Origin: a virus
Lineage: Duplodnaviria; Caudoviricetes
Virus record (IMG/VR): IMGVR_UViG_3300002220_006617
Location: 32,001 to 96,000 of that record
Reading direction: 5' to 3' (one strand)
DNA: 64,000 nt
In this document: positions 1-64,000 of the stretch, one piece after another
Layout: every line of letters begins with the position of its first letter
Numbering within the stretch: the first letter of the stretch is position 1
Program-made: the position numbers and the translations under genes
The notes under the pieces: generated by a model
The model's input: the letters and a program-made list of their open reading frames with translations, nothing else
What the model was told of the DNA's origin: nothing
Database searches by the model: none

Positions 1-102
1 AAAACGTGCCGAACTCATGGACAATATAATCCACATCTGCCAAGAACTCGAGACGCAAGAAGGCATCGACCGGACCAAAAACCACATCAAACGGTGCGAA
101 TC

Positions 103-798
103 ATGATCGACAAATCAACCCTCAACATTTTATTTACCAACGAAGTCGGGTCCCGCATGTGGGGTATGGAAGACCTGGCCAGTGATTACGACTGGATCAA
201 TATCTTCCAGAACCAGACCAGCAACATCCTCCGAAACGACCCCCGTCCCAATAATCTCCCGCAGGAACAGTACCTCAACAATGCAGGCCGGGAAATGGAT
301 GAAACCTACATGGAGATCGGCCATCTCATCAACCTGCTCTGTAAAGGCAACATCAACGCGATCTGGGCCGTCACCAGCCCGATAAAGATCAACAACAGCG
401 AACTCGATGCTCGCGGGGACGAGATCCGCAAAGTTCTGGCTGCTTGTATTAAAAATAACCCTTCAAAACAGACCTGGCATTCAATCAACGGGATGGGCTG
501 CTCCCAACTCACAGACGCCACAAAACGTGCCGGGGTCCGAGATACCAACAAAAGCCTACGGTCTGCAGCACGGACCTTCATGTTCGGCACCTGCCTGTTC
601 GACAACGGCCTTCTTGATTACGAAGTTGGAAAAAACGTTCCCCGGCATATCAGCTTAGCTCAGGTCGTAACCTGTCAGGACCAGATGAGGACCGCATACG
701 AGAGCTCCGAACTCCCGAAAACACCGGACGTATCCCAGTTCAAAGATTACCTCTACGAACTCCGGCTTCACGACCTGAAAAATCATGACCAACCGTAA
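103..798 (+). CDS. Predicted nucleotidyltransferase (Pol-beta superfamily, phage type)
   Basis: GSRMWG...SDYD signature (GS-x-DxD) near the N-terminus. Confidence 0.75.
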   Translation: MIDKSTLNILFTNEVGSRMWGMEDLASDYDWINIFQNQTSNILRNDPRPNNLPQEQYLNNAGREMDETYMEIGHLINLLCKGNINAIWAVTSPIKINNSELDARGDEIRKVLAACIKNNPSKQTWHSINGMGCSQLTDATKRAGVRDTNKSLRSAARTFMFGTCLFDNGLLDYEVGKNVPRHISLAQVVTCQDQMRTAYESSELPKTPDVSQFKDYLYELRLHDLKNHDQP

Positions 799-919
799 CA
801 AAGGCCGGCCACTCTCAAAAGAACACAGAATTGCCATCGGCCTTGGCGTCCAGAAACGACGGGACGAAGACATGAAACTAGTGATCACAGACCTCAAACG
901 AAAAGGAAAATTACCATGA
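785..919 (+). CDS. 44-aa NUMOD3-like DNA-binding peptide (not in ORF track)
   Basis: KGRPLSKEHRIAIG motif; overlaps both neighbouring genes. Confidence 0.5.
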   Translation: MTNRNKGRPLSKEHRIAIGLGVQKRRDEDMKLVITDLKRKGKLP

Positions 920-2286
920 CAACAATCAAAGCAGTTTTTGAAATCGGAGAAGAAACCCAAAAAAAACTCCTCCCGCTCGCAAGAGAAATGTATGCCGACC
1001 GGTATGAATGCGAACCGGATAAAGACGACGACCTTTCAGAATGGATCGTCAACGCATACCTCCAGGAATGTTTCACTGACAGCTGGTGGTCCGAAGCAGC
1101 AACAATCACATCTGGTGAAGAGTCATGATCAACCTTAATCCAGATGGGTGGAAGGCCTTGCGAGTCCAGAAAATGTATCTCCAGTTGCTCGGGGATGTTA
1201 GCGATGGCCGACTTACCCACAACGAAATGATAGCCCTCAAAGGTTTACTAGGGCTCGTCGATGCGATCCAAGACCAGGAAGTAATGGAGAACAGTTCCTA
1301 CAACGTCTTCACCCACAGTCAGTTACAGGCCGATTCCAAGAACAATAACCTCGAAATTGACGACGCCCCGTGGGTGATCATCGATACTTCAGCACCCGGT
1401 TACGAATGGGTAGACGCTTTCACCACCAAAAAAGCAGCTGAAGTACAGGTCAAAAACCTTACCGGAGAATTCAAATTCAAATACCTCGAGATCATCCCGA
1501 AAAAAGAATGGAAAGCCCGGCAGACAAAAATCAAAGCATATCTGAAATCCGGATGCACAGTCATCATCACCAACGCCTACGCAGAACTCAACCATGTAGA
1601 TTCTGACGGATTTACCCTGGGAGATATCGATACTGAAGAAGGCCCTGACTTTGCATTAATCGGCTGTACACGGTATCCAATTGACTGGAGTTTCGTTCCA
1701 GATTCCAACAGTCAAGATGATGATCGCCCATTTATCCTGATCTCCCAACACCAGCTCGATGAACTCAGTAACGATGACCGTGAACTCATCGAGATCCCAG
1801 CATGACCCCCGAGCCCAAAATCTGCCCAATCCTGAGCAGTGACGACGCAGACCGGCAATTCGTTCTTTGCGCCGATGGGTTTCCCTCAAAAAGCAAAATC
1901 GTCTGCAGGGCTTGGATACCCACAGTCTACTTTTGCTCAAAAAGAGACGGTTGCACTATCCTGGAGAAAGAAGGTTGCTGGCCTGAAACCTGTTCTGAAT
2001 GGACCCCTCAGGTAGTCCTCAGACCCGGTTACTGCAAACTCATCGACAAAACACCGGAATTCTGAACATGAAATGGAAATCATGGAAATGGGCCGTCACC
2101 CGTCGCATCACAATCCTTGTCGCCACATATGACTGGTGGTTCGGCGGATACTATGACGTAAGCAACCGGTGTCTTTACCTCATGGTCCCGTTCATAGGCC
2201 TCAAATTCGATTTTGGGGTCCTCCGCCATGAAAACGGTTGGTTCATGAGAGAAAGAATACGGACCTGGATGATGAAAAATGATTGA
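916..2286 (+). other. Run of small hypothetical CDSs (916-1128, 1125-1805, 1802-2065, ~2068-2286)
   Basis: Co-oriented, mostly ATGA stop/start coupling. Confidence 0.6.
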
Positions 2287-3016
2287 AACTCCTTTCGATA
2301 TCTACCTCGTAGGTGGCGCGGTCCGTGATGAAATCATGGGCCGGCCGATCAAAGATAATGACTTTACCTGCGAATGCAAGTCATTCGACGAAATGTATGA
2401 TTTTGTCAATAACATCTCCGAGAGAATCTATGACATCCCAAACGCTGAATTCAACCTCTGCCTCCGAGCACGGTTCCATAAAGAACCGTTTCTGCTCAAT
2501 GGTCAGTCGTATACGGGCGATCTGGACTTCGCATGCTGCAGAAAAGAAGTGGGATATTCTGATGGAAGACATCCGGATGTAGTCACCATCGGTACGCTCA
2601 AAGAGGATTTGAGCAGGCGGGACTTTTGCATGAACGCCATTGCCCGGGTACCGGGCACCAAGAGATACATCGACCCTTACCACGGCCGCCGGGACATCAA
2701 AAATGAACTCATCCGTTGTGTCGGAGATCCCAACATCCGGTTCCAGGAAGATGCATTACGAATCGTCAGAGCCCTCCGGTTCTCCGTCACATTAGGTTTC
2801 AATATCGACATTGCAACCAATGCAGCCATGGGCGACCTGGCCAACCTCAAACGGTTATCAGGCGTCTCCATCGACCGCCGCCGGGATGAACTCCAGAAAA
2901 TGTTCAAAGCCGACACCATCCTCGCACTCGAGGCACTCAACCACCACAACGATCTGATGTGGTCTTTATTCGACGACACAGATCTCTGGCTCAATCCAAC
3001 CAACAAAAAACGTTAA
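2279..3016 (+). CDS. cca: Class II tRNA nucleotidyltransferase (CCA-adding/poly(A) polymerase family), short form
   Basis: YLVGGAVRD, DxD, RRDFxMNAIA, EDALRIVRALRF motifs. Confidence 0.85.
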   Translation: MIETPFDIYLVGGAVRDEIMGRPIKDNDFTCECKSFDEMYDFVNNISERIYDIPNAEFNLCLRARFHKEPFLLNGQSYTGDLDFACCRKEVGYSDGRHPDVVTIGTLKEDLSRRDFCMNAIARVPGTKRYIDPYHGRRDIKNELIRCVGDPNIRFQEDALRIVRALRFSVTLGFNIDIATNAAMGDLANLKRLSGVSIDRRRDELQKMFKADTILALEALNHHNDLMWSLFDDTDLWLNPTNKKR

Positions 3017-3038
3017 CCAATACCCCAGGAAAATTACC

Positions 3039-3713
3039 ATGATGCAAACCACATACACAACTAACAGCACAGATGACATCACAACTGCAATCACAACCTA
3101 TTTTGAGAACAGAAAATACACGGCAATAAAGCAATCATCTATCATTGCAACAATCGAATCAATGACCGGATACGCCCGTGAAACCATCCGGAAAGTCCTC
3201 ATCGAAATGTCAATAGGAGGAGTCCTGACACGGGAATTGGTAAACTTCAATGCATATACCACACGTTCAGAAGTATTTTACAGAATGAAAACAACCCCCG
3301 CAAGAAAGATTGCCGTAAACATAACTACGGAAAAACAGAACCGGGAGATGAATGATGGGCGAGCAGAATATCATACAAAAACCCGGAGAATGCTCAGTAC
3401 AAATACGACATTCATCGACTTCCTCCAGGAGTACCGGATAACATTCCCCGGATCATCAAGAACAAGAAAATCACTGGCTAAACTGTGGAAGAACACAAAA
3501 ATCAGAACAAAACAGCACAAAATAAAAACAATTACAGTCCCAGTAGCCAAAAAAACCCCCGAAGTATCAGCACCAGCCGGAAAAACACCCAAGGCAGACC
3601 CCTCAACATTCGAGTCCCTCCTGATGACGATTGTAAACCAGAACGCTACCATCATCAACGAACTGTACTCAAAAAAATATCCGGCATCAACGATAGTTCC
3701 CCTGGCCGTATAA
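3039..3713 (+). CDS. Putative DNA-binding protein, paralogue of 5958-6611
   Basis: wHTH-like N-terminus; YRxxFPxSxRT..W motif shared with 5958-6611. Confidence 0.5.
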   Translation: MMQTTYTTNSTDDITTAITTYFENRKYTAIKQSSIIATIESMTGYARETIRKVLIEMSIGGVLTRELVNFNAYTTRSEVFYRMKTTPARKIAVNITTEKQNREMNDGRAEYHTKTRRMLSTNTTFIDFLQEYRITFPGSSRTRKSLAKLWKNTKIRTKQHKIKTITVPVAKKTPEVSAPAGKTPKADPSTFESLLMTIVNQNATIINELYSKKYPASTIVPLAV

Positions 3714-3728
3714 AAAAAGTGATCTGCC

Positions 3729-3995
3729 ATGTTATCCGAAGACCTCAAAAAACAAATCCGTACCGTCAACACAGCCACAGACGTCCATGAACTCTGGGAC
3801 CTCTTGCGGGAAGTCCAGGACCGGGTACATCGTACAGAATGCATGACCTACTATTCAGGTGACAAGGTCATCTTCAACAACCGCGGCATAAAATCAACCG
3901 GCACGGTCACCAAAGTCAACCAGAAAACCATCAGTATCACACTCGACAACGGGGCCCGTTGGAAAGTCACTCCGTCATCCCTGGCAAAGGCATAA
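3729..3995 (+). CDS. Small KOW/SH3-like protein
   Basis: GDKVIF...TGTVTKVNQKTISI...WKV pattern. Confidence 0.5.
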   Translation: MLSEDLKKQIRTVNTATDVHELWDLLREVQDRVHRTECMTYYSGDKVIFNNRGIKSTGTVTKVNQKTISITLDNGARWKVTPSSLAKA

Positions 3996-3997
3996 CC

Positions 3998-5429
3998 ATG
4001 AACGACGATTGCGTATGTAGTGCCTGTTACCGGGACGAATGTGAAACCCGGGACGCCAACGTAAACGTAGTAGCCTGCAGCGATCAGATCAAAAAAGATG
4101 ATCTTCTCACTGAAAAACAGATCACGGACCTGGTTGAAGCCATCATTGAAAACAGTTGCAATGACTGTAAACAATACTCGATCCCATTGAGTCAATCAGA
4201 TTGCCACTGTGACTTTGTTGCTGACACTATCGTTGATGCAACCCACAACAACAAAGAAGAACTGCGGGCCTGTGCCATCTGGGAACACTACCAGGACCTC
4301 CACATGAAATCATTGAACCTCAGCAACAACAACTGCCCGGTATGCCACGCCAAAGATTGCATGGACGGCAAAGAAGTTGTAATCGCAGATAACAAAGCTT
4401 TCCAGGATTGCTCCTGCACAGAATGCGGTAAAAGTTTCCAGCACGAATATACCCTAACGGCTGTCCGGGAATACATATAACTCATTTTTTAGGTGAACTT
4501 TCATGATTGAAATAGACAACGTCATTGCTATCCGCACCGAACATAAGTCAATCATCAATAGAATTGACTCCAGTCGGAAAGAGTCAGTAGAATTACTGAA
4601 AGAACAAGAGGCGAAGTACCGTGACGAAGAGTACCGGTTCGAAGGACTCAAACGAAAAACAGAAAGTCAACGAGCTGATCTCAATACTGCAACCGATAAA
4701 GAGATCACCAGCCACCGGATAACCATACGGGATATCGAATTGAAGTATCTCCGGCAGCTGGCATTCAGCAACATCCGGAACCACTACCCCCATGAATTCG
4801 AAATGGACTCCCGCGACGCTGAATCCCGCGGAATTGTTGAAGAACAGGTTATCTGGACACACCCCCTGGTTGCCATCATTGCCCGGTACGTCAGTAATAC
4901 CGGAAGGTACAATTCAAAACCAGTCAATAAAATTGACTATTCCGTAAAAGTCTACTTTCATAAGGATATGAACCAATGGCTTCGTGACATTGAAGGACAT
5001 TACACGGCCTGGGATACCCGGTACTTAATCGAGAAATCATTCCCAACTGTTGAGGCTGCCAAGAAATATCACGAACGAAACTCGGCCAAATACATCGAAC
5101 CTGCGATTGCCAACCTCACGGCATTCACCCAGGAGATCGATAATACAACATCGAATTTCGAACATCTCTTTGATTTCCGGTACCTCACCGAACCTTACCT
5201 CAACCGCCATCACAGCGGCGATAACTCATTCAAGATCCTCAAAACCGAGAAGTCAATACTGACTCTGGACGATGGGATCACAATTACTCTTGAAGGCAAC
5301 AGGTTCATCATTGCAGGGCCGCCATCACTCGACATCAACCCACGAGCCAGCGAAGGTTGGGATTATTCCCCCCGGGCCCAGATCCTTGGAGCTATTGAAA
5401 CAGAATTCAATCTCCATAAAATCAACTAA
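3998..5429 (+). other. Cys-rich Zn-ribbon protein (3998-4480) and coiled-coil hypothetical protein (4503-5429)
   Basis: Several CxxC pairs; long ORFs. Confidence 0.55.
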
Positions 5430-5486
5430 CTTTTTATCTAGAAGTGACTTTCATTTATCTCCCGTCACCCCCTTCGTTCTCATTAT

Positions 5487-5936
5487 ATGACGACGTTTAT
5501 TGAAGAATACTGGCTGCCGCTTGCTATTGGTATAGTCGCAGCACTCTACGTCCTCCTACGGATTTTGTTCCCGGAACTGTTCAAGCCGGCTGTTGATCCC
5601 CAGACCCCCCCGGTCAATCCGACCACCCCTAATGAGGGTACTGTCTATGGAAAAATAGTATACAGCGACAGTACCTTACTCAACGGAACAACCATCACCC
5701 TGAAAGCAGGAGGTACCACCACAATCGGAACGTTTGTGATGGGAGATACCTGTTCTTCATATACCTATGCATTCCACAAAGTGCCGCACGGAGCCTATGT
5801 TCTAACGGCACACAGGGATCTCGGGAATGGATCATATCTCCGGGGGGATGCCCAGGTAAATCTGAAAGGGACCGTGCAGATCATACCCGACTTGACACTG
5901 GAAAGAACAAAATCCACCATCAAAACCTTTTTTTAA
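5487..5936 (+). CDS. Membrane-anchored protein with carboxypeptidase-regulatory/Cna-B-like beta domain
   Basis: N-terminal TM helix, Pro/Thr linker, GTVYGKI...YAFHKVPHGAYVLTA; late-type promoter upstream. Confidence 0.6.
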   Translation: MTTFIEEYWLPLAIGIVAALYVLLRILFPELFKPAVDPQTPPVNPTTPNEGTVYGKIVYSDSTLLNGTTITLKAGGTTTIGTFVMGDTCSSYTYAFHKVPHGAYVLTAHRDLGNGSYLRGDAQVNLKGTVQIIPDLTLERTKSTIKTFF

Positions 5937-5957
5937 TTGAATCACCTTCATGCCAAT

Positions 5958-6611
5958 ATGCAATCACAGACGAGAGGGTCATATCATAAGATTCTAACCT
6001 CTGAAAAAGAACTAACGTTAACTGCCAAAAACGCACGAAAATATTTAGAAAAATACAGAGAAGTCTTTCCAAATTCCGAGCGTAACGATACGTCGATAAA
6101 AAGCATCTGGAACAACCGGCATAAATGGGAGAAAGAACTAGGAAGAAAAACCCCGGCCAAAATCAATCGAACACCCATCCCGCGGCAATCTAAAAAAGAA
6201 ACAGTCACCCTTCATCCCGCGGTTGTCCCGCACGGTATGCTCGGCAACAAGATAGGCGACCTTGAAAAACGTATGGTTGTCGAGTCCAGAACCTTTGACG
6301 AATTCACAACCAAATATCGTGAAATCTATCCCGAGACTGACCGAACCAACACCAACCTTTACAGCATTTACGGCAAACGTCATCTTTATAAAAAAGATTT
6401 CACCATCACTCTGGCACTCCCGGATAAAAAGAAAATCACCACCCCTGCAACCCCTCCGGCAGTCCCTGAAAAAGACATTAAGGACCTCATGATCACCCAG
6501 AATAACCTGCTCGCCGAGATCATCCAGTTACATAAAGAAACCATCCAGCTCAATAAAGACACATATGCATTATTCGATGAACTCCGAACAAAAAAACCAA
6601 AAGAACCATAA
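5958..6611 (+). CDS. Hypothetical protein with two YRxx(F/Y)PxxxR repeats
   Basis: YREVFPNSERN and YREIYPETDRT internal repeats. Confidence 0.55.
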   Translation: MQSQTRGSYHKILTSEKELTLTAKNARKYLEKYREVFPNSERNDTSIKSIWNNRHKWEKELGRKTPAKINRTPIPRQSKKETVTLHPAVVPHGMLGNKIGDLEKRMVVESRTFDEFTTKYREIYPETDRTNTNLYSIYGKRHLYKKDFTITLALPDKKKITTPATPPAVPEKDIKDLMITQNNLLAEIIQLHKETIQLNKDTYALFDELRTKKPKEP

Positions 6612-6801
6612 TTGTCCTATATGTCCCATAATTGTCCTAAAAAACCAGAATATAACCAAAGTGACTTTTATTTCCACAGACAATTGAACAATATGATAAA
6701 AAAACCAGATAAAAGATCTAGTTCTTATGTAGCATCATACGGTTTATGAACATAGGTCTACGACGTAAAACGAACTCTTCGGAATTTCCGAATAGTTCGG
6801 C

Positions 6802-7231
6802 CTCCACTGGAAATGGACCACAACTCCAATGAAATACCACCCCTTTTCACCAACCCCTCACGTCAGACTTTCGTAGAACAAACATTTTGTGACTACTTCC
6901 ATAGAAACCTATTTAAAAAAGCCCGTTCAACCATCCACCGTCGATAATGATGTACGGAAACGATTGCCCTCCCTCCACCGGGCTTTATGGAAGATACCTA
7001 GACGACCTTGGAAACCAGCAATGCGGAGTCTGTAAACGATACAAGGCCCTGATAGCATTTCCTCTTACAATCAAGAACGGTATCTGTTATTACGACCATA
7101 AATGCAAAGAATGCAGGAACGTTACCAATAAAGAAAACTATCAAAAGAAAAAGGTTGTTGAAGTTCCACAGGAAATGAAACCAAGCCCATCCGACGTGGC
7201 CACCCTTAGAAACGTAATGTTTCCACTGGAA
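6802..7231. promoter_or_regulatory. Cluster of ORB/mini-ORB-like sites (candidate origin or Orc1 operator)
   Basis: GTTTCCACTGGAA at 7219 (reverse of TTCCAGTGGAAAC), CTCCACTGGAAA at 6802, GTTCCACAGGAAA at 7163, weaker copies at 6824 and 6896. Confidence 0.45.
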
Positions 7232-7264
7232 AATAACAGAGATCTAAATACTTCCGACTCCTAA
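6947..7264 (+). CDS. Zn-finger protein of the HNH-associated type
   Basis: CGVCKRYK...F...CKECR. Confidence 0.5.
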   Translation: MMYGNDCPPSTGLYGRYLDDLGNQQCGVCKRYKALIAFPLTIKNGICYYDHKCKECRNVTNKENYQKKKVVEVPQEMKPSPSDVATLRNVMFPLENNRDLNTSDS

Positions 7265-7295
7265 TCATCATCAGCAACAATCACAGGCGACACAA

Positions 7296-7685
7296 ATGAA
7301 ACTATCCGAAATAGTATACCCGCTGGAACAACAGATCATAAATGAGGTAAAAAAACCTCAACAACATTGGCTCGGAAAAAAACTATCCCAAGAACATAGA
7401 GATGCGATAAGCAGAGGTTTACAAAAAGCAAAATTAGAAGGACGAAGAAACAGGTCAAACCCCCGCCACTGCGATACCCTTGCAGTAAAAATAAGAATTC
7501 TTCCAACACCGAACGAAAACAAAAAATATTATCATCGATCCGCAAAAGAGATCTGTGCAATTCTCGAACGTAATAAAATCCATCTTAAACACGATACTCA
7601 AAGACTTGACACAGAATTTATCATCGATTTCAGCACACATAATGAGTATAAAATAAATATCACCGACCTCGTAGTCGATATCTAA
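7296..7685 (+). CDS. NUMOD3-motif protein
   Basis: GKKLSQEHRDAISRGL. Confidence 0.55.
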   Translation: MKLSEIVYPLEQQIINEVKKPQQHWLGKKLSQEHRDAISRGLQKAKLEGRRNRSNPRHCDTLAVKIRILPTPNENKKYYHRSAKEICAILERNKIHLKHDTQRLDTEFIIDFSTHNEYKINITDLVVDI

Positions 7686-7712
7686 TCATCAGCAACAATC
7701 ACGGACGACAAC

Positions 7713-8327
7713 ATGAACGCGACAACACGGGCTGCTTTATGTAGCTCATCTTCTGAATGTTGGAATTCACCCTCGCACATACTTGACTCAGTTTACCGGG
7801 TCCTGGGGCACGTAGATCTCGATCCCTGCAGCAATATGGACTGGTTCTGGGACATTGGCCTGAAAACGCATAATGTCAGAGCAGAACTACATTTCTGCGA
7901 ACGGGTAAATGGCCTCCTCCAGCGATGGGATGGAACGGTATACCTTAACCCCCCGTATGGCGACCAGCTCCTCCCCTGGATCACAAAACTGGATTACGAA
8001 TACCGGGCCGGCCACGTAACCGAAGCCATTGTACTAATACCCGGCCGGCTCGAGACGGAATGGTTCAACATTTTGTCACCGCATTACATCCGGTGCGAGA
8101 TCCTCACCCGCCTCCATTTCAGCAACTCCAAGAACTCTGCAACATTCCCCTCGGTCCTGTTCTACCTGGGCACCCGCGAGAACCGGTTCATTGAAGAGTT
8201 TAAACAATACGGCAACATTGTCAAATGCATTGCACCATCAACCTACGAGAGAAAAACCCGAAGAAAGATTACAGGAGTCAATCTCACAGAAGAAAGAGTC
8301 AATGTTCAACAGATGGTCCTGCTCTGA
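7713..8327 (+). CDS. Phage-type DNA N6-adenine methyltransferase
   Basis: WNSP, DLDPC, NPPY motifs. Confidence 0.85.
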   Translation: MNATTRAALCSSSSECWNSPSHILDSVYRVLGHVDLDPCSNMDWFWDIGLKTHNVRAELHFCERVNGLLQRWDGTVYLNPPYGDQLLPWITKLDYEYRAGHVTEAIVLIPGRLETEWFNILSPHYIRCEILTRLHFSNSKNSATFPSVLFYLGTRENRFIEEFKQYGNIVKCIAPSTYERKTRRKITGVNLTEERVNVQQMVLL

Positions 8328-8340
8328 TCCTGAACCCGTT

Positions 8341-8408
8341 ACCGTGCCCCTCACGGGTAACCCCTCGCCCTGATGGACAAGGGGATACTCCGTCGGGGCA
8401 CATACGGT
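8341..8408 (+). repeat. Long TGAT-loop hairpin H1
   Basis: GTGCCCC/GGGGCAC, CGGGTA/TACTCCG and CCCCT/AGGGG stems; TGAT loop at 8371; homologous to H2. Confidence 0.75.
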
Positions 8409-8433
8409 GGATTCATTAAAAGGTTTGATCTTT

Positions 8434-8832
8434 ATGGATTCACCTACTACACCAACTATGCCTGCGGTTAAAACCGAGTGGCGAAACGTCGGTAACATTA
8501 TACCGTCGAAGTTTATTACCGGGAAAGATATTGCTTTCCTGAACAACGTCAACCTCAACCTCCTCATTGATCACGACAACAACGTCATGGTCCAGGGGGC
8601 CCCGGACGAAAACAAACAGCCGAGATACATGCAGGTCTCAAAGATCATCCCGGCATCAAACGGCACGACCGGCCGGATCCCTATCTTCGGGACCACGATC
8701 ACGGTCAACCTTGAGCGGCTGGCTGAGATGCGGTCCGGCCAGAGAGACTGGGTCCAGATCGCGATCCCCAAGAAGACGGTCGGCACCACTGCGCCGGAAG
8801 TATCCCCGCACGATATCCCTGCAGCAGTCTGA
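8434..8832 (+). CDS. Small beta-rich protein, paralogue family with 23140 and 46725
   Basis: Shared C-terminal pattern, e.g. SNGTTGRIPIFGTTITVN. Confidence 0.6.
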   Translation: MDSPTTPTMPAVKTEWRNVGNIIPSKFITGKDIAFLNNVNLNLLIDHDNNVMVQGAPDENKQPRYMQVSKIIPASNGTTGRIPIFGTTITVNLERLAEMRSGQRDWVQIAIPKKTVGTTAPEVSPHDIPAAV

Positions 8833-8850
8833 TTTCACGGAGGCCCTCAC

Positions 8851-9291
8851 ATGTCAACCCCCAAATTTTTCCTGATTGCAATGCTGTTAGTCATCAGCTG
8901 CATCAGCTTCACCGGCTGCACAGAAGAGACCACCGCCACGGACTACTCCTGGCAGACTGACAGAACCGATGCTCCCGTTGCCAATACCCCGCGGGTAGTT
9001 GCAACCAAATCCCCGGATTACACCATATCCAACCTTGAGCAGACTTCTGACACCAGCAACCCATACCTGTCAAAGACCACGGTTACCGGTATTGTCAAGA
9101 ACAACCGGAACGTCGAAAAGAGTTTCGTCCTGGTCAAAGCAGAGTTCTTTGATGCAAGCAACGTCAAACTCGGATTCTCCAGTGACTACATTGACTCAAT
9201 AGGACCTGGCCAGTCGGCCAAGTTCGAGATCACATCGTTCAGTGACGACATTGCCGAAAACTCCGATCATTACTCGGTATCAGTTTCATAA
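8851..9291 (+). CDS. Archaeal lipoprotein with FxLYD-like domain
   Basis: Signal peptide with FTGC lipobox; VTGIVKN...VKAEFFDA...IGPGQSAKFEI. Confidence 0.8.
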   Translation: MSTPKFFLIAMLLVISCISFTGCTEETTATDYSWQTDRTDAPVANTPRVVATKSPDYTISNLEQTSDTSNPYLSKTTVTGIVKNNRNVEKSFVLVKAEFFDASNVKLGFSSDYIDSIGPGQSAKFEITSFSDDIAENSDHYSVSVS

Positions 9292-9311
9292 CCATTTTCA
9301 TTTTTTACCGC

Positions 9312-9386
9312 GGGGCCGGGTAGACGTACCCCTCAGGCTAAAGTCCGGCAACCACCGGACGACCAGTTCGACTCTGGAAGACCCCT
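9312..9386 (+). ncRNA. tRNA-like element or pseudo-tRNA
   Basis: 74 nt, GGGG/CCCC ends, CCAG-TTCGACT-CTGG T-arm, two further hairpins; no proper anticodon arm. Confidence 0.3.
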
Positions 9387-9488
9387 TTGAAAAGCGAGCA
9401 TTATTATGTTTTCAGAAATAACATGCAACCCACAGGTGCAGGACCGGTTCAGCAACCCGGCTCAGCACACATCACAGGCGACAAGATC

Positions 9489-11071
9489 ATGAACAGATAC
9501 AATGACCTTCGGGTATACTACGTCGATTTCCCGGACCTCCCGGCAATCTACGGCTGCCCGAAAGTCTGGGCGGAGAACAAGGCCGACTCCATTATAGAGG
9601 CACGGGCCCTCTGGGGCCGCATGGAAGGCAAAGAATGTCATCGACTCCCCAACGGCACACGGGTCTATGAAAAAGATCCATCCACCAAATATTTCGAAAA
9701 CATGATCACCGAAGCCCGCCGGCTCGGGATACCAGCAACGGACATGTATTAGCATGACAACTGATGAAGAACTAATCGAGATATTCGAATTTGACAAATG
9801 GATGAACGTCACCCAGGGTAAAATCATTTTACTCGATGAACGGTTCGCCAACAAAACAGAACGCGAGAATCCGAACCTGCACGTTTACGGGGTTCGTGAA
9901 GAAGAAAACCCGGACTGGAATGGAATCCACATATCCAAACCCGGCGGTGAACTTGATTTCATCCAAACCATCGAGAAAAACGTATGGGTCAATCGAATCA
10001 TGGAATTCATCACAGACTTCCCGATCCCCCACCTCGAGAACAACGGTATCATCAACCTCATGAATGGGGACACATCAACACCCTGGGACGTCAACAACGG
10101 TGATTTATCCATCCAGACTTGGGTAAACGACATGTTTGAGTTATCATGACCCACAAAACCAAAGGGATCCATGAGATCAAGTCCGGCATCTACAAAGGAC
10201 TGACCACAAAGGAGGTCCTCGACAATGCCTGGGAATGCAATAGTATTGCCCAACATCACATCCTGACCAGTTGGGCCCCGGACTTCCCGACACGCGACAT
10301 CATCTGGGATGAAGAGATCCGCGGTCAGACTACTGACGGGTACTGGGAAAACATGCCCCTCTGCAAAATACGGATTCTGGACCTCCTGAACCACCGTCCC
10401 GAAGAAGATTATCACCGCGGTATGTTCGGCCGGATGCTCTTATCAGTCAGATGCTGCCCGGGCCGTGAAGATTACGGGATTGGTAACCTGTTCCGGGATA
10501 TCCGGAAAATAGCCGAAGGTTACGACAACGATCGCCTGGGGGAATGGCCAAATGCTGACGATAAAGATTGCAGACTGAACTGCAAACAGTATCAGGAAAG
10601 CAAATACAAAGCCGAACAATGCGACGCCGAAAAACTCTGGCGTGAAGAACACAAGGAGACCTGGTAATGACGCAAATAAAAGCAATTGTAACGTTCGACA
10701 TCCCGGACGACAAACCCATGCACGAAATACTCGATAGTGACTTCTTCCTCGAAGAACCCGAGTTAAAGTTCCTCAACGAAGTTGCCGACAAGACCTATCC
10801 GGAACTCACTCCGGAACAGCAGGAACAAGTGCGTGACTGGCTGTTCAAAGACAAAATGAGTTACGAACTTGCCGGGGACGATTACGACTACAAAATCATC
10901 AACCCCTCACTCAACGCGGTAAACTGCCCAAAATGCAGGACCCAGAACATCACGGCCGAACCGCCCAACGGCGACCATAACCAGATGTGGGAACATATTT
11001 ATTGCAATGACTGTTCTTACGGCTGGATCAATATCTTTGAATTCACCGGTCAGGAGACCAACCATGGATAA
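9489..11071 (+). other. Four hypothetical CDSs (9489-9752, 9754-10149, 10146-10667, 10667-11071)
   Basis: Tightly coupled ORFs; the last carries a CPKC..CNDC Zn ribbon. Confidence 0.6.
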
Positions 11072-11339
11072 CATACTCGACATTGAAGAATTCATCACCC
11101 CATCTGTAATCAGAACAATCTATCTCATCGGCATCACGATGCTTGCCCTTATCGGCACACTGGGAGCATTCATCTCACTACTCACCCCGGCAACCTTTGT
11201 CGGCTCGATCGTCCTGATCATTACCGTAATCATCCTGATAGGTGTATGGAGGATCTTCTGTGAGTGCCTGCTGATCTTCTTCTCCATCCACGAGAAACTT
11301 ACCATCATCGCCAGCCAGTCCATCCTGGCCAACCGGTAA
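11064..11339 (+). CDS. DUF4282-like membrane protein
   Basis: FITPSVIRTIY...two TM helices...RIFCECLLIFFSIHEKL. Confidence 0.7.
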   Translation: MDNILDIEEFITPSVIRTIYLIGITMLALIGTLGAFISLLTPATFVGSIVLIITVIILIGVWRIFCECLLIFFSIHEKLTIIASQSILANR

Positions 11340-11372
11340 CCTCAACCATGACACGGAATCTACAGGAGGTAC

Positions 11373-11445
11373 GGACGGTTTCGTCCCCGATCGGGTAAAC
11401 CCCTCGCCTGATGGCGAGGGGAATACTCCGTCGGGAACGACATCC
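11373..11445 (+). repeat. Long TGAT-loop hairpin H2
   Basis: CCCCTCGCC-TGAT-GGCGAGGGG, flanked by CGGGTA/TACTCCG and TCGTCCCCGA/TCGGGAACGA. Confidence 0.8.
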
Positions 11446-11489
11446 AATTCCCGTCTTTAAATTTTTTAATATCAGCAAAGGAATGAATC

Positions 11490-11843
11490 ATGACAGACGA
11501 CGACAACACCCAGAACCCTACCCAGGGTACCGATATGAACAGCCCCCAGACCACCGAGCCCATCACCGAGGTTAACGCCAGCGGAGAGGACAACCAGACC
11601 GGCCCGAACAGCGAGCCCGTCGAGTACGTTGCATCTGTCAAGGGTGTAGACAAGGTATTTGACCACGCGATCACCCTCCAGGACCTCATCGACTTCACCG
11701 AGGAGCAGGGTGTTAAGAAGTTCTCGGCATACGCGCCCGAGACTGCAGAGTTCCCGAACGGCCAGAAACTCAAGGCCCGCATGTTCCCCTACGCCGGGGA
11801 CGTCGAGCTCCGTGAACTCATGGAGCCCAAGACCTTCAACTAA
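11490..11843 (+). CDS. Putative ubiquitin-like (beta-grasp) small protein
   Basis: Acidic disordered N-terminus then beta-beta-alpha-beta-beta pattern; directly upstream of ThiF; ends PKTFN, no Gly-Gly. Confidence 0.5.
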   Translation: MTDDDNTQNPTQGTDMNSPQTTEPITEVNASGEDNQTGPNSEPVEYVASVKGVDKVFDHAITLQDLIDFTEEQGVKKFSAYAPETAEFPNGQKLKARMFPYAGDVELRELMEPKTFN

Positions 11844-11870
11844 TTTTTTAAAATAACGGATTGAACAACC

Positions 11871-12533
11871 ATGCCACCCACTACCCCAACTGCAGACTCC
11901 CTCTATGCCCGCCAGGACCTCATCGGTCAGGTAAAACCCGTTGAATCAGCCATAGTCATCGGAACCGGTGGCGTAGGTTACTGGGTAGCCCTTGCCCTTG
12001 CAATGACCGGCACCAAAAAACTGTTTCTCATCGACTTCGATAACGTGGAAGAGTCCAACCGGTCCCGCATCCCGTTCAAGAAAAGCGACGTAGGCAAACC
12101 CAAGATCATGGCACTCGCCAACTTCATCAACGAGATCCGGCACGGCCACTGTGAAGTAGTCCCACTCGAGATGCGCTGTGAAAAGGTCCCGCCCATGTTC
12201 CGGAACGATCCCGCCTGGAAAACCGCTGCGGTCTACGATTGCCGTGACAACACTGACGAACTCCCGGACTTCTACAATAAATGCAGGATCACCGGCGGTT
12301 ACGACGGGCTCAAAATGAGTCTCCACCGGAACCCGAACAACGAGGATATCTTCGGTAACGGACCGACCCGGTATACCATCACCCCCTCGTATGCAATCAT
12401 GCCCATGTTACTGGCTGCCATGATCGTCGGATACTCAACCATCCCATCAATGCAGAAAGAGACGGACCTCGACAGCACGTTCACCTTCCAGGAACTCGTC
12501 AACCACAAGATCTTCAACGAGGCTGCATCGTGA
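11871..12533 (+). CDS. ThiF/MoeB/E1-family adenylyltransferase
   Basis: YARQ, IGTGGVG, DFDNVEESNRSR, DVGKPK, DCRD. Confidence 0.9.
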   Translation: MPPTTPTADSLYARQDLIGQVKPVESAIVIGTGGVGYWVALALAMTGTKKLFLIDFDNVEESNRSRIPFKKSDVGKPKIMALANFINEIRHGHCEVVPLEMRCEKVPPMFRNDPAWKTAAVYDCRDNTDELPDFYNKCRITGGYDGLKMSLHRNPNNEDIFGNGPTRYTITPSYAIMPMLLAAMIVGYSTIPSMQKETDLDSTFTFQELVNHKIFNEAAS

Positions 12534-13024
12534 GCGGTTACTACATGACATTCCTTGTTTATTCCGAGGAAAACACCTATCAAGGCGCCATAAAATCTGC
12601 CAAAGATGAGATCGATGCCATGTACGCCGAGGGTTCACTAGGCCCTGATGATCACGGATACATTGACCCAATCGAAAAGATAATCCCGGCAACTAAAACT
12701 GAACCGTTCAGAAACGCAATATCCGAACTCAACCTGAAACGTGCCACAGCCTACCAGTACTACGTCGAGAAAGCCGTAGAGATTACAAATAAAGCCGGAC
12801 ACACACTCGCAAACTTACCCCTCGAAGAACAGGAACCCAGCAAATATAACGACATGTTCGGCCATTACATGAAACTTGCCGGACTGATCCACGGCCGGGA
12901 TTTCACTGTTCAGGGAATCCTCTACGATACGGAAACCTTCGAATGCGGTATCACCCAGGACCGGCTCAACGAACTCCTTAAACATCCTAATGGTTTCTAT
13001 CTGGTCCCCATGGTCGTGGGTTGA
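12530..13024 (+). CDS. Hypothetical protein within Ubl cluster
   Basis: Coupled ORF. Confidence 0.6.
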   Translation: MSGYYMTFLVYSEENTYQGAIKSAKDEIDAMYAEGSLGPDDHGYIDPIEKIIPATKTEPFRNAISELNLKRATAYQYYVEKAVEITNKAGHTLANLPLEEQEPSKYNDMFGHYMKLAGLIHGRDFTVQGILYDTETFECGITQDRLNELLKHPNGFYLVPMVVG

Positions 13025-13479
13025 TGATCCCACCATCAATCTGCATCATTTCCTGCGGTAAAGCCAAATACTGGGACGCTCATCCAGATGACGCAACCAA
13101 CACCGTAAAACCTGCCCGTGACGTTTACACCGGTCCACTGTTCAAAAAATGTGCAGAACTTGCTGAACTGACGCATCCATACAACTGGTACATCCTCTCA
13201 GACAAATACGGACTGATAACACCGGACCAGTTAATCCAGAACTACGACGTATCCCCAGAAGTCATCAAAGACAACAACCTGTTCCGGTTACTCGTAGAGT
13301 TCCAGGCTCTTTCTCTCAACATTCTCAAAACCGAACGTGTCGTAGCACCTGTCGGTAAAATCCACGAATCTGTCATCAAATCTGTTTTCACAGATTCAGG
13401 ATACATAAACCCCCTGGCTGGCATGTCCCAGGGCAAACGCATGCAAACACTCACCAGACTCATCAAGGACAAACCATGA
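13021..13479 (+). CDS. DUF6884-like protein
   Basis: IISCGKAK...ARDVYTGPLF...WYILSDKYGLI...NYD. Confidence 0.7.
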   Translation: MMIPPSICIISCGKAKYWDAHPDDATNTVKPARDVYTGPLFKKCAELAELTHPYNWYILSDKYGLITPDQLIQNYDVSPEVIKDNNLFRLLVEFQALSLNILKTERVVAPVGKIHESVIKSVFTDSGYINPLAGMSQGKRMQTLTRLIKDKP

Positions 13480-14198
13480 AATCCCATACTACAAAACCCG
13501 GCCTCCGGCTCCGCGCACCTGACATTAACGACGACGACGACGTATTTGATTCCGGCATTGTCCTCATCAAATCCCATGACCTTTACATCGGCACTGAACT
13601 CCTGGCATATTGCGACGCAATCCAGCAGAAATTTCCCCGGCTGGAATGGAGCATCATGCTCAAAGGCAAATGGATCCCCGAAGGATATTCAGTCAGCAAA
13701 TCTTTTGCAATCCCAGACCAGGAAGTTGCCGGCGCTGAAGTCAACCTGAACGACCGTGAAGTTGCTGCCCTGACCGCCCAGGGGTACAACACGATCATCC
13801 ACAGTCACCCGTTTCCTTCAAGTTCATTCAGCTCATCCGACATGGAAACCCTGACATCTACGGCTGAGTGTTCCATCCTCTACAGCGAAGGTGCATTCAC
13901 CACCGCCACGATCGGCATCCGTGTAGCAACAGGACTCAAACTCCTGATCATGCCCGATATCAAGATGATCCATGACATTCACATGGACCTCCCGGACAAC
14001 ATCACGTCCAAGATCAAAACCCGGTCCTTCGATCATTTCCACGGGTGCGTATCCGTCACGAACCGCCCACGGTCCGTCAGCGACGCAGTCAGCAGAACCA
14101 AAAAAAACGGCGAAACAAATCTGCTGCTCGACGAGGCCACAACAACCACCGTACATGAAACTTTCGAACTCTACGACAACCTCCTTTCAGAGTTTTAA
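13476..14198 (+). CDS. JAB/MPN metalloprotease (prokaryotic deubiquitinase-like)
   Basis: EWS...IPDQEV...IHSHP...FSSSD (E-HxH-SxxD). Confidence 0.85.
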   Translation: MKSHTTKPGLRLRAPDINDDDDVFDSGIVLIKSHDLYIGTELLAYCDAIQQKFPRLEWSIMLKGKWIPEGYSVSKSFAIPDQEVAGAEVNLNDREVAALTAQGYNTIIHSHPFPSSSFSSSDMETLTSTAECSILYSEGAFTTATIGIRVATGLKLLIMPDIKMIHDIHMDLPDNITSKIKTRSFDHFHGCVSVTNRPRSVSDAVSRTKKNGETNLLLDEATTTTVHETFELYDNLLSEF

Positions 14199-14200
14199 CC

Positions 14201-15949
14201 ATGTTCACCTTTGAGATCTGCAAAGATTCCGATAACAGTTACATGCTGAACCCTATAGGAGATACCGATAGCGATCCAGCATTCAACCGTGCATCCATGA
14301 AATTGCCCTCCATGGACGACTGGAGACGGTTCCTCATTTATTGTACAGAAAACGAGTTCTGTTGCATCCCTCTCAAGGACAAAAAAGCATTACTCCGGTC
14401 AAAATACGGCAAGAAATCCATATCGTTTGTGCTTGAACCTGACGAAGAGATCAATGCACTTGTACCTCATGACGAACTGGTTTCATTACTCCCGTTATTT
14501 GCCATATGGCTCCAGTCACTCAACACCGCCAGGTACCTCATTAACCAGCGAAACAAAGGACATGACCTCACCAGGATCACCAGTGCAACCGAACTTATTG
14601 AATCCAAAGATCTGGTCGTCTCGCTCCTCAAGAAAACTCCCGACTGTTCCATGAAACTCGTGGTCAACGGAACCCCGTTCGTCATGGACATGACCAACCA
14701 GAGCTGCGACACTGACTACCCCATCACCGATCTGTCTGCCTGTAAAAACGAGGATATGCAGGGAATCTACAACACGTTTGCCAACCTGGTTCAACTTCTC
14801 CGTGAAAACGCCGAGACCCGGATCAGCGTACTCGAAAAAAAACAGAACGAAATTGAACAAACCCTCCGGACCAAAATCTTCTCGGAAGTCATGCAAAAAC
14901 TTGCAACCTTCGTATCGCATGGCTGGACGTTCAACAAAGCCGGATATTTCACCTACACCCATCAAATCAACTGCACCCACCTAGTAATCTCGGCATCATA
15001 CCTTACCGGTGAAAGTGTTATAGATACAGACGACCTGCTCTCTCTTGAACTCCCTGAAAATCTCCGAGCAAAATTCCAGATCCCCGGTATCATAACCCCC
15101 TATAAAGACAAAATTGAAGGGGTAACCATCGTCAGCGATTCCAAAAAACCCGCTTACCACCCTCATTACGACAGCCAATACGGCTTATGTATCGGAGACT
15201 TTGCCAAAAGGCCGTTTGACGAAATTATCAATCTGCCCCAGGCACTCACCCAGATCAATTATAACAGTATGTGGGGCGGTAGAGCAAATGAAGAACTCAA
15301 TCGCTGGATAAAAACCATCAAGGAAATGCCCAAAAACAAACTCGATCAGTTTGTCCGGAAAGCCAGAAATGAAGACAGCGACGTCTTCTGCAAAGACCGG
15401 GAATACGATGAAGAACCCATCCCTGCGGTCCCAGAACGGGCGACCATAACAATTCTCAGTCCGGACGGCGCATCTGCCAGAGCAACCGTAACTGCTGCAG
15501 AGATCATCAACCCGGGAATGGCCAACCCACAGACAATAGTTGCAGCAACTCACACGAGCCCCCAGGTAATCATTCCGCCAGAATTGGTCATACCCCGGGC
15601 AAGAACGCCCAATATCATGGAAGCCTGGACTAGCAACCCCGACGTAGAACAGATCGGTCAAGACATGCAGATCCTAACAGACATCATCAACGAACACAAT
15701 GATCAATTCAGGCGCGACTATGACGGGGCAATCGAGTTCGATCAAGACGGTAACCGTAGTCGGATCAACGCTGGACTACCCCCGATAAACCTTGCAGAAG
15801 AACGAAGCCATCCGGCAACAACCATACGGATAATCCCGCTTGGGGGGGACACAGACGTATTCGAAACACCGGCTCCAGTCGCCCACAACCCGATCCCGGC
15901 CCATGTTGAAGACTATGAGAACGACGATGAAGTGTTCGGCAGCCACTAA
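14201..15949 (+). CDS. Large protein with coiled coil and putative prokaryotic E2-like domain
   Basis: YHPHYDSQYGLCIGD resembles the E2 HPN/H...C active site; followed by INYNSMWG. Confidence 0.55.
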   Translation: MFTFEICKDSDNSYMLNPIGDTDSDPAFNRASMKLPSMDDWRRFLIYCTENEFCCIPLKDKKALLRSKYGKKSISFVLEPDEEINALVPHDELVSLLPLFAIWLQSLNTARYLINQRNKGHDLTRITSATELIESKDLVVSLLKKTPDCSMKLVVNGTPFVMDMTNQSCDTDYPITDLSACKNEDMQGIYNTFANLVQLLRENAETRISVLEKKQNEIEQTLRTKIFSEVMQKLATFVSHGWTFNKAGYFTYTHQINCTHLVISASYLTGESVIDTDDLLSLELPENLRAKFQIPGIITPYKDKIEGVTIVSDSKKPAYHPHYDSQYGLCIGDFAKRPFDEIINLPQALTQINYNSMWGGRANEELNRWIKTIKEMPKNKLDQFVRKARNEDSDVFCKDREYDEEPIPAVPERATITILSPDGASARATVTAAEIINPGMANPQTIVAATHTSPQVIIPPELVIPRARTPNIMEAWTSNPDVEQIGQDMQILTDIINEHNDQFRRDYDGAIEFDQDGNRSRINAGLPPINLAEERSHPATTIRIIPLGGDTDVFETPAPVAHNPIPAHVEDYENDDEVFGSH

Positions 15950-16108
15950 TCTTTTTGAACAATATGTTGAAAAGATCTGTCTTGCCTGCACATCAACCAC
16001 AATCCACTGCAACGATGATCCCCAGAACTGTCCCGTCCTTATCAAAACTGTGGAAGATGACGAAGACTCTATCGCAGACGACCAGTACGAGACCTGGCGT
16101 GAAACCGT

Positions 16109-19100
16109 TCATGACCGTCAGGTTCCGATGCACGGACCTTGACTCCGGCAATCAGAAAGAAATGGACCTCCTTGAATGCATTTACGAACACGACGTATCT
16201 ATCACTCCATTCGAATTCCGTAAAGGTATCGGACCCAAATCCTGGTTTTACCTCAGCAAATCACTAGGGTACACTACGGGCCTCCGGCTTGACGACGACT
16301 GGGCAGTCCAGTTCATGAAATCAGAACTTCCAAGCGGCCGGAAATGCTGGCACCTGGACTGGTCAGCAATTGACTACATCATCTATTGAGGTAATCGGAA
16401 TGCTATCACAGACCCTGATAATCTCTGAAAAACCCAGCCAGAACGCATTTCCAATCGAAATGTGCCCTGTCTGCAACCATGTAAAATGCACCGAAGTCAT
16501 TGACATAAAGATCAACAAGAACGGTGTTCTTGAAGAGTATACCACCTGCAGTAACTGCAGAAGCGAATATTCCAACATCTATCATCACGACTCGGTCAAA
16601 ATCCACGTAAAAAACGGAGTAAGTATATGACCTACGATCCCTGCACTGAATGTCCTGACGAAGATTGTCATGGTAACGATCCTGAATGCAATACCTATGC
16701 GGAATGGGCTGCCAAAGAAAACCCCAGTGATAAAGAATACGAAGTTATCCTCCGGATGACTGTCACCGCAACAACCCATGAAGAAGCTGCCCGAGATGCT
16801 CAGGAAACAATCGATCAAGCTGATGATTCCTGGTCTTTCGAAGTCAAAGAAGTCGGTACTGACGAAGTAATCATCGTTGACCTTGCCGACCACGATGACG
16901 ATGACGATGACGCCCATGACGACCTCTGGGGCGACCCGGATGACGAACCCTCAACATTCCCGTCATCTGAACCGCGGGTATCCGAAGATGATGAAGACCG
17001 CGAGTTCCAGAACCAGTGCAATGACAACCGCAGCGTATTCAGTCACCCGTGATCACCATGGACCACTCCATTTTTTTAAGAGAAAATATTGAGTGCACAA
17101 ACGACCCGAATACTGTTGCCAAAAAAATCATCAACGATTGCCAGACAATCCCGGACATCGAATATGTATTCAAACGATTAACCGAACAGATTAAAGGTTA
17201 TGAAAAATGCCTCAATACCCTCCAAACTATCGAACGCCTGATATTCTACCTGAAAAAAGAAAGAGTCAATCTTATTGAAAAAAGAGGAATGACTACTCTC
17301 ATCCAACTCAACCGCCAGGAACCCCGGTACAGCTTCGACAAAGGTATCACCTATAAATACGCGGTAATCACGTTCCCCAACATCGATGAAAATGCCGAAA
17401 CCAACCTCGACAACCACATCAGAACACTCGGATCCACAACCTCGTTCCCCGGAACCGATCGTCATAAAGCAATCCTGGGAGCCCTTGAACTGGCTGATCA
17501 CAACAATACCAAAATCGTCCTGACCGGTTTCGGCAAAGACGTCCCAAAATCGATTCCGGAAGATATGATCTACACGACCCGCAGAATCTACCACCCATTG
17601 TATTAAGGTTTTCACCATGTATTCCCTCGACGGTTACCCCGAAGATCAAATTGCCAATCTCGCAAAAGACGCAATAACTGAACGATCCAACATCGACAAC
17701 CTGGATAGTTTCATGCTCGATCTCAACGGTACCATTGCCACCAAAGAAAAATCACTAAACAAATATTACCTGTTTAGATCGATCGCCACAAAAGAATACC
17801 GGAAACATTGTATAGAACTCATGCCGGAAAAGAGTGTTATTGACATCATTCTACTCTCAAAAGATACCCGGCGATTTTATCGGAACGGCCGAAGACAATC
17901 TGAACCGCGGTACCGAGTACAGAAAATCCAGTTCGATGAAGGTGAAGGTAACCTCAATAAAATGACACCCTTATCCCCCCCCACCGATTTCAAACAGTCC
18001 GAGAAAGAGAATGCATTCCAGCTTGCCAAGAACCTGGCCGCCCCGGACAACCTCAAGATCCACATACAGGGATTTCCCGACAATTTCCCGTTACCTTCAG
18101 GAATCCTCCCGTCCATGCTATCGCCACTTGAATACTACATTCCCATCGAGACCCGGTACTAACCATGTTTGACTCTGGCGATGAAGATGAATTCTCTGCA
18201 GAAACCCTGCAGACCCACTGCGGTCACGAAGATCTCCGCAGTACCCTTGACACCCCTGCCCTAAAAGATTCAGTCCAGAACGATCTTGACTCCTGGGTCC
18301 CAGGCAGTCTGTATGAAAGAATACGTGAATCCGTCCGTGAAGATTACGAAGACTGGGCTGAAAACGAACGATTCGAATGCGATGAAGACTGTGCCAACAG
18401 TTGCGCTCTGTTCAAGGTCCAGGAGATCGGCCAGGAAATGGAAGATGAGATCCCCTGTATGCTCTGCAACAACCGCGGTAACATTGAAGCCTGTAAAACC
18501 AACCCTGGCTGCACTGATATGGACCGGTTCAAACTTCAGGTCAGAAACGCCTGCAAAATCATCGAACGCTACATGACCGAAGAAATCGGAATTAGATAAT
18601 CATGACTCCAGAACTCCCCCTATATTTTGCCCGGTTCATCATTGCTGACCCGAACAATAACGACCAGCCGGTATACGACATATCAGCAAAAGTAACTCGG
18701 AAAGAGATTGCTCATGACGAATACCGGTTCAAACAAGTACTCGGAAAAGCACTATCCCTCTACTTCAATGACACCCAACCGGATTCATTCCGGCAACAGA
18801 TCAAAGATGAAGGATATAGTTTCCTCGACATGATTGACGCTCTTCTGGAAGATGACGAGACGTTCATGAAGTATCTTGCAGCAGAAGGAATCTTTGATCT
18901 CGAACACGACGCTCCTATCATTGACAGTGACGATTGGGAAGCCGGGGACGATATCATTGATCGTCAGTGTCTCGTCACATCATGAGTAAACAACCGCCCC
19001 CGGGCAAACTCCATTCCCGAAAATACAAAAAAATCGTTGACACTCTCAATGAAATTAAACAACGATATGTTAAAAACGGAGAAAATCCCATCGAACAAAC

Positions 19101-20718
19101 GTTTAGCCTCGAAGAATTCAACAAGAAAACCAACAGCACCCGCCTTGAGAGTAGCAGCCGGTTGGTATTCGTCCAGGGAGTTAAACGCTGCGGTAGAGCC
19201 GAATACCGGTTTACTGACGAGCCCATCAAGGTGTTAATATGACCCTCAAAAAACATACTTATTTTTTAGACACCGGGCTAACCAGTTACAGCGATAAAAA
19301 GAAATATTCTTCCGATAAAGAAGCCTGGAACGGCCTTGCAAAACCATTCGACGCCCAATACAAAACCGGTGGCAGCGTTGTTGCCAACCTGATGAAATGC
19401 GATATGCCAATTCTCGTCATCCACAACGATTTAAACAAAAATAAATCATTCAAAACCGCAACAATCCCTATAGCTATCGGATACATCAGTCAGGACTGGG
19501 ATGGGAATTTATGGAACAACCCGACGTTTTGCAAACTCTGCAATTGCCCTATCGGTTCTCAAAGGTTCCGGCACATCGGTTACTGTAAATTCTGCGAACA
19601 ACTTGTTGACAGTATATTTGCCTGGGACAAGAACCAAAAAAGAGTACCGGGCAAAATAACCCAAACCCACCTTGACCGCCTTAAAGAACTCTCCCCCGGT
19701 TTCCGATACAAAACTGCAATGTTTCTCATAAACGACAAAACCCTGAAACTTATCAAGAATATCGAGGATTAAGAATGCCGATCTGGTGCGTAAAACTGGA
19801 AAAATATGAGCATGCTGAAGGAGATACTCCTGAAGAAGCAAAGAAAGCGGCTATTGAGAACCTCCAGGAATCGTTCGACAACATTACTGACGATGAAATC
19901 ACCGAATGCATCAGAGTAGCCGAGACTTGGGAAGAACTCGAATCATCAACAATCAACCCCATCACCCAGATATCACGGATGAGCCGGTATAACCATTTCC
20001 AAATCGATGACGGCCCCGAATATGGCGGCTGGACTGCAGGAGCCCGCTGGAACGGCTGGGCCACCCCTTACTTCCCCAAATGTGAAGCCGACAACCTTTC
20101 TCAGGATATGAGCGCCCTTTTTGACAATACAAAAACGTTCATGCGATACAATAAAGAAATGGACCAATACGAATTCTTTGATGCAGCAGCCTATGCAACA
20201 CCAGAACCCAACAACCTTGAGATCTGGCCGGGCCAGGATATCCTAACACCTTACGGTGCAGTCTGCCGGGTTTACCCAATCGGTGCAGGATCATGGATCT
20301 GGTCGGAAAGTGAAACTCCATGATCCCCGGTTTACCTGTAATGCATTACTACTGCGAGTTTGAATTCTACAAAAAAAGATATCCTGGCTGGTCAGATGAC
20401 ATCAGTAACAAACTCAGTGTAGCCGGTCCTTTTTTCACCAAAGAAATAGCTGACCGGATTGCCCAGGATTTCAATGGTATTGATTGGATAGCTCGAAAAC
20501 AACCCGAATTCGAACTCTCGGATATTGATTACAATCAAAAACACGATTGTTATTATTATTTCGACCCCATGGAACACGACCCAAACATCCAGGATCAACA
20601 CTGTGAATGGCCCGGTTTTGATGCCCAGGATCCTTACGGTAACCTCCTCCACCTTTACCATATGGGTGAATTTGACTGGTACTATAAACTAATCCAATCA
20701 ACTTTTTTGAAAAGTTAA
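16109..20718 (+). other. Array of small hypothetical CDSs including tandem paralogue pairs 17049/17617 and 19775/20320
   Basis: Coupled ORFs; shared EPRY...KI..GF and P(Y/F)F.K..AD...QD...WPG.D...PYG motifs. Confidence 0.6.
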
Positions 20719-20730
20719 ATGTAACCGGTC

Positions 20731-20938
20731 ACACACACCTTCCGCGAAAGTATTACCGGCAGAAAAAAGGAACCCCGCTTGTGTGGATGGTAACCCATCC
20801 CCACTGGGTATAGTGGATTGTTGTTACGATTAGATTTTGATTGTATATAATGATTGTGAATATAGTAAAGAATAAAGGAAATTTTTCCCCCTATGCCAAA
20901 AAAGTGGTGGTAATTGTTTCGCGCGGGGTGTGTGTGTC
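20731..20938. promoter_or_regulatory. Putative replication origin: inverted ORB-like repeats around an AT-rich DUE
   Basis: ACACACACCTTCCGCGAAA at 20731 and inverted TTTCGCGCGGGGTGTGTGT at 20917 flank AT-rich ~20825-20886, directly upstream of cdc6. Confidence 0.65.
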
Positions 20939-21001
20939 TATACCCCACGCAACACAGTATTGATATATTTTCACGAGTACAACAACACACAATAATCAAA
21001 G

Positions 21002-22258
21002 GTGGTTATTATCACAGACGACGAAAACACTGCATTTGGCCTCGATCACAGAGGGATAATCAAAGATGGATATCCTTTAACATCTTTCTATCGGCCGACA
21101 AACATCCTGGCAAGAGACACTGAAAAACTCGAGATCGGCAAACTGTTTGCCCCGGTCCTGAAATACAACGGGAGTCCGATCAACGCATTGGTTTACGGTA
21201 AATCCGGAACAGGCAAAAACCTGGTTGTTGAATACATAACGGATCTTTTCATCCAGAGTGCTGAAAAACGAGGGAAAAAATACATCAGCATCGTTGTCAG
21301 CTGCAAGATGAGAACACCGAAATGGATACTCCAGCAGTTACTATCGGCTGTCGACCCGAGCCTTTCGGATTATGGTACAGGTAGATCTGTCGGAGAAGTT
21401 TACACCAAACTCCACCAGAACATGAAACGAAAGAACGCATCACTCGTTGTCATCCTGGACGAAATTGATGCATTACCGCCTTCAGACCTCCTCTACGATC
21501 TCAGCCGCATTAAAAAAGATCTACCGCAGGACCTCTATCTGGTCATCATCGGGCTGACCAACAACTTCAACGAACACATCAAAGACATTGCCATTTCATC
21601 CTCATTTGGAAGACGAACCATAGACTTCCCCTCGTATACCACAGAAAACCTCAGAGACATCCTCAACGACCGGCTGTTTGCATTATACCCGGACACCCTC
21701 GAAACCGGCGTCATAGAATACATCGCAAAGAAATCAGCAATCGAACACGGCAATGCACGAAAAGCCATTGAACTTCTCGCAACCTCCGCAGAATTCGCTG
21801 AGAATGAAAAAGACCCTCAGATCACATCTATCCACGTCAACCGGGCATCCGACTACATTGAAATCGACAACCTGATAAAAGACCTGATACAATCGCCAAA
21901 ACACACGGTCCTGGCATTCATTGCGATAGCAGAGCTTCAACATAAACTCGGAGGATCTGCAGTCTTATCCTCGCCACTGTACAAACACTACTGCATAGTC
22001 TGTGACGAAAACCTCTTAACGCCACTATCCAGCACACGGTTTGCAACCATCTGCAGCAGCCTTGGATCCACCGGGTTAATAGATGTCACCGAACGAGTAG
22101 GGAGTCACCAGAAAGGCCGTACCCGAGTCCACAAGATCACCCTGACCGAAAACCGGCTTCACCAAATCATGGCGGTCCTCGCCAAAGAACACGGCTACAT
22201 CATCAACGGTCTTTCAACTCAAAAACTTTTATCCCTCCCAGATTTCAATGAGAAATGA
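21002..22258 (+). CDS. cdc6: Orc1/Cdc6 replication initiator
   Basis: Walker A YGKSGTGK, Walker B VILDEID, FPSYT..LRDIL..R, GNARKAIELL, C-terminal wHTH. Confidence 0.92.
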   Translation: MVIITDDENTAFGLDHRGIIKDGYPLTSFYRPTNILARDTEKLEIGKLFAPVLKYNGSPINALVYGKSGTGKNLVVEYITDLFIQSAEKRGKKYISIVVSCKMRTPKWILQQLLSAVDPSLSDYGTGRSVGEVYTKLHQNMKRKNASLVVILDEIDALPPSDLLYDLSRIKKDLPQDLYLVIIGLTNNFNEHIKDIAISSSFGRRTIDFPSYTTENLRDILNDRLFALYPDTLETGVIEYIAKKSAIEHGNARKAIELLATSAEFAENEKDPQITSIHVNRASDYIEIDNLIKDLIQSPKHTVLAFIAIAELQHKLGGSAVLSSPLYKHYCIVCDENLLTPLSSTRFATICSSLGSTGLIDVTERVGSHQKGRTRVHKITLTENRLHQIMAVLAKEHGYIINGLSTQKLLSLPDFNEK

Positions 22259-22281
22259 TTATATACCAGAACTGCACCCGG

Positions 22282-22298
22282 ACACACCTTCCGCGAAA
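22282..22298 (+). repeat. Third ORB-like copy downstream of cdc6
   Basis: Exact 17-bp match ACACACCTTCCGCGAAA to 20733-20749. Confidence 0.75.
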
Positions 22299-22424
22299 CT
22301 ATTGGCGACAACTATATATACCCGAACAAAACGGAGCCTTTAAACCCGAGATTTCCAATTCAAGTCATTTATTTATATACAACCTCTCTTTTCTTTTCCT
22401 CATACCAATAAATACCAGCACTCG

Positions 22425-22530
22425 GCCGCACGGCTGATGCCGCGGCGTCCCATCATCTCAGTTACCGGATAACGTAGTTCCCATTCGTAACCCGTGCCGC
22501 TTGATAGCGTCAGGGTTATCGATGGGAACT
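22425..22530 (+). repeat. Tandem TGAT-loop hairpins H3a and H3b
   Basis: CGGC-TGAT-GCCG (loop 22435); AGTTCCCAT..TAACCC..CGCT-TGAT-AGCG..GGGTTA..ATGGGAACT (loop 22502). Confidence 0.75.
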
Positions 22531-22603
22531 CCACCCCCTGTGATCCGATTTTTATGTACAAACTGATCCGATCCGTACCTTTCCGCACTACGCATTCTGT
22601 GGA

Positions 22604-22617
22604 AAAATTACCAAAAG
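22604..22617 (+). promoter_or_regulatory. Class I motif AAAATTACCAAAAG
   Basis: Exact 14-mer upstream of ORF 22655. Confidence 0.7.
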
Positions 22618-22654
22618 GTACTCTCGGAAAAAATCTTTACGGAGTTGTATACTG

Positions 22655-23146
22655 ATGACATCTACTATTCTTGGGATCACGGGCCGCATCGAGGCTCGCC
22701 ACTTTATGAAACTCGACCAAATTTGTGAACAACAGGCAAACAAACACCTGCCGGTTAAGTTAGTCAAAATCGACCCTCGGTGTGAGAAAGCAATGGAATG
22801 GGCCCTCATCCGCGGCATGGCCATTGTCATCGAGAAACTGAACTTCACCTACGAGAGAAACTCCATCGACGAGTTCACCAAACTGGTAGTCGGTGAACCC
22901 ACAACCCCCGAGGACTACGCAACCCCAGGCGTTGAAATGGACATCTGCAACCTCACAGACTGCAACATGCCGATCACCCATTCACGAGTTGCACTCGAAG
23001 GCACAGACGGACTCCCGCTGGTCGGCGACCTCTTACCCGACCGGGAATACGGGCGCTGGGTAGGTCCAGACGTCAACATGATCGTCGCAACAGGCGAAGT
23101 CAACGTCCCCAGAATTGAAGGCATCCCCGTAATCAGGGCGTGGTAA
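22655..23146 (+). CDS. Hypothetical protein
   Basis: ORF with GGAG upstream, downstream of class I motif. Confidence 0.6.
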   Translation: MTSTILGITGRIEARHFMKLDQICEQQANKHLPVKLVKIDPRCEKAMEWALIRGMAIVIEKLNFTYERNSIDEFTKLVVGEPTTPEDYATPGVEMDICNLTDCNMPITHSRVALEGTDGLPLVGDLLPDREYGRWVGPDVNMIVATGEVNVPRIEGIPVIRAW

Positions 23147-23523
23147 CTTTGGCAAACAACGGACATTTCGAACCAATCGGCAACCTCAGAATGGGCAACA
23201 CCAACCCGACAGGCATCCTGTGGATCCCCATCAACGTAATGCTTGAGAACAACAAAGTCATCGGCATGCAGAAACACGTAGACGCCGAAGGCCAGGAGTC
23301 CTGGACCCAGGCAGAGGTCGGAGTCATCAAGGAGACAGCCACGGGCAAATCCCTGGCACTCAACATCTTCGGCACCGACGTTTACGTCAACAAAGAAGCC
23401 GTTGCCCAGCTCAAATCCAAGAAAGTCGGCGCGATCCAGAGTGTCAGTGCGGTCACCCTCATCCACGACAGCAACGCTCCAACCGGAGTAAAAAGCGGAA
23501 TCCAGCGGGAAACCGCTTACTAA
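23140..23523 (+). CDS. Small beta-rich protein, paralogue of 8434 and 46725
   Basis: VGVIKETATGKSLALNIFGTDVYVN. Confidence 0.6.
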   Translation: MVTLANNGHFEPIGNLRMGNTNPTGILWIPINVMLENNKVIGMQKHVDAEGQESWTQAEVGVIKETATGKSLALNIFGTDVYVNKEAVAQLKSKKVGAIQSVSAVTLIHDSNAPTGVKSGIQRETAY

Positions 23524-23934
23524 TTTTCATGTACCGGGAGACTTCAACATGACCGACTACGTCAAACTGGTCTGGACGCATATCCGGAACGGCCGGGAAA
23601 GTGTTCCATTACCGGACAAGAAACAGTTAGTTCGAGACGAATTCATCTTCACCTGCCCCATCTGTGGCAACACGATGAGTTCCTGCAATTACAACCACAT
23701 CGGCAACTTCCAGGTTGATGCAGCTGATCATCTGGAGACCTGCATGACCAACCCCGCGAAATGTACTATGTGCGGAAACCTGTTCAAAAGACTCGAGATG
23801 ATGCCAACCGGAAAATGTATCCGATGTGAAATCCTGTCCATAAACATGGCCAACCGGCACGAGTAGTCAATAAGATTGACTCATTCGAAAGGAGTATTGA
23901 CAAACTATTTAAGCGTATGAGATAAGATTCTGTC

Positions 23935-24900
23935 ATGAAGGACTCGTACTTCACGAAACGAATCCGTCAGGACAAACAAGCTCTTGAAACGTATACAAGA
24001 GCAATCGAATGGGACCCTGTCAGACTCAGCCGGGCCATGTCCTCCACGGGTTTGCCGCATGAAGATGTCTACCTGGAAACGCCAAACCAGAAACTCATTG
24101 ACCATCTCTCAACATTCATCCTGAACGCCGGCACGAACTTCTTCTTCATCCTCGGCCCCAACGGGTTCGGCAAAAGTTCCATCAAAGACTTCTCGTTACT
24201 GGTCTTCAAGGACATCAACCAATATGTTTCATTCAGCCTTGACAACATCGGGCCGATCACAACATTCCAGATGCTCCGTGAAATCTACCTCAACATGACC
24301 GGGCTGGAAAAAGCGCCACGAACCCGCGGGGAACTCAAAGATGCGATCGTCAACCACCTGATAACCACTCGGAGCAATGAAAAACTCCCGATCACAACCA
24401 TCGTCTGGATTGACGAAGGCCAGAAACTCACATCTGAAAAACTCGAGGCCCTCCGGATGATAGCCGATACCAGGACGCTCAAAGGCGACTTTACCTGCAA
24501 ATTCATCATTGTCGGAACCGAAGGACTCAAAACCAAAATCGCCAACTGGATGACAACACATGATGAGGAAGGCATGGCTGTCATGGACCGGGGATCCCAG
24601 TTCACCTACGATCTCAACCCCTGGGACGAACAACATATCTTCAACTGGTGGACGCTCCTCACGGAATACTGTTCAATCAACCAAAGCACAGACATGATCA
24701 ACCCGTTCCAACCGGTCACTGCCAAGATCGTCCACAAACTCAGTGAAGGTAAACCCCGCGACATAGTCCAGTTATCCCAACTGGCCCTGCTCGCCCGGGC
24801 AGACAAATATTTAACCGATCCTAAAAACGGCTGGACAGTCCGACCAGACGACATCATGGACGCCCTCGGCATCAAACAGACTGCGGAGAAGAAAAAATGA
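23935..24900 (+). CDS. AAA+ ATPase, ExeA/AAA_22-like
   Basis: GPNGFGKS, WIDEGQKL, FIIVG, SEGKPRDI. Confidence 0.8.
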   Translation: MKDSYFTKRIRQDKQALETYTRAIEWDPVRLSRAMSSTGLPHEDVYLETPNQKLIDHLSTFILNAGTNFFFILGPNGFGKSSIKDFSLLVFKDINQYVSFSLDNIGPITTFQMLREIYLNMTGLEKAPRTRGELKDAIVNHLITTRSNEKLPITTIVWIDEGQKLTSEKLEALRMIADTRTLKGDFTCKFIIVGTEGLKTKIANWMTTHDEEGMAVMDRGSQFTYDLNPWDEQHIFNWWTLLTEYCSINQSTDMINPFQPVTAKIVHKLSEGKPRDIVQLSQLALLARADKYLTDPKNGWTVRPDDIMDALGIKQTAEKKK

Positions 24901-25304
24901 CCCGTCACGAAGGCCAAACCCCGGCACAACGAATGCAACAGGCACTCGAGGCAAACCCGGACCTCATCCAGGAAACCATCACACGACACCCGGAAGGCAC
25001 AGAAATCACGAACCACCCGATTCCCGCGATCAGTCCCAAACCATCCACAGAATTGCAGGAACCCCCGCGCAAATCAAAGTTAAACCTTGCACTTGAATTC
25101 GGAGACATTCAACCCAAGAACATGATCTATTCCCGCGAGATCGCAGCACTCATCGAGTACCGGTCATTAACAGTCATTAAATACGTTAAATCCGAAGAAT
25201 TACTGCGATGGTGTGAAGAAGGAGCTGCCCGGGATTACCCGGACCTTTACGCCAAGATCAAAGATCACTTCAAAGATCATCCAAAGAAAACTAAACGAAC
25301 CTGA
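24897..25304 (+). CDS. Hypothetical partner of the AAA ATPase
   Basis: ATGA-coupled to the ATPase. Confidence 0.6.
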   Translation: MTRHEGQTPAQRMQQALEANPDLIQETITRHPEGTEITNHPIPAISPKPSTELQEPPRKSKLNLALEFGDIQPKNMIYSREIAALIEYRSLTVIKYVKSEELLRWCEEGAARDYPDLYAKIKDHFKDHPKKTKRT

Positions 25305-25348
25305 AAGGATCCAGCAACATTTTCAGGTTCAACAAGGAGTCACAGACG

Positions 25349-25888
25349 ATGTCAACCACCATTTATACCGATGGGGCCTGCAGAGGAAACCCCGGCCAGG
25401 GGGCCTATTCATTCATAGTCTTCCAGGACAACAAAGAAATCTTTAGAGAATCTGCACTAATTGCAGGCGTTACAACGAACAACAAAGCAGAATATCTGGC
25501 CATCGCAAAAGCAATGCAATGGGCTGGCAAGAACAACATCACAAAATTCACCATCTTTTCCGACAGCAAACTTGCTATCAACCAGATAATCGGCGAATGG
25601 AAGGTCAAAGAACCGGAACTCAAGGCCTTCATCTACACGATCCGCGGGCTCCTGGCTGCACTACCCAAAGACGCAGTCACATTCACACACACCACCCGTG
25701 AAACTAATGGGATCTCAATCTGCGACAAGATGTGCAACGAGATCCTTGACTGTGGCAAATCAATAACCGATGAAACCACTACTCGCCAAACCTGGCAGGT
25801 CCTCTATAGGTGCCCGGTCTGCGGGGCCACATTCAGCTCAGTTGACGGGTTCTGTGAAGCCTGCGATACCATCCTCGTAGAACCGTGA
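25349..25888 (+). CDS. rnhA: Ribonuclease HI with C-terminal Zn ribbon
   Basis: YTDGACRGNPG, TNNKAEY, SDSKL..NQ..G.WKVK; CPVC/CEAC. Confidence 0.9.
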   Translation: MSTTIYTDGACRGNPGQGAYSFIVFQDNKEIFRESALIAGVTTNNKAEYLAIAKAMQWAGKNNITKFTIFSDSKLAINQIIGEWKVKEPELKAFIYTIRGLLAALPKDAVTFTHTTRETNGISICDKMCNEILDCGKSITDETTTRQTWQVLYRCPVCGATFSSVDGFCEACDTILVEP

Positions 25889-25930
25889 TGGAACCAAGTG
25901 ACTTCACTTAAAATACCCGCCTGCAGAACA

Positions 25931-26002
25931 CAGTAAGTGAGGCGAATCACACCGCCGCTTTACTGCGGAATGACTCATCGGACCTGTTCCGATTGAAATT
26001 CC
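25931..26002 (+). ncRNA. Candidate two-hairpin small RNA
   Basis: CAGTAAG/TTTACTG and ATCGGA/TCCGAT stems, just downstream of a TGAC-TATA motif (25898), with no ATG at the usual distance. Confidence 0.35.
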
Positions 26003-26967
26003 ATGGGATATCCTCCCTTTTCCAAATGTGATGATCATGAGCTATTACCAGCAACTTCAATTCACGAACGTACAAATAACCCCCGACAACTTCCGCAAAT
26101 TACGGGATGCAATCCGAGAAAACCCGCCAGATCTCGACAGGTTCAACATCGGTACCCCCGGAAACCTTGGACTCAGTTGTTGGGATTTCAACCAAGATAC
26201 CGGGCAGTCCGACAACATCGATGTCGAATTTCGACAGAGCAAAGCAACAGACTACGACTGTCTGATCATGGACTTCATCGCCCCATTCGTTGTCGATAAC
26301 AGTTACATCGAAATGCAGGGCGAAGACCGGGACTACTGGCGCTGGACGTTCATTGGCGGCAAATGTTACGAGACGTACGGTGAACTCATCTGGCCCGATC
26401 CGGTCATTGACCCCCCGGCAATGGGGTTTGTCAAAGGGACCTGGGTACCGGTATGACAACCCACGATATCCCGGCAAGATTACTCAAACAAACCCTACCA
26501 AAACACCTGATATCCGTGCTGGGAACCGAAACCGTAACCACCCTCTGTAAAACACGGTTCTACAAATACCGGGTCCGGAACAAACGATGCCCGAAATGTG
26601 GATCCTCCTCAACATATTACCGTTCAATAACACGAGACATAAAATGCTGCAGTTGCGGAACCGTCAGAACTACCGCAAAACGGTGAAACCATGAACCTCA
26701 AACTCAAAAACCGGTACAAACCGACCGGCAACGGCAAAGTTATTCCCGGAAAATGCCTGCACTGTGCCAACCGGTCAGTATACAACTGCACCGGTTACGA
26801 CAACAAACGTTGTGAAACCGTGTGGCAAGTCCTCTGTTTCCGTTCATATTCCCACCTGACAAAAATAGGAACAAAATCATGACCAAACCAGAAACCAAAA
26901 ACATGTTATTTCTCATCACCCGCCAGGCAATCAACGAACACCGCAACAACCATCCGGGGGGATATTA

Positions 26968-27327
26968 ATGAACCACATCAGGCATTTTGTAGCCGGAGTT
27001 GATGATTTCGACTTCTACATCCTTGATGCAGATATAACCCGGGCGAGTCTTCGTGACGGGGCAGAGTTCAAACGCTGTTTCGGGCTTGCACTCACCCGGT
27101 TTGTCCGGGACACGTTCAACCAACAGGAAATACGCAAAGCCCAAACCGAAGGTTTAGAGCTCGAACCCGCAAAAGATTATATCACAAGCCCGGTATTCAT
27201 ACGTGAACTGATATTAATGGGTATCAAGAACCTCAAGATTGTCCACCTAACTGCCATGGATACCGATGAGTGGGCATCTGAAGACAACCTCATCGATGAC
27301 GACCTGTTACCTCCCATCATTGAGTGA
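26968..27327 (+). CDS. Hypothetical protein, paralogue of 18602-18985
   Basis: FK...G.AL......D...EG...F...L...GI..L...D.D.W...D..ID pattern in both. Confidence 0.6.
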   Translation: MNHIRHFVAGVDDFDFYILDADITRASLRDGAEFKRCFGLALTRFVRDTFNQQEIRKAQTEGLELEPAKDYITSPVFIRELILMGIKNLKIVHLTAMDTDEWASEDNLIDDDLLPPIIE

Positions 27328-27366
27328 CATCCACTTATAACTCCGACAGGTAAGGTTATCTCTACT

Positions 27367-27786
27367 ATGAGTGGAAACACGTTCATGGACGACCTCAAAG
27401 CGTCCCAAGTAAAGGTAGCCAAAGTCCCGCTGGCAGGAGGCCTTGCAAACGCATTCGCCTTCGCTTGGAAGAATCCCGAAGAGACTGACATCATTGTCCA
27501 AAAAGTCGTTGTAGACATCACGACTGAGGGTGTAACCGCAACTTCCGTCATTGACATTGGTGTCGGTGCAACGGCCACCACGGCATCCAATACGATCATC
27601 GACGGCCTTCCGGCAACAGCCCTGAAAATCGCTGACAACATCACGGACAAAGGCACATCCGGCACGGGCCTTGCCCAGCGGGTCAACAAAGTCGGCGGCA
27701 CCAGCGCATTCATCACCGGCCAGATCCTTGTAGCCAATGCAGCAGCTCTTGCCGGCAACGTCTACATCGAGTATCTCAAAGTATAA
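27367..27786 (+). CDS. Putative virion decoration/structural protein
   Basis: Ala/Gly/Thr-rich beta protein (IDIGV, GNVYIEY); own late-type promoter and downstream T-tract. Confidence 0.55.
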   Translation: MSGNTFMDDLKASQVKVAKVPLAGGLANAFAFAWKNPEETDIIVQKVVVDITTEGVTATSVIDIGVGATATTASNTIIDGLPATALKIADNITDKGTSGTGLAQRVNKVGGTSAFITGQILVANAAALAGNVYIEYLKV

Positions 27787-27880
27787 CCCCTTTCAACCCT
27801 TTCTTTTTATTTACTCAAACACCTAAATAGTGAAACAGCAATCCCTGGCCAGCAACCCGGGATCATCACAGGCGACAACC

Positions 27881-28444
27881 ATGTTACCCGACAACAAGAC
27901 CGTATGGGATCTCGACGGCACGATCCTCCTCTCATGTTTCAACGATCCCTGTTGGAACGAAGCCGTAAAGTTAGTTAAAAAACCAGACGAACTCACCCGG
28001 TTTGCAACCTTCCATCCCGGGATTAATCGGGCTGATATCCAGATGATCCTAACCGCCAGGCACCTGCAGACCATGAGTTACCCAACGTGGACTCAACTCC
28101 GCGATCACGATCTGCTTCATACCAGGACTATCCTCAACCCCAACCTCGACGATCATACCAGTGCCCAGTTCGCCAGGTTCAAGATCAACTGGTGCAACCA
28201 ACACTGGCCGGACTATTACGTTGACGACGACCCGGTCATCTGCAACCTGATGCAACCGCACCTGATGCATACCCGGTGTGTAACCGTAGAAGAATGGTAT
28301 CAAATCCACAATCCCCCTTCTCCCCCAGGTTTCCCCTGGGCCCCTTCCTCCCCCCTCAACCCCGTTGAAGGAGCCAACCGGAAGGTCCGGGACCTTGCAG
28401 CGGCCCTGCTCAGGTGCCAGATAAACCCAAAGGTGCCAACATGA
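27881..28444 (+). CDS. HAD-like phosphatase, degenerate
   Basis: VWDLDGTI and YYVDDD motifs. Confidence 0.6.
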   Translation: MLPDNKTVWDLDGTILLSCFNDPCWNEAVKLVKKPDELTRFATFHPGINRADIQMILTARHLQTMSYPTWTQLRDHDLLHTRTILNPNLDDHTSAQFARFKINWCNQHWPDYYVDDDPVICNLMQPHLMHTRCVTVEEWYQIHNPPSPPGFPWAPSSPLNPVEGANRKVRDLAAALLRCQINPKVPT

Positions 28445-28851
28445 GGACCACATCACTCGTCGGCGGATCACCGGTTAATGTAGACTACGAAACCTGTGTC
28501 ATCTGTCACGCCCCAACCGGCCGGGCAGGTAAAAATGAAGATTCTCTCTATGATCGGGACCGCGGCCCGTTCTGTGAAGACTGTTTCGAAGAATACCACA
28601 AAACCCGCAAGAAAATGCAGGACATGTACCGGGCCATTTTCACAGCCATCCGCGAACTCGATCAATTCTGCATAACCCAGGATTATTTCTCCTGCACGGA
28701 ATGTCCTATCGGGTTCGGGTCCATGGACTTCTGCAAAAAGAAATCCATCAAAGGCGAGCTAGAACACCAAGCCCACGCAATCCCTCGCAACACGTACACG
28801 GGCTGCCCGGCCCGTGGTATAAACAACTCAGCATCTTTCCCGTGAATCAAC

Positions 28852-29186
28852 ATGACAAAACCACTCTTCAAAAAAGGCGACAAGGTCAGAAAACTGGTCG
28901 GCAGTCTGATCTATACCGTCACCAAAGTCACCAAGAACAAAGTCACGTTCCAATACCGGGACAACACAACGGAACACGAAATTGACGAAAAAAATCTCCG
29001 GGCGGTCTGACCATGAAAACCATATCAGGATTCCGGAAAGGCGATCAAGTCCGATACATCAACCATGCAGAATTCATCGATGAAACCGGGGTAGTCACCA
29101 AAGTCGATGGCAACTGGATCAATGTCCAGGTCGGCAAAGCACTCAGCAGATATCCGGCCAACAAACTCCAGAAGGTGCCATTATGA
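28852..29186 (+). CDS. Two tandem small KOW/SH3-like proteins (28852-29010, 29013-29186; not in ORF track)
   Basis: FKKGDKVR...VTKV and FRKGDQVR...GVVTKV. Confidence 0.55.
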
Positions 29187-29615
29187 TCCTCTACCTGATC
29201 CAACTGACAATACTCTCGGTCCTGGCTGTCATAACCATATCCATGATCGGATTCCTTGTTGGCATGGCTGCCTGCTGGCTTGACCGAATCTGTTCAGAAA
29301 CATATTCCTGGTGGTCGTAATGCTCAACGAATGCCAGAAAGAAGCAGTCATCGCAACCATCAAGGATGTAATGTGGGGGATACTATTGGCAATCGGGGCG
29401 ATCCTCTGTTTCCTTTTCGTAATGATTGTGCTCCATGCCGTCGGGATGATGATAAGTAAATGGTTTCCGCCGGCAACAATCGAAATTCCCGGCCGTATCG
29501 TGATATTCGGAATTGTAGGCGTAATAATCCTTTACGCAGGGGTGGTGGCAATAAGAAGACAGTATACCCGGAACTTCGAACACTGCCGGTGGATGCAGGA
29601 ACAGGGAAAATCGCC

Positions 29616-30341
29616 ATGACCGACATCTGCAACCTCGGCGGATTCATATCCCTGAGCACCCTGGACTGGCCCGGCCGATCAACATCAGTTATCTTTCTCC
29701 GCGGCTGTCCCAACCGGTGTCCCGACTGCCACAACAAACATCTGGCACAGGAAGGCCCAACCGTCCCGATGACTGAAGTCTTCGAACTCCTTCAACTCTC
29801 AGTCCCATTCGTCGGCGGTGTCGTAGTTTCCGGCGGTGAACCCACCAAACGCCTTGAAGAACTGACCCGTATCCTCGAGTACGCTCACGATATCGGGCTA
29901 CAAACCCGGGTCCAGACCAGCGGGATCTACCCGGCCAACATTGAAAAACTTATCGACCGGCAACTCGTTGACTCAATTGCCCTCGACTTCAAAGTCGAAC
30001 TCGGCCGGATAGACACGATCCTCCCGAAAAATATACCCTATTCCGCGGTCCCGCAAACTCTCAAAATCTGCGAGATAGCCCGGGCCTCCGGAACACTGGA
30101 TGATTTTGAAGTGGTCCACACCATTTTCCCGTATTACGGTCACGACCGACAACTATCCCACATCTCAAACTACGTCGATAGAAAAACCAAATTCATACTC
30201 AACCAAGGCCAACCGCTCAACCCGGTCCATTTACCATTAGATCACGACCGGCTCTGCGAACTCACATCCACGTTCGTACGGCAACCGCTCCGATACGTCA
30301 GATCAAAAGATAAAGGACAGGTGTTTGTCAAAAATGTGTAA
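29616..30341 (+). CDS. Radical SAM protein, anaerobic RNR-activating family
   Basis: STLDWPG, GCPNRCPDCHN, VVVSGGEPT. Confidence 0.85.
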   Translation: MTDICNLGGFISLSTLDWPGRSTSVIFLRGCPNRCPDCHNKHLAQEGPTVPMTEVFELLQLSVPFVGGVVVSGGEPTKRLEELTRILEYAHDIGLQTRVQTSGIYPANIEKLIDRQLVDSIALDFKVELGRIDTILPKNIPYSAVPQTLKICEIARASGTLDDFEVVHTIFPYYGHDRQLSHISNYVDRKTKFILNQGQPLNPVHLPLDHDRLCELTSTFVRQPLRYVRSKDKGQVFVKNV

Positions 30342-31031
30342 CGAGCGATCGCCTCCCACATCCGATCGCAAAAACTTTTTACGGTCCTGTATCTACCGGC
30401 CGACCAACCTTTGCATCGATTGCGGAGACTGCCAATATGATCCTGATCGGAGAACAGTATGTACGAAGAATTACAGTTAAGAAACATTGCCCGGGTCAAC
30501 GCCAACGTAGCCTGCGCCTTAATACGGCTGGAAGGCATGAAAGCTGAAAATGCCCAACGAGCAATAACCGGCGCACCCCCAGCATATACTGAACATCAGT
30601 TCAACCAGATTATCCTTGATGAAGAAATCGGTTACAACGCCGTACTCGCAACATTACAAAACGGACTTTAACCATGTCAAAACGACCTGCCATCTTACCC
30701 CCGGAAGCCCGCAACCCCCGGGATTCCGAACTCACCCGCCGCTGCAAATGCGGAGCAATCATCGAACTCAGCCAGACGATCTGTGAAACCTGTCGCTGGA
30801 AAGACCATCTCGAGAAACGTGCCGAGAGAACCCTGGAGAACATGTCAGCCTACTACCGGGCAATCCCTAAGAACCGGTTAGCTGCCGTAACATCATGACC
30901 GACACTGTCTGCACTACATTCGAACAGACTCCTCACGGCCTGCAGCTCTGTCATTCTGACTACTGTATCCATTCCCGCAATCCCGGCATAACCTGCCCCA
31001 TCAAAGACCAACTCAAAAAGAAACGATATCC

Positions 31032-31403
31032 ATGACCCGCATCACTACCTCCACGGCATCGCCTGCAGAACCCCAGAAATTTGTCATTATCACCCGGCAC
31101 CAGGGCGTCATTGACTGGTGTACCAGTAAAAACATCATTGGCAAATGTATCAAACATCTGAACCCTACAGACATTGAATCCAATGTAATCTACGTCGGAA
31201 TCGCCCCGCTCCCGTTAATTGAAAAAATCCTCAAGAACCGATCCCGGTTCTGGATGGCAACCGCCCCCCTCAACCTCAATTACCGGTATGAAGAACTCAG
31301 TGCTACCCAGCTGAACGAAATGGGTATGATCCTCAGGGAAGTCTGTTACCTGGAAACCATCCCGATCAACTATCAGTTCCCCTGCATTCTCGGTGCATCA
31401 TGA
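31032..31403 (+). CDS. Csx16 (VVA1548)-like protein
   Basis: ITRHQGVIDW...HLNP..I......G..PL.L...R.EELSA.QL...G matches the Csx16 pattern. Confidence 0.7.
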   Translation: MTRITTSTASPAEPQKFVIITRHQGVIDWCTSKNIIGKCIKHLNPTDIESNVIYVGIAPLPLIEKILKNRSRFWMATAPLNLNYRYEELSATQLNEMGMILREVCYLETIPINYQFPCILGAS

Positions 31404-31647
31404 CGAAAACCAATTTTCTCCATATCAATCTTCCTGAACACGGAGATTATAACTGGGGCTGTAAACTCAACAAAGCCATTACAACAATCGACCAGGAGAT
31501 CATGATGCTCTATGACCGTGCATCTGGCAACTGGAACCATACAGACGAAGCACTCACCCGGACAAAAAGAACAATGAACCGGGTATTGTTCCTCGAACTC
31601 CTCATTCTGATCTACAACATCGCATTAACCGTATTGGTACTCACAAA

Positions 31648-32334
31648 ATGACCGGAAAACTCATTGCATTTGAAGGAATTGACGGAAGCGGCAAAACCAG
31701 CATTCTGTCAAGACTCTGTAAAGAATACGGGGACAACCCGAAATACCAGTTCTCAAAAGAACCCACGCGGTCTAGTACTGGGGACGCCTGTTACCAAGCC
31801 ATCAACAGTGGCGACGAGATCCTCGCAGCCCTGGCATTTGCCGTCGATCACCGCTGGCACATCAAACACGTCATTGAACCTGCACTGGCCGCCGGCAACC
31901 ATATCTTCACAGACCGGTACATCCACAGCCACTATGCTTATCAGGTCCAGACACTCGAGAACGATCCCGATCTCGACGCCAAAAACACAAGCCCTATAGA
32001 CTGGCTCGACGCCATTTACACCCCGTTCACCCGGTACCCGGACTACGTGTTCTGGTTTGTCGTTGACCCTGACGAAGCAGTCAACCGCATCAAATCGTCC
32101 AGGACAAAAGACAAGATCGACCTGTATGAAACTGCAGAGTTCCTCAGTAAGGTCCACACAGAATATCAAAAACAACTGGTATCCAACCGCATCAACGCCG
32201 ACAACTCCGTGTACCTTGTCATCGACACCAACCTCAAAAACCTCGACGAAGTCTACCAGGACGTTGTCATGTGTCTTGAGACCCTGAACATATTGCCATC
32301 AGCAAACCCTAATACCCCGGACGCCCCAGTATAA
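31648..32334 (+). CDS. tmk: Thymidylate kinase
   Basis: AFEGIDGSGKTS, KEP, TDRY..S..AYQ, PD. Confidence 0.92.
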   Translation: MTGKLIAFEGIDGSGKTSILSRLCKEYGDNPKYQFSKEPTRSSTGDACYQAINSGDEILAALAFAVDHRWHIKHVIEPALAAGNHIFTDRYIHSHYAYQVQTLENDPDLDAKNTSPIDWLDAIYTPFTRYPDYVFWFVVDPDEAVNRIKSSRTKDKIDLYETAEFLSKVHTEYQKQLVSNRINADNSVYLVIDTNLKNLDEVYQDVVMCLETLNILPSANPNTPDAPV

Positions 32335-32388
32335 CCAGCACAGACAACAGGCCAGGTAACCAGATTCAGCAACCTGTGTTACCGGATT

Positions 32389-32446
32389 GAAGTTCCCGCA
32401 CGTAACCCTGCCGGTTGATACCGTCAGGGATATCGGCGGGACCTTC
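32389..32446 (+). repeat. Long TGAT-loop hairpin H4
   Basis: Homologous to H3b with compensatory changes (CGGT-TGAT-ACCG; CCCGC/GCGGG). Confidence 0.75.
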
Positions 32447-32714
32447 CCACCTGCCGGTTAATGATTTTCTGTACGGTACAACACAATCCTTCGAGATCCA
32501 GCAACGACCATGATACCAGACAACCATCAGATCCGCAAAGGCCGGGACCTTCGATGCCCGGGATGCAGCCTCAGAAAACATGCACGATACCGGAGCGGTA
32601 CCCACGATTTCCGGTGCTGTCATTGCGGTAAAATCTTCACTCGAGAACAGGCCCTTGAATTCATGACTCAGCTTGACGCTGGACTCATGGCAGCATAATC
32701 ACAGACGACACATC

Positions 32715-33455
32715 ATGACAAACATCATCAGCGCGTCACGACGCACAGATTTACCGGCACTGTTCCCCGAACAGACTATCCGGACTATCATGAAAATGCA
32801 TTACGAGACCCCGGTTGATGCCGTCGTATTCTGGACGAAAAACGCCGAGCCGATACTACCGTACCTCGACATCCTCACCGAAGCAAGAATCCCTTTTTAT
32901 TTCCAGTATACCGTCAACGGCTACGACAAGACCTGGGAACCCGGCGTTCCCGAACTTGCCGATAAAATCAAAACCTTCCAGGCCCTCGCAAAACTGATCG
33001 GAAAAGACCGGGTCATCTGGAGATACGATCCGATCTTCATCGCCGAGAACTGGTTCATCTACGAACACCTGCTCCAGCTCAACAAAATCTCCATGGCACT
33101 CAAAGATTCAACCCAGAAACTCGTATTCAGTTTCTTCGACCCCTACCCGAAACTCGGTGCCACCCCAATCCGGCCGCCCAACGAAGACGAACAACAGGCT
33201 GTTTTCAATCATATCAAACAACTCGGCGTCTACTACAACTGGGAAGTCGCCACCTGTGCCGAACTCATCGGGTCCCACGGCATCATCAAACCCAACCGGT
33301 GCATTGACCCGGTCCTGCTCAAAAACCTGGGCGTCAAGATGGACCACATCCAAAAAGATTACAGCCAGAGAAAAACCTGCGGCTGCATCAAAAGCACTGA
33401 CATCGGAACCTACCACACCTGCACTCACGGGTGCCGGTACTGTTACGCGAGGTAA
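32715..33455 (+). CDS. DUF1848 family protein
   Basis: IISASRRTDLPA, VFWTKN, WRYDPI, CGC..S.DIG.Y.TC.HGC.YCYA. Confidence 0.9.
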   Translation: MTNIISASRRTDLPALFPEQTIRTIMKMHYETPVDAVVFWTKNAEPILPYLDILTEARIPFYFQYTVNGYDKTWEPGVPELADKIKTFQALAKLIGKDRVIWRYDPIFIAENWFIYEHLLQLNKISMALKDSTQKLVFSFFDPYPKLGATPIRPPNEDEQQAVFNHIKQLGVYYNWEVATCAELIGSHGIIKPNRCIDPVLLKNLGVKMDHIQKDYSQRKTCGCIKSTDIGTYHTCTHGCRYCYAR

Positions 33456-34540
33456 ACCCATGACCCCTGAAGAAAAATCCCACGCAATTGCACTGATCCA
33501 ACACGCAATCACCATCAGAAAATCAGATATTTCATCCTACGCTGATCAAATCCGCGATTTCAACAACCGGATAACGTCAGCAGAAGACGATATCGCCATG
33601 ATGACCGAACAAATAACCGCAATCCAGTTGGGGTAACCCCATGGAAGACGATTACGTTAAAAAACAGATGGAATGCAACCAGCAGATCAAGGATAACCTG
33701 AACACTATCCGTCTAAACGTAGCATGCCTGAACGAAATAGCCTGGGACTTACGCCAAGTCGGCATGTGTATTCTGGAAAAACGAATTACTCACATTACCG
33801 GCAACATGAATATCTGTCTCGAAACAATCGAAAGAGCCGATCGGCAGCACACGAACAACTATATGGACCTCGATGCCAAAGCGCAGACCGAGTTCTTCAA
33901 GGCCTGCTGCGATTTTTCCAAGGAGACGCCGTAATGTATGCCAGTGCCATAGTCTTCCACGACGGCAGAATCATTGATACAGCCAGCATTGATTTCAAAA
34001 TCCTGCCAAATAACAGGGTAGAGATCACCCACTCCTCGTATTACAAACCCTGTTCATTCCCTGACCAGTTTGAAATCGTCGATCTCAGCGAGATCAAGTT
34101 CATCCGACCGTGGAGTCTCCACGATCCCGACATCTACTCATCGCTGGCACGGATCATCGATCTTGCCATGAACGCCTGGCCGCTCAACGGCTCGATCATC
34201 AACCACTACCGGTGCAAAGGACTTGAATTATGATCATTGATACCCCTGAATTTACCGACATCACATTATTTAACAACGAGATCCAGCGCCCGAACCTGCC
34301 AGAATCCGTCATGAACATGACATACCGGTGCGACGAATGCAAACAGACGTTCAAAGGCTACGACATAGTCCTCCACCCCTTCCACAACAACGTCAGAATC
34401 TTCGCAATCATCCGCCTAATTGAAAACGGCACCACTAGTATCGGATCCAGCAACCCCGACAACCTGCCAAAAGAAAACCAGTATACCACCATGCACTGCC
34501 CTCATTGCGACATGGTCCACCTGTTCGGGTTTGATGCAGC

Positions 34541-34987
34541 ATGACAAGGATAGAACAGCAGAAAGAAAGCCCCTACCTTAATATCCTGAATTTTCTATCG
34601 TCGCATAAACGATACACGGCTCGACTTTATACAAAATCCATTATTGAAAAATTGAATACCGGAAAACTAGAAGCAAAAAACCAGGGTGAAAAACAAAATG
34701 AAGGATGGATCCGATTAAGATCATTGTATAAAGATCTGGTTGAATCCAAAGAAATCCCCAATCAGACTACATTTTACCGGTTACTGAAAGATCTGGAAAC
34801 GGATCATGTCATCATAAAATCTGAAGATAATGATTACCGGGGTAAAGGTAAAAAACCTACAATATATAAAGTCCCGGTAATGTATCCCGAATCCATCTTC
34901 AATTACGACTCAAAAGACAACGCGATAATTGCACGTCTTTACGAAGACCTGGAGATGGCAAAAACACAGCAAAAGGAACAACCATGA
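34541..34987 (+). CDS. Winged-helix DNA-binding protein
   Basis: TTFYRLLKDL...GKKPTIYK. Confidence 0.55.
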   Translation: MTRIEQQKESPYLNILNFLSSHKRYTARLYTKSIIEKLNTGKLEAKNQGEKQNEGWIRLRSLYKDLVESKEIPNQTTFYRLLKDLETDHVIIKSEDNDYRGKGKKPTIYKVPVMYPESIFNYDSKDNAIIARLYEDLEMAKTQQKEQP

Positions 34988-37492
34988 CCTCTAATCCCTG
35001 TTATCCCGTAACAGAACTGGAACTACGCCAGATTCAGAACGACTGCAAATATCCACATACCATCAACTGTGACGGCTGCGATTGTTTTGACAAAGACGTA
35101 TTCTGCACATTCAGCGCAAACATCCTGATAGACGACATAAAAAAACGGTTCATCGAACCTGCGCCGACAGCGAAACCCCAGCAGAATGAACCATCTGGAA
35201 ATTCCAGACAGTTGGAAGAGATCGTAGGAGAAATACACGGCCTGACGTTTTTGGCAGCAACACAGACCGGAAACGAGCATGCAGTCAAGGCATGTAATCT
35301 ATCAGCCGATTTACTCCGGCAGCAAAAGGCGCGGCGATGAATGAATACGACTTATCATGCTCAGTAAGTCACCATTTCAATAGGCAACCGATAGAAATTG
35401 ACGAAGCGGCGTATGAAGAACAAGAAAAACAAAGGCTGTTAACATTCACTAAATACGAGCGTTCTCTGTGGTGCTGGATATGCGGATTTACCCTTGACCC
35501 GTGTGATTTTCCAACCCCAAAGGAAGGAGTGGCTGCATTTGAATCACATTTAAAAGAATGTGAGGCTGGTTGGAGAAACGAAGGAGATGCCCCATGACCG
35601 CAGAGCAGCCGGAACAACAGACGGCTATCCAAACATGTGACAACATCCTCGAAGAACTCCACGACATTCTGAAAGAACATGGAGAATCGGAAGATTATCG
35701 CCTTGTCGAAGCAATAGCAGATTTGCACGAACGGGTCACACTATGGAAAAAACGCCAAGATATCCGTTCCCGCCCTGCCAGCCACAACAACGCAGCATTG
35801 GCAAGGGAACTATCTGCAAAACCGTGCATTGGGAAGTATGAACTCTGCCCATGTGAAGATGAATGTAATATGCCATTGACTTGCAAATCGGTTTCTGATA
35901 TGGTGCAAGAGAATAGAAAGGGAGCCGCCAAGCAGGAGTGGGAGCGTGTGCTGAATGAACTATAGGAATTTGGGCAAGAGATGGAGTGCTTGAACGAAGC
36001 GTGTTGCCGGTCGGCATTTCGGGATAAGATAGCATCCCTCCGGCAGCAGGAGGCGCAGCAATGACTCAAGAATGCCCATGCACCACCTGCACCAAACCAA
36101 CCTGCCCCACTCCCTGCGAAATCTACGACGGCTGGTGGTATAGCCATCATTCCACGGAGAAACCATGCGAGTAGACTACCGGGCACGAATCAAAGAACTG
36201 GTTGAAAAACAGACCGAACAGTTCCTGACTAACGCTCCTGAAAAAGACAAGATCAAAACCCTGATCAAACTCCAGGAACTCCAAAGAAAACGAGCTGAAT
36301 CCGGATGTGACTATTAATGGGATGTTGCGACTACTGTGCACTCGGCCTAGTAAACTTCTGCAACCTCTGTGACACCATAGAGGGCAGACAGTTACATTGG
36401 GACTACGTCCATCTCTGGCATCTCGAAGGCCTGTTCCCCTGCGATTACAACAGTCCCACCACAGAATGGATTGATAAATCACAAGACTGGCTCGATCAGA
36501 TGAACCAACAGACACACCAGACCGTGCAGATCAGGATACGACCATGAAATGCTCACAATGCACTGAACAAAACCGGTCCGGCTGCTGCAGGGATCCCAAA
36601 ACCTGCATCTTCAAACCGGAACTCGAAGAAAAGGACGTGAAAAAAGATGACAATTAAACCCCAGAAAGTCCCTGAACGATGCCAGTATTGCTGTGCCCTG
36701 ACCCAGTATACCCCGGAAGATTTCGAAGACGAGATCTGCACAAAAGACAAAATCAACCAGTACTACTGCGATTGCGGGCGCGACGCAGACGGATACGAAT
36801 ACCAGGGCGAAGACATGTCCAATCTTGAAGAAATCATCCGGAACTGCGGTACATCAGACCTGGCCCAGATCACTGTATCTCATGGAGCAACCATGTATAC
36901 GGTCCATACCCTGGCAACCACCGCTAACGCCCAGTTAACAACCCTAGGATCAGCAACTGTATCAGAACCCGGAAAACTCGTCGATCTTCTCAAAGAAATC
37001 TGCGGAGCCAACTTCGATCTGGAAATCATCGAAGTGATATGATTGGCCGCCCCGTATGAAATCACCAAAGATGACGGCGGGTATATGCTCCAGAACAACA
37101 CCGGCCAGCGAATCCTGTTCCACATGGACCGGGAAACCCTGTTCAGTTTCTTCAAAGAACTCCGGACAGGCCTGACCAAACCGGAGATCATTGCCATCTG
37201 CGACACCCTCGATCGGCCCGGCCTGACGAAAACCAACAAAGCATGGTATGCCACACCATGACCCGAACCCCGTCAATTCTGCTTGCCCTCAGACTCATGG
37301 CAATCATGGAAGAAGATCCCGATTTCTACTGGCTGTTCGAACGGTCAGCAGAATGGTATCAGATCCATTACCAGCGTCCTGTTGAGACGATCGGCGAATA
37401 ATCCCGTTTTCAAGAACATCACTGTCAATTCCACCGCGGTATCCCAAAAACGAAACCAAACGCAGGTTATCTCCCAACGAGTGTCTCTCGAA

Positions 37493-37506
37493 AAAATTAC
37501 CAAAAG
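37493..37506 (+). promoter_or_regulatory. Class I motif AAAATTACCAAAAG
   Basis: ATG 10 nt downstream (37517). Confidence 0.75.
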
Positions 37507-37516
37507 GTACTAGTGA

Positions 37517-37993
37517 ATGTCATCGTTAACTATCATCTCTGGTGGTCAGACTGGTGCTGACCAAGGTGCATTGCTCGCTGCTCATGATCTCGGTATCCCT
37601 ACTGGCGGATACATCACCCGCGGTTTCATGACGGAAAAAGGCCCGATGCCCGCACTCGCTGATTTCGGACTGATCGCACTCGATACGTCAGACTACGTGA
37701 CCCGTACCCGTATGAACGCGATGAAAGGGGACGTAACCTTCTGGTCGGGGACCGAAGATTCCCGCGGTTTCCTCGCCACCAAACGAGAATGCCGCAATGC
37801 CGGTAAACCGTTCATTGTCACCACCCACTGGTGCGTTGCACAACTGATGGAATACATCAACGAGCACCCGCAGTATCACATCCTGAATTTCGCAGGCAAC
37901 CGTGAATCGTCCAGCCCGGGCATCCAGGAAAATTCCAGAGCCTTCCTGCGCCTGGCATTCACCCCATTCGCCCCGAGGAGGCCATTACCATGA
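37517..37993 (+). CDS. SLOG-family protein (putative molybdenum carrier/YpsA-like)
   Basis: IISGGQTGAD.GAL, Y..RT..N, LNFAGNRES. Confidence 0.85.
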   Translation: MSSLTIISGGQTGADQGALLAAHDLGIPTGGYITRGFMTEKGPMPALADFGLIALDTSDYVTRTRMNAMKGDVTFWSGTEDSRGFLATKRECRNAGKPFIVTTHWCVAQLMEYINEHPQYHILNFAGNRESSSPGIQENSRAFLRLAFTPFAPRRPLP

Positions 37994-38394
37994 TACCACC
38001 AAAACCTGTCGTCCACATGGACAAAATCTGCAGAGTTTATGCGCATGACCACCCGAACTACATGTTCATCTTTGGCGACAACGATGCCAGAATGGGCTTT
38101 GGCGGCCTTGCAGCAGAACTTCGGGGATTGCCCAATGCATTCGGCATCCGCGTCAAAAAAGCCCCTACAATGAAGCCTGAGGCCTTCTACAATGACAACG
38201 ACAACCACGAAGGCATCATCAAAATCAACCAGGACCTCCAGCACATCCGGGCCAACTGGAACCTCTACGACAAGATCGTCTTCCCGAAAGCGGGAGTGGG
38301 CACAGGCAGGGCCCTGCTCAAGGTGAAAGCACCGCAAACGTATGAACGTCTCGTCAAAATCTGCCGCGACCACGGCTTCGAGCAACCATCATGA
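37990..38394 (+). CDS. Phage macro-like domain protein
   Basis: FIFGDN...G.GG.A...RG.PNAFGI..KK...GVGTG.A. Confidence 0.65.
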   Translation: MIPPKPVVHMDKICRVYAHDHPNYMFIFGDNDARMGFGGLAAELRGLPNAFGIRVKKAPTMKPEAFYNDNDNHEGIIKINQDLQHIRANWNLYDKIVFPKAGVGTGRALLKVKAPQTYERLVKICRDHGFEQPS

Positions 38395-39794
38395 GCTGCC
38401 GCGGCTGCGACCAGTTCGGGAACAATCAGTGTAGCCTCAACTACACCCCATTCTCTCTTGAACCGTATATGATCGAAGAAGGCTGCCTCTACAAATCAAT
38501 CGGCGGCATCGAAGCAACACCAGCACAAAGGAAGGAATAAACTATGGAACCACAGATGACAGCAAAAGTAACGTTAGAACCGATTGTTGAAAACAAGACC
38601 TGCACGTCCTGTGCAGCATGGGTAGAGCATTTCTGTGAAAGCACCGACATTGCAAACTATTCCTGCACCCACGGCCTCAGGATCACGGCAGCATCATGGA
38701 ACAACCCCTGCGGTCGTCACGTCAACATCGCCGCAGCCCAGGCAATCTGCGCAAGTTGCAGAAGAATAAACACCTGCCCCGATGCATCCATCCCGGAAGG
38801 CTGGCACAACCCGGGATGCGGGCACTGTCTTCTCATCAAAGCCGAATACCTGTCCGGCAGACAAATGTTCGACAAGATAGAGGCTTACGAACTCGAATAC
38901 GACCCCAACTCCTGCTACGATGCCGGTGAAGCCCTTCATTCAGAAGTCTGCGAGAACTGCATAGCCGATCCCTGCCCGTTCGGCAAGGATAACAAAGAAT
39001 ACGCTGACGCATGGCTCAACTGCCCGACCCTCAGACCATGGATCAAGAACGTTTTCACTGACATGGTCAAAGAAGCCATCCTCAAACTGGCAATCCTTGA
39101 AGAAACCATGTCCGAAGAAGACAGCGAGATGTGCGTCCAGGAAGACGGCGTCATCTGCCACGGCTGCGGTGACTGCGGGAGAATGGAGGCACAATGACCC
39201 ACATGGACCAATTTTTCCCTGCCCCGGGCATCGGAGTAAGCCGGACTGACATCTCAAAACGGGTATATCAAGAACGTTTCAACCTCTGCGAGGCTACTGC
39301 AGACGACAAGGCTGCCCGGCTGACTGACGATCAGATGAAACAGATCGCCGAAAGTTTCACAGAATCGTTCTTTGAAATGCGACAGGGAACCATCAATATC
39401 AACGACGATGGCAACCTGTATCCTTCAGTCCTCAACGAAGCATACCGCTGGTGTGAAGAAGATTCAACAACCTGGGTGGAACCATGACCCACTGTGACGA
39501 ATGCGGCAAACCGCTAAACCAGAACGAAGATGCATCCTGGGACTGCCCATACTGCGGAGCTCACTACAGCCCGTTCGACGGGTGAACCATGTACCTCAGT
39601 ATATTTTTCATGAGTATAATCTTCATGACAATCGTGTATTATTTCCTGTTTGAAGGCTGGATTGGACATGAATCAAATTTCGGCAAGAATCACCCATTCA
39701 TTGCTTTCCCCCTCAAACTCGTCAGTTTCGGCATATCGTTTGTCATCGGATATCTCATCACAGTATATCTCACCTTCTATGCAGGCTGGTTATC

Positions 39795-40424
39795 ATGAAA
39801 TCAAACGACATCAAATCTTTCACAGATCCCGAATTGATCAGCACAATTCTCAAGATCCAGGAAACGGAAAAGGACCACCCAAAAAGAACAAACCCTGTCA
39901 TAAAAAACATCCTTGCCACCCTCAACCAGAGGAAAGAACTCACATCATTCGAAGACCTCACCGCAAACTACGGGATCGGATCAGAAACCGCCCTCAAGGT
40001 CCTCGCATGCTTCGAAGTCGCCCGCCGGTACCAGGCATCAGGCGACCCCTCCTACAGAATCACCCAGCCGGAAGACTGCCTGAAACTCCTCGACCCCTAC
40101 CGGGAGAAAAAACAGGAACATTTCATTGCATTCACCCTGAACGGAGCCGGAGAAGTAATCGGCAACCGGGTTATCACAATCGGATTGCTCAATCACAGCC
40201 TCGTCCACCCGCGGGAAGTCTTTGCCGACGCCGTCACTGACCGGGCAGCATCCATCATCGTCGCCCACAACCACCCGTCAGGCTCCTTAGAACCCAGCAG
40301 CCAGGATATCGCCATCACCACCCAGCTGAAAGAAGCCGGCGCTATCCTCGGCATCCAGCTGATCGACCATCTCATCGTAACAAAAACGGGCCATGTATCC
40401 ATGAGAGAACGGGGATTAGTATGA
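39795..40424 (+). CDS. radC: RadC family JAB-domain protein
   Basis: QEHF, VHPREVF, AHNHPSG..EPS..D, DHLIV. Confidence 0.92.
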   Translation: MKSNDIKSFTDPELISTILKIQETEKDHPKRTNPVIKNILATLNQRKELTSFEDLTANYGIGSETALKVLACFEVARRYQASGDPSYRITQPEDCLKLLDPYREKKQEHFIAFTLNGAGEVIGNRVITIGLLNHSLVHPREVFADAVTDRAASIIVAHNHPSGSLEPSSQDIAITTQLKEAGAILGIQLIDHLIVTKTGHVSMRERGLV

Positions 40425-41228
40425 GTTACCAAGAAGAATGCATTGCATTCGCAAACGACGCCCGCGAACGCGGAAACGCTCAAACTGAACAGGATTGGGA
40501 AGATCAGGCACTAGGCAACTATTACCTGAATGAAGATTAACCATTTTTTTTATGTACCGGAGCACAGACGACCATGCATCAACCACACGTAATCCACAGC
40601 AACCTCCAGAAAACTGAAGAATACCTCGAGAAAGCAACCGCAGGTATCGGAAACCTCACCGATATCCTGAACCGCCCGAGAGCCATCCGGTTCTATGCAC
40701 AAGCACATTTCGAAGCAGAAGAACGTACCTGCTGGGTCATCAGCGTCTACCTTGACATTGAAGGCAACAACGGCCTTCACCTGACCCTCAACCCGGAAAC
40801 GATCTGCGTTTTCAATGCCCCACGGCTCAGTTACAACAACTGGAAACAACAGCGCGACCAGGACCGGCCAAAAGCCCAGAAAGAACTGGAACGTACCGCA
40901 GCAAAATGGGGTTGCACAGTCATGCCAATCGCGGAATGATCATGAACGCCAACCAGAAAACTGCAATCGTCTACACGATACATGACATCCTTAAATGGAC
41001 TATTGCAACAGAATGGACCCTCATCTGTGCATACTTAATTGCCAAAATCATAACATGGACCAACCCGCAACCAATCACGCCCGTTGGCTACGCTGTCGTG
41101 TTCATCATCATGTACATCCTCTGCATACCCCAGGTCCTCATCCACGGCCTTTACCTTGACCATCTCGAAAAACTCAACGAACCGCCCGCGGCTATCCTCG
41201 GCATTGACCCGGCGGTCAGGAACCGGGA

Positions 41229-42086
41229 ATGACAGCAATCCTCCCGAAAGTCAAGATCTGGATTGACCAGCCATTCAACAAGAAACTCGACCAGTCCCGG
41301 CATTCCGTTCTGAAATGGTACGGAACATCTAATGGGCAACCCGACGACAACGATTACTATTCCCCTCAAGAACACACTGCCATCTCATTCTCAGGCGGCA
41401 AAGATTCAACCGTTGTCCTGAGTCTAGTCCGGGACTACGTTGCACAGTTCGCGCTTGAAGACAACGATCTTCGTCAAGCCAAAAAACACATGGCCAAAGT
41501 CAACGTCGTCTACGGCAACACCGGTGTCGAATATCCCGAGACTACCAAATTCGTACATATGCTCAGGGACCTCTGGGGATTCAACCTCATCGAACTCAAA
41601 CCGGACCGGACCTTCTGGGACTGTGTCGATGAAACCGGCCTACCGGGCGGCAAAGACAAACGACCCAGCCGGAACGGCGATAAAACAGATATCTGCTGTT
41701 ACTACCTCAAGGAAAAACCCATGCTAAAATGCATCAAAGACCGCGAGTTAAAAGTAGTCTATCTGGGAGTCACTGCACTCGAAAGCCGACAACGCATGAT
41801 CAAAGCATCAACGCACGGCGACTGTTACATCGCCCAGAAATGGGGTGTCCGGAAAGTATTGCCGATCCTCTACTGGTCAGAAAAAGAGGTCTGGTCCTAC
41901 ATTCACAAAAACAACATCCCGTTCAACCCGGTCTACCGCCGTAAATACGTCAAACGATGCGGATGCATGCCCTGCACGGCTCACAAAAACTGGAAAGAAG
42001 AAATCTGCAACGAGAAACCCAGCCTCTGTGCCAAAATCTTATCGATCATGGGCCAGAGTCAACTCCTCGAAACCCCGGTGATCTGA
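41229..42086 (+). CDS. PAPS reductase family protein
   Basis: SFSGGKDS, NTGVEYPET, CC..LK.KP, ES..R, RCGCMPC. Confidence 0.88.
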   Translation: MTAILPKVKIWIDQPFNKKLDQSRHSVLKWYGTSNGQPDDNDYYSPQEHTAISFSGGKDSTVVLSLVRDYVAQFALEDNDLRQAKKHMAKVNVVYGNTGVEYPETTKFVHMLRDLWGFNLIELKPDRTFWDCVDETGLPGGKDKRPSRNGDKTDICCYYLKEKPMLKCIKDRELKVVYLGVTALESRQRMIKASTHGDCYIAQKWGVRKVLPILYWSEKEVWSYIHKNNIPFNPVYRRKYVKRCGCMPCTAHKNWKEEICNEKPSLCAKILSIMGQSQLLETPVI

Positions 42087-42087
42087 A

Positions 42088-42101
42088 AAAATTACCAAAA
42101 G
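42088..42101 (+). promoter_or_regulatory. Class I motif AAAATTACCAAAAG
   Basis: ATG 15 nt downstream (42117). Confidence 0.7.
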
Positions 42102-42116
42102 GTACTCTCGATAATC

Positions 42117-42488
42117 ATGACTGAAATCACCATTGTTAACCTGCGGAACTGCCCCGGATTCGGATCGCTGAAAGGAGATATCCGGATCGATCGCATGACT
42201 TCACTGGGCAATCCATTCCCGATCGGATCCTGCACTGAAAATGGCGTCGGTAAAGTCTACAGCCGCAAATCATGCATCGATCGATATGAAAAATACGTCT
42301 CCTACGCCGAACAGGTAGATGTCAGCGGCAAGAAATACGATGGTATGAAAGTCCGGCAAGCCATCAAGAAAATCCGGGAAGAGATCCGCGAGCATCCCGA
42401 GATGAACTACAGGCTTGGGTGTTGGTGCAGCCCCCTCAGATGCCATGGTGAAATTTTGAAAAACAGAATCCTCGATGGATGTGTCTGA
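42117..42488 (+). CDS. DUF4326 family protein
   Basis: IDR...GNPF...LGCWC.P..CHG.IL. Confidence 0.85.
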   Translation: MTEITIVNLRNCPGFGSLKGDIRIDRMTSLGNPFPIGSCTENGVGKVYSRKSCIDRYEKYVSYAEQVDVSGKKYDGMKVRQAIKKIREEIREHPEMNYRLGCWCSPLRCHGEILKNRILDGCV

Positions 42489-43248
42489 ACATGGCCCGCG
42501 GCCCCTTTTCAGATCTCCATTGCGGGTCAACCACGGCAGTCACAACCTTCACCATGGACGCCGTTCCCGCAAAATCAAGTGCAGAATATGACCATGAAAT
42601 AAGAATCGCCAAACTTCCCCGTAAAATCAGGACCAAATCAGGCGAAACTATCTGGCTCAAATAAAGAGCCACCTTATTTCAATGTACCGGAGAACCACAG
42701 ATGACAACCACATACCTCCAAGAAATCTACGACCAGCAAATGGTCTTAAAACAAAAGGCTGAAACCGAAATACCTTTTGTTGATGTACAGATAAAATCCA
42801 TTGAATCCCAGCACCGGGACCTCATCGATCAAGCCCGGCCCATCCTGGCCAACCTCAAAGGACTCAACAACCACCTGAAAAACCTCAGGCACAAAGCCGG
42901 TAAAACCGCTCTGACCTTTCAATGTGCCCAATGCAACACACAAGTCAGTATCCCTCATACTGACCTTCTGAAAACCAATACAGAAGACGAAATCATCAAA
43001 CTCGAGACCAGAATCCGCACGTTCCGGTGTTACGGCTGCGCCTACCAGGAAATCCAATCCCTCATAAGAAAACGAGACCGGGATCTCGATGAACTCAAAT
43101 TCAAAGAGACCGTCGCCAAACGCAACTACATCGAATCCCAACTCAAGTCCATCCTCAAACGCGACGACGGCGGATCGTATATCATTGCCGAATCAGGCGA
43201 GAAGATCTATCTCAGCAACATTGCCAGCATCACCAAGGTCGAAAAACC

Positions 43249-43683
43249 ATGATCTACAACACCATCTTCAACAAACTCAATGCACTCGGGTTCCTCAATG
43301 TCTGGGACCATGCAACCCTCAAGGTTGAAGGCTTCATGCCACTCGAGATCGAGGTCCTCCGGAAGACTGCTCCATTATCCAGCAACCCCTGGAAAATAAT
43401 CTCCGTCATGCACTGGTATCTCCAGGAAGGCGACGTCATGCGAGATCCCGACATGGAAATCCGGGTCTACACAAACGCCAAAATTGCAGAGGCACTATCC
43501 TACCGGCAAGACGGCGTTCCCGGAGTCGGCACTATCTTCCAGGAAGTCTACCCGGAACCCGGCAAAATCAATCAAAAACACAAAAAAGAACTCAACGTCT
43601 TCCTCAACCAATGGCTGACGAACATTAAAGATCAGGGATTCAAATACCCGGAGTCAGAGGTAAAGAAAAATGACAGCGACTGA
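43249..43683 (+). CDS. DUF1249/DUF6908-like protein
   Basis: GFMPL.IE, HWYLQEGDVMRDPDM, LN.FL..WL.NI..QG. Confidence 0.75.
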   Translation: MIYNTIFNKLNALGFLNVWDHATLKVEGFMPLEIEVLRKTAPLSSNPWKIISVMHWYLQEGDVMRDPDMEIRVYTNAKIAEALSYRQDGVPGVGTIFQEVYPEPGKINQKHKKELNVFLNQWLTNIKDQGFKYPESEVKKNDSD

Positions 43684-45495
43684 TCCCACTCAAGAACTCA
43701 TGAAAGCATGCAAGATCTATCAGTCATGCCTGAACGAAGTCAACCGGAACCGGCTGGCTGCAGGAGATCCGCCAGTTGCATATCTCAACCCGATAGCCTG
43801 CAACTGCTGTATTGACCGGGACCACACGCTCGACGAAGTCAAAGAACGATTGGCCAACAGGAAAATCAAAAGTACCTGTAAATGTCTTAATGACGACATC
43901 CCGCTCTGTCCCTACTGTGAACACAATGCAAGTCCGGGAGATACCTGCCCGGACGGATACCACGAAATCTGCAACGGCAATCCCGGTCACAAATGTCACA
44001 ACTGCAAAGGCGACGATGCGCCGTTCGCAACATCATGCACCCACTGCGTATCAAAATGTACCCGAGGATAGACCATGCCAGAATTCAGAATTTTGTTCAT
44101 TGACCCCCGCGGGGTCAACATCGAAGCGCCAACCGAACGAGAAGCAGTAGCGATCGTCATGGATCGGGAATGGGAACACGGAATGGACTGGAGTGACGGC
44201 AAAATCGAGATCATGTCAGTCGAGGAGATCTGATGATCCTCAACAAACGGGACCTCATCCACAAACTCGACGGGTTAACCGTCAGACTTCGCTGTCAGGC
44301 CGGGGCATTCATTGCAATCGAAGGCGTCCCGGACTTCAACGCTGCTGACATCCGGCTCAACCGTCTCGGCAAATGCCTTGAAATGTCGAACTACCTTATC
44401 CTCATGGGAACTGACGGTCAGGAGATGACAGAAACCACAAAAGCCCATTACGACGAGTTCATCCGATATCTCAACGAATGTCATCAGGCATTTGAAATAG
44501 GAAAGAAACCAGCATGATCAACTACTTCACCAAATCCGAAGCCCAGGCAAAGGTCGGTAAACGGGTCAAAACCAAAATTGAATTCTACCAGTTACCGGCC
44601 GGCACTACCGGGAAAGTCACCGGAATCTACAGTGGCTGGCGCAATGAAAGTGGAGTTGACATCACCTGGAACCGTAATCCACCCATCACTGACGGCTTCT
44701 CCAAAGACGAATACGAAGAGTTCATCGAGGAACTGTCATGACCCCGGAAGAAGCCAAGAAAGTAGCGGCACTCATCTGGTATGCATCTCACGACAATGCA
44801 GACGCTCCAGTTGACTCAATGCTCGATGCAGTAGCGATCCTGCCTGAACTCAAACCTTACGCCATTCTCCTCGCAAAGAAAGAATGGGACGTAAACCTCG
44901 AAATCCCTGAAGGTAATCAACCCGATCCTGAACTCACAGGACTCATTGAAGATTTATTCGAATGGACCGCCTGAGCCGCAGGCTCTAAAGAATAAAGGGG
45001 GCCCTCAAAGCCCCCGACAAGGTCCAGAATCGAGCCGTGTCTTTCATAATAAACAATAGAATACACATCTACATGATAGGTTCACATCCTACAGTAGACA
45101 TCCTAATGGGGCTGCCGCCCCCTTCAACCCCTGCTTCTCATCAATATCATCCTACCAACAACAAACCAAATCCCACATCACCGCCTGAGACACCGAATAT
45201 ATATAAATGCCCTTATACTACTACAAACTTTCGCAGAAATACCAAATCTCAACAATACACCGATAATTCACAGTCCAATCAGTAAAAACACCGCAAATTT
45301 GAGCCGGCACAAGCGGTTGGCTCTGCGGAATAGGGGCGGGCGGGTTCGCAAGGTAAGGCGGAGACCGTTACAGTTTGGGCGATACCCTGTCATCCAGAGC
45401 ACGGGCGGGCTCCGATCTACAGTTTGCCGGAGCATTATTGGCGGGATTCGCAATCGGGCTCTATTTTACAGTTTCCGGCAGGGACCTGGCAAAAC

Positions 45496-45819
45496 TGTTA
45501 CAATCAGACTGTTTCCGGGGCAGGGCCCTTTCACATGTTACCGTCTGAGGTTACAGTTTGTTACCGTCTGGCACCGTCTGTAACAAAAGAATGTTACAGT
45601 TTGTTACAGTCAGACTGTTACAGTTTGTTACAGTCAGGTGTAACCGTCGACACAGGCGGTAACAGTTGCGGGTGTAACCGTCGGAAGTGTAACAGGTGTA
45701 ACCGTCGACACTGACGGTAACAGGAGAATGTTACCGTCTGACACCGTCTGTAACATTCAGGTGTAACATTTTGTTACAGTGACTTTCGTTTAAGTGTAAC
45801 AGTGTAACATTTTGTTACA
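45496..45819. repeat. Array of about 22 GTWAC sites (iteron/operator-like)
   Basis: TGTTAC/TGTAAC/GGTAAC recurring mostly every 8-23 bp, ending at the ATG of 45819. Confidence 0.85.
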
Positions 45820-46148
45820 TGACAAAAAGCAACGTCAAACGAATCACAGAAGACTCAGAAGCAATTGCACTCAGTTACGGCCCGACAATCTCAGATGGCA
45901 TCATTGCTATGGCAAATCTTATCGGAAAACCAACCCCGGCACCAACAGTTTCCGCGATACCGTCACAACAGACAGTTTCTGGCGGGGACCTGGAAACCAT
46001 CATCAGAAAGATAGTCCAGGAAGAGGGCGTCACCTTATCGCCGAAAGCAATTGAGACGGGCATCATGCTCAGCAAGAAACAACGTGGGTTCTTCCAGAAC
46101 CTCAATAATGCATTGATCATGGCCATGAGCCGTGAAAACAAAATCTGA
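45819..46148 (+). CDS. Putative ribbon-helix-helix-like DNA-binding protein
   Basis: NVKRITEDSEAIALSYGPTISDGIIAM beta-alpha-alpha pattern; late-type promoter at 45779. Confidence 0.5.
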   Translation: MTKSNVKRITEDSEAIALSYGPTISDGIIAMANLIGKPTPAPTVSAIPSQQTVSGGDLETIIRKIVQEEGVTLSPKAIETGIMLSKKQRGFFQNLNNALIMAMSRENKI

Positions 46149-46379
46149 TTTTTTCAAGAATATATCCAATAAAACCCGGGCCGCGAAAGACCGGGCGATT
46201 ATCAAGAAGATCAGTCAAGCCGGCGAGTAAGTGTCACGGGTGACGATCAACGCTTTCAAGAATAGTCTCGCCTCAACCACAGTTTCCGGCTGCAGGAACC
46301 GACGGCCGGTTGGAGTGGGGATGCTCATCGCCATGGTTAAATACCCGATTACGCCAGCACCCAGACGGACAGACCCGAC

Positions 46380-46393
46380 AAAATTACCAAAAG
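46380..46393 (+). promoter_or_regulatory. Class I motif AAAATTACCAAAAG
   Basis: ATG 10 nt downstream (46404). Confidence 0.75.
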
Positions 46394-46403
46394 CGACGAG
46401 TGT

Positions 46404-46616
46404 ATGGTATCAGAGCGTGTTGTTGTCCATGAAGATGGCTCGTTTGTGCGTGTGATCGATGAAGTTGCCTGGGTGGCTGGCAGATTGCGGTTTATATCCA
46501 CTGTGTATCACTATGATTATCCGGAGCTCCTGTTCTCGCATGAATACTACCGCGCCGGCGTGGTTCCCGAGGTTGTTCTGGTGGGGGTCAAGTACGATCC
46601 TCCCCTCAGCTCCTGA
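46404..46616 (+). CDS. Small protein, paralogue of 49931-50113
   Basis: Shared VIDE(V/L)A...Y...VP motif. Confidence 0.55.
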   Translation: MVSERVVVHEDGSFVRVIDEVAWVAGRLRFISTVYHYDYPELLFSHEYYRAGVVPEVVLVGVKYDPPLSS

Positions 46617-46654
46617 TTTATCCGGACTGTACGGACTAACGAGTGTCTCTCGAA

Positions 46655-46668
46655 AAAATTACCAAAAG
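46655..46668 (+). promoter_or_regulatory. Class I motif AAAATTACCAAAAG
   Basis: AACGAGTGTCTCTCGAAAAAATTACCAAAAGGTACT identical to the 37.5-kb copy; ATG 10 nt downstream. Confidence 0.75.
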
Positions 46669-46724
46669 GTACTTTCGAATGAGATCACGGTTTCGTCACA
46701 TGATCTTGTTCAGGAAGTATTGAT

Positions 46725-47189
46725 ATGGAAACCACAGAACTCAACACCGGATCCGAATCGCAGATGACCTTACCCGAAACCACCAACCCGCCCGCAGCAG
46801 CACCGGCGCTCAAGAACTCCCGTTGTGGCTTCATCTTCAAGAGCCAGTTCACGGACCCGACCAAGGCATTCGTTATCAAGGCTGACGGCGTCCCCGACAT
46901 GTACATCAACGCAAATGGCGTGGTCTGGGCAAACGTGTTCAGCATCCCTGTCATCGATGGGAAACTCGCTGACGTTGGTCGTTCAGAGCCAACCCCGTTC
47001 GACACCCTGCACTCCTCAAAGTCGGGAGAGACCGTGACCTTCAGGGCACTCGGGAACAACTACATGATCAAGAAGGACAAATACAATCTGGTCAACGCGG
47101 GCCTTGAGCGCAATGCAATGGTCACCCGCCTGCCGATTGAGACCAAGACCCAGCGGGACGTTCGGCTGGCCAAGGAATCAGCAGCCTGA
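46725..47189 (+). CDS. Small beta-rich protein, paralogue of 8434 and 23140
   Basis: CGFIFKSQF..AF and SKSGETVTFRALGNNYMI. Confidence 0.6.
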   Translation: METTELNTGSESQMTLPETTNPPAAAPALKNSRCGFIFKSQFTDPTKAFVIKADGVPDMYINANGVVWANVFSIPVIDGKLADVGRSEPTPFDTLHSSKSGETVTFRALGNNYMIKKDKYNLVNAGLERNAMVTRLPIETKTQRDVRLAKESAA

Positions 47190-47311
47190 CCAATCCGCAC
47201 CCTTTTTGCACGTCTCTCACACCTGTATGTCACCACACATTGATCCGTTCCCATCATGGAAATTGGGGGGCGGATCCTTCTTTTTTGTACTGCCATGACA
47301 GCGGGGCCCGA

Positions 47312-47454
47312 TCCCCCGGCGCGCCTGGTCCTGATGAACCAGCCACTCTGGGGGACGACCCCCTATGGTCCGGTTGGGGATAGTCGGGCCCTGCGTCCTG
47401 ACAGTCGCAGACCCCTGGGCGGCGCTGATGCGCCGCTGTCAAGAACAACCCGTA
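47312..47454 (+). repeat. Structured block A, copy 1 (TGAT/TGAC hairpins)
   Basis: 47373-47454 matches 49223-49304 with about 4 mismatches; GCGGCGC-TGAT-GCGCCGC. Confidence 0.85.
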
Positions 47455-47841
47455 GTGATAGCCCAGACACATTCAATAAGAAGAATAAAACACTGACCCT
47501 GAAAACAATTATATACACCAACCGGTGGGAGAAGGTCATACCCTTAAATAAGAGAAACGATGTATTTATATCCTGACACCGTCAATAATAGTATGTCTGC
47601 AAGGCTTTGTCACCTTGCGGCGCGATAGATCTATTCTCAATATAGTTCTGTCGTCTGTGATTCATTCCGTTGCTGGAATAGCCAAGGACAACGGGCCGGC
47701 CACACAAACCTTTCGTTGCTGAAAAGGGGTCGGTCCGGAACTCCCTGAGCTGGTTTACTGTTACTTTCCTGGAGTGTCAACCTTCGTGCGATCGGAGGTC
47801 TGTTCTGTTCTTGGGGGCCGTCGCCCCCGCCACGAGGGCAT

Positions 47842-47926
47842 CCCCAGACGCCTTGCACCACGGGCTTCGCCACGAGCAAGTCTTTACAAGATGATGGAGG
47901 GCTGCCCGCCCCCCAAACCCCCTGGC
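47842..47926 (+). repeat. Structured block B, copy 1
   Basis: CCCCAGACGCCTTGCACCA...AGCAAGTCTTTACAAGAT.ATGGAGGGCT shared with 49545-49632. Confidence 0.8.
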
Positions 47927-47983
47927 CAAGGGGATCCCCCCTGGACCCCCGGGGCTGGCCGCAGGCCCACGAGTGCATTTGGA

Positions 47984-47997
47984 AAAATTACCAAAAG
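47984..47997 (+). promoter_or_regulatory. Class I motif AAAATTACCAAAAG
   Basis: ATG 10 nt downstream (48008). Confidence 0.75.
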
Positions 47998-48007
47998 CAA
48001 CGAGCGT

Positions 48008-48151
48008 ATGACGTCCTTTACAGGTGTTACGCAGCAGGTATTGACCTCAGACCACATGATGCAGCAGTTCCAGCAGATCTTCTCGTTCGATCTTCTGTTC
48101 GGGCTCAACCAGTTCGTTAGTTCAATCATCATGGTCTGCGGGTGGTTCTGA
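48008..48151 (+). CDS. 47-aa hydrophobic peptide, copy 1
   Basis: MTSFTGV...MMQQFQQIF..DLL...; no Lys/Arg; starts at the motif-defined ATG. Confidence 0.6.
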   Translation: MTSFTGVTQQVLTSDHMMQQFQQIFSFDLLFGLNQFVSSIIMVCGWF

Positions 48152-49068
48152 TGGAGATCGGATTCTCCCAGAACCTCGATTACGATCGGGCGGTTATCCG
48201 CAAGCATGTGGGGCCCGCTACGGTTCACGGCAAATCGGTCAGCAGGGACAACAACCCCCGCCACGACCTTTTCGTCTGCACAGATTGTGGCGATGTGAAA
48301 TGTGATTCATGTCCGATTGACTGGGACAAGGTTACTCGGCAGCAGCGGGGGGTCTAATCATGATCACTCCCGTCCGTTGTCCCAACTGTGGCAAACATTA
48401 CATCCCCGACCTCGGTGAACGCAAACGGTACGACATGAACATCCAGCAGGAGTTCCCGAACGCGACCAGCATCCAGCGGGAACAACTCATGACAGGTCTC
48501 TGCAGTGACCAGTGCTGGCAGGAATTCCTCGGACCTGAGCCTGAGGAGGATTTCTGTGAAGGATGCACTGCAGACTGCACCTTCTGCCCGCAGGCTGACG
48601 GGGAGAGTGCAGAATGATCATTGACGGGGACCAGCCTGTCAATAAGATCCTCGACCGGGCCAGCGAACCCCTTCCTGCCAAACCGTCAGGTGACGTGGTG
48701 GTTGGCTCATGATCGACTTCCAAGTCCCCTCCCATCTGGGGGGCCGGTTCACCAACATTTCCCACGTCAGAATGCGGAGTTGCCAGACAGTCTGTTACGG
48801 TGACCCGTGTGACGGGGTGTGGAGTGGTGTTCCCGATGCCATCAGGCATCCAACGTTCACTCCCCGCCAAACGTTCCTCGCACTGCAGTCGATCTATGAA
48901 TCACAACATCAGGACATCATAGCATTCGATATCTACGATGCCATGGAGCTCGAGTGCTGTGATCACTGTCCAATAGCAGCAGACTGCTCAACACGACCGC
49001 GGGTGGATGGCGACATCGACTGCATCACCGTGCAGGACTGGGCTTACAGTCTGTTCAGGACGAATTAA
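48151..49068 (+). other. Three small Cys-rich (Zn-binding) CDSs (48151-48357, 48360-48617, 48709-49068)
   Basis: CxxC clusters. Confidence 0.55.
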
Positions 49069-49102
49069 TCACCTTTTTTTTATGTACGCTGGCGCTGTGC
49101 AC

Positions 49103-49304
49103 TGGGGCTGGCCCTGATGGTCCCACCCCACGGGGTTATACGAGATGTCAACCCCCCAACCCCCCTCTCCAGGGGGGCTAGGCCATACGGTCCTGGACGG
49201 ACCGATGGCCAAATGGTGTATTGTTGGGGGTAGTCGGGCCCTGCGTCCTGACGGCCGCAGACCCCTGGGCGGCGCTGATGCGCCGCTGTCAAGAACAAAC
49301 CGTA
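49103..49304 (+). repeat. Structured block A, copy 2
   Basis: TGAT loops at 49115 and 49276, TGAC loop at 49249. Confidence 0.85.
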
Positions 49305-49544
49305 ACGGTAACCTGCCCCTGTCAAGAACAAACGGCAATTGTCAATAATAAACTTCAATTGTTCTCCGGACCCGAAGGGTCTAAAAAGGGATCAAGAATA
49401 CCTGGGGATCGCATAAAGAACAAACTTAGTTGCTATATAGAGCATATCATCATCCTCACCCCCATCCTCCCGGCACCCGGTTGTCAATCATAGAAGCACA
49501 CATCTTTCCTTGGGGCCACGCCCCTGGCCCCAGCGAAGCGCCAA

Positions 49545-49632
49545 CCCCAGACGCCTTGCACCAGGGGGGCCCCACTGCCCCTCCAGCAAGTCTTTACAAG
49601 ATTATGGAGGGCTCCGCCCCCAAACCGCCTGG
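49545..49632 (+). repeat. Structured block B, copy 2
   Basis: Homologous to 47842-47926 with a different internal stem-loop. Confidence 0.8.
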
Positions 49633-49643
49633 AGCGCAGTGGC

Positions 49644-49657
49644 AAAATTACCAAAAG
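49644..49657 (+). promoter_or_regulatory. Class I motif AAAATTACCAAAAG
   Basis: ATG 10 nt downstream (49668). Confidence 0.75.
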
Positions 49658-49667
49658 CCATGAGCGC

Positions 49668-49811
49668 ATGACTACTACAGGCATAGCAACAGAATCGGTA
49701 TCGCAGATGTGGATGCAGTATACACAGATGTTCAATGGCACAGTCATTGACCTCACCTGGCTCTCACCCCTCACGGACTCACTCGTCGGGCTGCTGGGCA
49801 TGGTGCTCTGA
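49668..49811 (+). CDS. 47-aa hydrophobic peptide, copy 2 (not in ORF track)
   Basis: MTTTGIATESVSQMWMQYTQMFNGTVIDLTWLSPLTDSLVGLLGMVL. Confidence 0.6.
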   Translation: MTTTGIATESVSQMWMQYTQMFNGTVIDLTWLSPLTDSLVGLLGMVL

Positions 49812-49906
49812 CCCTTTTTTGCTGTACGGTTGATACGCAGGCATACCTTGGGCATACACCCTGCGAACTACGCAGACTGATGCCCTATTGCGAGTGTGCT
49901 TGGTTG

Positions 49907-49920
49907 AAAATTACCAAAAG
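49907..49920 (+). promoter_or_regulatory. Class I motif AAAATTACCAAAAG
   Basis: ATG 10 nt downstream (49931). Confidence 0.75.
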
Positions 49921-49930
49921 CCTCGAGCGT

Positions 49931-50113
49931 ATGGAAGCAGAAAGCTACTTGGTTGAATATGGCGGGGCTCCCCGCTGTGTGATTGATGAACTCGCTTGCT
50001 ATGAGACCGAAGTGTTCTACGAGGGGACTTACGTCCCCGGGATGAAGTCGGTTCGGCTCGAACTCGACGTCCTGAGTGGACTGGTGGGGATAGTGGTGGA
50101 GGAGGTCTGTTGA
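49931..50113 (+). CDS. Small acidic protein, paralogue of 46404
   Basis: VIDELA motif. Confidence 0.55.
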   Translation: MEAESYLVEYGGAPRCVIDELACYETEVFYEGTYVPGMKSVRLELDVLSGLVGIVVEEVC

Positions 50114-50258
50114 CCTCCCTATCCTTCCTGATCAGCCCGATTTCCATCGCTGTACTCTTGGTCCTAGATCTTTAACCAATTAGGCTTGCACGTTTCCCCG
50201 GTTCACCAAAGTTGCAGGTGACATTCCCTAAAATACAGTCCCGGAAAAATTTTAGGCC

Positions 50259-50690
50259 ATGGAGTTGACCTGCGAAGGCCGGTGCAGGGCCGGAGAATGC
50301 ATGCCGGGGGCCTGCTGCAAGATGAACCCATTCCACAAGGATTTCTGGGATCGCATGAAAGCACGGGCTTTACGGACGCCCATAGAGGTCAAACCCCTCC
50401 CTGACGACCAGGTCCTTGTCATTACGGGAAACCGATACTGCTGTTTCCTGACCGCGGGGAAACGATGCGTCATCTGGGACGACAGGCCGACGGTCTGCAG
50501 GGTCTGGGGCCCGCATGACGCAGGACCGTGCAGGTATCCGGATGATAAGAAAGGGCCGGTCAAGGAACGGAACGCCATGATCAGCGGATACATCCGGGCA
50601 GATTCACTCGGACAATTCACCAATCGGACGACGATACGGGCAAAGGAGAATCCCCGGGAGACCGGCCCAGAAGACGGTTCGCGCAAATAG
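50259..50690 (+). CDS. YkgJ-like Zn/Fe-chelating Cys-cluster protein
   Basis: GACC...CCFL....CVIWDDRPTVCR. Confidence 0.75.
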   Translation: MELTCEGRCRAGECMPGACCKMNPFHKDFWDRMKARALRTPIEVKPLPDDQVLVITGNRYCCFLTAGKRCVIWDDRPTVCRVWGPHDAGPCRYPDDKKGPVKERNAMISGYIRADSLGQFTNRTTIRAKENPRETGPEDGSRK

Positions 50691-51226
50691 TGCAATAGAA
50701 CTCGCGTTTGCCATCCACTTCAAGCATATGTGCCTCCCGGTATCGGATCCTGCAGGATTTACATTCGGTATCGAGAACACGGACGGCGATAATACGGGCG
50801 GTCATGATCAGTCTATCATCCAGAACTAAAATAAACGTTCCGGAATCCGACCGTCCCAAAAATTTTCGCATTTATTCCTTTTCCGTGAATACTCCAGGGT
50901 TCTTCCCCTTCTTATCAGCCTGGAAATACCGGTGTGCGGGTTCTTCTCCCCACGGCCGGTTCACAAACTTCCCGGAAAACTCAGGTGCGTCCCGTCGGGC
51001 ACCGTAATCCGGTTCAGCACCTTTCAGGTCAGCCGGACTTACTGATTCATCCGGCCATTCGATCAGGTCTTTCTCATCTTTCAGGTCCGGGGCTGATGCG
51101 GGAACTGACTGGTACCCCTGATATTTCTCGAGATCAACGGGATCGATATCGGTCATCACCTGGTCGGGCATCATCTCCCGGGTTATACGATCAGGTTTGA
51201 ACGGCACGGCACGGTCATCATCGGAC
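50617..51226 (-). other. Two minus-strand hypothetical CDSs (50617-50871; 50872 to about 51226)
   Basis: Adjacent ORFs with inverted composition skew; the first has a CKSC..CTIC Zn finger. Confidence 0.5.
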
Positions 51227-51701
51227 ATAAACGAACTATTAGAAATTACCGAATAGTTCAACTTATCGGATCTCATTTGCTGAAATAGTCGAACCGCCCT
51301 ATAGGTTAGTAGGCAAAGGACTTCACCTGACCCCCTACATGCAAGTAAGAGTAATTTCAGGCCAACTACCCTTTGTCTGTATCGACAGGAGACCACGCAC
51401 AGCTGATGAGCACGGGGGGAGGGCAGACCTTTCATCCCCTCTCCTTCTCTTACATCCCCCCTCCATCTGAAAATATAGTTCTACTTTTTCGGCGTTGTAC
51501 CGCTTCGCGGTTCAGCGTTTCCGTCGATGGCCGTAGAGGACAGTACCATCCGGCATATTCCGGCGAAGATAATAGTCACGGTCAGCGATTTCCTCCAGAC
51601 GGTTAATCTCCGCGGATGCTTCGTACTGAGAATCCCAGGAACTGATCCAGCAACTAAGATCGCCGGACCATATTTCATATTCCTTCATCATACCTGAAAA
51701 A

Positions 51702-51719
51702 GTGACCTTTGTTAATATA
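51702..51719 (+). promoter_or_regulatory. Late-type promoter (TGAC plus TATA); other copies at 5444, 25898, 27324, 45779, 50218, 52599, 57449, 59739, 61053
   Basis: TGAC 39-42 nt upstream of ATG, followed by an AT-rich TATA-like box. Confidence 0.7.
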
Positions 51720-51742
51720 CTTTTGCCAGCAACGAACCGGGC

Positions 51743-53044
51743 ATGGTAACGAGAATTATCGACCTTAACGCCACGTCGTTACAGTCTATGACGGTTCCAT
51801 CCCCTGTCAACCTCGCTACTGGAGAACTTGCAGATCTGAAATCCGCCAAGACCGGGTTATGCCGGCGTGTCCTGGCAGTTTCGGAAGGGATTCACAACGG
51901 CATTGAATTCACGACTGCAGAGATCCAGGGCATGGTGACGGATACCGAGGAACGGAAACAGGCTGATAACGGTGAATATTATCAGGTACCGATCATTCTC
52001 GACCACTCGAACAAATTCCTTGACAAGATCGGCGGCACACTGGCCGTCCAGTTCTCAACCGACGCCAAAGCCGCGATCAGCGACATCCGGTTCTGGGAAA
52101 ACACTGACATGGAAAAAGAGGTCTGTGCCAAGATCCGCGAGGATCCGACCAACGTCTTCTTCTCGGTCCGTGTGCGTGGGGAACTGGTTGAACCGTCAAT
52201 GGCAGCAATGAAACTCGGGGCCTGGGCCAAGATCGTCAATATGCGATGGATGCACCTTGCCCTGGTCAACGAACCTGCCGACGAGAACGCCCGCATCCTT
52301 GAGGAACTTGCATCGACGGTCGGGAAACTGGACCTCGGAGAAACCACCATGCCAACTGAAAATCTCGGAACAGTTACTGCTCCAATACCGGCGGTAGCAT
52401 CAGCACTGAACCTGACCTCAGCAACCGTCACTGACGTTACAACCGGCACGGCAACCACGAACACTGTCACCAACTTCGGCATCACTGACAACAGTGGGTA
52501 TGCCCCCCCGGCCACATATGAACCGGTAATCATCACCGTACCAGGCACAGGCACAGACAAGACGTTCGATTACCGTTTGGTACCAGTGACGCCTGAAAGT
52601 GACATTCACTTAAATAAAGATATCGCAAACGAAACTCGCATGGCTTCAGATGAATCCAGCAAACAGATCGCTGATCTCACTGCTGATCTCAAGAAAGAGA
52701 AAGACGCAAACGTTGTTCTCCAGACTGAGCTCGCAGCTGCGAAGGCTCTGGCTGCAGATCTGACCGTCAAGCTCGAGAAGTCCAACAAGGACCTCGCCGA
52801 ACTGGACGCAAAGATTCCGCTGGTTACAGAGATTCTGGCGATTAACGGTGCTGTCAAGAAAGAGTTCCTTTACAGCCTCACCAAGGAACAGCTCGTCGAG
52901 TTCAAGGGTGTTGTTGCACCGGCCGTCCCTGACGTGCCCGTCTCGTCCCAGAAATCTGTGGACCAGTCAGCACCCGCTACCCCGGTCGTAACCGAGAAGT
53001 CTGCCCTGCAGCTTTCCCGTGAAGCGTTCGGCAAAATTGAGTGA
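51743..53044 (+). CDS. Prohead protease-scaffold fusion
   Basis: G.HNG..FT, VPIILDH, FSV, HLALVNEPAD; C-terminal coiled coil; first gene of head module. Confidence 0.75.
   Translation: MVTRIIDLNATSLQSMTVPSPVNLATGELADLKSAKTGLCRRVLAVSEGIHNGIEFTTAEIQGMVTDTEERKQADNGEYYQVPIILDHSNKFLDKIGGTLAVQFSTDAKAAISDIRFWENTDMEKEVCAKIREDPTNVFFSVRVRGELVEPSMAAMKLGAWAKIVNMRWMHLALVNEPADENARILEELASTVGKLDLGETTMPTENLGTVTAPIPAVASALNLTSATVTDVTTGTATTNTVTNFGITDNSGYAPPATYEPVIITVPGTGTDKTFDYRLVPVTPESDIHLNKDIANETRMASDESSKQIADLTADLKKEKDANVVLQTELAAAKALAADLTVKLEKSNKDLAELDAKIPLVTEILAINGAVKKEFLYSLTKEQLVEFKGVVAPAVPDVPVSSQKSVDQSAPATPVVTEKSALQLSREAFGKIE
52640..53044 (+). CDS. Nested in-frame scaffolding protein
   Basis: In-frame ATG 40 nt after internal GTGACATTCACTTAAATA; coiled-coil product. 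Confidence 0.6.
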   Translation: MASDESSKQIADLTADLKKEKDANVVLQTELAAAKALAADLTVKLEKSNKDLAELDAKIPLVTEILAINGAVKKEFLYSLTKEQLVEFKGVVAPAVPDVPVSSQKSVDQSAPATPVVTEKSALQLSREAFGKIE

Positions 53045-53049
53045 TCACC

Positions 53050-53481
53050 ATGGCTACACCCATTGTTCAAGATCTCAGGGTCCAGCCCCTGGCGATGAAG
53101 TTTGATGCAACAGGCATCTCTACACCGGCACGGTATGGCTTCTGGGCACAGGCAGGCGACCCCGTCTACATCTCGGCTGACATGACTGTCAAACCCTCCG
53201 GTGTCGGCGCTGTCATTGATGGTTTCCTCGAGACCTCTATCGGTGTCGAAGAGTACCCGACCATCGCAAGCATTGACTCCCGTTTCCGCGTGAACGTGAT
53301 TGTCCCCGAGAACTACGTCCTTCGTGGCGTTGCCGGTGGCGTAATCGCTGTTCGCGCAGGTGTCACCAGCGAAGCATCCAGCACGAAGGTTGTAACTGCA
53401 ACACTCGCCGCTGCAGGTTCCGTCGGAAAGGTAATTTCCGGTGCAGGTGCAGAGGACGCAGCAGTCCTGTTCCTCGTTTAA
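53050..53481 (+). CDS. Capsid cement/decoration protein
   Basis: Ala/Gly/Val-rich, AGDPVYIS; between scaffold and capsid genes. Confidence 0.65.
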   Translation: MATPIVQDLRVQPLAMKFDATGISTPARYGFWAQAGDPVYISADMTVKPSGVGAVIDGFLETSIGVEEYPTIASIDSRFRVNVIVPENYVLRGVAGGVIAVRAGVTSEASSTKVVTATLAAAGSVGKVISGAGAEDAAVLFLV

Positions 53482-53499
53482 GCAGGAGTTGAATCACAG

Positions 53500-54390
53500 A
53501 TGACAAACATTGACGCAACTGACAAAGTCCCCAGCAAGGATTTCAACTATACCGACTGCCCGGCCCTTCACCCTGATGTGATCGTGGCCCGTGTCAAGGA
53601 AGTATACAACAAGGTCCTGATCGGGCGCTCGCTCATTGGTGTCGAGTCAATTCCCTCCGATTCCGTTTCCTACCTCGTGGAAGGAGATATGACCGGGGCA
53701 GTTGACTGGATCACCGAGGAAGGTGGATTCCCGAAGGTTGACTTCAACTACACCAAACGCGCGAAAGTCGTGCGGCCCTATGGTGTCCAGTTCGATATCA
53801 CCATGATGGAACGCAAATGGTCCAGGATCACAACTGTCGGCCGCAAGCTGACCCGCACGATCCGGTCCATGCGCCGGTTTGAAGACGACATGATCTTCTA
53901 CGATCTCATCAACAACACCGACAAGGCAACCTTTGACGGCAGCAACTGGGGCACCACAACCGGTAGCGACCCGATTGCAGATGTCGAGAAGGCAAAGCGC
54001 CTCGTCCGTGACGGCACGGAAGGTATCGAGCCGGATCTCATCATCATGAACTCCCAGATGTTCGAGAACCTCACGAAGTTCGACATGATCCGGAACCAGC
54101 TCTACAACAACACCATGTATGTGCAGACTGGCAAGATCGGCAAACTCTGCGGTCTTGACGTCGTGGTCAACAACCAGATCGACCCGACCGGCACCAACTA
54201 CCGGGCACTCGTCATGAAGAAAGGCGAAGCCGGTTACATGGCCGAGGCAATCCCGATGACCAACCCGAGCATCGACGGTCTCAGTCTGAGCAACCCGCTC
54301 CTCGACCGCAGGTACTTCCTCTACGCGATGGCAGAGCCTGTAATCGACAACGGCGAAACAATGTGCCTGATCACCGGCCTCAACGCCTGA
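53500..54390 (+). CDS. Major capsid protein (HK97 fold)
   Basis: EGGFP, YG..F.IT, PDLIIMN, GKIGKLCGLDVVVNN; position in module. Confidence 0.85.
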   Translation: MTNIDATDKVPSKDFNYTDCPALHPDVIVARVKEVYNKVLIGRSLIGVESIPSDSVSYLVEGDMTGAVDWITEEGGFPKVDFNYTKRAKVVRPYGVQFDITMMERKWSRITTVGRKLTRTIRSMRRFEDDMIFYDLINNTDKATFDGSNWGTTTGSDPIADVEKAKRLVRDGTEGIEPDLIIMNSQMFENLTKFDMIRNQLYNNTMYVQTGKIGKLCGLDVVVNNQIDPTGTNYRALVMKKGEAGYMAEAIPMTNPSIDGLSLSNPLLDRRYFLYAMAEPVIDNGETMCLITGLNA

Positions 54391-54437
54391 TCAGCCCATT
54401 AATCTCATAACCCCACAATTTTTTGGAGCACTTCAAT

Positions 54438-55088
54438 ATGGTTAAACTTACCGTTACAGGTGGAACAGTCCTTTACAAAGGAGCAATCTACCGCAAGAAC
54501 AACTCGTTTGAGATCGATATCGACACTGAACTCACCCCTTGTCTTCGCATGGCAATCGGCTGCGGCCAGATCATGGCGGCAAAACAGATCGCCGGCGTTC
54601 CCACAACCCCGGCAGACGTCCCGAAATCCCGCGAGAATGTTGAGGCCGACAAGAAAGTTCAGGATGACGACGAGACGAACGGCGACCTTCCCACAGAGTC
54701 GACCGATGAGGAAATCCAGGTATTCAAACCCGGCCGCGGCGGAAAACGCGGTAAAAAGTAAATAACTCCTTTTTTCGGCTCATTTGCTCAAATACTAACG
54801 TATCTTAAATAATGTGTAATGAATACACAGACGACTAATGGCCATGAATCAGACTACAAACCTGACGCATGGAAAGAATTCGATTCAACCGACCTCGAAA
54901 CCTGGGTCTGTCTCCTGATAAAACGGGCCGGGCTCCGTGCCAACCCTGAGAAAGCCAAAAAGGATCTGCAGGACGCCAAGAACTATTTCCAGTTCTATAA
55001 ACAGGCAATTGCCGAGGACGTCGGCGACATGGAAACCGAACTGCAGGAGATCACCAAACAACTCGGGTTCGACTACACGACACTCTGA
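54438..55088 (+). other. Two small hypothetical CDSs (54438-54761, 54819-55088)
   Basis: ORFs in the head-neck region. Confidence 0.6.
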
Positions 55089-55093
55089 TCATC

Positions 55094-55546
55094 ATGACTG
55101 TCACCGTAGAAGACCTACAGGAATTCCTCCAGGACGAGGTATCACTGACATTCACTGACTCCAAGTTGCAGAAAGCACTGGTACAGGCCAAAGATTACCT
55201 TATCAAACGAGGAATTACCGCATCCGGACCTACCGGTGACCGCATCACAACACTCCAGGCAGCACTTTTCGTTACAACCGGCCAGATGTATGCCGTCTCC
55301 GGCGAATCCGCCGGGACTTCCGGAACTACCGGCACCGTTATTGAAGGTGGACAAATCACTGAGATACGCGATGGCGACGCCGTCATCAAGTATTCAGCAA
55401 CCTCGGTTCAGGGAGCCACATCCGGCACTGCCGGAAGCGCCGGGACCATTGACAAAACATTCCGGATTTACTGGCAACACCAGCTGGACGAACTGGTCCT
55501 GCTCTCGGACGACTGTGCCGAAACCTACAGTGACGGGGACCCGTAA
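55094..55546 (+). CDS. Head-tail adaptor
   Basis: Helical N-terminus, ITEIRDGDAVIKYS, synteny. Confidence 0.65.
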   Translation: MTVTVEDLQEFLQDEVSLTFTDSKLQKALVQAKDYLIKRGITASGPTGDRITTLQAALFVTTGQMYAVSGESAGTSGTTGTVIEGGQITEIRDGDAVIKYSATSVQGATSGTAGSAGTIDKTFRIYWQHQLDELVLLSDDCAETYSDGDP

Positions 55547-55548
55547 CC

Positions 55549-56103
55549 ATGGCAACCCCGTTTGATGCGATGTTATACGCTCACCCCATCTCACGGATCC
55601 ACGTTACGGCAGAAAGCGTCAACGAAGTTACCGGTGCCAACGTACCGGAATCAACATCTACCACCGCCATAACCGGCGTCCTGCACGATACACTCCCGGT
55701 AAAACCAATGGGAGTAAATGAAACGCAGACGCCCAAAGCGATCATTGTCGAAGGATACCAATCCATCCATACCGGAACTCGGCTGGCATTAGGCGACCGG
55801 GTCCAGATCACGGAACGGGACGGGTCCAAGACATTATGGGAAGTGGCAACAATGCTTTCTGATTATCCGCTCTTATCGAAAACCCTGGGAATAACCTGGT
55901 ATTCGTTTTCGCTCAAGATCATCAACCCGTCCGTGCAGGACCGTGCCCCAATCGTTGTGGCCGACATTGTAGAAAGTGCAACATTCGATCCAATAACCAA
56001 TCACTGGACCATAGTAAACGGGAAAGTCGCATTTGTCGAAGGGTCTTCGACAGCATATCATGAACCGGACATCAGCACTCCGGCGATTGACGACTGGAAC
56101 TAA
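55549..56103 (+). CDS. Head-closure protein
   Basis: Beta-rich, GDRVQI...WEV; synteny. Confidence 0.55.
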   Translation: MATPFDAMLYAHPISRIHVTAESVNEVTGANVPESTSTTAITGVLHDTLPVKPMGVNETQTPKAIIVEGYQSIHTGTRLALGDRVQITERDGSKTLWEVATMLSDYPLLSKTLGITWYSFSLKIINPSVQDRAPIVVADIVESATFDPITNHWTIVNGKVAFVEGSSTAYHEPDISTPAIDDWN

Positions 56104-56134
56104 TCACAGATGACAAAATGGGAATAGACATCGT

Positions 56135-56840
56135 ATGGACAAGGCTACCTTCATCCAGCAACTGGCAAAAGATCCCAAACCCAATGAGAACCGTCAGTCG
56201 TTCTTAACGGAATACGCATCAAAATCGTTCACGGCCGAGAAATACGACCGTGACATTTTCCTGTGTAACCAGTTTGGGATCTGCACAAACCAGTGCCAAC
56301 TCCGCGGTTATTGCCCGCGGCAACGTATAAAATTCCTGATTCCTGCCGTGGTCAACGACCTGAGAAACGATACCCTCTATCCTCATGAGTACATGAACGA
56401 GTATGCGGTCCTCCGTAGCGATCATATGATTTCTGAAGAATCTACCATCGGCAACCGATGTGTCAGTGGACTATAACATGGAAAATTACATCCGACTCAT
56501 AGGAGAAAAGGCATTTTACGTCGAACAACATGAATCGGTCGGCGATATGCTGACAACCACGATCAAGAAAAAAGAGATCGTCACCGAGATCCTCGGGAAT
56601 GAACTGGATACCCTGAAACGGGCCCTCAAGAAACGGGAAGGCATGGAAACCAAAGTAGCCCACGTTCCCTGCTGGAACCCGGACTGCGATAACATGGTCA
56701 TCCTTCCCAAAAGCCAGAAACGGGACTTTACGGTCCGGTTCCTGAAGAATTACGAGAAGATCATGTTACCCTTCTGCTGTAACGAATGTCGGGAAGCATT
56801 CATCCAGTGCATGAAACAAAAAGAGGTTATCATTCAATGA
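56135..56840 (+). other. Two Cys-containing hypothetical CDSs inserted among neck genes
   Basis: CWNPDC..FCCNEC Zn motif in 56460-56840. Confidence 0.55.
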
Positions 56841-57436
56841 TCGAGAAGGAAAAACAGGAACTTATTTTTGCATCGTTACCCCCGAAAAGCAGCACCCAGT
56901 TCACCTGGAGAAACAAGATCTATCAGGTCCACAAAGGATATTTCGAGGATACCGACGTTTCGCAGGAACTGGCCCTGAACGACGTAGTCATCACCATCGA
57001 ACTCGGGGAAGACTGGCGATCGGAAGAGACGGCTGTCAACCACAAGATCGGCCGGAAAGTGGATGCAAACGATGCCAACTTCAACCTCCAGGCATACGGT
57101 GAGAAAGTGCTGGCCGACATCACGGTCAGGGTCTTTGTCAAACGGACCGGCGGAATGGAATCCAAGTTCCTAAAAGACAAGGTCATTGACAAACTCATTG
57201 AATGGTATCTCATGGACCTCAACACCATTCATAACATTGTCCGGCGCAGCAAAGTCAGTAAAATACAGATATTAAAAGATGACTCTCTCCAACGAGAGGT
57301 AACCTTTACCATCTCCTATGTCCGGAAATACGTCCGGAAAGAACCCACTATCGGGACCGTCACCCTGGAAAACCAGATCCTTCACGACGGCGAGGTCATA
57401 ACATCGGGCGGCATCGTTGCCTATTCCCTCGACTAA
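56837..57436 (+). CDS. Tail terminator/completion protein
   Basis: Position before sheath; beta-alpha-beta pattern. Confidence 0.5.
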   Translation: MIEKEKQELIFASLPPKSSTQFTWRNKIYQVHKGYFEDTDVSQELALNDVVITIELGEDWRSEETAVNHKIGRKVDANDANFNLQAYGEKVLADITVRVFVKRTGGMESKFLKDKVIDKLIEWYLMDLNTIHNIVRRSKVSKIQILKDDSLQREVTFTISYVRKYVRKEPTIGTVTLENQILHDGEVITSGGIVAYSLD

Positions 57437-57489
57437 CCCTTTTTAACAGTGACATTCATTTTTAACGGTTTACCTCTGACCATGAGAAC

Positions 57490-58671
57490 ATGCCAAACAT
57501 AGAGGACGCAATCCAAGTTACCATTTCCATGGAATCTGCGAGTTCCTCGGTCAGAGACTGGGGTACGGCAGTGATCGTGGGTGAACCGGAGATTGCTGTC
57601 ACAGACCCCGGCGTAAGTGAGGTTCGGGCGTACAAGACACAAACGGTTGTCAATTCAATTACGTACGATCTCGCTCCTGCAAACACACCGGTCCTTTGTT
57701 ACAGCGTTCTGGATGTACAGAAAGCCCTGGGGGGTTATACTGATTCCCTTGACGGAACCACCATCGGCAGTTCCGGCACACTTGCCGCCATCAACATGTT
57801 CGACCAGGGTGTCAAAGCCATCTACGTGGTTGCCTGCAAAGCAGCTCTGTCAGCCGACATGGGTGACCCGCTGGATACCGAGTACGAGACAACGCTCCAA
57901 TCCCTGATCCCGCTGGCAACTGACAAGAAGATCAGCGGTGTCATGCTCGCTCACCAGACTGCAGTTGCAAAACTCAAGAAACTCCAGACGTTCTGCGATA
58001 CCAATAAGGTGATATTCACATTCACCAACACGCCAACCGTCACAACCTACGGCGATGTTTCGGACATTCTCACAACGTATATCAGCAGTACCCCGAACCT
58101 CAAGTCCCGCCATGGGTTCATGCTGGCCCATGCCGACAAGGACACAACTGACGATATGGCGGCTGTAGCTCTCGGCCTCATCATGAAACTCAAGCCCTGG
58201 TCAACAGCCATGTGGAAGACCGTGGTCTCCAGTGCAACCCACTACTTCACCAGTGCCTGCGTCACCACGCTCGAGGCCAACGGGATCAATGCCCTGACCG
58301 TTATCGGTGGTGCCCAGAAAGCATCCTGCGGCCTGACCACGCTCGGCAGCCCCTACAAGTTCATCGATGTCACCCGGTCAGAATACTATGTTACCGCGGC
58401 TGTCAAAGACGCACTTGTCGCACTCCGGGCCAATTCAGATAAGATCCCCTATGACCAGTCCGGTCTCAACCAGGTACTCGGTGCCCTCATCAGCGCCATG
58501 GATTCCTGTGTCCGGGTCGGTGCAGTCGGCGAATACCGGATCTCCATCCCGGCCTTTGAACAGACCAGCACCGTTGAACGAGAGAACCGTGTTCTCAACA
58601 ACGTCATTGTTGCAGTCCGTCTTGTCGGTGATATCCACACGTTCAACCTCGGGTTAACCATCACCATCTAA
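57490..58671 (+). CDS. Contractile tail sheath protein (compact)
   Basis: L...GIN, FIDV.R, KIPYDQSG...R.NRVL......L.GDIH C-terminal sheath motifs. Confidence 0.85.
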   Translation: MPNIEDAIQVTISMESASSSVRDWGTAVIVGEPEIAVTDPGVSEVRAYKTQTVVNSITYDLAPANTPVLCYSVLDVQKALGGYTDSLDGTTIGSSGTLAAINMFDQGVKAIYVVACKAALSADMGDPLDTEYETTLQSLIPLATDKKISGVMLAHQTAVAKLKKLQTFCDTNKVIFTFTNTPTVTTYGDVSDILTTYISSTPNLKSRHGFMLAHADKDTTDDMAAVALGLIMKLKPWSTAMWKTVVSSATHYFTSACVTTLEANGINALTVIGGAQKASCGLTTLGSPYKFIDVTRSEYYVTAAVKDALVALRANSDKIPYDQSGLNQVLGALISAMDSCVRVGAVGEYRISIPAFEQTSTVERENRVLNNVIVAVRLVGDIHTFNLGLTITI

Positions 58672-58691
58672 ATTTTTGGAGGATACACAAC

Positions 58692-59111
58692 ATGGCAAAA
58701 GATGTTTACGAGTGGGATGCAGAACAGATCAGCATCACCCTTGACGGCCAGACCGTGGACGCATTCCAGGGCCTTGCGTACAGAAATGCGAAGAAGATCA
58801 ACCATATCCGGACGATCAACAAAGGGGTGGTCGGTTACAACCGGTCCCTTGAGGAACCGTCGCTTGAAGTATCCTGTGATTCAACAGCAGCGATCCTGAT
58901 CCACGCCCAGGAACTCAAAAAGAACAAGACGTACTTCAACATCTCCTACACCAGCCCGTCCATCACGATCAACGCAACCAACTGCATTATCCGTGATATC
59001 TCGACCGGTAACATTGGGGAGACCAGCCCGTCAGTCACCATCCAGATGCTTGCACTCAAGATCGATGAGACCATGAAGTCCAGCATCGTTGATGGAGCCA
59101 ACACTCCATAA
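58692..59111 (+). CDS. Tail tube protein
   Basis: WDAEQISITLDG start; follows sheath; 139 aa. Confidence 0.75.
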   Translation: MAKDVYEWDAEQISITLDGQTVDAFQGLAYRNAKKINHIRTINKGVVGYNRSLEEPSLEVSCDSTAAILIHAQELKKNKTYFNISYTSPSITINATNCIIRDISTGNIGETSPSVTIQMLALKIDETMKSSIVDGANTP

Positions 59112-59181
59112 TCTTTTTTATTGACTCTTTCAGAAAGACTCCTCATTTCAATAAATACAAGAGAATCCCCATATTAAGTAT

Positions 59182-59741
59182 ATGGAATCTGAAAAGAAAA
59201 TTTCAGGGTTTACGCCAACGCCCAGCGATGAGATCGATGGTGTCACCTACACGTACCGGAAAATCCCCGGGATCACGTTCATCAGCCTGTATGGTAACGG
59301 CTCAAAACCAACAACCGACCTGTATACCGACATGATCGAAGCCGGTCTCGAGAGTCCCTCACTGTCCCGGGAAGAGATCGTCAAGCTGGACTTCGAACTG
59401 TTCGTCTGTATCGCCCAGCGTATCATTGAAAATCATGAAGGCGTCCGAAAAAACTTGCAAGAGCGGATGGGCCTGAGCACTCGGTTCTGATCGAAGAAGT
59501 CACCCGTGAACTCGATCTGTACCGGTTTGCCAGAGATATCGGGCAGGACATAGATACCGTCCGGAACATGCCATTGGAGAAGGCATATAAATGGATGATC
59601 GCCCTGACCCTGATGGCAGACACGTCACCAGTCCACCCCGCACGTCCACTCCCCCCACCAATCCCCGAAATGCCGCCTGCAGTTGAATGGGAAACCCAGA
59701 TCGTTCGAACCAAAACCGGAAAGATCCTCGAACGAAGCTGA
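59182..59741 (+). CDS. Tail assembly chaperone (59182-59490) with -1 frameshifted extension to 59741
   Basis: In-phase slippery heptamer A AAA AAC at 59448-59454; -1 frame open to TGA at 59739. Confidence 0.75.
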
Positions 59742-59777
59742 CATTCCCTTTTAACCTTTTTTATTTCATACACCTAC

Positions 59778-61046
59778 ATGGATCCACAGACGGCAGTGCT
59801 CAACGCACTCCAGAAACTGAACAACCAGACCCTCGAGGAACTGTTCGTCAATACCGGTATTGATTCGCGGTCCCTCACCGCGGCCCTGGAAACCATGATT
59901 CAACAGAACAAAGTTGAATATGAAGACTGCCATTACCGGTTACGTCTCGTCTTCGCACCATTCCGGAAAGGCCGGAAAGTCGGAGATCTCAAATACAGTG
60001 CGGTCCTCGGCACCGCAGAGTTCCCGCCGGCATACCTGAACAAATATACCAACCATATTGTCCGGAGGTTCCAGGGAAATGCCGGTACCTGTGTCGGACA
60101 GTCCACGGCAGCATCACGGGACCTGGAATACGTCATGCTCACGGGCGAAATACCAACAGCTGCTGACAAAGCCACCGTCACCCGGAACATCGGCAAAACC
60201 TATGGGCAATGCTGGTACGACATCCTGTATCCGACCTCGTTCTCAGCTGCATGGGTTTACTACAAAGCCCGGGAAGAAGCACACCAGCCGGACGACGACG
60301 GTGGCGGCGCTTACGTCTGGGCTGCCTGCAAGGTTCTCAAGGAACAGGGATGTTGCCTTGAAAGCCAGTGGAGGACCCCCAAAGACGGCAGAACTGACTG
60401 GAAAACACCAGTGCCCGGCTCAGACAACTTCACGAACCTGACTGCCGGGGAGTTTGCACCCCAGCACAAGATCGACGGGTATTCAACCATCGACACGCCA
60501 AACGAGATGAAAGCAGCCCTGTACAAACACGGATATGCCTTAATCGGCATCCAGGTATTCGATGACATCTACGATAACATGAACGCTGCAGAGTTCACGG
60601 CAAACGGCCAGTCAGTCGGCGGTCATGCCCTTGTAGCAGTCGGGTATGACGAAGATTACCTGTACGTCATCAACTCATGGGAAGACTGCCCCCAGATCTG
60701 GAAAATGAAATGGGCTTACTACGTGGCAAACGTCGGAGAATCCTATGTCATCCTCGATGACGTAGAAACCAGGATCGCTGCAAGGAATTACGTGAAAGTT
60801 CCCATCACCAGTTCATACCCGGCAGAGATCACCATCCTCCAGGAAAAGATCGGGACCACCCCGACATCTGCCCTGCTGAACGGCGGGACCACTTATACCG
60901 TCACTGCCAAATGTTTCGGACGGACTCAGAAAAAGACCGTAACTATCAAAACCGGCACAACCGTTACGTTCAAATTCTACCGGAACCGGCTCCGGGAAAT
61001 CTTCGAATCGGTCAAGGACTACCTCATCGGTGCCAGGGACGAATAA
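59778..61046 (+). CDS. Papain-family (C1) cysteine peptidase with N-terminal wHTH-like and C-terminal PEGA-like domains
   Basis: QGNAGTCVG, GGHALVAVGY, INSW catalytic motifs; ITS.YPAEI......GTTP. Confidence 0.85.
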   Translation: MDPQTAVLNALQKLNNQTLEELFVNTGIDSRSLTAALETMIQQNKVEYEDCHYRLRLVFAPFRKGRKVGDLKYSAVLGTAEFPPAYLNKYTNHIVRRFQGNAGTCVGQSTAASRDLEYVMLTGEIPTAADKATVTRNIGKTYGQCWYDILYPTSFSAAWVYYKAREEAHQPDDDGGGAYVWAACKVLKEQGCCLESQWRTPKDGRTDWKTPVPGSDNFTNLTAGEFAPQHKIDGYSTIDTPNEMKAALYKHGYALIGIQVFDDIYDNMNAAEFTANGQSVGGHALVAVGYDEDYLYVINSWEDCPQIWKMKWAYYVANVGESYVILDDVETRIAARNYVKVPITSSYPAEITILQEKIGTTPTSALLNGGTTYTVTAKCFGRTQKKTVTIKTGTTVTFKFYRNRLREIFESVKDYLIGARDE

Positions 61047-61091
61047 CCTCCCTGACATTTCTTTTTATCCCTATCAACTTCCTTTAGTACT

Positions 61092-64000
61092 ATGGCTGAT
61101 CCTGTCCCCGATAACTATTTAATAAAACCGTATGGGGATACCTTCATCCCGTATTTTCGCCAGGTCATGGGGGTAGCCAAAGAGATCACCTTACCTGACG
61201 GCTCAGAATACGTTACCGAAGCTGAGGCCAACAGCATCATCGACCAGATCATGCAGGACCGCAAAGGCACGTCAGCCCAGCGAATCCAGCAGAACCGGAA
61301 CCTGTATATCCGCGACATCCCGATGCAGATGCAACAGGACGTCGGGTTCTATGATCCTTATTCAACGGGATTCTACGAAGAATTCGATAAAGTCCTCGGC
61401 GACGCTATCAACAACAAATCCGCTGAAATCGATGGGAAGATCGAAGATACAAAAATTGAGATCGGCCTTCTGGAACTCCAACGGAACGACCCGGGATTAT
61501 CATGGTCGGATAAAACCGATCTCAATCGCCAGATAAAAGAAACCGACAACGAACTCAAAACGTTAATGCTGGTCGCTTCCGTGGCACATAACGTCCAGGC
61601 CGTCTGCTACATGCCCCAACTGTTCCTCAATTCAGCTGAGGATGCCATCAGCATTGGGTTTTCCAACAAATATCAGGCAGATACCTTAACCCGCCTGTAC
61701 AATACCAACGAAGCCTGGCAATCGGCAATCACCCAGCGATTGTTCGGGGGAATGGTCCAGGCCGCCAAAGCAGACCCGCTCCAGTTCGGGCTCGATATGG
61801 TTGTCGGCATCCTTGCATCCAAAGGTGTTGCAAAAGCCGCCGGAAAAATAACACCAAAAGTATTCCCGAAAACCGAGATAAAAACCTTAGCCGACGGCCA
61901 GGTCAAAGTCACCACCAGATCATGGTCGGTTACTGACTTCAAAGAATCCATTGTCGATAAAGTCAAGGAAAAACTTCAGATCACCACAAAAGATCCCGTC
62001 AAACTCAACACACAGTTTGACCAGATCAAGAAATATTACGATAACGCCAACACAATTCTCAGTTACTACGCCAAACCGGCATGGTTACGTTCCCCGGTCC
62101 AGATGGATTACAACCCGCGAAGCGGCAGGGCCCCAACCGAACGAGAAATGGAGTTCATGACCCTCATTGCCGATCAGTTAACCAAAACAGGGGTCTCAAC
62201 AGAAATCGCAATACGTAACCCGGTACAGTCTCTCAAACAGATCAAAGCCAGTCTTTATCATGACCCGGCAGCCCTGTCAAAAATCGTCTATGTCGCCCAC
62301 CAGAAACTCGGTGCAGCTCTCGGGTTATCGATCTGGAACCAGCTCGAGAAAATGCCGGAATCAGAGAACCTGAGAGTAAAACAACAGATTGTTGACAAAA
62401 TCATTGATACCGGAATACCCGTATCTGACCTTCCGCCAACTGCAATTGCACGAATCTTCAACCAGGAAAATCTGATTACCGGCCGGGACGAAACCTTCGT
62501 CAAAAACATGGATTTCCTGAAACGCGGGGGTGAACTATCCCCGGAATTTTATGATCTCAACGATCTTAGCCGTATCCCGCTGGACGTTGCACTATCACCG
62601 AAATCTTCGAACCAGATCGCCGACCTTATCCCACGAATCCGGCAGAAACTGAACATCGAAGAACGTATCGAACTGGTCAAACGACTCCAGGACCTCAAAG
62701 CCCAGAATAAAGATATGGTAATCAGCCCGTATCATATCGACTGGGTATTATATGGGTTCGGCGTTCTCGAACTTCCGGAAATCCGCGATAAATTCAATAA
62801 AGAAATAGTGCGATTAGGCCCAATGGCTGCTATCAACCTGAAATATTTCAGTTATGAAGAAAGTCCTGATTTTATCAAAAACTCCAACCTGAACAGCCAG
62901 GACCGGAAAAAACAGTTTCTTGTTGAAGCAAAATCTGAATCGGCAATGCGATCCAATGCCCGGTTCGAACCTGACGAGAACGGTAACATTATCGACACTT
63001 CCGTACAATTTTCATCAATCGATGTCGGATCTACTTCATTAGGATACATCCCTGTCAACTATGGGAATATCATCAAAGAATACATTGAAACCAATATCTG
63101 GGAACCAAACCTCAAATTAACCAATTACAACGAAGCTGCAGTAAAAAGACTGGCTGAACTTCAACAGAAACGTACTGAATACACCGATCTTTCCATGAAC
63201 GAGATCCTTGAATTAACCGATAATACCAAGAACCTCATGCCGAAAAATTCAGCAGAATACCGGGAATTTCTCGACCGGAAAGCCGGGTACATTGGCCCGA
63301 ACACATTAAACGCCATGGAAACTGCAGATTATTCCCCTATCAACAACATTGAACTGGAAAAACTAATTTACGGCCCAAAATGGGCAGATTACGCAACTTC
63401 AGAAATCTCCATGGATGCACAATCTCACGGTAAAAGCGGTAACGAAGGGTTACGCATGGCACGGACATTATCGGCCGACGGAGTTACCCAACGCGATCGT
63501 GGAGCATTCAACCTGAACCGAAGAACCCGGGCTATCAGCAGTTACCCTGCCGATGCATTACGGCTCAACAACAACAAAGTCAGCACATTCTTAACCAGCA
63601 GCCAGGGCATTTATGAAGGCGAACGGATGATCTGGGAATCTGGCAGTATGATCACCCGTGCAAAACAAGATGCCAAAGATCTTGCCATCGGCCGGGGGGC
63701 CATCTCAATAGATCAATCAACCGGTTTACCTTTAACCGAAACCCAGCGATTAAAAAAACTAGCAGACGCAACTGCATGGATCCAAAAATTCAATTCGGTA
63801 TGGTATAATGAAAAAATTGTTGAAACCTCACTTGGCCCCGTAAAAACCTACCCGGACCGACCCAGTTATATCGAATACCTTGTAGAATCAGGAAAATCAT
63901 ACCTGCCCGGTGCAGAGATGCCGCCCAATCCCTTTGCACAAGGATATGATTTCAACGTCTTCGGGGCAGGACAGAAGTACCTTGGCAAATCCAACGTAGG
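61092..64000 (+). CDS. Very large virion-associated protein, >969 aa, truncated at window edge (not in ORF track)
   Basis: Frame read by hand from ATG 61092 to 64000 with no stop; late-type promoter at 61053. Confidence 0.8.
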   Translation, partial: MADPVPDNYLIKPYGDTFIPYFRQVMGVAKEITLPDGSEYVTEAEANSIIDQIMQDRKGTSAQRIQQNRNLYIRDIPMQMQQDVGFYDPYSTGFYEEFDKVLGDAINNKSAEIDGKIEDTKIEIGLLELQRNDPGLSWSDKTDLNRQIKETDNELKTLMLVASVAHNVQAVCYMPQLFLNSAEDAISIGFSNKYQADTLTRLYNTNEAWQSAITQRLFGGMVQAAKADPLQFGLDMVVGILASKGVAKAAGKITPKVFPKTEIKTLADGQVKVTTRSWSVTDFKESIVDKVKEKLQITTKDPVKLNTQFDQIKKYYDNANTILSYYAKPAWLRSPVQMDYNPRSGRAPTEREMEFMTLIADQLTKTGVSTEIAIRNPVQSLKQIKASLYHDPAALSKIVYVAHQKLGAALGLSIWNQLEKMPESENLRVKQQIVDKIIDTGIPVSDLPPTAIARIFNQENLITGRDETFVKNMDFLKRGGELSPEFYDLNDLSRIPLDVALSPKSSNQIADLIPRIRQKLNIEERIELVKRLQDLKAQNKDMVISPYHIDWVLYGFGVLELPEIRDKFNKEIVRLGPMAAINLKYFSYEESPDFIKNSNLNSQDRKKQFLVEAKSESAMRSNARFEPDENGNIIDTSVQFSSIDVGSTSLGYIPVNYGNIIKEYIETNIWEPNLKLTNYNEAAVKRLAELQQKRTEYTDLSMNEILELTDNTKNLMPKNSAEYREFLDRKAGYIGPNTLNAMETADYSPINNIELEKLIYGPKWADYATSEISMDAQSHGKSGNEGLRMARTLSADGVTQRDRGAFNLNRRTRAISSYPADALRLNNNKVSTFLTSSQGIYEGERMIWESGSMITRAKQDAKDLAIGRGAISIDQSTGLPLTETQRLKKLADATAWIQKFNSVWYNEKIVETSLGPVKTYPDRPSYIEYLVESGKSYLPGAEMPPNPFAQGYDFNVFGAGQKYLGKSNV

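Follow-up and report, generated by a model that had tools for sequence, protein, structure and literature searches.

Covarying intergenic hairpins at gene-block borders of an archaeal tailed virus: candidate punctuation elements

Introduction

Why does an archaeal tailed virus carry recurrent hairpins with the same loop between its genes, and what might recognise them? The question arises from a window of 64,000 nucleotides (positions 32,001-96,000 of IMG/VR record IMGVR_UViG_3300002220_006617), taken from an uncultivated myovirus with a genome of 127.7 kb (~128 kb), of which ~10% is non-coding. An earlier note, made from the sequence alone, had proposed that nine TGAT-loop hairpins in this window form one undescribed family, and that three homologous proteins encoded beside them read a UGAU/TGAT stem-loop code. 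Very little is known about transcript organisation and timing in archaeal tailed viruses. Such an element would be a concrete handle, both as bait for the protein that binds it and for marking transcription units where the virus is uncultivated. Positions below refer to the window unless marked as genome positions.

Results

All nine hairpins were present, with loops at 8371, 11409, 22435, 22502, 32416, 47332, 47426, 49115 and 49276, and the compensatory stem changes pointed out among them (CGCT/AGCG versus CGGT/ACCG, CCCAT/ATGGG versus CCCGC/GCGGG) were correct. Genome-wide, TGAT was also the most frequent tetraloop among perfect hairpins: it capped 13 with stems of at least 4 bp, where block shuffles gave 1.4 ± 1.0. 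The reverse-strand equivalent, ATCA, capped only four. The idea of a single family held for the four long hairpins (8371, 11409, 22502 and 32416) but not for the other five, which are plain GC-rich hairpins that fail the covariance model of the long ones; three of the five regions folded for these hairpins were no better than shuffles. The hairpin at 47303-47363 lies within a GC-rich non-coding module. Two TGAC loops (47399 and 49249), previously counted as variant members, proved to be only weak loops inside the direct repeat that carries the 47426 and 49276 hairpins.

The long hairpins define an element of ~66 nt, which we call R1. A covariance-model search (cmsearch) of the whole 127.7-kb genome recovered 11 copies with E values from 1e-5 to 4e-19. 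Every one of them lies in intergenic DNA and on the + strand. A pattern search gave seven forward, no reverse and no control matches, and the model run with filters off on the window returned nothing beyond the four R1 copies listed in Table 1.

Table 1. Hairpins and open reading frames discussed, in window coordinates
Feature	Position	Strand	Basis or remark
R1 copy	8342-8407 (genome 40342-40407)	+	cmsearch 76.9 bits, E 2e-18; fold
Core GTAA..ATAC of this copy, 32 nt	8357-8388	+	UGAU loop at 8371
R1 copy	11380-11445 (genome 43380-43445)	+	cmsearch 79.6 bits, E 4e-19; fold
R1 copy, continuous-base-helix subtype	22472-22538	+	cmsearch 59.6 bits; pairwise alignment with 32387 copy
R1 copy, same subtype	32387-32452	+	cmsearch 64.3 bits; alignment; gene calls
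Plain GC hairpin, UGAU loop, non-R1	22425-22446	+	fold z = -0.45; no cmsearch match, filters off
Long irregular hairpin, C(UGAU)G apex, non-R1	47303-47363	+	fold z = -3.5; no cmsearch match
8-bp GC hairpin, UGAU loop, direct-repeat copy	47418-47437	+	sequence; fold
Second copy of this 8-bp UGAU hairpin repeat	49268-49287	+	sequence; fold
P0001, 132 aa, beta-rich orphan	8434-8832	+	first gene after an R1 copy
P0002, 127 aa from GTG	23140-23523	+	second gene after an R1 copy
P0003, 154 aa	46725-47189	+	related to neither P0001 nor P0002

From the outside in, R1 starts with variable outer stems, followed by an invariant GUA/UAC helix that has an A.A mismatch and a bulged U at its flanks. A C/G stem comes next, and a variable apical stem then leads to the UGAU loop. 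The U-A and A-U pairs of the base showed no variation in any copy. Ten of the 11 copies carry a UGAU loop and the remaining one UGCG. It is the basal GGGUAAC / GAUACUCC motif that varies least within the element, so that more than the TGAT loop alone is conserved as a signal. The core, from GTAA to ATAC, is exactly 32 nt long in eight copies, with two others at 33 nt, and the spacing between the basal motif and the tetraloop is fixed at about 10 bp. The copy at 11380 carries its loop (at 11409) on a perfect 9-bp apical stem. Those at 22472 and 32387 form a subtype in which the base helix is unbroken (GUAA/UUAU with a G.U pair), and their loci are similar over about 100 nt.

The structure of R1 is conserved through sequence change. 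Pairing was retained in 87.9% of cells, compared with 66.6 ± 2.1% in shuffles and 36-51% in slid controls, and both sides had changed in 16 of 21 stem pairs. The covariation score was 0.54 against 0.20 in shuffles, none of 500 of which reached it, and refers to paralogues of one genome rather than to different species, a single virus lineage being the source of every copy. The covariance model that the earlier note had suggested building thus bore out its prediction of significant covariation. R1 elements in strain contigs of the same virus were identical and therefore added no variation. Folding energies ranged from -28 to -42 kcal/mol; 66-nt windows across the genome averaged -12 kcal/mol. 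These data also bear on the reading of R1 as functionless selfish or neutral palindromic repeats of the REP or MITE kind. Such a reading would suit a multi-copy intergenic palindrome in which outer-stem sequence is common to some copies (e.g., CGATCGG...CCGTCGG). We nevertheless consider it barely credible, because pairing is kept through double changes while exact length and unpaired bases are retained, because neither a RAYT nor a Y1 transposase is encoded, and because 11 neutral 66-nt inserts are improbable in so compact a genome.

We searched for R1 beyond this virus and among known RNA classes. With Rfam release 15, only tRNAs reached the gathering level over the 127.7 kb, and a permissive scan at R1 returned generic hairpin noise (best mir-3070, 20 bits against a gathering threshold of 75). 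In IMG/VR, the strict R1 pattern had no match and a looser one gave, among the matches listed, single chance matches only. The 14 pattern matches in JGI metagenomes and eight in GTDB genomes scored 13-26 bits with the model and included no true copy; most of those from JGI fell within long ORFs, one example being an aIF5B-like gene of Methanobacterium. Searches of IMG/VR with the major capsid protein (MCP) and TerL found no close relatives of the virus, and one of the nearest TerL relatives (L133) had zero R1 matches and no GC hairpins in its intergenic gaps. The view of R1 as an undescribed, structurally constrained element is in keeping with these results, its distribution being limited to a single virus lineage.

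Several known motifs were compared with R1 and rejected. A bulge-helix-bulge (EndA) site needs two opposite-strand 3-nt bulges with a 4-bp helix between them, whereas in R1 the GUA/UAC helix is 3 bp long and is accompanied by an A.A mismatch and just one bulged U; a genome search found no EndA or other recognisable endoribonuclease encoded by the virus. A K-turn or C/D box requires tandem sheared G.A pairs beside a 3-nt bulge, and opposed GA/AG was seen in no R1 copy; the likeness of CUGAUG in the loop to a C box is superficial. Hammerhead and SECIS-like readings were dismissed on alignment and lack of Rfam matches.

R1 copies sit at gene-block borders in the non-structural half of the genome, and the blocks between them span 1-11 kb with many genes each. 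In seven of the 11 copies a + strand stop codon lies 0-53 nt upstream of the element start, or, in two of these seven, within the element itself; the next start codon follows 14-263 nt downstream. The copy at 8342 lies 14 nt after the stop of a Dam-like gene (8327) and 27 nt before an ATG (8434), and that at 11380 lies 40 nt after a stop (11339) and 45 nt before an ATG (11490). The other two copies in the window occupy longer gaps, of 397 nt downstream of the Cdc6/Orc1 gene (21002-22258) and of 381 nt downstream of a thymidylate-kinase-like gene (stop 32334). Elsewhere, the copy at genome 8177-8244 lies in a divergent gap without an upstream + strand gene, and that at genome 119042-119107 fills a 75-nt convergent gap. 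This placement, which includes both divergent and convergent gaps, fits a boundary mark better than an element that is only a leader or only a terminator.

The position of most copies directly after a stop codon, with one in a convergent gap, would agree with hairpins that terminate transcription, or accompany a terminator, at the end of each gene block, as would the T-tracts that follow several of them. Such tracts occur 15-45 nt downstream in about six copies; ATTTTTATGTAC and GATTTTCTGTAC trail the 22472 and 32387 copies, respectively, and a T7 run abuts the outer stem of the copy at genome 15529. Archaeal termination, however, requires oligo-T and not a hairpin. At least three copies have no T-tract (genome 8177, 30185 and 119042), the first of them being the copy without an upstream + strand gene, and termination leaves the asymmetric base motif, the fixed length and the fixed loop unexplained. 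We therefore regard a terminator function as quite improbable.

We also weighed whether R1 works as DNA, either as folded single strands or as an extruded cruciform, in the role of an attC-like recombination site, a replication priming or nicking site, or a hairpin promoter of the N4 kind. We judge this possible but doubtful. It would account for the attC-like retention of structure, unpaired bases and a basal ..TAAC in one orientation between blocks, and placement in a divergent and in a convergent gap is neutral as to transcription direction. In five copies the loop region reads CTTGATA, GTTGATA or TTTGATA, resembling CTTG/ATA, which we take to be the nick site of rolling-circle initiators of the pC194/phiX174 type. 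Just upstream at four R1 loci lies a GTTACC box similar to the iterons that make up a dense GTWAC array at 45500-45820, which hints at a DNA-level regulatory context; at 22472, a GTTACCGGAT box precedes the element, and TGTAC follows it together with the T-tract. The minus strand folds as well as or better than the plus strand. Its gain at R1 (3.6 kcal/mol), however, is close to the genome-wide background difference (3.3 kcal/mol), for which reason we rejected folding energy as a means of assigning R1 to a strand.

The gene content of the virus also weighs against a DNA function. Neither a tyrosine recombinase (PF00589) nor a Y1 (HUH) transposase (PF01797)/RAYT is present in the genome, and its replication genes are MCM and Cdc6/Orc1, with no rolling-circle initiator among them. 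Against the attC core consensus RYYYAAC / GTTRRRY, the R1 base GGGTAAC ... GATACTCC agrees in TAAC only, and the blocks are multi-gene units, not single cassettes. The rolling-circle origin hairpins of Rep-Arvir (PMC13107129) were rejected as a counterpart, as each is a single origin hairpin by the rep gene and the present virus has MCM and Cdc6. No TATA-like box lies consistently upstream of the elements. As regards a hairpin promoter, no RNA polymerase gene was seen among the viral proteins scanned. One review describes archaeal viruses as having no known RNA polymerases of their own and as relying on host machinery (PMC5569661).

Lastly, we considered the three ORFs proposed as single-stranded nucleic-acid binders of PC4, PUR or Whirly type that read a UGAU stem-loop code. 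P0001 and P0002 are weak paralogues (BLASTP E 1e-4), and a profile of the two matched only their own loci in the genome. P0003, by contrast, is related to neither (hhalign probability 0.3% against that profile), which reduces the supposed family to a pair. The claim that each ORF accompanies a hairpin fared similarly: P0001 and P0002 follow R1 copies, but P0003 lies beside a hairpin outside the family, and nine of the 11 R1 elements have no P0001/P0002-type gene nearby. Public gene callers start P0002 at 23191, giving 110 aa, and this protein has one homologue elsewhere (56% identical).

No nucleic-acid-binding domain was found in P0001 or P0002 with Pfam or PHROGs, and, apart from the homologue of P0002, a weak PAS-like match of that protein was the only outside sequence similarity. 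Their AlphaFold models were poor (pLDDT 57 and 55). With these models, Foldseek on the PDB gave nothing at E <= 0.001, and VIA-align gave a best Z of 2.9, with the Whirly protein StWhy2 at Z 2.1, at the level of noise; a profile search of PDB sequences had no match. A protein atlas provided no more than lead-level hints, with a feature score of 0.79 for a cluster of the Enc34 ssDNA-binding family and a TM of 0.5 for DUF736. Taken together, these findings make it very unlikely that the three ORFs read R1.

Discussion

From sequence and predicted folding, we tentatively favour R1 as a family of cis-acting folded elements that punctuate the genome at the RNA level and are read by a ruler. R1 would act in + strand transcripts, where a dedicated viral or host protein may bind it as a molecular ruler, with contacts to the loop as well as to the basal motif. 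Such a putative reader would recognise the UGAU tetraloop together with, one helical turn away, the GUA/UAC helix with its A.A mismatch and bulged U. Binding could mark the RNA ends of gene blocks through endonucleolytic processing, protection of 5' or 3' ends, or both. That R1 represents either virus-run RNA punctuation, in which an RNA-binding protein or an endoribonuclease other than RNase III cuts or insulates polycistronic transcripts into ~11 gene-block RNAs, or a cassette boundary of the attC kind that is read in single-stranded DNA and would be the first outside bacteria, seems to us unlikely. If either were true, it would mean a new class of cis-element and a new reader protein, and a processing site would point to an endoribonuclease activity undescribed in archaea.

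In integron attC sites (57-141 nt), as in R1, the sequence varies around a conserved fold with conserved unpaired bases and a short conserved stretch at the stem base, and both are intergenic with a common orientation. Sites of the attC type are known from bacteria only, and R1 differs in that the virus has no integrase, its blocks hold many genes and no cassette variation was seen.

The logic of RNA punctuation would be that of T7 RNase III sites or of tetraloop-anchored cleavage by yeast Rnt1p, minus RNase III. To our knowledge, archaea generally lack a classical RNase III, and searches of the virus genome for Ribonuclease_3 and Ribonucleas_3_3 gave no match. In T7, RNase III hairpins define and stabilise mRNA ends. 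Like R1, they are irregular hairpins, about ten in number and on the same strand, that lie between gene blocks, and the likeness extends to placement in the leader and at a unit end. T7 sites have a large internal loop, in place of which R1 shows a conserved tetraloop together with a small asymmetric motif.

Substrates of Rnt1p are stems capped by A/uGNN tetraloops and cut 14-16 bp from the loop. A UGAU-capped stem of BDF2 is a natural Rnt1p target, cleaved by a loop-anchored ruler (bioRxiv 10.1101/2025.03.07.642061). Rnt1p is a eukaryotic nuclear enzyme with no homologue here, the corresponding spacing in R1 is about 10-13 bp, and the comparison is one of analogy only; what the two have in common, and what suggests a loop-anchored ruler, is a G at position 2 of the tetraloop and a set helical distance from it to a second site.

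A family of UGAU-capped hairpin elements

An earlier note on this DNA had described nine hairpins with TGAT loops, and all nine were found where it had placed them. Genome-wide, TGAT was the commonest tetraloop of perfect hairpins, with 13 cases of stem length ≥ 4 bp, compared with 1.4 ± 1.0 in shuffled sequences. The nine had been treated as one family, and the four "long" members do form one, sharing the sequence GGGTAACCC ... TGAT ... GGGATAC(T)CC, whereas those at window positions 22435, 47332, 47426, 49115 and 49276 fall outside its model. A simple pattern search of the genome returned seven plus-strand matches, with none on the minus strand and none for a reversed control. Using a covariance model trained on eight copies, we detected eleven copies of this approximately 66-nt element (R1), with E values of 1e-5 to 4e-19, all on the plus strand. 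No further copies were found in the window with the filters of the model switched off.

Coordinates of R1 copies and other features (genome, whole IMG/VR record; L124, a sequence contig of the virus)
Feature	Genome	Window	Strand	Basis
R1 copy	8177-8244		+	covariance model
R1 copy	13405-13470		+	covariance model
R1 copy	15464-15529		+	covariance model
R1 copy	16862-16927		+	covariance model
R1 copy	24213-24279		+	covariance model
R1 copy	30185-30256		+	covariance model
R1 copy	40342-40407	8342-8407	+	covariance model
R1 copy	43380-43445	11380-11445	+	covariance model
R1 copy	54472-54538	22472-22538	+	covariance model
R1 copy	64387-64452	32387-32452	+	covariance model
R1 copy	119042-119107		+	covariance model
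AAATTACCAAAAG copies		22605, 37494, 42089, 46381, 46656, 47985, 49645, 49908	+	
RNA repair/ligation genes and tRNA cluster	L124:17802-19935; 20212-21510, 30437-31753			

The hairpins at window 47426 and 49276 are two copies of one direct repeat, and of five non-R1 hairpin regions folded, three were no more stable than shuffles. We also observed two GC-rich non-coding modules with several hairpins (window 47281-48151 and 49074-49811), which have an approximately 68-nt direct repeat in common (47383-47450 and 49231-49298) and in which the A>T skew of the remaining plus strand is locally lost.

Structure and covariation of R1

In the alignment, two short variable outer helices are followed inward by a helix ending in an invariant G-U-A paired with U-A-C, the G pairing with C in nine copies and with U in two. 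A bulged U on the 3' strand lies directly outside this GUA/UAC helix, and an A.A mismatch directly inside it. Next come a C-run/G-run helix and a variable apical helix, often with one mismatch, capped by a UGAU loop (UGCG in one copy) closed by C-G or U-A. Eight copies have a core, from GTAA to ATAC, of exactly 32 nt; two others measure 33 nt and the remaining one 38 nt. From the alignment and these core lengths, the base motif and the loop are the sequence-invariant parts, held at a fixed spacing.

The stems had been proposed to vary while keeping their pairing, and both the covariance model and covariation statistics bear this out, with pairing kept through double changes. Paired cells amounted to 87.9% in the 11-copy alignment, against 66.6 ± 2.1% after shuffling, and changes on both sides were seen in 16 of 21 pairs. 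The covariation score was 0.54 versus 0.20, with none of 500 shuffles as high, and sliding the 3' partner by one to three columns lowered pairing to 36-51%. Folding energies ranged from -28 to -42 kcal/mol, whereas equally long windows average -12 across the genome. From the covariation, slid controls and folding energies, the structure is under selection, and R1 is almost certainly a real cis element that folds and is selected. The view that its copies are a selfish repeat is very unlikely.

At gathering level Rfam returned nothing but tRNAs, with no R1 match, and its permissive mode added no more than generic hairpin noise; the strict R1 pattern matched no other contig in IMG/VR. The same kind of pattern occurred in 14 metagenome and 8 GTDB stretches, which were regarded as chance matches given their covariance model scores of 13-26 bits and, for most of the metagenome ones, their location inside long ORFs. 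The best-looking outside match, inside an aIF5B-like gene of Methanobacterium, was rejected. R1 was absent from the one distant relative whose DNA was examined. R1 is a real, previously undescribed element family that so far appears confined to this virus lineage, so that all covariation is among paralogous copies within one genome.

Genomic placement and neighboring motifs

All eleven copies lie in non-coding DNA, roughly 10% of the genome, and only in its non-structural part (8-64 kb and 119 kb). Judged from public gene calls, seven start 0-53 nt past the stop codon of an upstream plus-strand gene; in two of these the stop codon is inside the element, and at genome 16878 the conserved GTAA supplies it as TAA. 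The next start codon follows at a far less regular distance (14-263 nt). The first copy in the genome occupies a divergent gap: a four-gene minus-strand cluster starts 40 nt away on one side, and 34 nt 3' of the element begins a plus-strand gene that carries a AAGGTGAT ribosome-binding site. Upstream of the RNA-ligase block, a 600-nt gap holds another copy (genome 30185), and the last takes up the 75 nt that separate two convergent stop codons. Given these after-stop, divergent and convergent placements, R1 is neither purely leader nor purely trailer. It marks borders between gene blocks of 1-11 kb and is intercistronic structured punctuation in the virus genome. A/T-rich boxes or T-tracts lie within 15-45 nt 3' of most copies, and no consistent TATA-like box was found upstream of them. 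A plain terminator would account for the placement of R1 but leaves its invariant geometry unexplained, and we consider this explanation rather improbable.

The motif AAATTACCAAAAG occurs in eight copies, with none on the minus strand, only within 54-82 kb of the genome; it is a second class of regulatory signal, separate from R1. Four R1 loci have a GTTACC box at 20-30 nt on the upstream side (chance probability about 1e-5), and these GTTACC/GTTACCG boxes resemble the units of a dense GTWAC array at window 45500-45820. The array comprises about 24 GTTAC/GTAAC sites in both orientations (consensus GTWAC, then A/C, then G), with 22 sites in one 500-nt bin versus 7 in the next-richest, and a 109-aa ORF (window 45819-46148) lies directly downstream. 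It is probably a protein-binding DNA region, either an iteron/operator or an origin. At gene-block ends we also noted a plus-strand T-tract followed by (T)GTAC (window 22549, 32465, 40545, 47281, 49075 and 49815), the strict form of which, TTTTT-N(0-3)-TGTAC, occurs at five plus-strand loci and at none on the minus strand. This is likely an oligo-T terminator signal.

Proteins proposed to read the hairpins

The ORFs starting at window 8434, 23140 and 46725 (P0001, P0002 and P0003) had been grouped as one family. P0001 and P0002 are similar, aligning over their whole length at about 20% identity (BLASTP E 1e-4), but P0003 is related to neither; a profile of the P0001-P0002 pair found no third locus in the genome. 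A word-indexed search of 5.8 billion proteins returned no homologue of P0001. P0002 has one, 56% identical, on a 1-kb contig, and its weak similarity to the C-terminal beta-strands of PAS domains came up repeatedly. Neither protein matched Pfam or PHROGs. Their AlphaFold models were beta-rich but poor (pLDDT 57 and 55), and fold searches with these stayed at noise level (Foldseek E > 0.3; VIA-align Z ≤ 2.9), a Whirly protein at VIA-align Z 2.1 being within that noise. The protein atlas gave a TM of 0.64 to unnamed archaeal and viral proteins of about 130 aa and, as lead-level hints, DUF736 and Enc34-type SSB. The suggested nucleic-acid-binding, hairpin-reading role found no support from domain, fold or sequence, and nine of the eleven R1 elements have no P0001/P0002-type gene nearby; we regard such a protein code as very unlikely. 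The earlier note had correctly spotted an element family, but had mixed it with unrelated hairpins and tied it to a protein family that fails.

The virus and its genome

The IMG/VR record of the virus is 127,665 bp long, and the window covers its bases 32001-96000. The virus is tailed and of the myovirus type, with a large terminase, Mu-type portal, HK97-type major head protein, tail sheath and baseplate proteins. It further encodes MCM, Cdc6/Orc1, RtcB, RNA ligase, RlaP, CCA/polyA polymerase, several DNA methylases and an anaerobic NrdD, and it has a cluster of tRNA genes. With few exceptions the genes run on the plus strand, the composition of which is A- and C-rich. No close relatives were found in IMG/VR. 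Among named relatives of its terminase, the nearest come from genomes of Archaeoglobus, Geoglobus and ANME-1 (Methanospirareceae), and these archaeal relatives, together with MCM and Cdc6, identify it as a virus of Archaea.

Contigs from a JGI metagenome and from several samples of a single ENA study carry the same virus; the samples (ERZ27315059-072 and JGI 3300002821) are methanogenic enrichment cultures. The 127,827-bp ENA contig k141_2162301 is a circular permutation of the IMG/VR record and bridges both record ends (N6/N4 methylase, ThyA, MCM, ERCC4, TerL); since it joins these ends, the genome is complete and circularly permuted, and not an 83% fragment. The two assemblies differ by 9 nt in length between the C5 methylase and ORF 8434. 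Three contigs from different samples (L130, L131 and L132) all stop 94-104 nt past the end of ORF 8434 (window about 8930), which suggests that assembly breaks where the next gene starts, through strain variation or a repeat.

The large terminase (L124:2732-4627) has 631 aa versus about 440 aa in most relatives, whose coverage of it is only about 65%. LAGLIDADG or intein insertions are present in several relatives, and the extra part here is N-terminal. Within the tRNA cluster (Ile-UAU, Asn, Leu, Lys, Ser), Rfam matches a 154-nt tRNA that ARAGORN misses, probably owing to an insert or intron. RtcB ligase adjoins this cluster, with RNA ligase, RlaP and CCA/polyA polymerase further along, together an extensive set of tools for RNA repair or splicing. 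A 123-aa protein (window 31032-31403) matches Cas_VVA1548 (PF09652; E 1e-10), a CRISPR-associated small protein family that is here virus-borne; it could be a counter-defence gene.

Interpretation of R1

The minus strand of R1 folds 3.6 kcal/mol better on average, an advantage equal to the genome-wide bias of the G/T-rich strand (3.3), so that folding energy assigns no strand. The non-standard cells of the alignment comprise seven C.A mismatches (wobble pairs if read from the minus strand) and three G.U pairs. Genome searches found no RNase III, EndA, tyrosine recombinase or Y1 transposase encoded by the virus. That R1 acts as folded single-stranded DNA, whether as an attC-like boundary, a nick or priming site or a hairpin promoter, is less likely but a serious rival.

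Our preferred, still tentative reading is that R1 is an RNA punctuation hairpin. Because the tetraloop and the asymmetric base motif, both conserved, lie at a fixed distance, we propose that a putative protein ruler would read both at this spacing and that its binding, perhaps with cutting, would define or protect transcript ends. R1 offers an unusually clean geometry and a direct experimental handle in an archaeal virus. RNA punctuation is favored by the fixed loop-to-base distance, by a T7-like placement and by the Rnt1p precedent. The position of R1 at block borders, at the head and tail of units, follows the same logic as T7 RNase III sites, and the loop-anchored RNase III Rnt1p has a UGAU-capped stem, the feature shared with R1, among its natural substrates (bioRxiv 10.1101/2025.03.07.642061).

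Follow-up and report, generated by a model that had tools for sequence, protein, structure and literature searches.

Does a virus that carries a ubiquitin-like protein (Ubl) also carry the enzymes for attaching it, and by what chemistry could a tag without the usual C-terminal glycine be activated? We addressed this question in a window of 64,000 nucleotides (positions 32,001 to 96,000 of IMG/VR record IMGVR_UViG_3300002220_006617). Here we show that this large tailed virus of archaea encodes its own ubiquitin-style tagging kit, comprising a tag, an activating enzyme, a carrier enzyme and a trimming protease. The lysine-ended clade to which the tag belongs is new, and so is the pairing of a cysteine-less E1 with a cysteine-bearing E2.

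Results and Discussion

Four linked gene families form a viral module

A check of the open reading frames of the window returned the Ubl, ThiF/E1, JAB and E2-like genes at the coordinates of the initial annotation, all on the plus strand, where neighbouring genes of the cluster abut or share 4 bases (Table 1). The description of the four genes as a single run is correct as to their common orientation but not as to their contiguity, for two unrelated genes are inserted between ThiF and JAB. No homologue of the first inserted product occurs in any fetched related locus; the gene for the second is likewise absent from those loci and lies outside the conserved set. The TGAT hairpin reported ahead of the cluster is indeed present with a perfect 9-bp stem, and the box that follows it is a candidate archaeal promoter.

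Table 1. Positions of the cluster, its upstream elements and its main protein features within the window
Feature	Position	Strand	Length or residues	Evidence or remark
Hairpin with TGAT loop, 5' of the cluster	11400..11422	.	9-bp stem	sequence read
A/T-rich TATA-like box	11457..11472	+	18-33 nt 5' of Ubl start codon	sequence read
Pro-Ubl	11490..11843	+	117 aa	AF2, Foldseek, VIA, neighbouring homologues
Pro-Ubl, beta-grasp domain	11604-11831	+	residues 39-114
Pro-Ubl, Lys114 codon	11829-11831	+	residue 114
Pro-Ubl, variable tail TFN	11832-11840	+
Minimal E1-like adenylating enzyme, ThiF family	11871..12533	+	220 aa	Pfam ThiF and profile matches
Inserted protein	12530..13024	+	164 aa	weak sub-threshold DUF1318 match only
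Inserted DUF6884 protein	13021..13479	+	152 aa	Pfam DUF6884, 4.2e-17
JAB/JAMM metallopeptidase	13476..14198	+	240 aa	invariant motif, profile match to AMSH/Sst2
E2-like protein	14201..15949	+	582 aa	AF2, Foldseek, VIA, motif conservation
E2-like protein, UBC-like core	14918-15355	+	~residues 240-385
E2-like protein, H320-P-H322 codons	15158-15166	+	residues 320-322
E2-like protein, Cys330 codon	15188-15190	+	residue 330

The four families are linked on ~18 other distinct contigs of viral or metagenomic origin, so their arrangement in the window is not due to chance; at least three gene orders occur among the related contigs. This linkage in relatives bears out the initial view of a genuine, co-conserved Ubl, E1, JAB and E2-like set residing on a virus. 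On two contigs of only ~5 kb each (L014 and L015) no JAB was found, though the Ubl there has a 2-residue tail. Replication genes accompany the module, with Cdc6 encoded in the window and MCM in L003 and L018. As a family, these conjugation modules are absent as such from Pfam, NCBIfam, PHROGs and PADLOC, and our literature search found no paper describing virus-borne Ubl/E1/E2/JAB cassettes.

The genomic setting bears on what the module is for. The same biochemistry might serve defence, as a Bil-like immunity or superinfection-exclusion system whose tag would go onto the structural proteins of rival viruses and not onto those of the host. The prokaryotic Ubl/E1/E2/JAB systems characterised so far (Bil, type II CBASS) are all antiviral and located on mobile elements, and in Bil the tag is attached to the tail protein of a phage (PMC11601596); moreover, the neighbouring DUF6884 protein matches the PADLOC candidate defence family PDC-M57A (3e-16) and, weakly, DpdC. 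However, the module sits among early and replication genes in many apparently lytic tailed-virus genomes, a search of well-assembled cellular genomes did not find the four-gene set, and no defence-type regulator was seen. We consider a defensive function unlikely. Since it lies among early and replication genes, the module probably serves to modify proteins of the host or of the virus at an early stage of infection.

Conservation of the tag ends at a lysine

Behind a low-complexity stretch of 38 N-terminal residues, the pro-Ubl contains one further domain, which AF2 modelled with a pLDDT of 88.1 and a beta-beta-alpha-beta-beta topology. Every Foldseek match of this model has the ubiquitin fold (ubiquitin, SUMO, ISG15 and UBL domains, probability 0.9-0.99), and a VIA search, which is independent of Foldseek, placed the RAF RBD, SUMO, Fubi, ISG15 and the Bil Ubl 8tyz_B at the top (Z 5.6-7.3). 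The beta-grasp fold supposed for this candidate Ubl is thus confirmed. In related loci its homologues adjoin an E2-like or a ThiF gene, with tandem duplicates in two cases.

The absence of a C-terminal glycine, noted at the outset as unusual, is real. Instead of the glycine, usually Gly-Gly, at which Ubl modifiers normally end, directly or after processing, the protein has ..EPK followed by TFN, and conservation among homologues stops at Lys114 (..YN[AE][PA]K). The lysine is followed by a variable stretch of 0-31 residues or by a repeat of the Ubl in tandem: different homologues carry Q, NL, F, VQ, TA, SI, GRGY, a 31-aa extension or nothing, and in one relative (L022) the Ubl ends exactly at the lysine. 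In a sister clade the corresponding residues read ..YD.AG, with L032 ending exactly at the glycine, and hhalign of the lysine clade against this glycine-ended clade (E 3.5e-5) sets K opposite G. The position of Lys114 is taken by alanine in L017 and L029 and by glycine in L024, L031, L032 and L035, all of which keep the whole gene set.

This pattern disposes of an idea raised in the initial annotation, namely an Asn-dependent adenylation like that of MccB; the ThiF protein would then act on Asn117 through a succinimide intermediate or by attaching a nucleotide. MccB does rank fairly high when the ThiF protein is matched to the PDB, and the Ubl of the window does end in asparagine. Yet Asn117 lies in a tail that varies among homologues and is conserved in none of them, the residues past the lysine being different or missing, and MccB acts on short peptides rather than on beta-grasp proteins. 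With no conserved C-terminal asparagine in the alignment, we rejected peptide adenylation of the MccB type, which we regard as scarcely credible.

Lys114 might alternatively be an acceptor, the small protein then being a substrate or scaffold, or the set might work non-covalently with the JAB protein as a maturation protease only. Strict conservation of a lysine is what an acceptor site would lead one to expect, and we know of no E1 that adenylates, or otherwise uses, a C-terminal lysine. Against this reading, the relatives with alanine or glycine at the site have complete gene sets. In the Ubl model, K114 is placed 5 residues past beta-5, as is G76 in ubiquitin, so that the lysine, with its disposable tails, occupies the donor-end position of ubiquitin; in addition, the adenylation residues of the E1 are intact. 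An acceptor or non-covalent function therefore appears improbable to us.

The activating enzyme lacks a catalytic cysteine

The ThiF protein matches Pfam PF00899 with 65.3 bits (5.9e-18; cut-off 28.1), and a profile built from 18 sequences retrieved TcdA, MccB, ThiF, UBA5, MoeB, UBA3, Cap2 and BubCD from the PDB, the tRNA enzyme TcdA being the best sequence match. PADLOC E1-E2 models match its N-terminal core only. The residues invariant in the 18 homologues are G31xGGVG36, D55, D57, N63, R66, K78, D123, D126 and Y168; those that bind ATP and Mg are among them, and the protein thus has the Rossmann-type ATP-binding core of E1-like enzymes, with its GxGxxG motif, Arg finger, Lys and Mg-binding Asp.

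The enzyme has four cysteines, C94, C103, C124 and C138. Its 220 residues contain no CxxC, and hence no zinc site of the kind found in MoeB/ThiF/UBA5-type E1s, nor is there any cysteine after GGYDG to act as the crossover-loop nucleophile of a canonical E1. Among homologues only C124, inside the DxxD motif, is near-invariant (it is alanine in L032), and none is conserved outside that motif. The earlier claim of an E1 devoid of both the crossover cysteine and the zinc-binding CxxC pairs therefore stands. Tyr168 is assigned to the crossover loop solely by its position after GGYDG, the profile alignments to solved E1s ending at ~residue 140.

The JAB protein retains the intact E-HxH-SxxD signature first ascribed to it (E57...H109-S-H111-x7-S119-x2-D122), which is invariant in homologues. 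In the PDB its profile matched no proteins other than the JAMM deubiquitinases AMSH/Sst2, whose motifs aligned with its own (E 0.03), and its match to Pfam Prok-JAB (E=0.01, 16.1 bits) lies below the cut-off of 25 bits. The gene is linked to ThiF in most related loci. We propose this protein as the enzyme that trims the pro-Ubl and removes the conjugated tag.

The carrier has a UBC-like core with an invariant cysteine

The E2-like protein begins with an N-terminal domain (residues 1-185), followed by a long helix (residues 186-239), the UBC-like core and a low-complexity tail that closes with a conserved acidic-aromatic peptide (..DDEVFGSH). An AF2 model of residues 185-400 reached a pLDDT of 85.8, and E2s alone occupy the Foldseek matches listed for the core (ranks 1-49), at modest scores (E ~0.07, TM 0.3-0.47). 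VIA aligned the core with UbcH5, Ubc9 and Ubc7 over ~96 aa at an rmsd of ~3.2 A (Z 5.5-6.0), pairing model residues 51-188 with residues 11-133 of UbcH5. Because the structural scores are modest, we assign the core at the level of the UBC/E2 superfamily. Both the UBC-like fold anticipated for this protein and its embedding in a large polypeptide, behind a long helix, were thereby corroborated.

The active-site motif reads H320-P-H322-x7-C330 in the window, and its consensus among homologues is HP[HN]...C[IVL]G[DE], with the cysteine invariant in ~22 of them. Six relatives of the lysine clade have the canonical HPN-x7-C, and HPN also occurs in L020. The window protein itself gave no match to the Pfam E2 family (UQ_con, PF00179), whereas the active-site region of three relatives matched it below threshold (4.2e-4, 0.012 and 0.019; 20.4 bits in P0011, the best relative, 15.7 in L021 and 15.0 in L017, for a cut-off of 27).

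The presence of this protein weighs on another interpretation, in which the small protein would be a sulfur carrier like ThiS, MoaD or CysO that is adenylated by the ThiF protein and converted to a thiocarboxylate, with a JAB enzyme like Mec+ or QbsD, and would serve to thiolate tRNA, DNA or a cofactor. Bacterial sets of ThiF, beta-grasp and JAB proteins are established (Iyer et al. 2006, PMC1779556), TcdA, ThiF and MoeB are among the best matches of the ThiF profile, and elsewhere the window also encodes a member of the PAPS-reductase family and a radical-SAM protein. The PAPS-reductase gene, however, is 27 kb distant, and none of the genes linked to the module encodes a rhodanese, a cysteine desulfurase or a sulfurtransferase. 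Furthermore, an E2-like protein with an invariant cysteine is co-conserved with the set, the tag has no Gly-Gly end, and both the tandem repetition of the tag and its long extensions at the C-terminus better fit a conjugation precursor. A sulfur-carrier pathway is accordingly quite improbable.

A proposed route from lysine-ended tag to target

Taken together, the folds, motifs, gene linkage and C-terminal conservation point to a self-contained, virus-encoded Ubl conjugation module with a lysine-ended tag, a cysteine-less E1 and an E2-like carrier acting through Cys330, a reading to which we give a probability of roughly two in three. The 117-aa product would be a pro-tag from which the JAB protease cuts the variable residues past Lys114, and the same protease would split the tandem Ubl copies of relatives. 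The trimmed beta-grasp tag would bear a free C-terminal lysine carboxylate, which would be adenylated with ATP by the ThiF-type E1; like ThiF, MoeB and UBA5, this enzyme is probably a homodimer. Since a catalytic cysteine is missing from the E1, the acyl-adenylate would be attacked by Cys330 of the carrier either directly, a possible transfer already suggested by the initial annotation, or after Tyr168; by analogy with the Bub E1, the invariant tyrosine may attack first to form an oxyester. Against this route, no E1 is known to us that adenylates a C-terminal lysine, and a lysine acyl-adenylate might cyclise on its own epsilon-amine. With its extra N-terminal domain and acidic-aromatic C-terminal peptide, and with no E3 seen, the E2-like protein would select the target itself and move the tag onto a target lysine, and the JAB protease could undo the modification.

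Host E1 and JAMM enzymes specific for Gly-Gly would not recognise a tag that ends in lysine, and the viral system would therefore be insulated from the SAMP/Ubl machinery of the host. More tentatively, and with the odds somewhat against it, this chemistry may extend to a widespread viral tag clade that is activated and conjugated through its C-terminal lysine, from a cysteine-less E1 to a cysteine E2, possibly via a tyrosine oxyester. If so, this would constitute an orthogonal ubiquitin-type chemistry beyond the reach of host Gly-Gly-specific E1s and deubiquitinases, and archaeal viruses would use lysine-ended tagging to rewrite host or viral proteins.

Comparison with known systems

The bacterial anti-phage system Bil (classes 6C/6D of Iyer 2006) consists of BilA (Ubl), BilB (E2), BilC (JAB) and BilD (E1). 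Like Bil, the viral module keeps its Ubl as a separate protein, has no E3, and combines an E1 with a UBC-fold E2 bearing a presumed catalytic cysteine and with a JAB protein proposed to mature and remove the tag; the Bil Ubl was among the structural matches of the viral tag. In contrast, Bil uses a large E1 of IAD-AAD-CYS architecture, whose catalytic-cysteine domain is mobile (PMC11601596), whereas the viral E1 is a single adenylation domain; the Bil tag ends in glycine, the viral one in lysine; and Bil belongs to bacterial defence islands rather than to a virus of archaea. None of the Bil-type profiles of PADLOC, Pfam and NCBIfam matches the viral E2-like, JAB or Ubl proteins.

In Bub (6E/DUF6527), a cysteine-less E1 acts via an invariant crossover-loop tyrosine, and a JAB protein cleaves the pro-Ubl (Ye et al., PMC11601596). 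The viral module resembles Bub in its minimal, ThiF/UBA5-like E1 with a cysteine-less crossover loop and an invariant tyrosine, in its pro-Ubl, for which we propose the same kind of cleavage, and in Ubls with one to three beta-grasp domains. It differs in the E2, which in Bub is a Ser-His enzyme without cysteine while the viral cysteine is invariant next to HPN or HPH; in the separation of all its parts, which Bub fuses (Ubl-E2, JAB-E1 or E2-E1); and in the tag, that of Bub ending in glycine. The DUF6527 protease BubE, always present in Bub, has no counterpart among the six viral cluster proteins, and BubCD is no more than a distant sequence match to the viral ThiF protein (4e-12, N-terminal half). 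Type II CBASS Cap2/Cap3 is also distinct: Cap2 is a fused E2-E1 acting on a CD-NTase, while the viral E1 and E2-like proteins are separate, and no CD-NTase match was found among the six cluster proteins and ten other window proteins scanned.

Like the viral module, haloarchaeal sampylation (SAMP/UbaA/HvJAMM1) is archaeal and combines a tag of beta-grasp fold with an E1 of the ThiF type and a JAMM isopeptidase. Sampylation, however, employs no E2, and its Gly-Gly-ended tags double as sulfur carriers (PMC2948915), in contrast to the co-conserved E2-like enzyme and lysine-ended tag described here. Finally, auxiliary ThiF/MoeB genes have been noted in archaeal viruses and elements, including those of the RaFAH paper (PMC8276007), the Methanoperedens jumbo elements (PMC13444090) and the Nidhogg viruses of Helarchaeota (bioRxiv 10.1101/2021.07.29.454249). 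In those cases, too, a link of the ThiF gene to ubiquitin-type modification was proposed; but whereas those papers regard the viral ThiF as a lone gene that would rely on Ubl, ThiS or E2 proteins of the host, the virus described here also encodes the tag, the E2-like enzyme and the JAB protease.

A four-gene module kept together in viral relatives

When the sequence was read again, the open reading frames (ORFs) that the initial annotation had assembled into a ubiquitin-like conjugation cluster of Ubl, E1, JAB protease and E2-like protein were found at exactly the positions claimed. That observation is confirmed overall; as to its interpretation, the system is real and the proposed asparagine chemistry is wrong. 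Unmentioned there were two genes that separate ThiF from JAB, encoding an unknown 164-aa protein and a DUF6884 protein. Homologues of the former were absent from all the related loci. The latter lies outside the set conserved in relatives; its matches include PDC-M57A, a PADLOC candidate defence family, and, weakly, DpdC, from a 7-deazaguanine DNA-modification system.

Features of the module and its relatives (window positions unless a related locus is named)
Feature	Position	Description
Hairpin	11400-11422	Perfect 9-bp stem, TGAT loop; just upstream of module
A/T-rich box	11457-11472	Upstream of module
Tag (Ubl) gene	11490-11843	117 aa, + strand
ThiF (E1) gene	11871-12533	220 aa, + strand
164-aa ORF	12530-13024	Overlaps each neighbour by 4 bases; DUF1318 match sub-threshold
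DUF6884 gene	13021-13479	DUF6884 4.2e-17; PADLOC PDC-M57A 3e-16; weak DpdC match
JAB gene	13476-14198	240 aa, + strand
E2-like gene	14201-15949	582 aa, + strand
Terminal peptide of E2-like protein	15356-15946; L003, L005, L010, L013, L014, L018, L020, L024, L031, L032, L035	Acidic-hydrophobic-Trp/Phe
Tandem tag genes	L005:3667-4161; L018:929-1387	One ORF, two beta-grasp units plus short linker, each ending ..PK/..AK

Related loci were gathered by tracing JAB and E2-like homologues to their contigs and by scanning IMG/VR with a ThiF alignment, and all fetched loci were searched with purpose-built HMMs of the four families. The full set, a small tag gene with E2-like, ThiF and JAB genes, was present on eight contigs (L003, L005, L017, L018, L021, L022, L023, L026). 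The P0009 contig probably carries it too: in its called-gene table the E2-like gene and a Pfam ThiF gene are flanked by ORFs of 76 aa and 265 aa, the latter a putative JAB. Three of the four families occurred on L010, L012/13, L014/15, L025 and L048, and the same four-gene layout recurred in a more distant clade (L020, L024, L029, L031, L032, L035). Gene order was tag-E2-E1-JAB or tag-E1-E2-JAB, and tag-E1-x-x-JAB-E2 in the window. Through such rearrangements the four families have stayed together, which argues strongly that they act as a single functional unit. On L014/L015 no JAB is present in the 2.4 kb of small ORFs that come after the tag, E2-like and ThiF genes, although the tag tail runs two residues past its conserved lysine; the JAB may lie elsewhere or be dispensable.

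Searches of 50,697 deposited phage genomes with blastn and tblastn gave no match to the cluster or to the E2-like protein; ThiF found N-terminal matches only, in Flavobacterium phages. Viral-contig scans with a single protein, or with E2-like or JAB alignments, returned nothing or one contig already known, and it was the IMG/VR viral-contig scan with the ThiF alignment that widened the membership of the family. Genome-contig scans with JAB and ThiF alignments did not find the module in well-assembled cellular genomes: the JAB alignment had no match, and the ThiF alignment recovered mainly generic ThiF/MoeB proteins. Module parts appeared there only on L048 (CAYLKS010000104.1; E2-like, ThiF and JAB) and L049 (CALEVL010000030.1; ThiF and JAB), two short contigs that had been assigned to MAGs of bacteria ('uncultured bacterium', Ignavibacteria). 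Either these are mis-binned viral contigs or the family is present with bacterial hosts too. Inspection by eye revealed no short peptide tag shared by neighbouring small proteins.

A beta-grasp tag with a conserved lysine

Neither the tag nor the E2-like protein had a significant family match in Pfam, NCBIfam, PHROGs or PADLOC. An AlphaFold2 model of the tag, built from a 7-sequence alignment, was confident (pLDDT 88.1) and adopted a beta-beta-alpha-beta-beta order. With this model Foldseek retrieved the ubiquitin fold only (ubiquitin, SUMO, ISG15, ubiquilin, FAF1 UBL, FERM F1, RBD; probability 0.9-0.99, E ~0.01-0.05), and an aligner independent of Foldseek, VIA, matched it to RAF RBD, SUMO, Fubi, ISG15 and the bacterial Bil Ubl (Z 5.6-7.3). 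The tandem tags of L005 and L018 resemble polyubiquitin precursors.

Conservation of the tag in twelve contigs reaches ..YN[AE][PA]K (..ELMEPK in the window) and then stops. The conserved lysine is followed by TFN, Q, NL, F, VQ, TA, SI, GRGY, KG, a 13- or 31-residue extension, a repeat linker, or nothing; it is itself the last residue in L022, and in L017 a terminal alanine replaces it. Tags of the distant clade read ..YD.AG and continue for 0-6 residues, with L032 terminating at the glycine and L029 having alanine. A clade-versus-clade profile alignment (hhalign) sets the lysine opposite the glycine (E 3.5e-5, probability 72%), and in the model Lys114 sits five residues past the last strand. 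Taken together, the tail conservation pattern, this alignment and the model position put Lys114 where ubiquitin has its donor end; what follows it behaves as do the disposable tails of Ubl precursors. An asparagine-dependent, MccB-like adenylation had been suggested earlier from the terminal asparagine of the window protein; since that residue lies in the non-conserved tail after Lys114, the idea is removed.

An E1 with an invariant tyrosine, and a JAMM protease

The E1 is a clear member of the ThiF family (Pfam 5.9e-18, above cut-off). Its NCBIfam, PHROGs and PADLOC matches cover the N-terminal nucleotide-binding core only, and its PDB matches were UBA3, PaaA, TcdA, MccB, ThiF, UBA5 and MoeB. 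The protein has four cysteines, no CxxC, and no cysteine past the GGYDG strand. Residues for ATP, Mg and the Arg finger do not vary across 18 homologues, and the enzyme should therefore adenylate. The only conserved cysteine among them is C124, within the DxxD motif, and even this is alanine in L032. The sole invariant residue after GGYDG, in the region expected for the crossover loop, is Tyr168, after which comes a near-invariant Pro-Ser. In the Bub E1 a tyrosine is the only invariant crossover-loop residue, and the Ubl is held on it as an oxyester (Ubl~Tyr) before being handed on to the E2 (PMC11601596), which offers a suggestive parallel for Tyr168. Profile alignments of ThiF to solved E1s stop near residue 140, short of this tyrosine, so that its structural equivalence is putative.

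No acidic ThiF residue co-varied convincingly with the Lys or Gly end of the tag. In a ThiF tree the viral enzymes separated from three cellular outgroups (86/89), and the Gly/Ala-ended clade formed one strong group (100/99) nested in a grade of Lys-ended lineages that was itself unresolved. The lysine end is therefore old and widespread in the family, with no polarity between Lys and Gly given by the tree.

The JAB protein bears the full JAMM signature attributed to it. Taken alone, the sequence has weak Pfam support (Prok-JAB, E=0.01). With four homologues combined in a profile, the only PDB matches were the JAMM deubiquitinases Sst2/AMSH, with Glu, HxH and S..D aligned.

A divergent E2-like protein

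Relatives of the 582-aa protein are scarce. Two were found by a word-indexed search, two by a search with an alignment, and just nine when 1.8 billion representatives were searched exhaustively with HMMER; the family is thus rare or very divergent. Residues 185-400 were modelled by AlphaFold2 (pLDDT 85.8) as a 54-residue helix, a small sheet, a loop region and three helices. Foldseek ranks 1-49, as listed, were all ubiquitin, SUMO or NEDD8 E2 enzymes, with weak scores (E from 0.065, TM 0.3-0.47) that are partly due to the long helix. The VIA 'wide' search was dominated by coiled-coil matches to the same helix, and the Foldseek matches were re-aligned instead, giving Z 5.5-6.0 over ~96 residues, with model positions 51-188 on UbcH5 11-133. 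The family profile had no E2 match among PDB sequences.

A core of Pro-x ... Cys-x-Gly is invariant across the family. The window protein has HPH-x7-C330-I-G-D. In six relatives the motif is HPN-x7-C-[LVA]-G (HPNISGEGEVCLGD is one case), which we take to be close to the canonical UBC active site, HPNI...G.ICL. HPN is also present in L020, with a longer spacing (x12), and in the Gly-ended clade the motif reads HYH-x4-6-DC[WL]G. Pfam UQ_con matched three relatives below threshold, in the active-site region only, and in an ESM Atlas feature search, taken as a lead only, the nearest clusters having any Pfam family were Prok-E2_D (score 0.82-0.84). We conclude that the E2-like protein belongs to the UBC superfamily, as a divergent member, and has a predicted catalytic cysteine.

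Additional to the UBC-like core are an N-terminal domain of ~185 aa and, in the window protein and the homologue P0002, a 200-aa low-complexity C-terminal tail. At the very end of the E2-like proteins, within the last 2-6 residues, lies a conserved acidic-hydrophobic-Trp/Phe peptide (..EGDW, ..DVW, ..DIWGN, ..DLWTT, ..DDEVFGSH), which may be a docking motif for E1, JAB or the beta-grasp tag.

Viral setting

The source IMG/VR record, of which the window covers bases 32001-96000, is 127.7 kb long, without terminal repeats, and estimated to be 83% complete; window genes lie almost all on the + strand, and GC content is ~0.5. Among the window products are a Cdc6/Orc1 protein that has lid and winged-helix domains and a sheath-like protein (DUF3383); the source is therefore a large tailed archaeal virus. 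MCM genes were of no use in marking archaeal hosts, the family having matches in all control genomes. The Cdc6 gene lies 5 kb downstream of the module, and MCM genes are found near it on L003 and L018, which places the module in the early/replication part of these genomes. Apart from the module by position, a radical-SAM protein and a PAPS-reductase-family protein (window 29460-30341 and 41229-42086) are possible nucleic-acid modification candidates.

Proposed mechanism and comparison with known systems

From the folds, motifs, linkage and conservation pattern we infer the following pathway. JAB would cut the pro-tag back to Lys114, whose carboxylate a ThiF dimer would adenylate. The tag would then pass, directly or via Tyr168, to Cys330 of the E2-like protein, which, with its own extra domains and without an E3 partner, would put it on target lysines; JAB could remove it again. 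Such a tag would be orthogonal to the Gly-Gly-specific enzymes of the host.

To our knowledge, the ubiquitin-type conjugation systems characterised to date in prokaryotes are weapons of bacteria against phages (Bil, CBASS, probably Bub). The window locus and roughly 18 relatives indicate that viruses bear complete kits of this type of their own. If lysine is truly the C-terminal residue through which the tag is used, this breaks the rule of a small Gly(-Gly) end for E1s, and the module would make for a compact, naturally orthogonal tagging system (~75 + 220 + 240 + 400 aa), relevant to how ubiquitin signalling evolved near the archaeal-eukaryotic boundary and of interest as a protein-ligation tool.

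In the literature searched, from which most subscription journals are missing, we found no description of a virus-encoded set of Ubl, E2 and JAB; papers on archaeal viruses and elements report lone ThiF genes only, with host partners assumed (PMC8276007; bioRxiv 10.1101/2021.07.29.454249; PMC13444090). Like Bil, the module has separate Ubl, E2, JAB and E1 and no E3, but it lacks the multi-domain E1 with a Cys domain that defines Bil, and it matched none of the profile libraries. It shares a Cys-less minimal E1 with Bub, and differs from Bub in its Cys E2 and in lacking both a DUF6527 protease and gene fusions. A Cap2-type fusion, as in CBASS, was rejected as its identity. To these systems the window locus adds a lysine-ended clade whose Gly-ended sister serves as an internal control, the pairing of a Cys E2 with an E1 that lacks a catalytic Cys and has an invariant Tyr, and ties, at the level of sequence, between the E2-like family and canonical UBC.

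Follow-up and report, generated by a model that had tools for sequence, protein, structure and literature searches.

A short invariant sequence that may act as a virus-specific core-promoter box before accessory genes of an archaeal tailed virus

The viral genome is circular and complete at 127,665 bp (127.7 kb, or 128 kb when rounded), with a 705-amino acid MCM open reading frame closing the circle, and five independent assemblies of it are essentially identical, one of them showing one mismatch in 16.5 kb. This is a tailed virus of archaea, its host probably a methanogen. The window analyzed here is a stretch of 64,000 bp, in which the 14-mer AAAATTACCAAAAG occurs as eight exact copies, all on the + strand, starting at positions 22604, 37493, 42088, 46380, 46655, 47984, 49644 and 49907. 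The original prediction had listed these eight copies and an exact-match scan recovers every one, with no match in any of 100 dinucleotide shuffles and an expected number by chance of 0. Variants with one mismatch are absent from the whole genome, where the nearest other sequences differ at two or more positions, and the 14-mer is the most repeated sequence of at least 11 nt. The copies are spread over 27 kb, all within the non-structural region (22.6–49.9 kb of the window), with five of them in a segment of 3,541 bp (46380–49920), within the 3.6 kb predicted. Each is intergenic and immediately precedes a gene on whose coding strand it lies, such that the 14-mer has the behavior of a repeated block that is confined to intergenic DNA, keeps one orientation relative to the genes and is absent elsewhere in the genome.

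The genes that follow are diverse. The first copy (22604–22617) lies about 45 nt downstream of a T5 tract and a TGTAC sequence, and 37 nt upstream of the ATG of a 163-aa orphan gene (22655–23146), which is preceded by GGAG. The second (37493–37506) has an ATG 10 nt downstream that opens a cpYpsA/SLOG gene (37517–37993), and this ATG is the real start, since the Pfam cpYpsA match begins at residue 6. The third (42088–42101) starts just 1 nt after the stop codon of a PAPS-reductase-like gene, with no terminator between, and is 15 nt from the ATG of a DUF4326 gene (42117–42488). In the remaining five the ATG is again exactly 10 nt downstream. The fourth copy (46380–46393) precedes a 70-aa acidic orphan gene (46404–46616), and the fifth (46655–46668) a 14-codon uORF (46679–46723) whose stop codon is 1 nt before the ATG of a 154-aa gene (46725–47189), with a T5 tract following. 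The sixth (47984–47997) is upstream of a gene for a 47-aa peptide (48008–48151) and four tightly packed small Cys-rich genes that extend to 49068 and end in a T8 tract; the seventh (49644–49657) precedes a second 47-aa peptide gene (49668–49811), followed by a T6 tract at ~49813–49818. The eighth (49907–49920) is the first A/T-rich signal past that T6 terminator and precedes a 60-aa acidic orphan gene (49931–50113). The proteins encoded downstream of the eight copies have no detectable similarity to each other. In viruses, SLOG and DUF4326 domains have been tied to the processing of signals derived from ADP-ribose (PMC9503650).

The spacing to the ATG is thus exactly 10 nt in six of the eight copies, as had been proposed from the positions, and to judge from the cpYpsA domain starting at residue 6 and the uORF layout at copy 46655, the ATG at +10 is the real start. 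The two subclasses and the upstream CGAGTG element that had also been described are both evident. Four copies continue as GTACT (22604, 37493, 42088 and 46655) and four as C-NNN-GAG-Y-G-Y-ATG (46380, 47984, 49644 and 49907), and CGAGTG begins 14–16 nt upstream of the copies at 37493, 46655, 47984 and 49907. Outside the 14-mer there is little conservation: pairwise identity is 100% within it, but 29% in the 40 nt upstream and 52% in the 10 nt downstream, and with the flanks at random-level identity we conclude that the 14-mer is under selection.

The ordinary promoters of the virus provide an internal reference. These have the form TGAC-N-TTTWTAA, are used by the structural genes, are degenerate, unlike the 14-mer, and in 12 of 15 instances end 22–28 nt before the ATG, a spacing that agrees with the 23 ± 2 nt between TATA box and start site mapped in Methanocaldococcus jannaschii (PMC2699501). 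On sequence grounds they look leaderless; Shine–Dalgarno (SD)-like sequences precede only one of 14 of these genes and one of eight 14-mer genes, compared with 47% of operon-internal genes. The sole 14-mer gene with an SD-like sequence is that of copy 22604, with its ATG 37 nt away. The 14-mer genes otherwise show the same leaderless signature, lacking an SD at the predicted start and having a pyrimidine-purine initiator, with a pyrimidine at -1 in four of the six copies with an ATG at +10.

The 14-mer contains an invariant A/T heptamer, AAAATTA, preceded in seven of eight copies by the three bases G-R-A/C, so that purine-rich BRE-like bases adjoin an A/T-rich candidate TBP site, as in an archaeal core promoter. 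The earlier denial that the element is a TATA box therefore goes too far. The heptamer ends 17 nt before the ATG in six copies, 22 nt before it at 42088 and 44 nt before it at 22604; the 17-nt spacing bears out the proposal that the element lies nearer the start than the TATA of the late promoters, being 5–8 nt shorter than at the canonical promoters of the virus and outside the methanogen norm of 23 ± 2 nt. With an ATG at +10 the 14-mer covers positions -24 to -11 as counted from the start codon, and there is no A/T-rich sequence at the canonical TATA position (-31 to -24) of the 14-mer genes. Under normal TATA geometry, transcription would start 5–9 nt inside five of them.

Several of the units are bounded by likely terminators. 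Runs of T5 or longer are enriched 3.5-fold in intergenic DNA (57% of the runs in 16% of the sequence), and the preceding gene ends in an oligo-T tract before the units at 22604, 47984, 49644 and 49907, where the 14-mer is the earliest A/T-rich signal past the terminator, while three units (46655, 47984 and 49644) have such a tract at their own 3' end. No canonical TGAC-TATA box is present between those tracts and the next ATG, although several copies have weak TATA-like stretches upstream. The units that follow oligo-T terminators need a promoter of their own.

On balance we favor, with rather more confidence than doubt, the explanation that the 14-mer is a virus-specific core-promoter box used by the host RNA polymerase with TBP and TFB, probably together with a sequence-specific regulator, and that it drives an accessory regulon. 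The 14-mer would form the constant core of archaeal promoters of a class specific to the virus, in which the upstream purines are BRE-like, AAAATTA is a TATA-like TBP site, and this is followed by CC, an A-tract at the position of the proximal promoter element, and a 10-nt variable spacer ending in Y-A(TG) as the initiator. Transcripts made by the host RNA polymerase, TBP and TFB would begin at the ATG or within a few bases of it, as leaderless or very short-leader mRNAs from eight transcription units in the non-structural accessory region, with the SLOG protein, the DUF4326 protein and the small acidic or Cys-rich orphan proteins as members of the regulon. A regulator of viral or host origin would switch the whole set together. 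The invariance of the 14-mer argues for a more specific reader than TBP and TFB alone; since all 14 positions are fixed and the TGAC-TATA promoters are degenerate, the box is probably also the binding site of a sequence-specific regulator. One counterpoint is that repression would be the usual outcome of regulator binding at -24 to -11. The SD at the copy with its ATG 37 nt away fits a transcription start just past the box, and the same rule holds at the canonical promoters. We infer the transcription start site, the use of TBP and TFB, the existence of a regulator and the timing of expression from these sequence features, and the only pointers to (pre-)early timing are analogy and the confinement of the motif to the non-structural region.

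A different explanation is that the element acts in RNA, as 14 nt of a 5' UTR with a constant 10-nt gap to the AUG, serving as a translational operator or enhancer or as a cleavage site that generates leaderless mRNAs. Transcripts would then start upstream or read through from preceding genes, and a viral or host protein would bind in the manner of T4 RegA. The A/T core is too near the ATG for canonical TATA geometry (PMC2699501), the spacing to the ATG is fixed while the upstream sequence and its distances vary, and the 14-mer genes, lacking an SD, need another way to start translation. Furthermore, copy 42088 follows on from a stop codon without an intervening terminator, weak TATA-like stretches can be read 20–45 nt upstream of several copies and would place the 14-mer in a 5' UTR, and the virus encodes the RNA-repair enzymes RtcB and an RNA ligase. 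However, there is no conserved fold (z-scores from -2.2 to +0.3, with a TACC/GGTA hairpin in one subclass only), and the complement of the 14-mer over at least 9 nt occurs nowhere in the genome. T4 RegA operators are A/U-rich sequences (AAAAUU...) in the translation start region of many early mRNAs, and share both of these characteristics with the 14-mer, but they are bacterial, degenerate and overlap the AUG, and no RegA-like protein was found in the virus. The copies that follow oligo-T terminators and the SD at the most distant ATG also fit poorly, and we regard an RNA-level function as unlikely.

Should transcripts truly begin on the ATG, the normal TBP/TFB geometry could not apply, and a further factor of viral or host origin would be needed to read the 14-mer and position the host polymerase in an effectively TATA-less manner, or else the 14-mer could be an RNA operator for SD-independent translation from 10 nt downstream. 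We consider this pair of explanations decidedly improbable.

The original prediction had envisaged a virus-specific promoter read by a viral factor or polymerase, and had proposed looking beyond the window for an RNA polymerase or transcription factor. The promoter or regulatory box is supported by the sequence, but a search of the complete genome revealed no viral RNA polymerase, TBP or TFB. Profiles for TBP (PF00352) and TFB (PF00382) have no match at E ≤ 1 in the viral genome and matched the archaeal controls; a T7-type RNA polymerase profile has no match in the viral genome nor in the control genomes, so this particular search was without a positive control. None of the Pfam-scanned open reading frames of at least 230 aa (34 of 39) is polymerase-like, and no regulator gene turned up, the scanned small proteins neighboring the 14-mer including no nameable DNA-binding factor. 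A promoter for a virus-encoded RNA polymerase, or initiation wholly independent of TBP and TFB, would account for an element that is invariant, strand-specific and unique to the virus, like the promoters of single-subunit phage polymerases, and that misfits canonical TATA spacing. But with the genome complete and these searches negative, and archaeal viruses not being known to encode RNA polymerases (PMC5569661), it is very unlikely.

Among relatives, the motif was seen in none: only identical copies of the same virus were recovered, scans of sequence collections gave single chance matches only among the matches listed, and distant relatives (capsid protein 53–56% and PAPS reductase 54–60% identical) do not have it. 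With no relative carrying the motif, the promoter reading has no comparative support. Homologues of cpYpsA are present in 59 unrelated viral loci, none with the 14-mer.

These observations bear on whether the 14-mer is instead a site for recombination or cassette shuffling, providing microhomology for single-gene swaps, with promoter function secondary or absent. A parallel is with the PeSL (promoter-early stem-loop) elements of T4-type phages, which are bacterial sigma-70 promoters with a conserved stem-loop. Like the 14-mer, these are repeated early-promoter-like signals flanking small accessory gene cassettes in a hyperplastic region; unlike PeSLs, the 14-mer copies have no stem-loop in common. 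Several units do pair the 14-mer with a single small gene (and in some cases a terminator), five copies are clustered amid duplicated non-coding modules, and what lies downstream is either orphan genes or, as with cpYpsA, accessory genes that are exchanged widely. However, a 14-bp sequence offers little length for homologous recombination, its constant 10-nt gap to the ATG and single orientation speak for a role in gene expression, and no related genomes with alternative cassettes were found, the five assemblies being essentially identical; we give a primarily recombinational role very little credence. That the 14-mer is a functionless remnant of recent local duplications is scarcely credible, since even though duplication has affected two of the cluster's non-coding modules (one block of 82 bp is 95% identical) and a 36-nt identical stretch is common to copies 37493 and 46655, most flanks are at random-level identity beside 14 nt that are identical in all eight copies, the downstream proteins are dissimilar and the copies are scattered.

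Virus-specific promoter boxes are already known from other archaeal viruses, and the 14-mer is most likely another sequence of that kind; by analogy, it would compare with the promoters that Sulfolobus viruses use for early or anti-defence genes and with the repeats between genes of HF2. Class I and II intergenic repeats are present in HF2 and other Haloferacalesvirus members (Russ, Pfeiffer and Dyall-Smith 2021, PMC8707807). Their motifs are invariant and unique to the repeats, which have been shown to be promoters; each class is associated with its own gene modules, and virus-encoded sequence-specific factors were proposed (PMC8707807). In both cases short invariant blocks, absent elsewhere in the genome, are repeated between genes of an archaeal tailed virus and have A/T motifs separated by C residues. 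Mapped starts put the class II TATA unusually near, at -19 to -26 (PMC8707807), and at ~18 nt this is the nearest mapped precedent for the 17-nt spacing of the 14-mer. The sequences are different, the repeat is 14 bp here compared to 29 or 58 bp in HF2, HF2 is a halovirus whereas the virus described here infects a non-halophile, probably a methanogen, and promoter activity and starts are experimental in HF2, whereas here a start on the start codon is predicted from sequence alone.

A second comparison is with SIRV2 and other viruses of the Sulfolobales (Bhoobalan-Chitty et al. 2024, PMC11065993), where early and anti-defence genes are recognizable by promoter sequences that they have in common and that are highly conserved. 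There too one conserved promoter sequence stands before numerous accessory genes that are small, unrelated and mostly occur singly, including some with counter-defence functions, and control by one regulator has been proposed. The SIRV2 core differs in being a canonical strong BRE with a TTTAWATA TATA box at the normal distance, and early expression has been measured and the wHTH regulator Aca8 is known there (PMC11065993), as opposed to the sequence-derived case made here. In the rudiviruses SIRV1 and SIRV2 the TATA box is closely followed by a virus-specific GTC element (Kessler et al. 2004, as summarized in PMC5569661). The likeness is that sequence specific to the virus immediately extends the A/T box on its 3' side (CC and AAAAG in the 14-mer); this extension is 3 nt in the rudiviruses and 7 nt here, with the rudiviral TATA spacing being canonical.

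The genome thus appears to have two clearly different promoter classes, with degenerate TGAC-TATA promoters serving mainly structural genes and the invariant 14-mer serving accessory genes, and to our knowledge almost nothing is known about the timing of gene expression in viruses of methanogens. The 14-mer provides a handle for finding the regulator and helps to fix eight start codons that are placed inconsistently by gene callers. It also nominates the small orphan proteins, together with the SLOG and DUF4326 enzymes, as a co-regulated set for host takeover or counter-defence. That the box lies so unusually close to the start codon poses a minor but testable puzzle on how the archaeal transcription machinery selects start sites, and a non-canonical start, if true, would represent a virus-specific and effectively TATA-less mode of initiation in Archaea.

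The 14 bp element AAAATTACCAAAAG is present in eight exact copies, all in the window and on the plus strand, at the coordinates originally predicted (22604, 37493, 42088, 46380, 46655, 47984, 49644 and 49907). It does not occur in any of 100 dinucleotide-preserving shuffles of the window, and it is the top repeated word among words of at least 11 nt in the genome. The whole 127,665 bp record contains no extra copy and none with a single mismatch, and the nearest sequences are at least two mismatches away. The other claims made for its arrangement also hold. An ATG lies exactly 10 nt past the element in six of the eight copies, with spacings of 15 nt at 42088 and 37 nt at 22604, and there are two subclasses, one with GTACT following the element (22604, 37493, 42088 and 46655) and one with C-NNN-GAG-Y-G-Y-ATG (46380, 47984, 49644 and 49907). 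Four copies have the word CGAGTG starting 14–16 nt upstream, and five are clustered within 3,541 bp. Copy 46380 has CGAC on either side, but this is absent at the other copies and we discount a target-site duplication. The second among the most repeated 11-mers of the genome, CACAGATGACA (n = 7; window 3068, 38551, 42696, 53495 and 56105, with two further sites elsewhere in the genome), is a start codon with constant surroundings (...CACAG ATG ACA).

From its sequence the virus is classed as an archaeal tailed virus of the myovirus type. All of its long genes are on one strand, and they encode MCM, Cdc6/Orc1, PCNA, a T4-type large terminase, a Mu-type portal and a Phage_capsid_4 major capsid protein, as well as a sheath-like protein, baseplate J, an anaerobic ribonucleotide reductase, RtcB and an RNA ligase. 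The median protein pI of 6.75 indicates that the host is a non-halophile. The 705-aa MCM reading frame spans the end-to-start junction of the record (window −32000 and +95665) and a second assembly of the virus (127,827 bp) has another rotation; we conclude that the genome is essentially complete and either circular or circularly permuted. The CheckV completeness rating is 83%. Over the region, identity to four other assemblies is 100% or 99.99%, which leaves no population diversity.

The ordinary promoters of the virus serve as a reference within the genome. They have a different and degenerate motif, (G)TGAC-N2-7-TTT(T)WTAA, which lies ahead of at least 15 genes including most of the structural operons and some others (e.g. 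window 5445, 45780, 50215, 51703, 57450, 59739, 61053 and 68899, and, beyond the window, L013/L014). The end of its A/T box is 22–28 nt from the ATG in 12 of 15 instances (full range 22–40 nt, mode 23–25 nt), which equals the TATA-to-start spacing in M. jannaschii, where the distance from TATA edge to start site is 23 ± 2 nt for 94% of mapped promoters (PMC2699501). A Shine-Dalgarno (SD)-like sequence is present in only one of 14 TGAC-TATA genes, the one whose ATG is 37 nt off, and in 47% of operon-internal genes compared to a 12% background. These promoters are probably associated with leaderless mRNAs. Related TGAC-T-rich words recur in two distant relatives (L019 and L023), so the class is family-wide or host-wide.

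All eight copies of the 14-mer are intergenic and each is directly 5′ of a gene. In the 46–50 kb cluster most units consist of a box, one or more genes and an oligo-T tract (T5 after 47189, T8 after 49068, T6 after 49811), with a further tract (T6 after 46148) ahead of the cluster and none after the units at 46380 and 49907. The tracts fit an archaeal terminator, because T5+ runs on the plus strand are concentrated in intergenic DNA (44 of 77 within the 16% of the sequence that is intergenic) and A5+ runs are not. A gene that follows such a terminator requires a promoter of its own. The box is the sole conserved signal from terminator to ATG; a canonical TGAC-TATA box is absent from this interval, and weak TATA-like stretches are readable 20–45 nt 5′ of several copies. 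There is also a recurrent arrangement in which a T-tract is followed by (A)TGTAC(C), at 22549–22559, 23524–23545, 32464–32475, 40545–40570, 42677–42698, 44055–44070, 47281–47290, 49074–49087 and 49813–49827. In four cases this runs on as ATGTACCGGAG, 12–15 nt before an ATG, and it has in common with the 14-mer a TACC at a similar distance from the ATG; it could represent the fusion of a terminator with a third class of promoter.

SD-like sequences are absent from all seven 14-mer genes whose ATG is close by, and the gene with its ATG 37 nt off has GGAG, which is the pattern predicted for transcription starting just 3′ of the box. The ATG at +10 is a real start codon, on two grounds. First, the SLOG Pfam domain encoded after 37493 starts at residue 6, and no other start is available. 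Second, the +10 ATG of copy 46655 opens a 14-codon upstream reading frame (MRSRFRHMILFRKY, 46679–46725) whose stop is separated by 1 nt from the start codon of the 154-aa gene, an arrangement that suggests translational coupling from a leaderless upstream frame to this gene. Within the box an A/T heptamer follows purines, and it is therefore BRE/TATA-like and points at the genes. The heptamer ends 17 nt before the ATG compared to 22–28 nt in most TGAC-TATA promoters, which bears out the proposal of a box nearer to the start than the late TATA; in copy 42088 the distance is 22 nt, which is canonical. This short distance is the sole feature at odds with a standard archaeal promoter, and its nearest mapped precedent is in halovirus HF2, where transcription from the intergenic repeats of class II begins at an A and the TATA is ‘within the 8 bp AT-motif at -19 to -26’ (PMC8707807). 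The HF2 repeat motifs, like the 14-mer, are invariant, unique to intergenic repeats and composed of A/T motifs with C residues between (PMC8707807). Analogous virus-specific promoter boxes are already known from HF2 and SIRV2 work, and the interest of the 14-mer lies in its absolute invariance and in how unusually close it is to the start codon.

With the eight copies aligned on the element, pairwise identity is 29% over the upstream 40 nt (the random level), 34% over the 10 nt upstream, 100% over the 14 nt and 52% over the 10 nt downstream; one pair, 37493 and 46655, has an identical stretch of 36 nt in common. No mutual similarity was found among the proteins encoded 3′ of the boxes, and BLASTP gave no match between the 47-aa peptides or between the 70-aa and 60-aa proteins, such that paralogy of either pair is rejected. 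Because the flanks are near random, the 14 nt identical and the downstream proteins dissimilar, we judge that selection maintains the element, and that recent duplication does not explain it.

Duplicated non-coding blocks are present 5′ of copies 47984 and 49644. One pair (47373–47454 and 49223–49304) is 82 bp with 95% identity, and a second (47877–47920 and 49586–49625) has CAAGTCTTTACAAGAT...GGAGGGCT in common. A 47-aa peptide gene comes after each of these two copies, and the two genes are of equal length without detectable sequence similarity.

On balance we lean towards the 14-mer being a virus-specific promoter or operator box, as favoured by the SD rule, its placement and its invariance. 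That it is fully invariant whereas the TGAC-TATA class is degenerate argues for a sequence-specific reader besides TBP and TFB, although no regulator gene could be named among the neighbouring small proteins scanned. Arrays of GTAACA/TGTTAC words are present at 45730–45818, 5′ of a 109-aa gene (45819), with similar TGTTAACAA arrays in the distant relatives (L019 1880–2200; L023 1060–1340), and these arrays may be conserved operators that a small regulator binds.

An element acting in the RNA instead of as a promoter would account for the fixed distance running to the ATG with variable upstream context, and the weak TATA-like stretches upstream could then be the promoters. However, the copies have no common fold (z-scores −2.2 to +0.3), a TACC/GGTA hairpin is restricted to the GTACT subclass, no sequence complementary to the box over at least 9 nt occurs anywhere in the genome, and a RegA-like protein was not found; we regard this explanation as unlikely. 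The original interpretation is supported in part. Early expression and use as a recombination handle are candidate roles, and a viral RNA polymerase as the reader is not supported. Profile searches for TFB, TBP and a T7-type RNA polymerase gave no match in the complete genome, the T7-type profile also lacking a match in the control genomes and so having no positive control, and a Pfam scan of 34 of the 39 ORFs of at least 230 aa revealed none that is polymerase-like. Consistent with this, archaeal viruses are in general stated not to encode RNA polymerases (PMC5569661). Origin-recognition boxes for the viral Cdc6 are rejected, as the copies are spread over 27 kb in a single orientation, each linked to a start codon.

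The box appears to be particular to this virus. An exact scan of viral contigs with two extended forms of the motif gave two matches for one form and none for the other, both matches being single chance occurrences in AT-rich coding sequence, and among at least 120 matches listed for motif plus ATG in genome and metagenome contigs there are only single copies in unrelated, mostly bacterial DNA. Counts in a 401-genome scan (the class of one archaeal match, a sample of small AT-rich genomes) are about at the control level and so uninformative. The 433-aa neighbour gene has no relatives among viral contigs, no relatives were found for the orphan genes, and the capsid and PAPS-reductase homologues are in distant relatives only, in which the motif is absent. 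There are also short contigs whose capsid proteins are 64–85% identical. Homologues of cpYpsA at 59 unrelated viral loci are all without the motif; the box is therefore this virus's own signal, set ahead of a gene that was imported, and is not carried along by that gene.

All of the boxes are within the non-structural region, from the Cdc6 gene to the head-tail module. Their genes encode a circularly permuted YpsA/SLOG protein, a DUF4326 protein, two 47-aa peptides and several small acidic or Cys-rich orphans; the 163-aa and 154-aa proteins have no usable match in Atlas, Pfam or PHROG. The SLOG (cpYpsA) gene (37517–37993) and the DUF4326 gene (42117–42488) are 4.6 kb apart and have the same box. 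SLOG and DUF4326 are often fused in DNA viruses, and their proposed role in virus-host conflicts is the processing of signals derived from ADP-ribose (PMC9503650); the frequent fusion suggests that they work in one pathway here. In Sulfolobales viruses a highly conserved common promoter sequence is present on immediately expressed anti-defence genes, with shut-off by one regulator supposed (PMC11065993). The 14-mer genes are, by this analogy, most likely a set under common control that serves host takeover or counter-defence.

Follow-up and report, generated by a model that had tools for sequence, protein, structure and literature searches.

A dense GTWAC array at the start of a new small-protein gene in a large archaeal tailed virus: a candidate expanded operator set

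The locus and its place in the genome

The window studied here is a stretch of 64,000 nucleotides, corresponding to bases 32001-96000 of a 127,665-bp IMG/VR virus record, and coordinates are those of the window unless given as genome positions. At genome 77.5 kb, an array of short GTWAC sites lies directly upstream of the gene for a 109-aa protein (45819-46148, + strand), with a PAPS reductase gene upstream and the scaffold and capsid genes downstream. The array thus sits at the junction of a long early/replication block and a regulatory/morphogenesis block, and small ORFs with non-coding modules occupy the ~5.5 kb that follow the 109-aa gene on its 3' side. The genes adjoining the array encode products of 70-154 aa, which have no match in PHROGs or Pfam and no ATPase signature. 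No Rfam match was obtained between 44500 and 51800, and neither the DNA of the locus nor the protein encoded by the gene matched anything in the phage collection searched.

All samples of origin are methanogenic hydrocarbon-degrading communities. The MCM gene is split between both ends of the 127,665-bp record, the same locus is found at another offset on a 127,827-bp ENA contig, and the record ends are joined by a Logan contig of 115,923 bp that starts at window position 49269 and reaches round to ~37505. The split gene, the differing assembly breakpoints and the bridging contig therefore support a circular map of ~127.7 kb. Besides MCM, the virus encodes Orc1/Cdc6, an ERCC4 nuclease, an anaerobic ribonucleotide reductase and a DNA methylase, and its morphogenesis genes include those for a Mu-type portal, TerL and an HK97-type capsid protein. 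A candidate with a weak DUF3383 match (under the Pfam cut-off), and with tblastn matches to the phiCh1/phiH tail sheath, suggests that the virus also has a tail sheath. Almost every gene is carried on the + strand, and no integrase was found when one was looked for in the virus genome. A TerS homologue (genome 2205-2735), TerL (genome 2732-4627) and the portal gene together span 2.2-6.9 kb of the genome, ~52 kb from the array.

Upstream of the array, between 44975 and 45299 (+ strand), lies a non-coding spacer in which no gene was called in five assemblies. It contains a conserved box, AGGTTCACATCC (45078-45089), with exact matches in the relatives L017 and L020; a T-arm-like reading of this box was dropped, as its flanks are unpaired in both. 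Four degenerate ~49-bp repeats follow at 45340-45535 (+ strand), with the core TACAGTTT / ACAGTTTSSGG at 45369, 45418, 45467 and 45508. An earlier note on this DNA had described such repeats at a period of about 50 bp; its cores at 45369 and 45467 were recovered, whereas the one assigned to 45417 is really at 45418. The + strand of the genome carries TACAGTTT seven times, six of them at the array locus, and a further ACAGTTTCCGG word lies 3' of the 109-aa gene (46279-46289, + strand). Copies of the ACAGTTTSSG word also occur inside the gene, in the part that encodes the protein's linker (45945-45996, + strand). There, a 25-mer at 45972 matches the spacer word at 45468 in 22 of its 25 positions, a second collinear match pairs 45370 with 45945, and no codon shuffle out of 1000 reached the score of the spacer/linker word match. 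The genome's G-poorest 150 nt, at 45122-45272, are followed by a G-rich segment at 45300-45450; the change in + strand composition noted earlier is hence real locally, but it marks no genome-wide skew switch.

The array, its promoter and the adjoining gene

The GTWAC pseudo-palindromes occupy 45497-45818, with no strand assigned, and number 22 in 322 bp, which agrees with the previously reported figure of about 22 GTTAC/GTAAC sites over ~325 bp. The whole window contains 148 GTWAC, and 20 of the 22 in the array fall within 45537-45818; at the density of the rest of the window, 0.64 would be expected per 322 bp (Poisson P = 2.4e-26). This is the densest GTWAC cluster of the 127,665-bp genome, at 22 per 330 bp against seven for the next best. 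The last site, a GTTAC at 45814-45818, abuts the ATG at 45819, again as described before. Gaps of 10 bp and of 13 bp, each occurring five times, are the commonest, followed by gaps of 19-20 bp. Rather than repeating one unit uniformly in tandem, the array consists of composite operators with a few single sites, and direct repeats are mixed in it with inverted dyads. The composites are of three kinds: the 17-mer TGTWACAKTTTGTTACA spaces its cores by 10 bp and occurs five times (45549, 45592, 45616, 45762 and 45803); the 27-mer TGTTACCGTCTGRCACCGTCTGTAACA spaces them by 20 bp and occurs twice (45559 and 45729); and the 26-mer TGTAACCGTCGACACNGRCGGTAACA, also present twice (45639 and 45697), spaces them by 19 bp and has inverted ACCGTC/GACGGT arms. 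The 17-bp operator word of the array is TGTAACATTTTGTTACA.

The genome has 19 copies of the extended word TGTWACA, 13 in the array and six outside it, where composition alone would predict ~15, and its dyads are found in the array and nowhere else in the genome. As word and dyads are confined in this way, the site appears to have no regulon beyond the locus. A Rayleigh test for one helical phase over all 22 sites gave a result no better than that from shuffled gaps, so that a single regular filament is not implied.

A TGAC-TATA promoter, TGACTTTCGTTTAAG, lies at 45780-45794 (+ strand), its TGAC followed by TTTAAG at 45789-45794, 39 nt before the ATG, and is thus located within the array, as the earlier note had it. 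The same TGAC-N-TATA arrangement stands 39-43 nt before 13 other starts, mostly of structural genes, with eight in the morphogenesis block; given the latter, it is reasonable to label the promoter at 45780-45794, on its sequence, as late-type. Because the distance from promoter to start is fixed, the 39-nt spacing further suggests leaderless or near-leaderless mRNAs. Two of the 17-bp dyads flank this promoter, one (45762-45778) abutting the TGAC box and the other (45803-45819) covering the start, and one more GTWAC site lies between TATA and start.

The sequence indicates that the ORF at 45819-46148 is a real gene, whose product belongs to a new, previously undescribed family without a Pfam, PHROG or PDB match. 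The family comprises six homologues (from a profile-free exhaustive search, at 78-122 aa, with one more from a metagenome scan). Single-protein pattern scans of viral contigs gave no relatives, none of the five members tested had a Pfam match, and a profile search of the PDB with the 109-aa protein likewise returned nothing. Its layout consists of an N-terminal domain (residues ~5-36) with the conserved motif V[KR]ITE..IAL.YGP[TS]VS.GI, then a variable linker (~37-57) and, at the C-terminus, a conserved helical domain with the motif RK[IV][VL]QEEGV.L.P..K..FQNLN..L...S.HNKI. When run on a single sequence, AlphaFold2 performed poorly (pLDDT 38); from a five-sequence alignment, the monomer was modelled with an extended segment (residues 1-10) and two helices (11-20 and 24-36), at a pLDDT of ~83 for residues 11-30, beyond which the linker is disordered and the C-terminal domain has three helices. 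Since strand-helix-helix is the topology of a ribbon-helix-helix (RHH) monomer, it is plausible from this model that the N-terminus is an RHH-type DNA reader. The earlier description of the product as RHH-like accordingly holds for predicted topology, but not for significant sequence or fold similarity: Foldseek and VIA found nothing for the modelled N-terminus and only generic helical matches for residues 52-109, and Atlas features pointed to DUF5371 (0.79) and to a cluster in which 17% of members have RHH_6 (0.75), both below the lead threshold. Alternatively, the three-helix C-terminal domain, for which there are only weak helix-turn-helix leads, could be the DNA reader. Rep, winged-helix initiator and AAA+ signatures were not found in the protein.

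The gene and its sites in related viruses

Pairing of gene and sites was read in L017, L015/L016 and L020, the homologues P0023 and P0025 standing outside this comparison. The region before the homologue in L017 (P0024) contains, in order, GGTAACATTTTGTTACAG, TATA, TGTAACATATTGTTACAG and ATG, and there is a match to the window's dyad at 17 of 17 nt. In L020, which carries a further homologue, the order is TGTTAAC, TATA, TGTTAACATATAGTTAACA and ATG, so that L017 and L020 share a succession of site, TATA, dyad and start. Paired boxes reach the ATG in L015/L016 (homologue P0022) too, where six GG(T/C)AACC boxes are set at 11-bp and 22-bp steps. The form of the site before the homologous gene is accordingly TGTAACA-N3-TGTTACA, GGTAACC or TGTTAACA, and in all compared relatives the core is of GTT/AAC type and paired cores are separated by 5-6 bp. 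The earlier note had named absence of the array-gene pairing from related viruses as a finding that would speak against its proposal; as the pairing recurs in all relatives with readable DNA, this is not the situation encountered. L015/L016, L017 and L020 additionally carry ORB-like boxes (CTCCACTGGAAATAC, CCAGTGGAAGGGGAGG and AGTGGAAACC) and an AT-rich stretch 150-250 bp from the homologue.

An analogous module exists in L010/L021 and L013, which are relatives by their capsid protein (53-56% identity). Around the start of a small gene, these genomes have 6-9 TGTTAACA boxes in two clusters, and within the 20 kb read this word is confined to the small-gene module. The gene lies between PCNA or PAPS-reductase genes and a TerS-TerL-portal-MuF-scaffold-capsid series. 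The window's array thus shares the replication/morphogenesis junction with these modules, its own TerS-TerL-portal genes having moved to 2.2-6.9 kb. Using hhalign, the family of the 109-aa protein (A1) and that of the L010/L013 small protein (A2) were not significantly similar, either over whole proteins or over the N-termini alone (P = 0.012), and on this basis we make no claim that they are homologous. A search of genome contigs with a profile from the A2 alignment found nothing. An A2-family homologue from Archaeoglobus, on a 2.08-Mb contig where it probably lies within a provirus, starts with MLTKS, at the methionine that overlaps the last box; this start resembles the MTKS of the window's 109-aa protein.

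Possible functions of the array

With moderate confidence, we read the array as an expanded operator set for the 109-aa protein encoded directly downstream. It is most likely that the adjacent protein binds these sites and represses its own promoter, given that gene and sites stay paired in relatives, that the word is confined to the locus, and given the geometry of the promoter; binding, its stoichiometry and repression of the promoter are all predictions from sequence. Because GTWAC is two-fold symmetric, each GTWAC (extended, TGTWACA) would accept one dimer, and sites 10 bp or 19-20 bp apart would hold two dimers side by side. Occupation of the dyads at -57 to -41 and -16 to +1, together with the site between TATA and start, would allow the protein to silence its own promoter, while the remaining ~16 sites may enlarge the operator into a big cooperative nucleoprotein complex at the junction of gene blocks. 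Such a complex could act as a steep switch, tied to the ratio of protein to genome copies, and may form a barrier at the junction, insulating the early block from what follows. The earlier idea of a nucleoprotein site with an autoregulated binder hence gains from the pairing of gene and sites in relatives and from its analogue in the capsid relatives, the binding step itself being a prediction.

Operators of this general design are familiar from Arc and Mnt (P22), CopG (pMV158), SvtR (SIRV1) and AvtR (AFV6), small RHH-type proteins that sit as a dimer of dimers on a pair of half-sites separated by one helical turn, at operators of 1-4 sites that overlap their own promoters. The 17-bp TGTAACA-N3-TGTTACA dyads would fit this pattern by analogy, although the present locus differs in its 22 sites, in the extra conserved C-terminal domain of the protein and in the lack of detectable family similarity. 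Expanded operator arrays are a kind of element already known from plasmids and phages. The locus holds 22 sites where the relatives have 4-9; autoregulation needs 2-6, to judge from the relatives, and so does not explain the surplus. Almost nothing is known about regulation and genome maintenance in viruses that infect methanogens and related archaea. A predicted operator, TGTWACA-N3-TGTTACA, is now defined for such a virus, as is a new small protein family whose sites can be recognised in the sequence of several lineages. Should the complex on the 22 sites have a function besides repressing its own gene, it may offer an entry point to DNA organisation in large archaeal viruses, with anchoring, copy-number sensing, or insulation of the early from the late programme as possible extra roles; if it serves only self-repression, then the locus is a well-documented case of operator amplification.

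The same architecture also recalls plasmid segregation sites, and the protein might instead coat the array as a centromere-like segrosome that positions or segregates an episomal genome with a host motor, an unrecognised motor or none. The promoter of a small, putatively autoregulated binder with a conserved C-terminal tail is surrounded by numerous short repeats of either orientation, a layout that matches parC and parH, and the circular map and lack of a detected integrase both fit an episome. In omega (pSM19035) and ParG-parH (TP228), boxes of 4-7 bp, direct and inverted, form runs of 7-12 or more that include the binder's own promoter. ParH is described as an array of short degenerate boxes (PMC3130281), and omega heptads and parH combine the roles of repressor and platform (PMC2441792, PMC3130281). 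At parC, the repeats precede the operon, either in one run or interrupted by the promoter; each iteron takes one dimer, and the C-terminal tails bind the motor (PMC5016525). ParR of R1 and pSK41 is likewise a small dimeric binder with an N-terminal strand-helix-helix and a conserved C-terminal part, which represses itself and places one dimer on each of at least ~10 short repeats enclosing the promoter (PMC5016525). The arrangement by which ParMRC systems are recognised, a repeat array upstream that encloses the promoter, is present here too, with binding predicted from the conserved pairing. The parallel with ParR-parC is limited in that no ParM-like gene is detectable, the setting is an archaeal virus, sequence homology is undetectable, and the repeats are 5-bp pseudo-palindromes in several kinds of composite rather than uniform 11-bp or 20-bp iterons. 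Omega and ParG, moreover, have an adjacent ParA-type ATPase (delta and ParF, respectively), which this genome lacks, and omega controls several promoters, whereas all sites here are at one locus. Searches of the 127.7-kb genome gave no match to the ParA-type ATPase profiles PF13614 and PF01656 (controls positive in 14 of 14 genomes) or to the tubulin profile PF00091 (controls positive in 13 genomes); the ParM profile PF06406 also had no match in the genome, but neither did its control. There is also no motor gene beside the array, the small neighbours bearing no ATPase signature; the relatives keep only 4-6 sites; and the Archaeoglobus A2-family homologue probably resides in a provirus, a setting that needs no partition. 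The centromere suggested in the earlier note thus receives no positive evidence, and we regard this role as unlikely. It is similarly doubtful that array and protein make up a self-contained complex that anchors or segregates the genome of a large episomal virus, motor-independent or dependent on a host motor, and that this complex is conserved as a portable module where replication and morphogenesis genes meet, throughout a clade of archaeal tailed viruses; if true, no centromere-like element would have been described from a virus of archaea before.

In lambda O/ori, iteron plasmids and archaeal ORB/mini-ORB origins, direct and inverted repeats lie at the promoter of the binder and repeat words reach into its gene. 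An iteron-type origin or copy-control element, in which direct 10-bp repeats serve as origin or in handcuffing and dyads autoregulate the binder, would accordingly be compatible with the mixture of repeats seen here, as in iteron plasmids and lambda O/ori, and with the recurrence of upstream words in the linker-coding DNA. It would also agree with the proximity of the homologous gene to ORB-like boxes and AT-rich DNA in L015/L016, L017 and L020, with retention at 45078 of AGGTTCACATCC, a box from the ORB-like region of relatives, and with the AT-rich segment flanked by two site clusters in L010 and L013. The array itself differs from such origins, however, in having no strong AT-rich element, being outside the genome's 15 most AT-rich spots, no ORB-like (TCCANTGGAAA-type) box between 45000 and 46400, and no initiator-like domain in the 109-aa protein. 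The second most AT-rich 120 bp (6608-6730) adjoin ORB-like boxes at 6803-6850 and about 7218, and this combination makes 6608-6850 a better origin candidate for the virus's Orc1/Cdc6 and MCM; the surroundings of the viral cdc6 gene contain no repeat array. An origin at the array consequently seems improbable to us. That terminase, with the small protein acting as specificity factor, recognises the array as a pac/cos or genome-end signal is very unlikely. The array does lie at the left edge of the morphogenesis region, and the analogous TGTTAACA module of L010/L021 and L013 is 1-2 kb upstream of TerS-TerL, but in this genome the TerS, TerL and portal genes are distant, the map is circular, and a 6.4-kb contig crosses the array with even contig depth (20-25x, from assembled contigs, not reads). 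In all relatives, furthermore, the sites extend over both the promoter and the start codon of the gene beside them, which points to the product of that gene rather than to terminase. Still harder to credit is a decoy or sink for the factor that recognises GTGAC/TGAC late promoters, although GTNAC covers GTGAC as well as GTWAC, and one TGAC promoter is found within the array. What the late promoters have in common is AAGTGACATTC-N-TTTTTAAC rather than TGTWACA, which is rare outside the array; the arrays of relatives use GTTAAC or GGTAACC, counted as non-GTNAC; and with the extended word and its dyads essentially restricted to the array, nothing ties GTGAC to the protein. Returning to the reading as an operator set, not every element of the locus need belong to the 109-aa protein: the ACCGTC-containing operators and the ACAGTTTSSGG words could be those of a second protein.

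Genome map and packaging genes

The viral genome map is circular and near-complete, because a 115.9-kb Logan contig spans both ends of the record; the record itself lists the genome as linear and 83% complete. A single MCM gene is divided between the record ends (genome 1-941 and ~126.6-127.665 kb), and length arithmetic against the 127,827-bp ENA contig would put the amount of sequence absent from the record at ~21 bp if that contig has a 141-bp end overlap. Genes encoding TerS, TerL and a Mu-type portal (genome 2205-6910) lie outside the window, and ~77 kb separates them from those for scaffold and capsid; in relatives, by contrast, all five genes form one contiguous block. TerL is 631 aa long here vs 435 aa in relatives, with a surplus of ~190 residues located near the N-terminus; it matches no intein family, and a search of this virus for a MuF homologue found none.

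A candidate replication origin, and the surroundings of the array

The 120 bp ranked second in AT-richness across the genome fall within window 6608-6850, adjoined by boxes resembling archaeal Orc1/Cdc6 origin recognition boxes (CTCCACTGGAAATGG and CTCCAATGAAATACC), and another such box (GTTTCCACTGGAAAA) lies at window 7218-7232. These boxes are similar to those upstream of the 109-aa gene's homologue in a related locus (L015). As a candidate for the Orc1/Cdc6-dependent origin, the region is stronger than the GTWAC array. Around the array, the 150 nt directly upstream of the repeat region (window 45122-45272) are the lowest in G of the whole genome (6% G). Two non-coding modules 3' of the 109-aa gene each hold a copy of an 82-bp repeat (window 47373-47454 and about 49223-49304; 95% identity), and Logan contigs break at 46638-46673 due to copies of the AAAATTACCAAAAG motif.

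The array and its site words in other runs and relatives

Two low-coverage 2025 runs from a different study (X5 and X6) contain the array and gene (window 45358-46236) at ≥99% identity; positions 45670 and 46084 each show one G>A change. These runs include hardly any more of the 7-kb stretch, and their coverage is too thin for interpretation. Outside the array, GTWAC remains in excess across the whole window (126 sites, where dinucleotide shuffles predict about 71), whereas the longer TGTWACA is under-represented (6 against about 15 expected); the genome also encodes an N6/N4 DNA methylase (genome 124043-125287). Upstream of its own origin-recognition-like boxes, the related locus L017 has another, distinct array (736-900), made up of about 8-10 (CA)ATGTACA boxes whose core, TGTACA, is one base shorter than TGTWACA. 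In the relative bearing the TGTTAACA module (L021), a divergent promoter region (4251-4676) looks like a lysogeny-type switch, and the first product of its rightward arm is a 68-aa protein with a weak RHH_8 match. The small gene of the TGTTAACA module has a homologue on a 2.08-Mb Archaeoglobus sulfaticallidus contig, where it probably sits in a provirus.

Follow-up and report, generated by a model that had tools for sequence, protein, structure and literature searches.

Two candidate regulatory cassettes with a folded leader RNA and a 47-codon ORFan gene in a likely virus of Methanoregula-type methanogens

In the 127.7-kb (~128 kb) genome of a tailed virus, likely one of Methanoregula-type methanogens (methane-making archaea), a long non-coding cassette occurs twice, each time ending in a gene for a 47-residue peptide. 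Judging from sequence comparison, we assign a probability of about 0.5 to the reading that the two modules are paralogous regulatory cassettes, each made up of terminator, hairpins, promoter region, structured plus-strand leader RNA and small ORFan gene. The leader represents a candidate RNA family without Rfam counterpart, with members in the two viral modules, in the methanogen genome G252, where it lies within a plasmid-like island, and on the metagenome contig L081. To our knowledge, hardly any regulatory RNA has been described for archaeal viruses, and methanogen viruses have barely been studied; in the leader, the mobile elements of methanogens have a concrete candidate for cis regulation by RNA.

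The window analyzed is a stretch of 64,000 nucleotides of this genome, in which module 1 spans 47190-48151 and module 2 spans 49069-49811, with their parts in identical order. An initial annotation of the same DNA had described this twofold arrangement, and every part that it listed was recovered in place or nearby: the T-tract/TGTAC and TGAT hairpin ahead of each module (47281/47313 and 49074/49104), the 82-nt block A with about 95% identity, the AT-rich spacer with TATA-like boxes in both modules, the class I motif ahead of both peptide genes, and two peptides of exactly 47 residues without Lys or Arg. The features are the following.

47203..47290, plus strand: end of the upstream unit, with T5 (47203-47207), a GATCCG/CGGATC hairpin and T6 (47281-47286) followed by GTAC; read directly
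47313-47354, plus strand: TGAT-loop bulged hairpin of module 1, loop 47332-47335; predicted fold
within 47313..47363, plus strand: GGGGG-ACGA-CCCCC hairpin overlapping the TGAT hairpin of module 1; predicted fold
47373-47455, plus strand: block A, copy 1, 95% identical to copy 2
47484..47600, plus strand: AT-rich spacer of module 1, with BRE/TATA-like boxes at 47507-47515, 47544-47551 and 47563-47571
47787-47900, plus strand: structured leader RNA, copy 1 (model R3, 108.7 bits; covariation), containing block B
47984-47997, plus strand: class I motif, 10 nt ahead of the ATG of peptide 1
48008-48151, plus strand: peptide 1 ORF, 47 codons, stop overlapping the next ATG (TGATG)
49074-49087, plus strand: T8 (49074-49081) and ATGTAC, putative terminator of the peptide 1 run; read directly
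49104-49129, plus strand: TGAT-loop hairpin of module 2; predicted fold
49223-49305, plus strand: block A, copy 2, with TGTCAA(G/T)AA(C/T)AAAC boxes downstream at 49320 and 49340
49344-49441, plus strand: AT-rich spacer of module 2, with TATA-like boxes at 49344-49352 and 49434-49441
49486-49610, plus strand: structured leader RNA, copy 2 (model R3, 128.3 bits; covariation), with block B and a GCGAAGC mini-hairpin
49644-49657, plus strand: class I motif, 10 nt ahead of the ATG of peptide 2
49668-49811, plus strand: peptide 2 ORF, 47 codons, followed by T6 and GCTGTAC
49815-49827, plus strand: third T-tract/TGTAC, after peptide 2 (T6 at 49815-49820, then GCTGTAC); read directly

The duplication is real. 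A stretch of 10.9 kb spanning it is 100% identical in ENA and JGI assemblies from other samples, with a single base different in one contig; independent assemblies carry the identical duplication and it is therefore not an assembly artefact, a possibility that the initial annotation had raised. Logan unitigs are interrupted precisely where the repeated cores lie. The recovered virus copies are all identical, and pieces of the same viral DNA are present in a second study (2025).

If the modules are regulatory cassettes, the oligo-T terminator and the TGAT-loop hairpin would close the upstream unit, and block A, with two more TGAT-type hairpins and a TGTCAA box, may follow as a boundary or regulatory element, its near-identity probably kept by selection or gene conversion. 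The AT-rich stretch with its canonical BRE/TATA-like boxes would be the promoter driving transcription of the leader, and the plus-strand leader, of about 115-125 nt, would act in cis on the translation or stability of the small-ORF mRNA, perhaps with the help of some host factor or signal that these mobile elements have in common. The virus-specific class I motif would come next, ahead of the 47-codon ORF for a predicted single-helix peptide without Lys or Arg; the peptides are probably real, fast-evolving accessory products. The fixed offset of the 47-codon ORFs from the class I motif, the stop/start overlap of peptide 1 and the paralogy of the peptides count in favor of this reading.

The segment at 47203..47290 resembles an oligo-T archaeal terminator, and TGAT hairpins of like architecture were found at other gene-block junctions in the window (8371, 11409, 22502 and 32416). 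The T-tract/TGTAC with its TGAT hairpin is a general gene-block punctuation of this virus, a point overlooked in the initial annotation. The two AT-rich spacers differ in length and are not alignable to each other. In module 1 the AT-rich stretch proper covers 47484-47590, and the ATG at 47593 opens an ORF of only 11 codons. The spacing of box to ATG in this spacer is near the canonical one of the virus (TATA 8-mer, 23 nt, ATG, as seen at 51712/51743 and 50229/50259), and no TATA box lies at the canonical distance before the 5' end of the module 1 leader.

The leader contains block B (47839-47911 and 49542-49621), in which sub-blocks of 26 nt (92% identity) and 47 nt (83%) surround a variable inner hairpin, as had been described, and which forms part of a folded element of 115-125 nt. 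Model R3 scored 128 and 109 bits on the two copies, with no further match in the window up to E = 1. In an alignment of the four known copies (A9), all 22 predicted pairs are kept, with 100% of cells paired, and 5 of them show compensatory changes; covariation scored 0.318, compared with 0.185 for shuffled alignments, 1 of 500 of which reached the observed value, with the structure derived from that very alignment of four sequences. Pairing collapses once the partners are slid in this alignment. The fold is strand-specific, its G.U pairs are valid on the plus strand only, and together with the compensatory changes this points to selection on the plus-strand fold, which the comparison shows to be conserved. 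When blocks A and B are folded as single sequences, their energies do not clearly surpass those of shuffles (z from +0.6 to -2.7); the case for the fold is one of comparison between copies, not of energy.

Block B is non-coding, since the indels among its four copies have lengths not divisible by three and a conserved AUG shares the frame of the downstream ORF in two of the copies but not in the remaining two. ORFs on the minus strand across block B were rejected, their frames not being conserved between the copies and the differences being non-synonymous. Rfam covariance models gave no match in the window at their gathering scores, with chance-level hits only (E 2-4) in 44000-50300, and neither Pfam nor PHROGs matched, in line with the earlier impression that no known family is involved. 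Exact-pattern scans of IMG/VR returned no match for two block B patterns and eight matches, all chance, for a block B 17-mer. The mini-hairpins noted before are present, GCGAAGC at 49533 and its reverse complement at 47864; a small conserved hairpin occurs in variants, of which GCGAAGC in module 2 is simply one, and L081 has it too.

The initial annotation had offered single-stranded DNA signals used in injection or priming as one explanation, and this was not supported, the fold being plus-strand-specific and located between promoter-like boxes and ORFs. The related idea of a replication origin or ssDNA signal, in which an AT-rich unwinding element would be flanked by protein-binding blocks or hairpins would form in ssDNA, appears very unlikely. 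An AT-rich core between GC-rich conserved blocks, a virally encoded Orc1/Cdc6, the vicinity of a change in compositional skew and the GCGAAGC-type mini-hairpins would all suit it, but block A is not an inverted copy of block B, the spacer has no ORB-like inverted repeats on its flanks and the TGTCAA boxes all point in one direction, as direct repeats. Moreover, the cdc6 gene (21002-22258) lies 25 kb away, the same element heads an operon in the plasmid-like relatives, and an ssDNA entry stage is not obvious for a tailed dsDNA virus.

Those relatives had been overlooked in the initial annotation, which had proposed a homologue search in methanogen viromes; our searches recovered leader members in a methanogen genome island and a metagenome contig. 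The G252 member is 74% identical over 80 nt (model R2, 82 bits) and the L081 member is 79% identical over 81 nt to the module 2 copy. In both, the leader lies between an AT-rich promoter region and a small ORF, the gene order being AT-rich region, leader, 33-42-aa ORF, 124-aa ORF and ArdC, with MarR and DNA polymerase A upstream of the leader; the small ORF products are acidic, not hydrophobic. The leader's orientation and its position ahead of a small ORF are identical in all four members. No tblastx match was found between the virus and either element, so its carriers are otherwise unrelated. The comparison thus shows a leader carried by the virus and by unrelated plasmid-like elements with DNA polymerase A, MarR and ArdC. 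The family is rare: R2 matched 1 of 150 family-level genomes and R3 matched 1 of 150 order-level genomes, both being G252, and one JGI contig matched.

Model R1 was built on the folded core of a multi-copy methanogen repeat (10 copies from two mcrA-positive genomes). It matches module 1 over its full length at 47804-47935 (35.8 bits, E 7e-8), with the central hairpin skipped, and does not recognize module 2 (7 bits only). Over the 5' domain of module 1 (47809-47847), identity is 84-90% with most aligned copies of the repeat core and 81% in one genome; the core comprises a closing stem, a GGGGGC/GCCCCC hairpin, a GCC...GGC hairpin and a 3' GC-rich domain. By this alignment, the 5' domain of module 1 is shown to be common to the leader and the folded core of the repeat, for whose loci Rfam gave no match. 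Repeat and virus are alike in this 5' domain and in a modular make-up with swapped sub-blocks, but the virus lacks the terminal inverted repeat, block B takes the place of the repeat's long central hairpin, and the viral copies hold a fixed position ahead of ORFs. Sequences of the GCTCTGTAGAAATC type, the repeat's terminal inverted repeat, are absent near the modules, and the window holds 4 matches with 2-3 mismatches against 3.9 expected. Pneumococcal BOX and Neisseria Correia elements are other modular intergenic repeats with a folded core. The leader gives a sequence-based link between an uncultured virus and Methanoregula-type hosts. Tentatively, it could be a horizontally mobile RNA switch of the virus, of plasmid-like elements and, as a domain, of host repeats, sensing one host factor or metabolite and so timing the expression of small establishment-phase genes; we consider this unlikely, and if true, no regulatory RNA module of this sort would have been known before to be shared between classes of archaeal mobile elements.

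The sub-blocks of the leader form a mosaic, in which the GCCRCGAGGGC variant is common to module 1, G252 and the multi-copy repeat, and the AGCGAAGCGCC variant to module 2 and L081. Such a pattern would also be expected if the repeats matter as DNA, that is, as mobile cassettes or repeat debris (PeSL, BOX or MITE-like) that shuffle ORFans and whose fold has no dedicated RNA function. The dispersed, multi-copy nature of the host relative, the crowding of five class I cassettes around small ORFans in 3.6 kb, the sharp borders and almost complete conservation of block A, and a precedent in T4-type phages, described below, point the same way. Against this, the terminal inverted repeat of the host is missing from the virus, the compensatory changes and strand-specific G.U pairs argue for selection on the plus-strand fold, and no deletion or circle joints between repeats were found in the contigs of four runs, a weak test, rare products being invisible in contigs. 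We regard it as quite improbable.

Block A consists of a TGAC-loop hairpin (CTGCG...CGCAG), a TGAT-loop hairpin (GGCGGCGC/GCGCCGC) and a CTGTCAAGAACAA box. Its two copies, the only ones in the 127.7-kb genome, are 95% identical over 82 nt with an identical 43-nt core; the borders are sharp and nearly every base is conserved, loops included, a pattern more reminiscent of recent gene conversion than of selection for a fold. It is non-coding, because the copies differ at three codons of the shared reading frame, each time non-synonymously, and the sole ORF across it would include a T6 terminator. The 106-aa and 67-aa ORFs over block A were rejected as genes on similar grounds (frames not kept between the copies, differences non-synonymous), as was a pairing of block A with the 5' flank of the leader, for which an 8-nt complement exists in module 1 only. 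The core had no match in an exact-pattern scan of IMG/VR, and 151 methanogen genomes (the family of G317 and G252) gave only short chance-level matches.

A precedent for small ORFans between repeated regulatory units is given by the PeSL (promoter-early stem-loop) cassettes in the hyperplastic regions of T4-type phages (Arbiol et al., 2010; PMC2839356), where short repeated promoter-type motifs and stem-loop/terminator units flank small ORFans. These units sit together in a single section of a large tailed-virus genome and supply homologous stretches at which recombination can occur. The same combination of a repeated promoter-type motif and terminator/stem-loop units flanking small ORFs in one region was found here, and the cassettes may be an archaeal counterpart of the ORFan-shuffling cassettes of these phages. 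They differ in having an archaeal host with oligo-T terminators, TGAT-loop hairpins and a 14-nt non-TATA motif, in being far longer (600-800 nt) with a folded leader common to other mobile elements, and in showing no recombination products in contigs.

That 14-nt non-TATA element, the class I motif AAAATTACCAAAAG, has eight exact copies in the window, all on the plus strand, against 0.8 expected. Five of them lie within 46380-49920, each ahead of a small ORF, with T-tract/TGTAC and hairpins between; an exact-pattern scan of IMG/VR for the motif with its spacing gave no match. The copies at 22604 and 49907 follow a T-tract/TGTAC with no TATA box between, which favors a promoter reading of class I, and class I genes lack a Shine-Dalgarno sequence. 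If class I is a promoter, the leader would lie upstream of the peptide mRNA and no action in cis would be possible. The leader could then be a separate gene for a trans-acting small RNA, either a decoy or mimic of the host-repeat RNA or a regulator of host transcripts, with class I driving the peptides and the adjacency of leader and peptide merely reflecting the layout of the cassette. The resemblance of the module 1 5' domain to a multi-copy, RNA-like host core and a T5 tract between leader region and small ORF in G252 would agree with this, but such a tract is present in neither viral module nor L081, the A/T part of class I is 7 nt too near the ATG for the canonical TATA-to-ATG spacing of the virus, and orientation and position before a small ORF are kept in 4 of 4 members. 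We consider a trans-acting role rather unlikely.

For the preferred regulatory cassettes with a leader acting in cis, the 3' end of the leader is of interest: a conserved single-stranded UCUUUACAAGAU is followed by the AUG (47894 in copy 1, 49603 in copy 2) and by a predicted hairpin that would sequester it, reaching about 47918 in copy 1. Each of the four copies has a post-AUG hairpin, and the hairpin sequences are unrelated to one another. In copy 2 the AUG opens a 19-codon uORF that ends at 49663, its stop 4 nt before the AUG of peptide 2.

A structured 5' leader gates a small ORF on plasmids in the hok/mok/sok system. Its long folded leader, a start codon in a hairpin, a uORF adjoining or overlapping the small ORF and mobile carriers are all paralleled here, but there is no antisense RNA candidate and no sequence relationship, and the downstream ORFs vary by carrier. 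The initial annotation had proposed an RNA-peptide system, possibly of type I toxin-antitoxin kind; a structured RNA element is indeed combined with a small peptide gene, and the toxin-antitoxin part is not supported, with neither an antisense promoter nor an antisense RNA candidate found. In such a system, the peptide would be a membrane toxin, and an antisense RNA would gate it together with the leader and uORF, much like hok/mok. The small size of the peptides, their predicted single helix with a hydrophobic C-terminal half, the conserved AUG in its predicted hairpin and the module 2 uORF fit, but no minus-strand TATA-like box faces either peptide or leader, no Lys or Arg is available to flank a membrane helix, and peptide 1 is translationally linked to four downstream genes. 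With, in addition, acidic rather than hydrophobic products behind the leader in G252 and L081 and no homologues of the peptides, we consider it highly improbable.

The two peptides share 27% identity and are much less conserved than the non-coding blocks, a disparity already noted in the initial annotation. Their global alignment (z = 3.8, about 5e-4 with composition-preserving shuffles; local z 2.8) gives weak but significant support for their being paralogues. A single helix is predicted, for peptide 1 over residues 5-46 (pLDDT 72), and the C-terminal half is moderately hydrophobic (Kyte-Doolittle 1.4-1.8 over 15 aa). No homologues were found among 1.8 billion proteins, the matches being confined to ORFs of the virus itself and to two long proteins of low complexity, and the ESM Atlas score (0.76) was at chance level. 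An N-terminally extended, 85-aa peptide 1 was rejected, its frame not being conserved between the copies and the differences being non-synonymous. Peptide 1 is the first of a five-gene run, in which four small ORFs, three of them Cys-rich, follow to 49068.

Phage and plasmid collections gave no match to the modules or the leader, and the upstream gene, for a 154-aa protein, has no relative in IMG/VR. Contigs with relatives of the capsid protein (49-85% identity) were short or had other genes upstream, and none held the class I motif or the modules. A CRISPR-repeat mimic was ruled out, with no array and no repeat-spacer structure present. Both modules lie in a region of small ORFans directly upstream of the head and tail genes of the virus.

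The duplication is genuine: the two modules are paralogous regulatory cassettes that consist largely of non-coding DNA. Their ordered parts, which the initial annotation had described in two copies, were confirmed by pairwise alignment and repeat finding and are located in the window as follows:

47190-48151 and 49069-49811: modules 1 and 2, each ending in a peptide gene
47281-47290, 49074-49087 and 49815-49827: oligo-T followed by (G/A/C)TGTAC, one before each unit, as read from the sequence
47373-47455 and 49223-49305: block A
47839-47911 and 49542-49621: aligned portions of block B, part of the folded leader

The two copies of block A, the only ones in the whole genome, agree at 95% over 82 nt and share an identical core of 43 nt. 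Block B shows 83-92% identity flanking a variable inner hairpin, and the AT-rich spacers of the two modules are unalignable and of unequal length. The class I motif, a 14-nt virus-specific sequence, has 8 exact copies in the window, all on the + strand, against 0.8 expected, and no further copies in the genome outside the window; peptide ORFs 1 and 2, of 47 codons each, start 10 nt downstream of it. Logan unitigs end at the repeat cores, and fragments of the same DNA occur in a second study. An assembly artefact, considered earlier as a possible source of the duplication, is ruled out by a 10.9-kb region that is 100% identical in ENA and JGI assemblies of other samples (one contig with a one-base difference).

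The region around both modules, 7.7 kb long (window 44.0-51.7 kb), is occupied by small ORFan genes and long tracts of non-coding DNA; it lies immediately upstream of the head/tail genes and at a weakening of the strand skews. In the analysed window (bases 32001-96000 of the 127.7-kb IMG/VR virus record) the + strand carries nearly all long ORFs, and the GC and AT skews are strong. The virus encodes a PAPS-reductase-like protein, a sheath-like protein and the products listed below and is, to judge from its gene content (terminase, portal, scaffold and capsid among others), an archaeal tailed virus.

Window 21002-22258: Orc1/Cdc6
Window 53500-54390: HK97-type capsid protein (PF25209)
Record 2.7-6.8 kb: terminase and portal genes
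Record 83.8-86.4 kb: scaffold and capsid genes

Window 44072-45818 comprises 1.7 kb without a convincing ORF, with short tandem repeats and a weakening of the strand skews at this point, and may be an origin or other regulatory region. Outside the window, the large terminase match is split in two parts about 380 nt apart (G000:C1:2747-2896 and 3275-4555, in the virus record itself), which suggests an intron, intein, frameshift or insertion.

The oligo-T and TGTAC signals resemble archaeal terminators. The TGAT-loop hairpins following the T-tracts share their bulged architecture with those found at other junctions between gene blocks in the window, and block A is made up of two more such hairpins (one TGAC loop, one TGAT loop) and a CTGTCAAGAACAA box. 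Eight (C/T)GTCAA boxes related to this box occur inside the two modules, which together span 1.4 kb; the narrower hexamer TGTCAA has 55 + strand copies in the whole 127.7-kb genome. A coding function of block A was rejected: only one frame is open in both copies, and each of its three codon differences changes the amino acid (D/G, S/G, T/N); the ORF in that frame would also start within a terminator. Searches of IMG/VR, of 400 genomes sampled from across a phylum and of 151 genomes from a single methanogen family turned up no relative of block A. Nearly every base is conserved and the borders are sharp; this conservation is compatible with sequence-specific recognition as well as with recent gene conversion.

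Module 1 was used as a query against 400 genomes of the phylum containing an Archaeoglobales MAG, with two kinds of match. The first is a single locus in the methanogen genome G252 (mcrA present; same family as G317), in which two stretches of block B, 15 nt and 22 nt long, recur exactly and in the same order, preceded by an AT-rich region and followed by an ORF, within an island bearing an ArdC-like gene. A gapped block B pattern recovered a sole JGI metagenome contig, L081, which is 74% identical to this island over about 2.1 kb and encodes a family A DNA polymerase, a MarR-type regulator, the leader, a small ORF, a 124-aa protein and ArdC. The virus has no proteins in common with the island or the contig. 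Module 2 and L081 are 79% identical over 81 nt, the CCCCAGCGAAGCGCCAACCCCA segment included, and a GCCRCGAGG(G)CAT variant is common to G252 and module 1. By this pattern of matches, the divergence between the viral copies is about as large as that between either of them and a foreign copy. Leader sub-blocks are mosaic across viral and foreign copies. A recombining cassette that matters mainly at the DNA level is a less likely reading than the cis-control considered below.

The relatives belong to a plasmid- or virus-like element (L043/L049, G252:C1, about 140.5-143.7 kb; L081:1-5018), which is integrated in the methanogen chromosome in G252 and has its counterpart on the metagenome contig. 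Its ArdC consists of ArdcN and a zincin peptidase domain, and the small ORF behind the leader is acidic and 33-42 aa long.

Among the parts of the cassettes, the one that is new and has the strongest support is a + strand leader RNA that folds and belongs to no catalogued family; plasmid-like elements carry it too, and host repeats share part of it. RNAalifold on the four-sequence leader alignment gave 22 pairs in five helices, every cell being a standard pair and 5 pairs having compensatory changes. The covariation score was 0.318 versus 0.185 in shuffles and was reached by 1 of 500, for four sequences and a structure derived from that very alignment. Sliding the partners lowers pairing to 38-52%. 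Several pairs are G.U in some copies and would be A.C on the opposite strand; this assigns the fold to the + (coding) strand. In all four copies the last helix is followed by single-stranded UCUUUACAAG and then AU-N-AUG, with UUACAAG duplicated in both plasmid-like copies. A subsequent hairpin takes in part of the AUG, and its sequence is wholly different between the virus and the plasmid-like elements. Module 1 and G252 have the conserved AUG in frame with the small ORF that follows, whereas it is out of frame in L081 and in module 2, where it opens a 19-codon uORF stopping 4 nt short of peptide 2; because the frame varies among copies, the stretch from AUG to ORF is non-coding.

The leader model R3 scored 128 and 109 bits on the modules, with no other match in the window up to E = 1. 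R3 in 150 genomes of the order of G252, and a second leader model, R2, in 150 genomes of its family, found G252 only. No match to the leader was obtained in IMG/VR, a phage collection or a plasmid collection, and an Rfam search without a match to the modules agrees with the initial annotation, which had recognised no known family.

The second kind of match joins 47809-47847 to a multi-copy element of which two mcrA-positive genomes carry 5-6 copies apiece (L056 and L058-L066, in G197 and G317; e.g. L061:1492-1648). Its core of 154-171 nt folds with a conserved closing stem, a GGGGGC/GCCCCC hairpin, a long GCGAU...AUCGC hairpin with variable tip and two 3'-domain subtypes, with many strand-specific U.G pairs, and has no match in Rfam. 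Inverted ends of the GCTCTGTAGAAATC type border some of the copies; the virus lacks such ends. A model of the core (R1) had its sole match in the whole virus at 47804-47935 (35.8 bits, E 7e-8), where block B takes the place of the long central hairpin; module 2 was not recognized. Together with the habitat of the virus, methanogenic hydrocarbon cultures, this similarity points to a Methanoregula-type host.

Two clear virus genes, encoding a 433-aa scaffold-like protein and a 143-aa CxxCxxCC protein, lack a Shine-Dalgarno sequence and have a TATA 8-mer 23 nt before the ATG (51712 to 51743 and 50228 to 50259, respectively). This spacing is the one expected for leaderless mRNAs, which suggests their use by the virus. 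Similar TATA-like boxes occur in both AT-rich spacers, e.g. at 47563-47571, 21 nt before an ATG opening only 11 codons. From the A/T part of the class I motif to its ATGs the distance is only 16 nt, 7 nt short of the canonical TATA spacing, and some copies come after a T-tract with no other AT-rich box between. Class I may be either an unusual promoter or an mRNA element, and its nature decides whether the leader shares an mRNA with the peptide. Most likely, with a probability of about one half, the leader would exert cis-control on the small ORF behind it. That the folded element acts as a separate small RNA is less likely, though slightly ahead of the DNA-level reading. In layout, the closest known analogue of the viral modules is the PeSL cassette of T4-type phages (PMC2839356).

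At 27% identity, the similarity of peptides 1 and 2 reaches weak significance (global z = 3.8, about 5e-4 by shuffling). Both are predicted single helices (residues 5-46 in peptide 1, pLDDT 72), free of Lys and Arg, with a moderately hydrophobic C-terminal half, and two very large protein searches returned no homologues. The peptide 1 ORF ends in a stop codon that overlaps with the start of the following gene, and downstream of peptide 1 lie four small ORFs, three of them Cys-rich. In G252 and L081 the leader precedes ORFs whose products are acidic, non-hydrophobic and unrelated to the viral peptides. Support was found neither for the type I toxin-antitoxin system nor for the ssDNA signals proposed initially; a replication origin likewise found none.

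A short version of the cassette is present just downstream of the cdc6 gene, at window 22391-22660: two TGAT-loop hairpins, a T-tract and then ATGTAC, the class I motif and an ORF at 22655. The class I region AACGAGTGTCTCTCG-AAAAAATTACCAAAAG-GTACT is identical over 36 nt at window 37478-37513 and 46640-46675, 9 kb apart, and Logan unitigs branch at these stretches.
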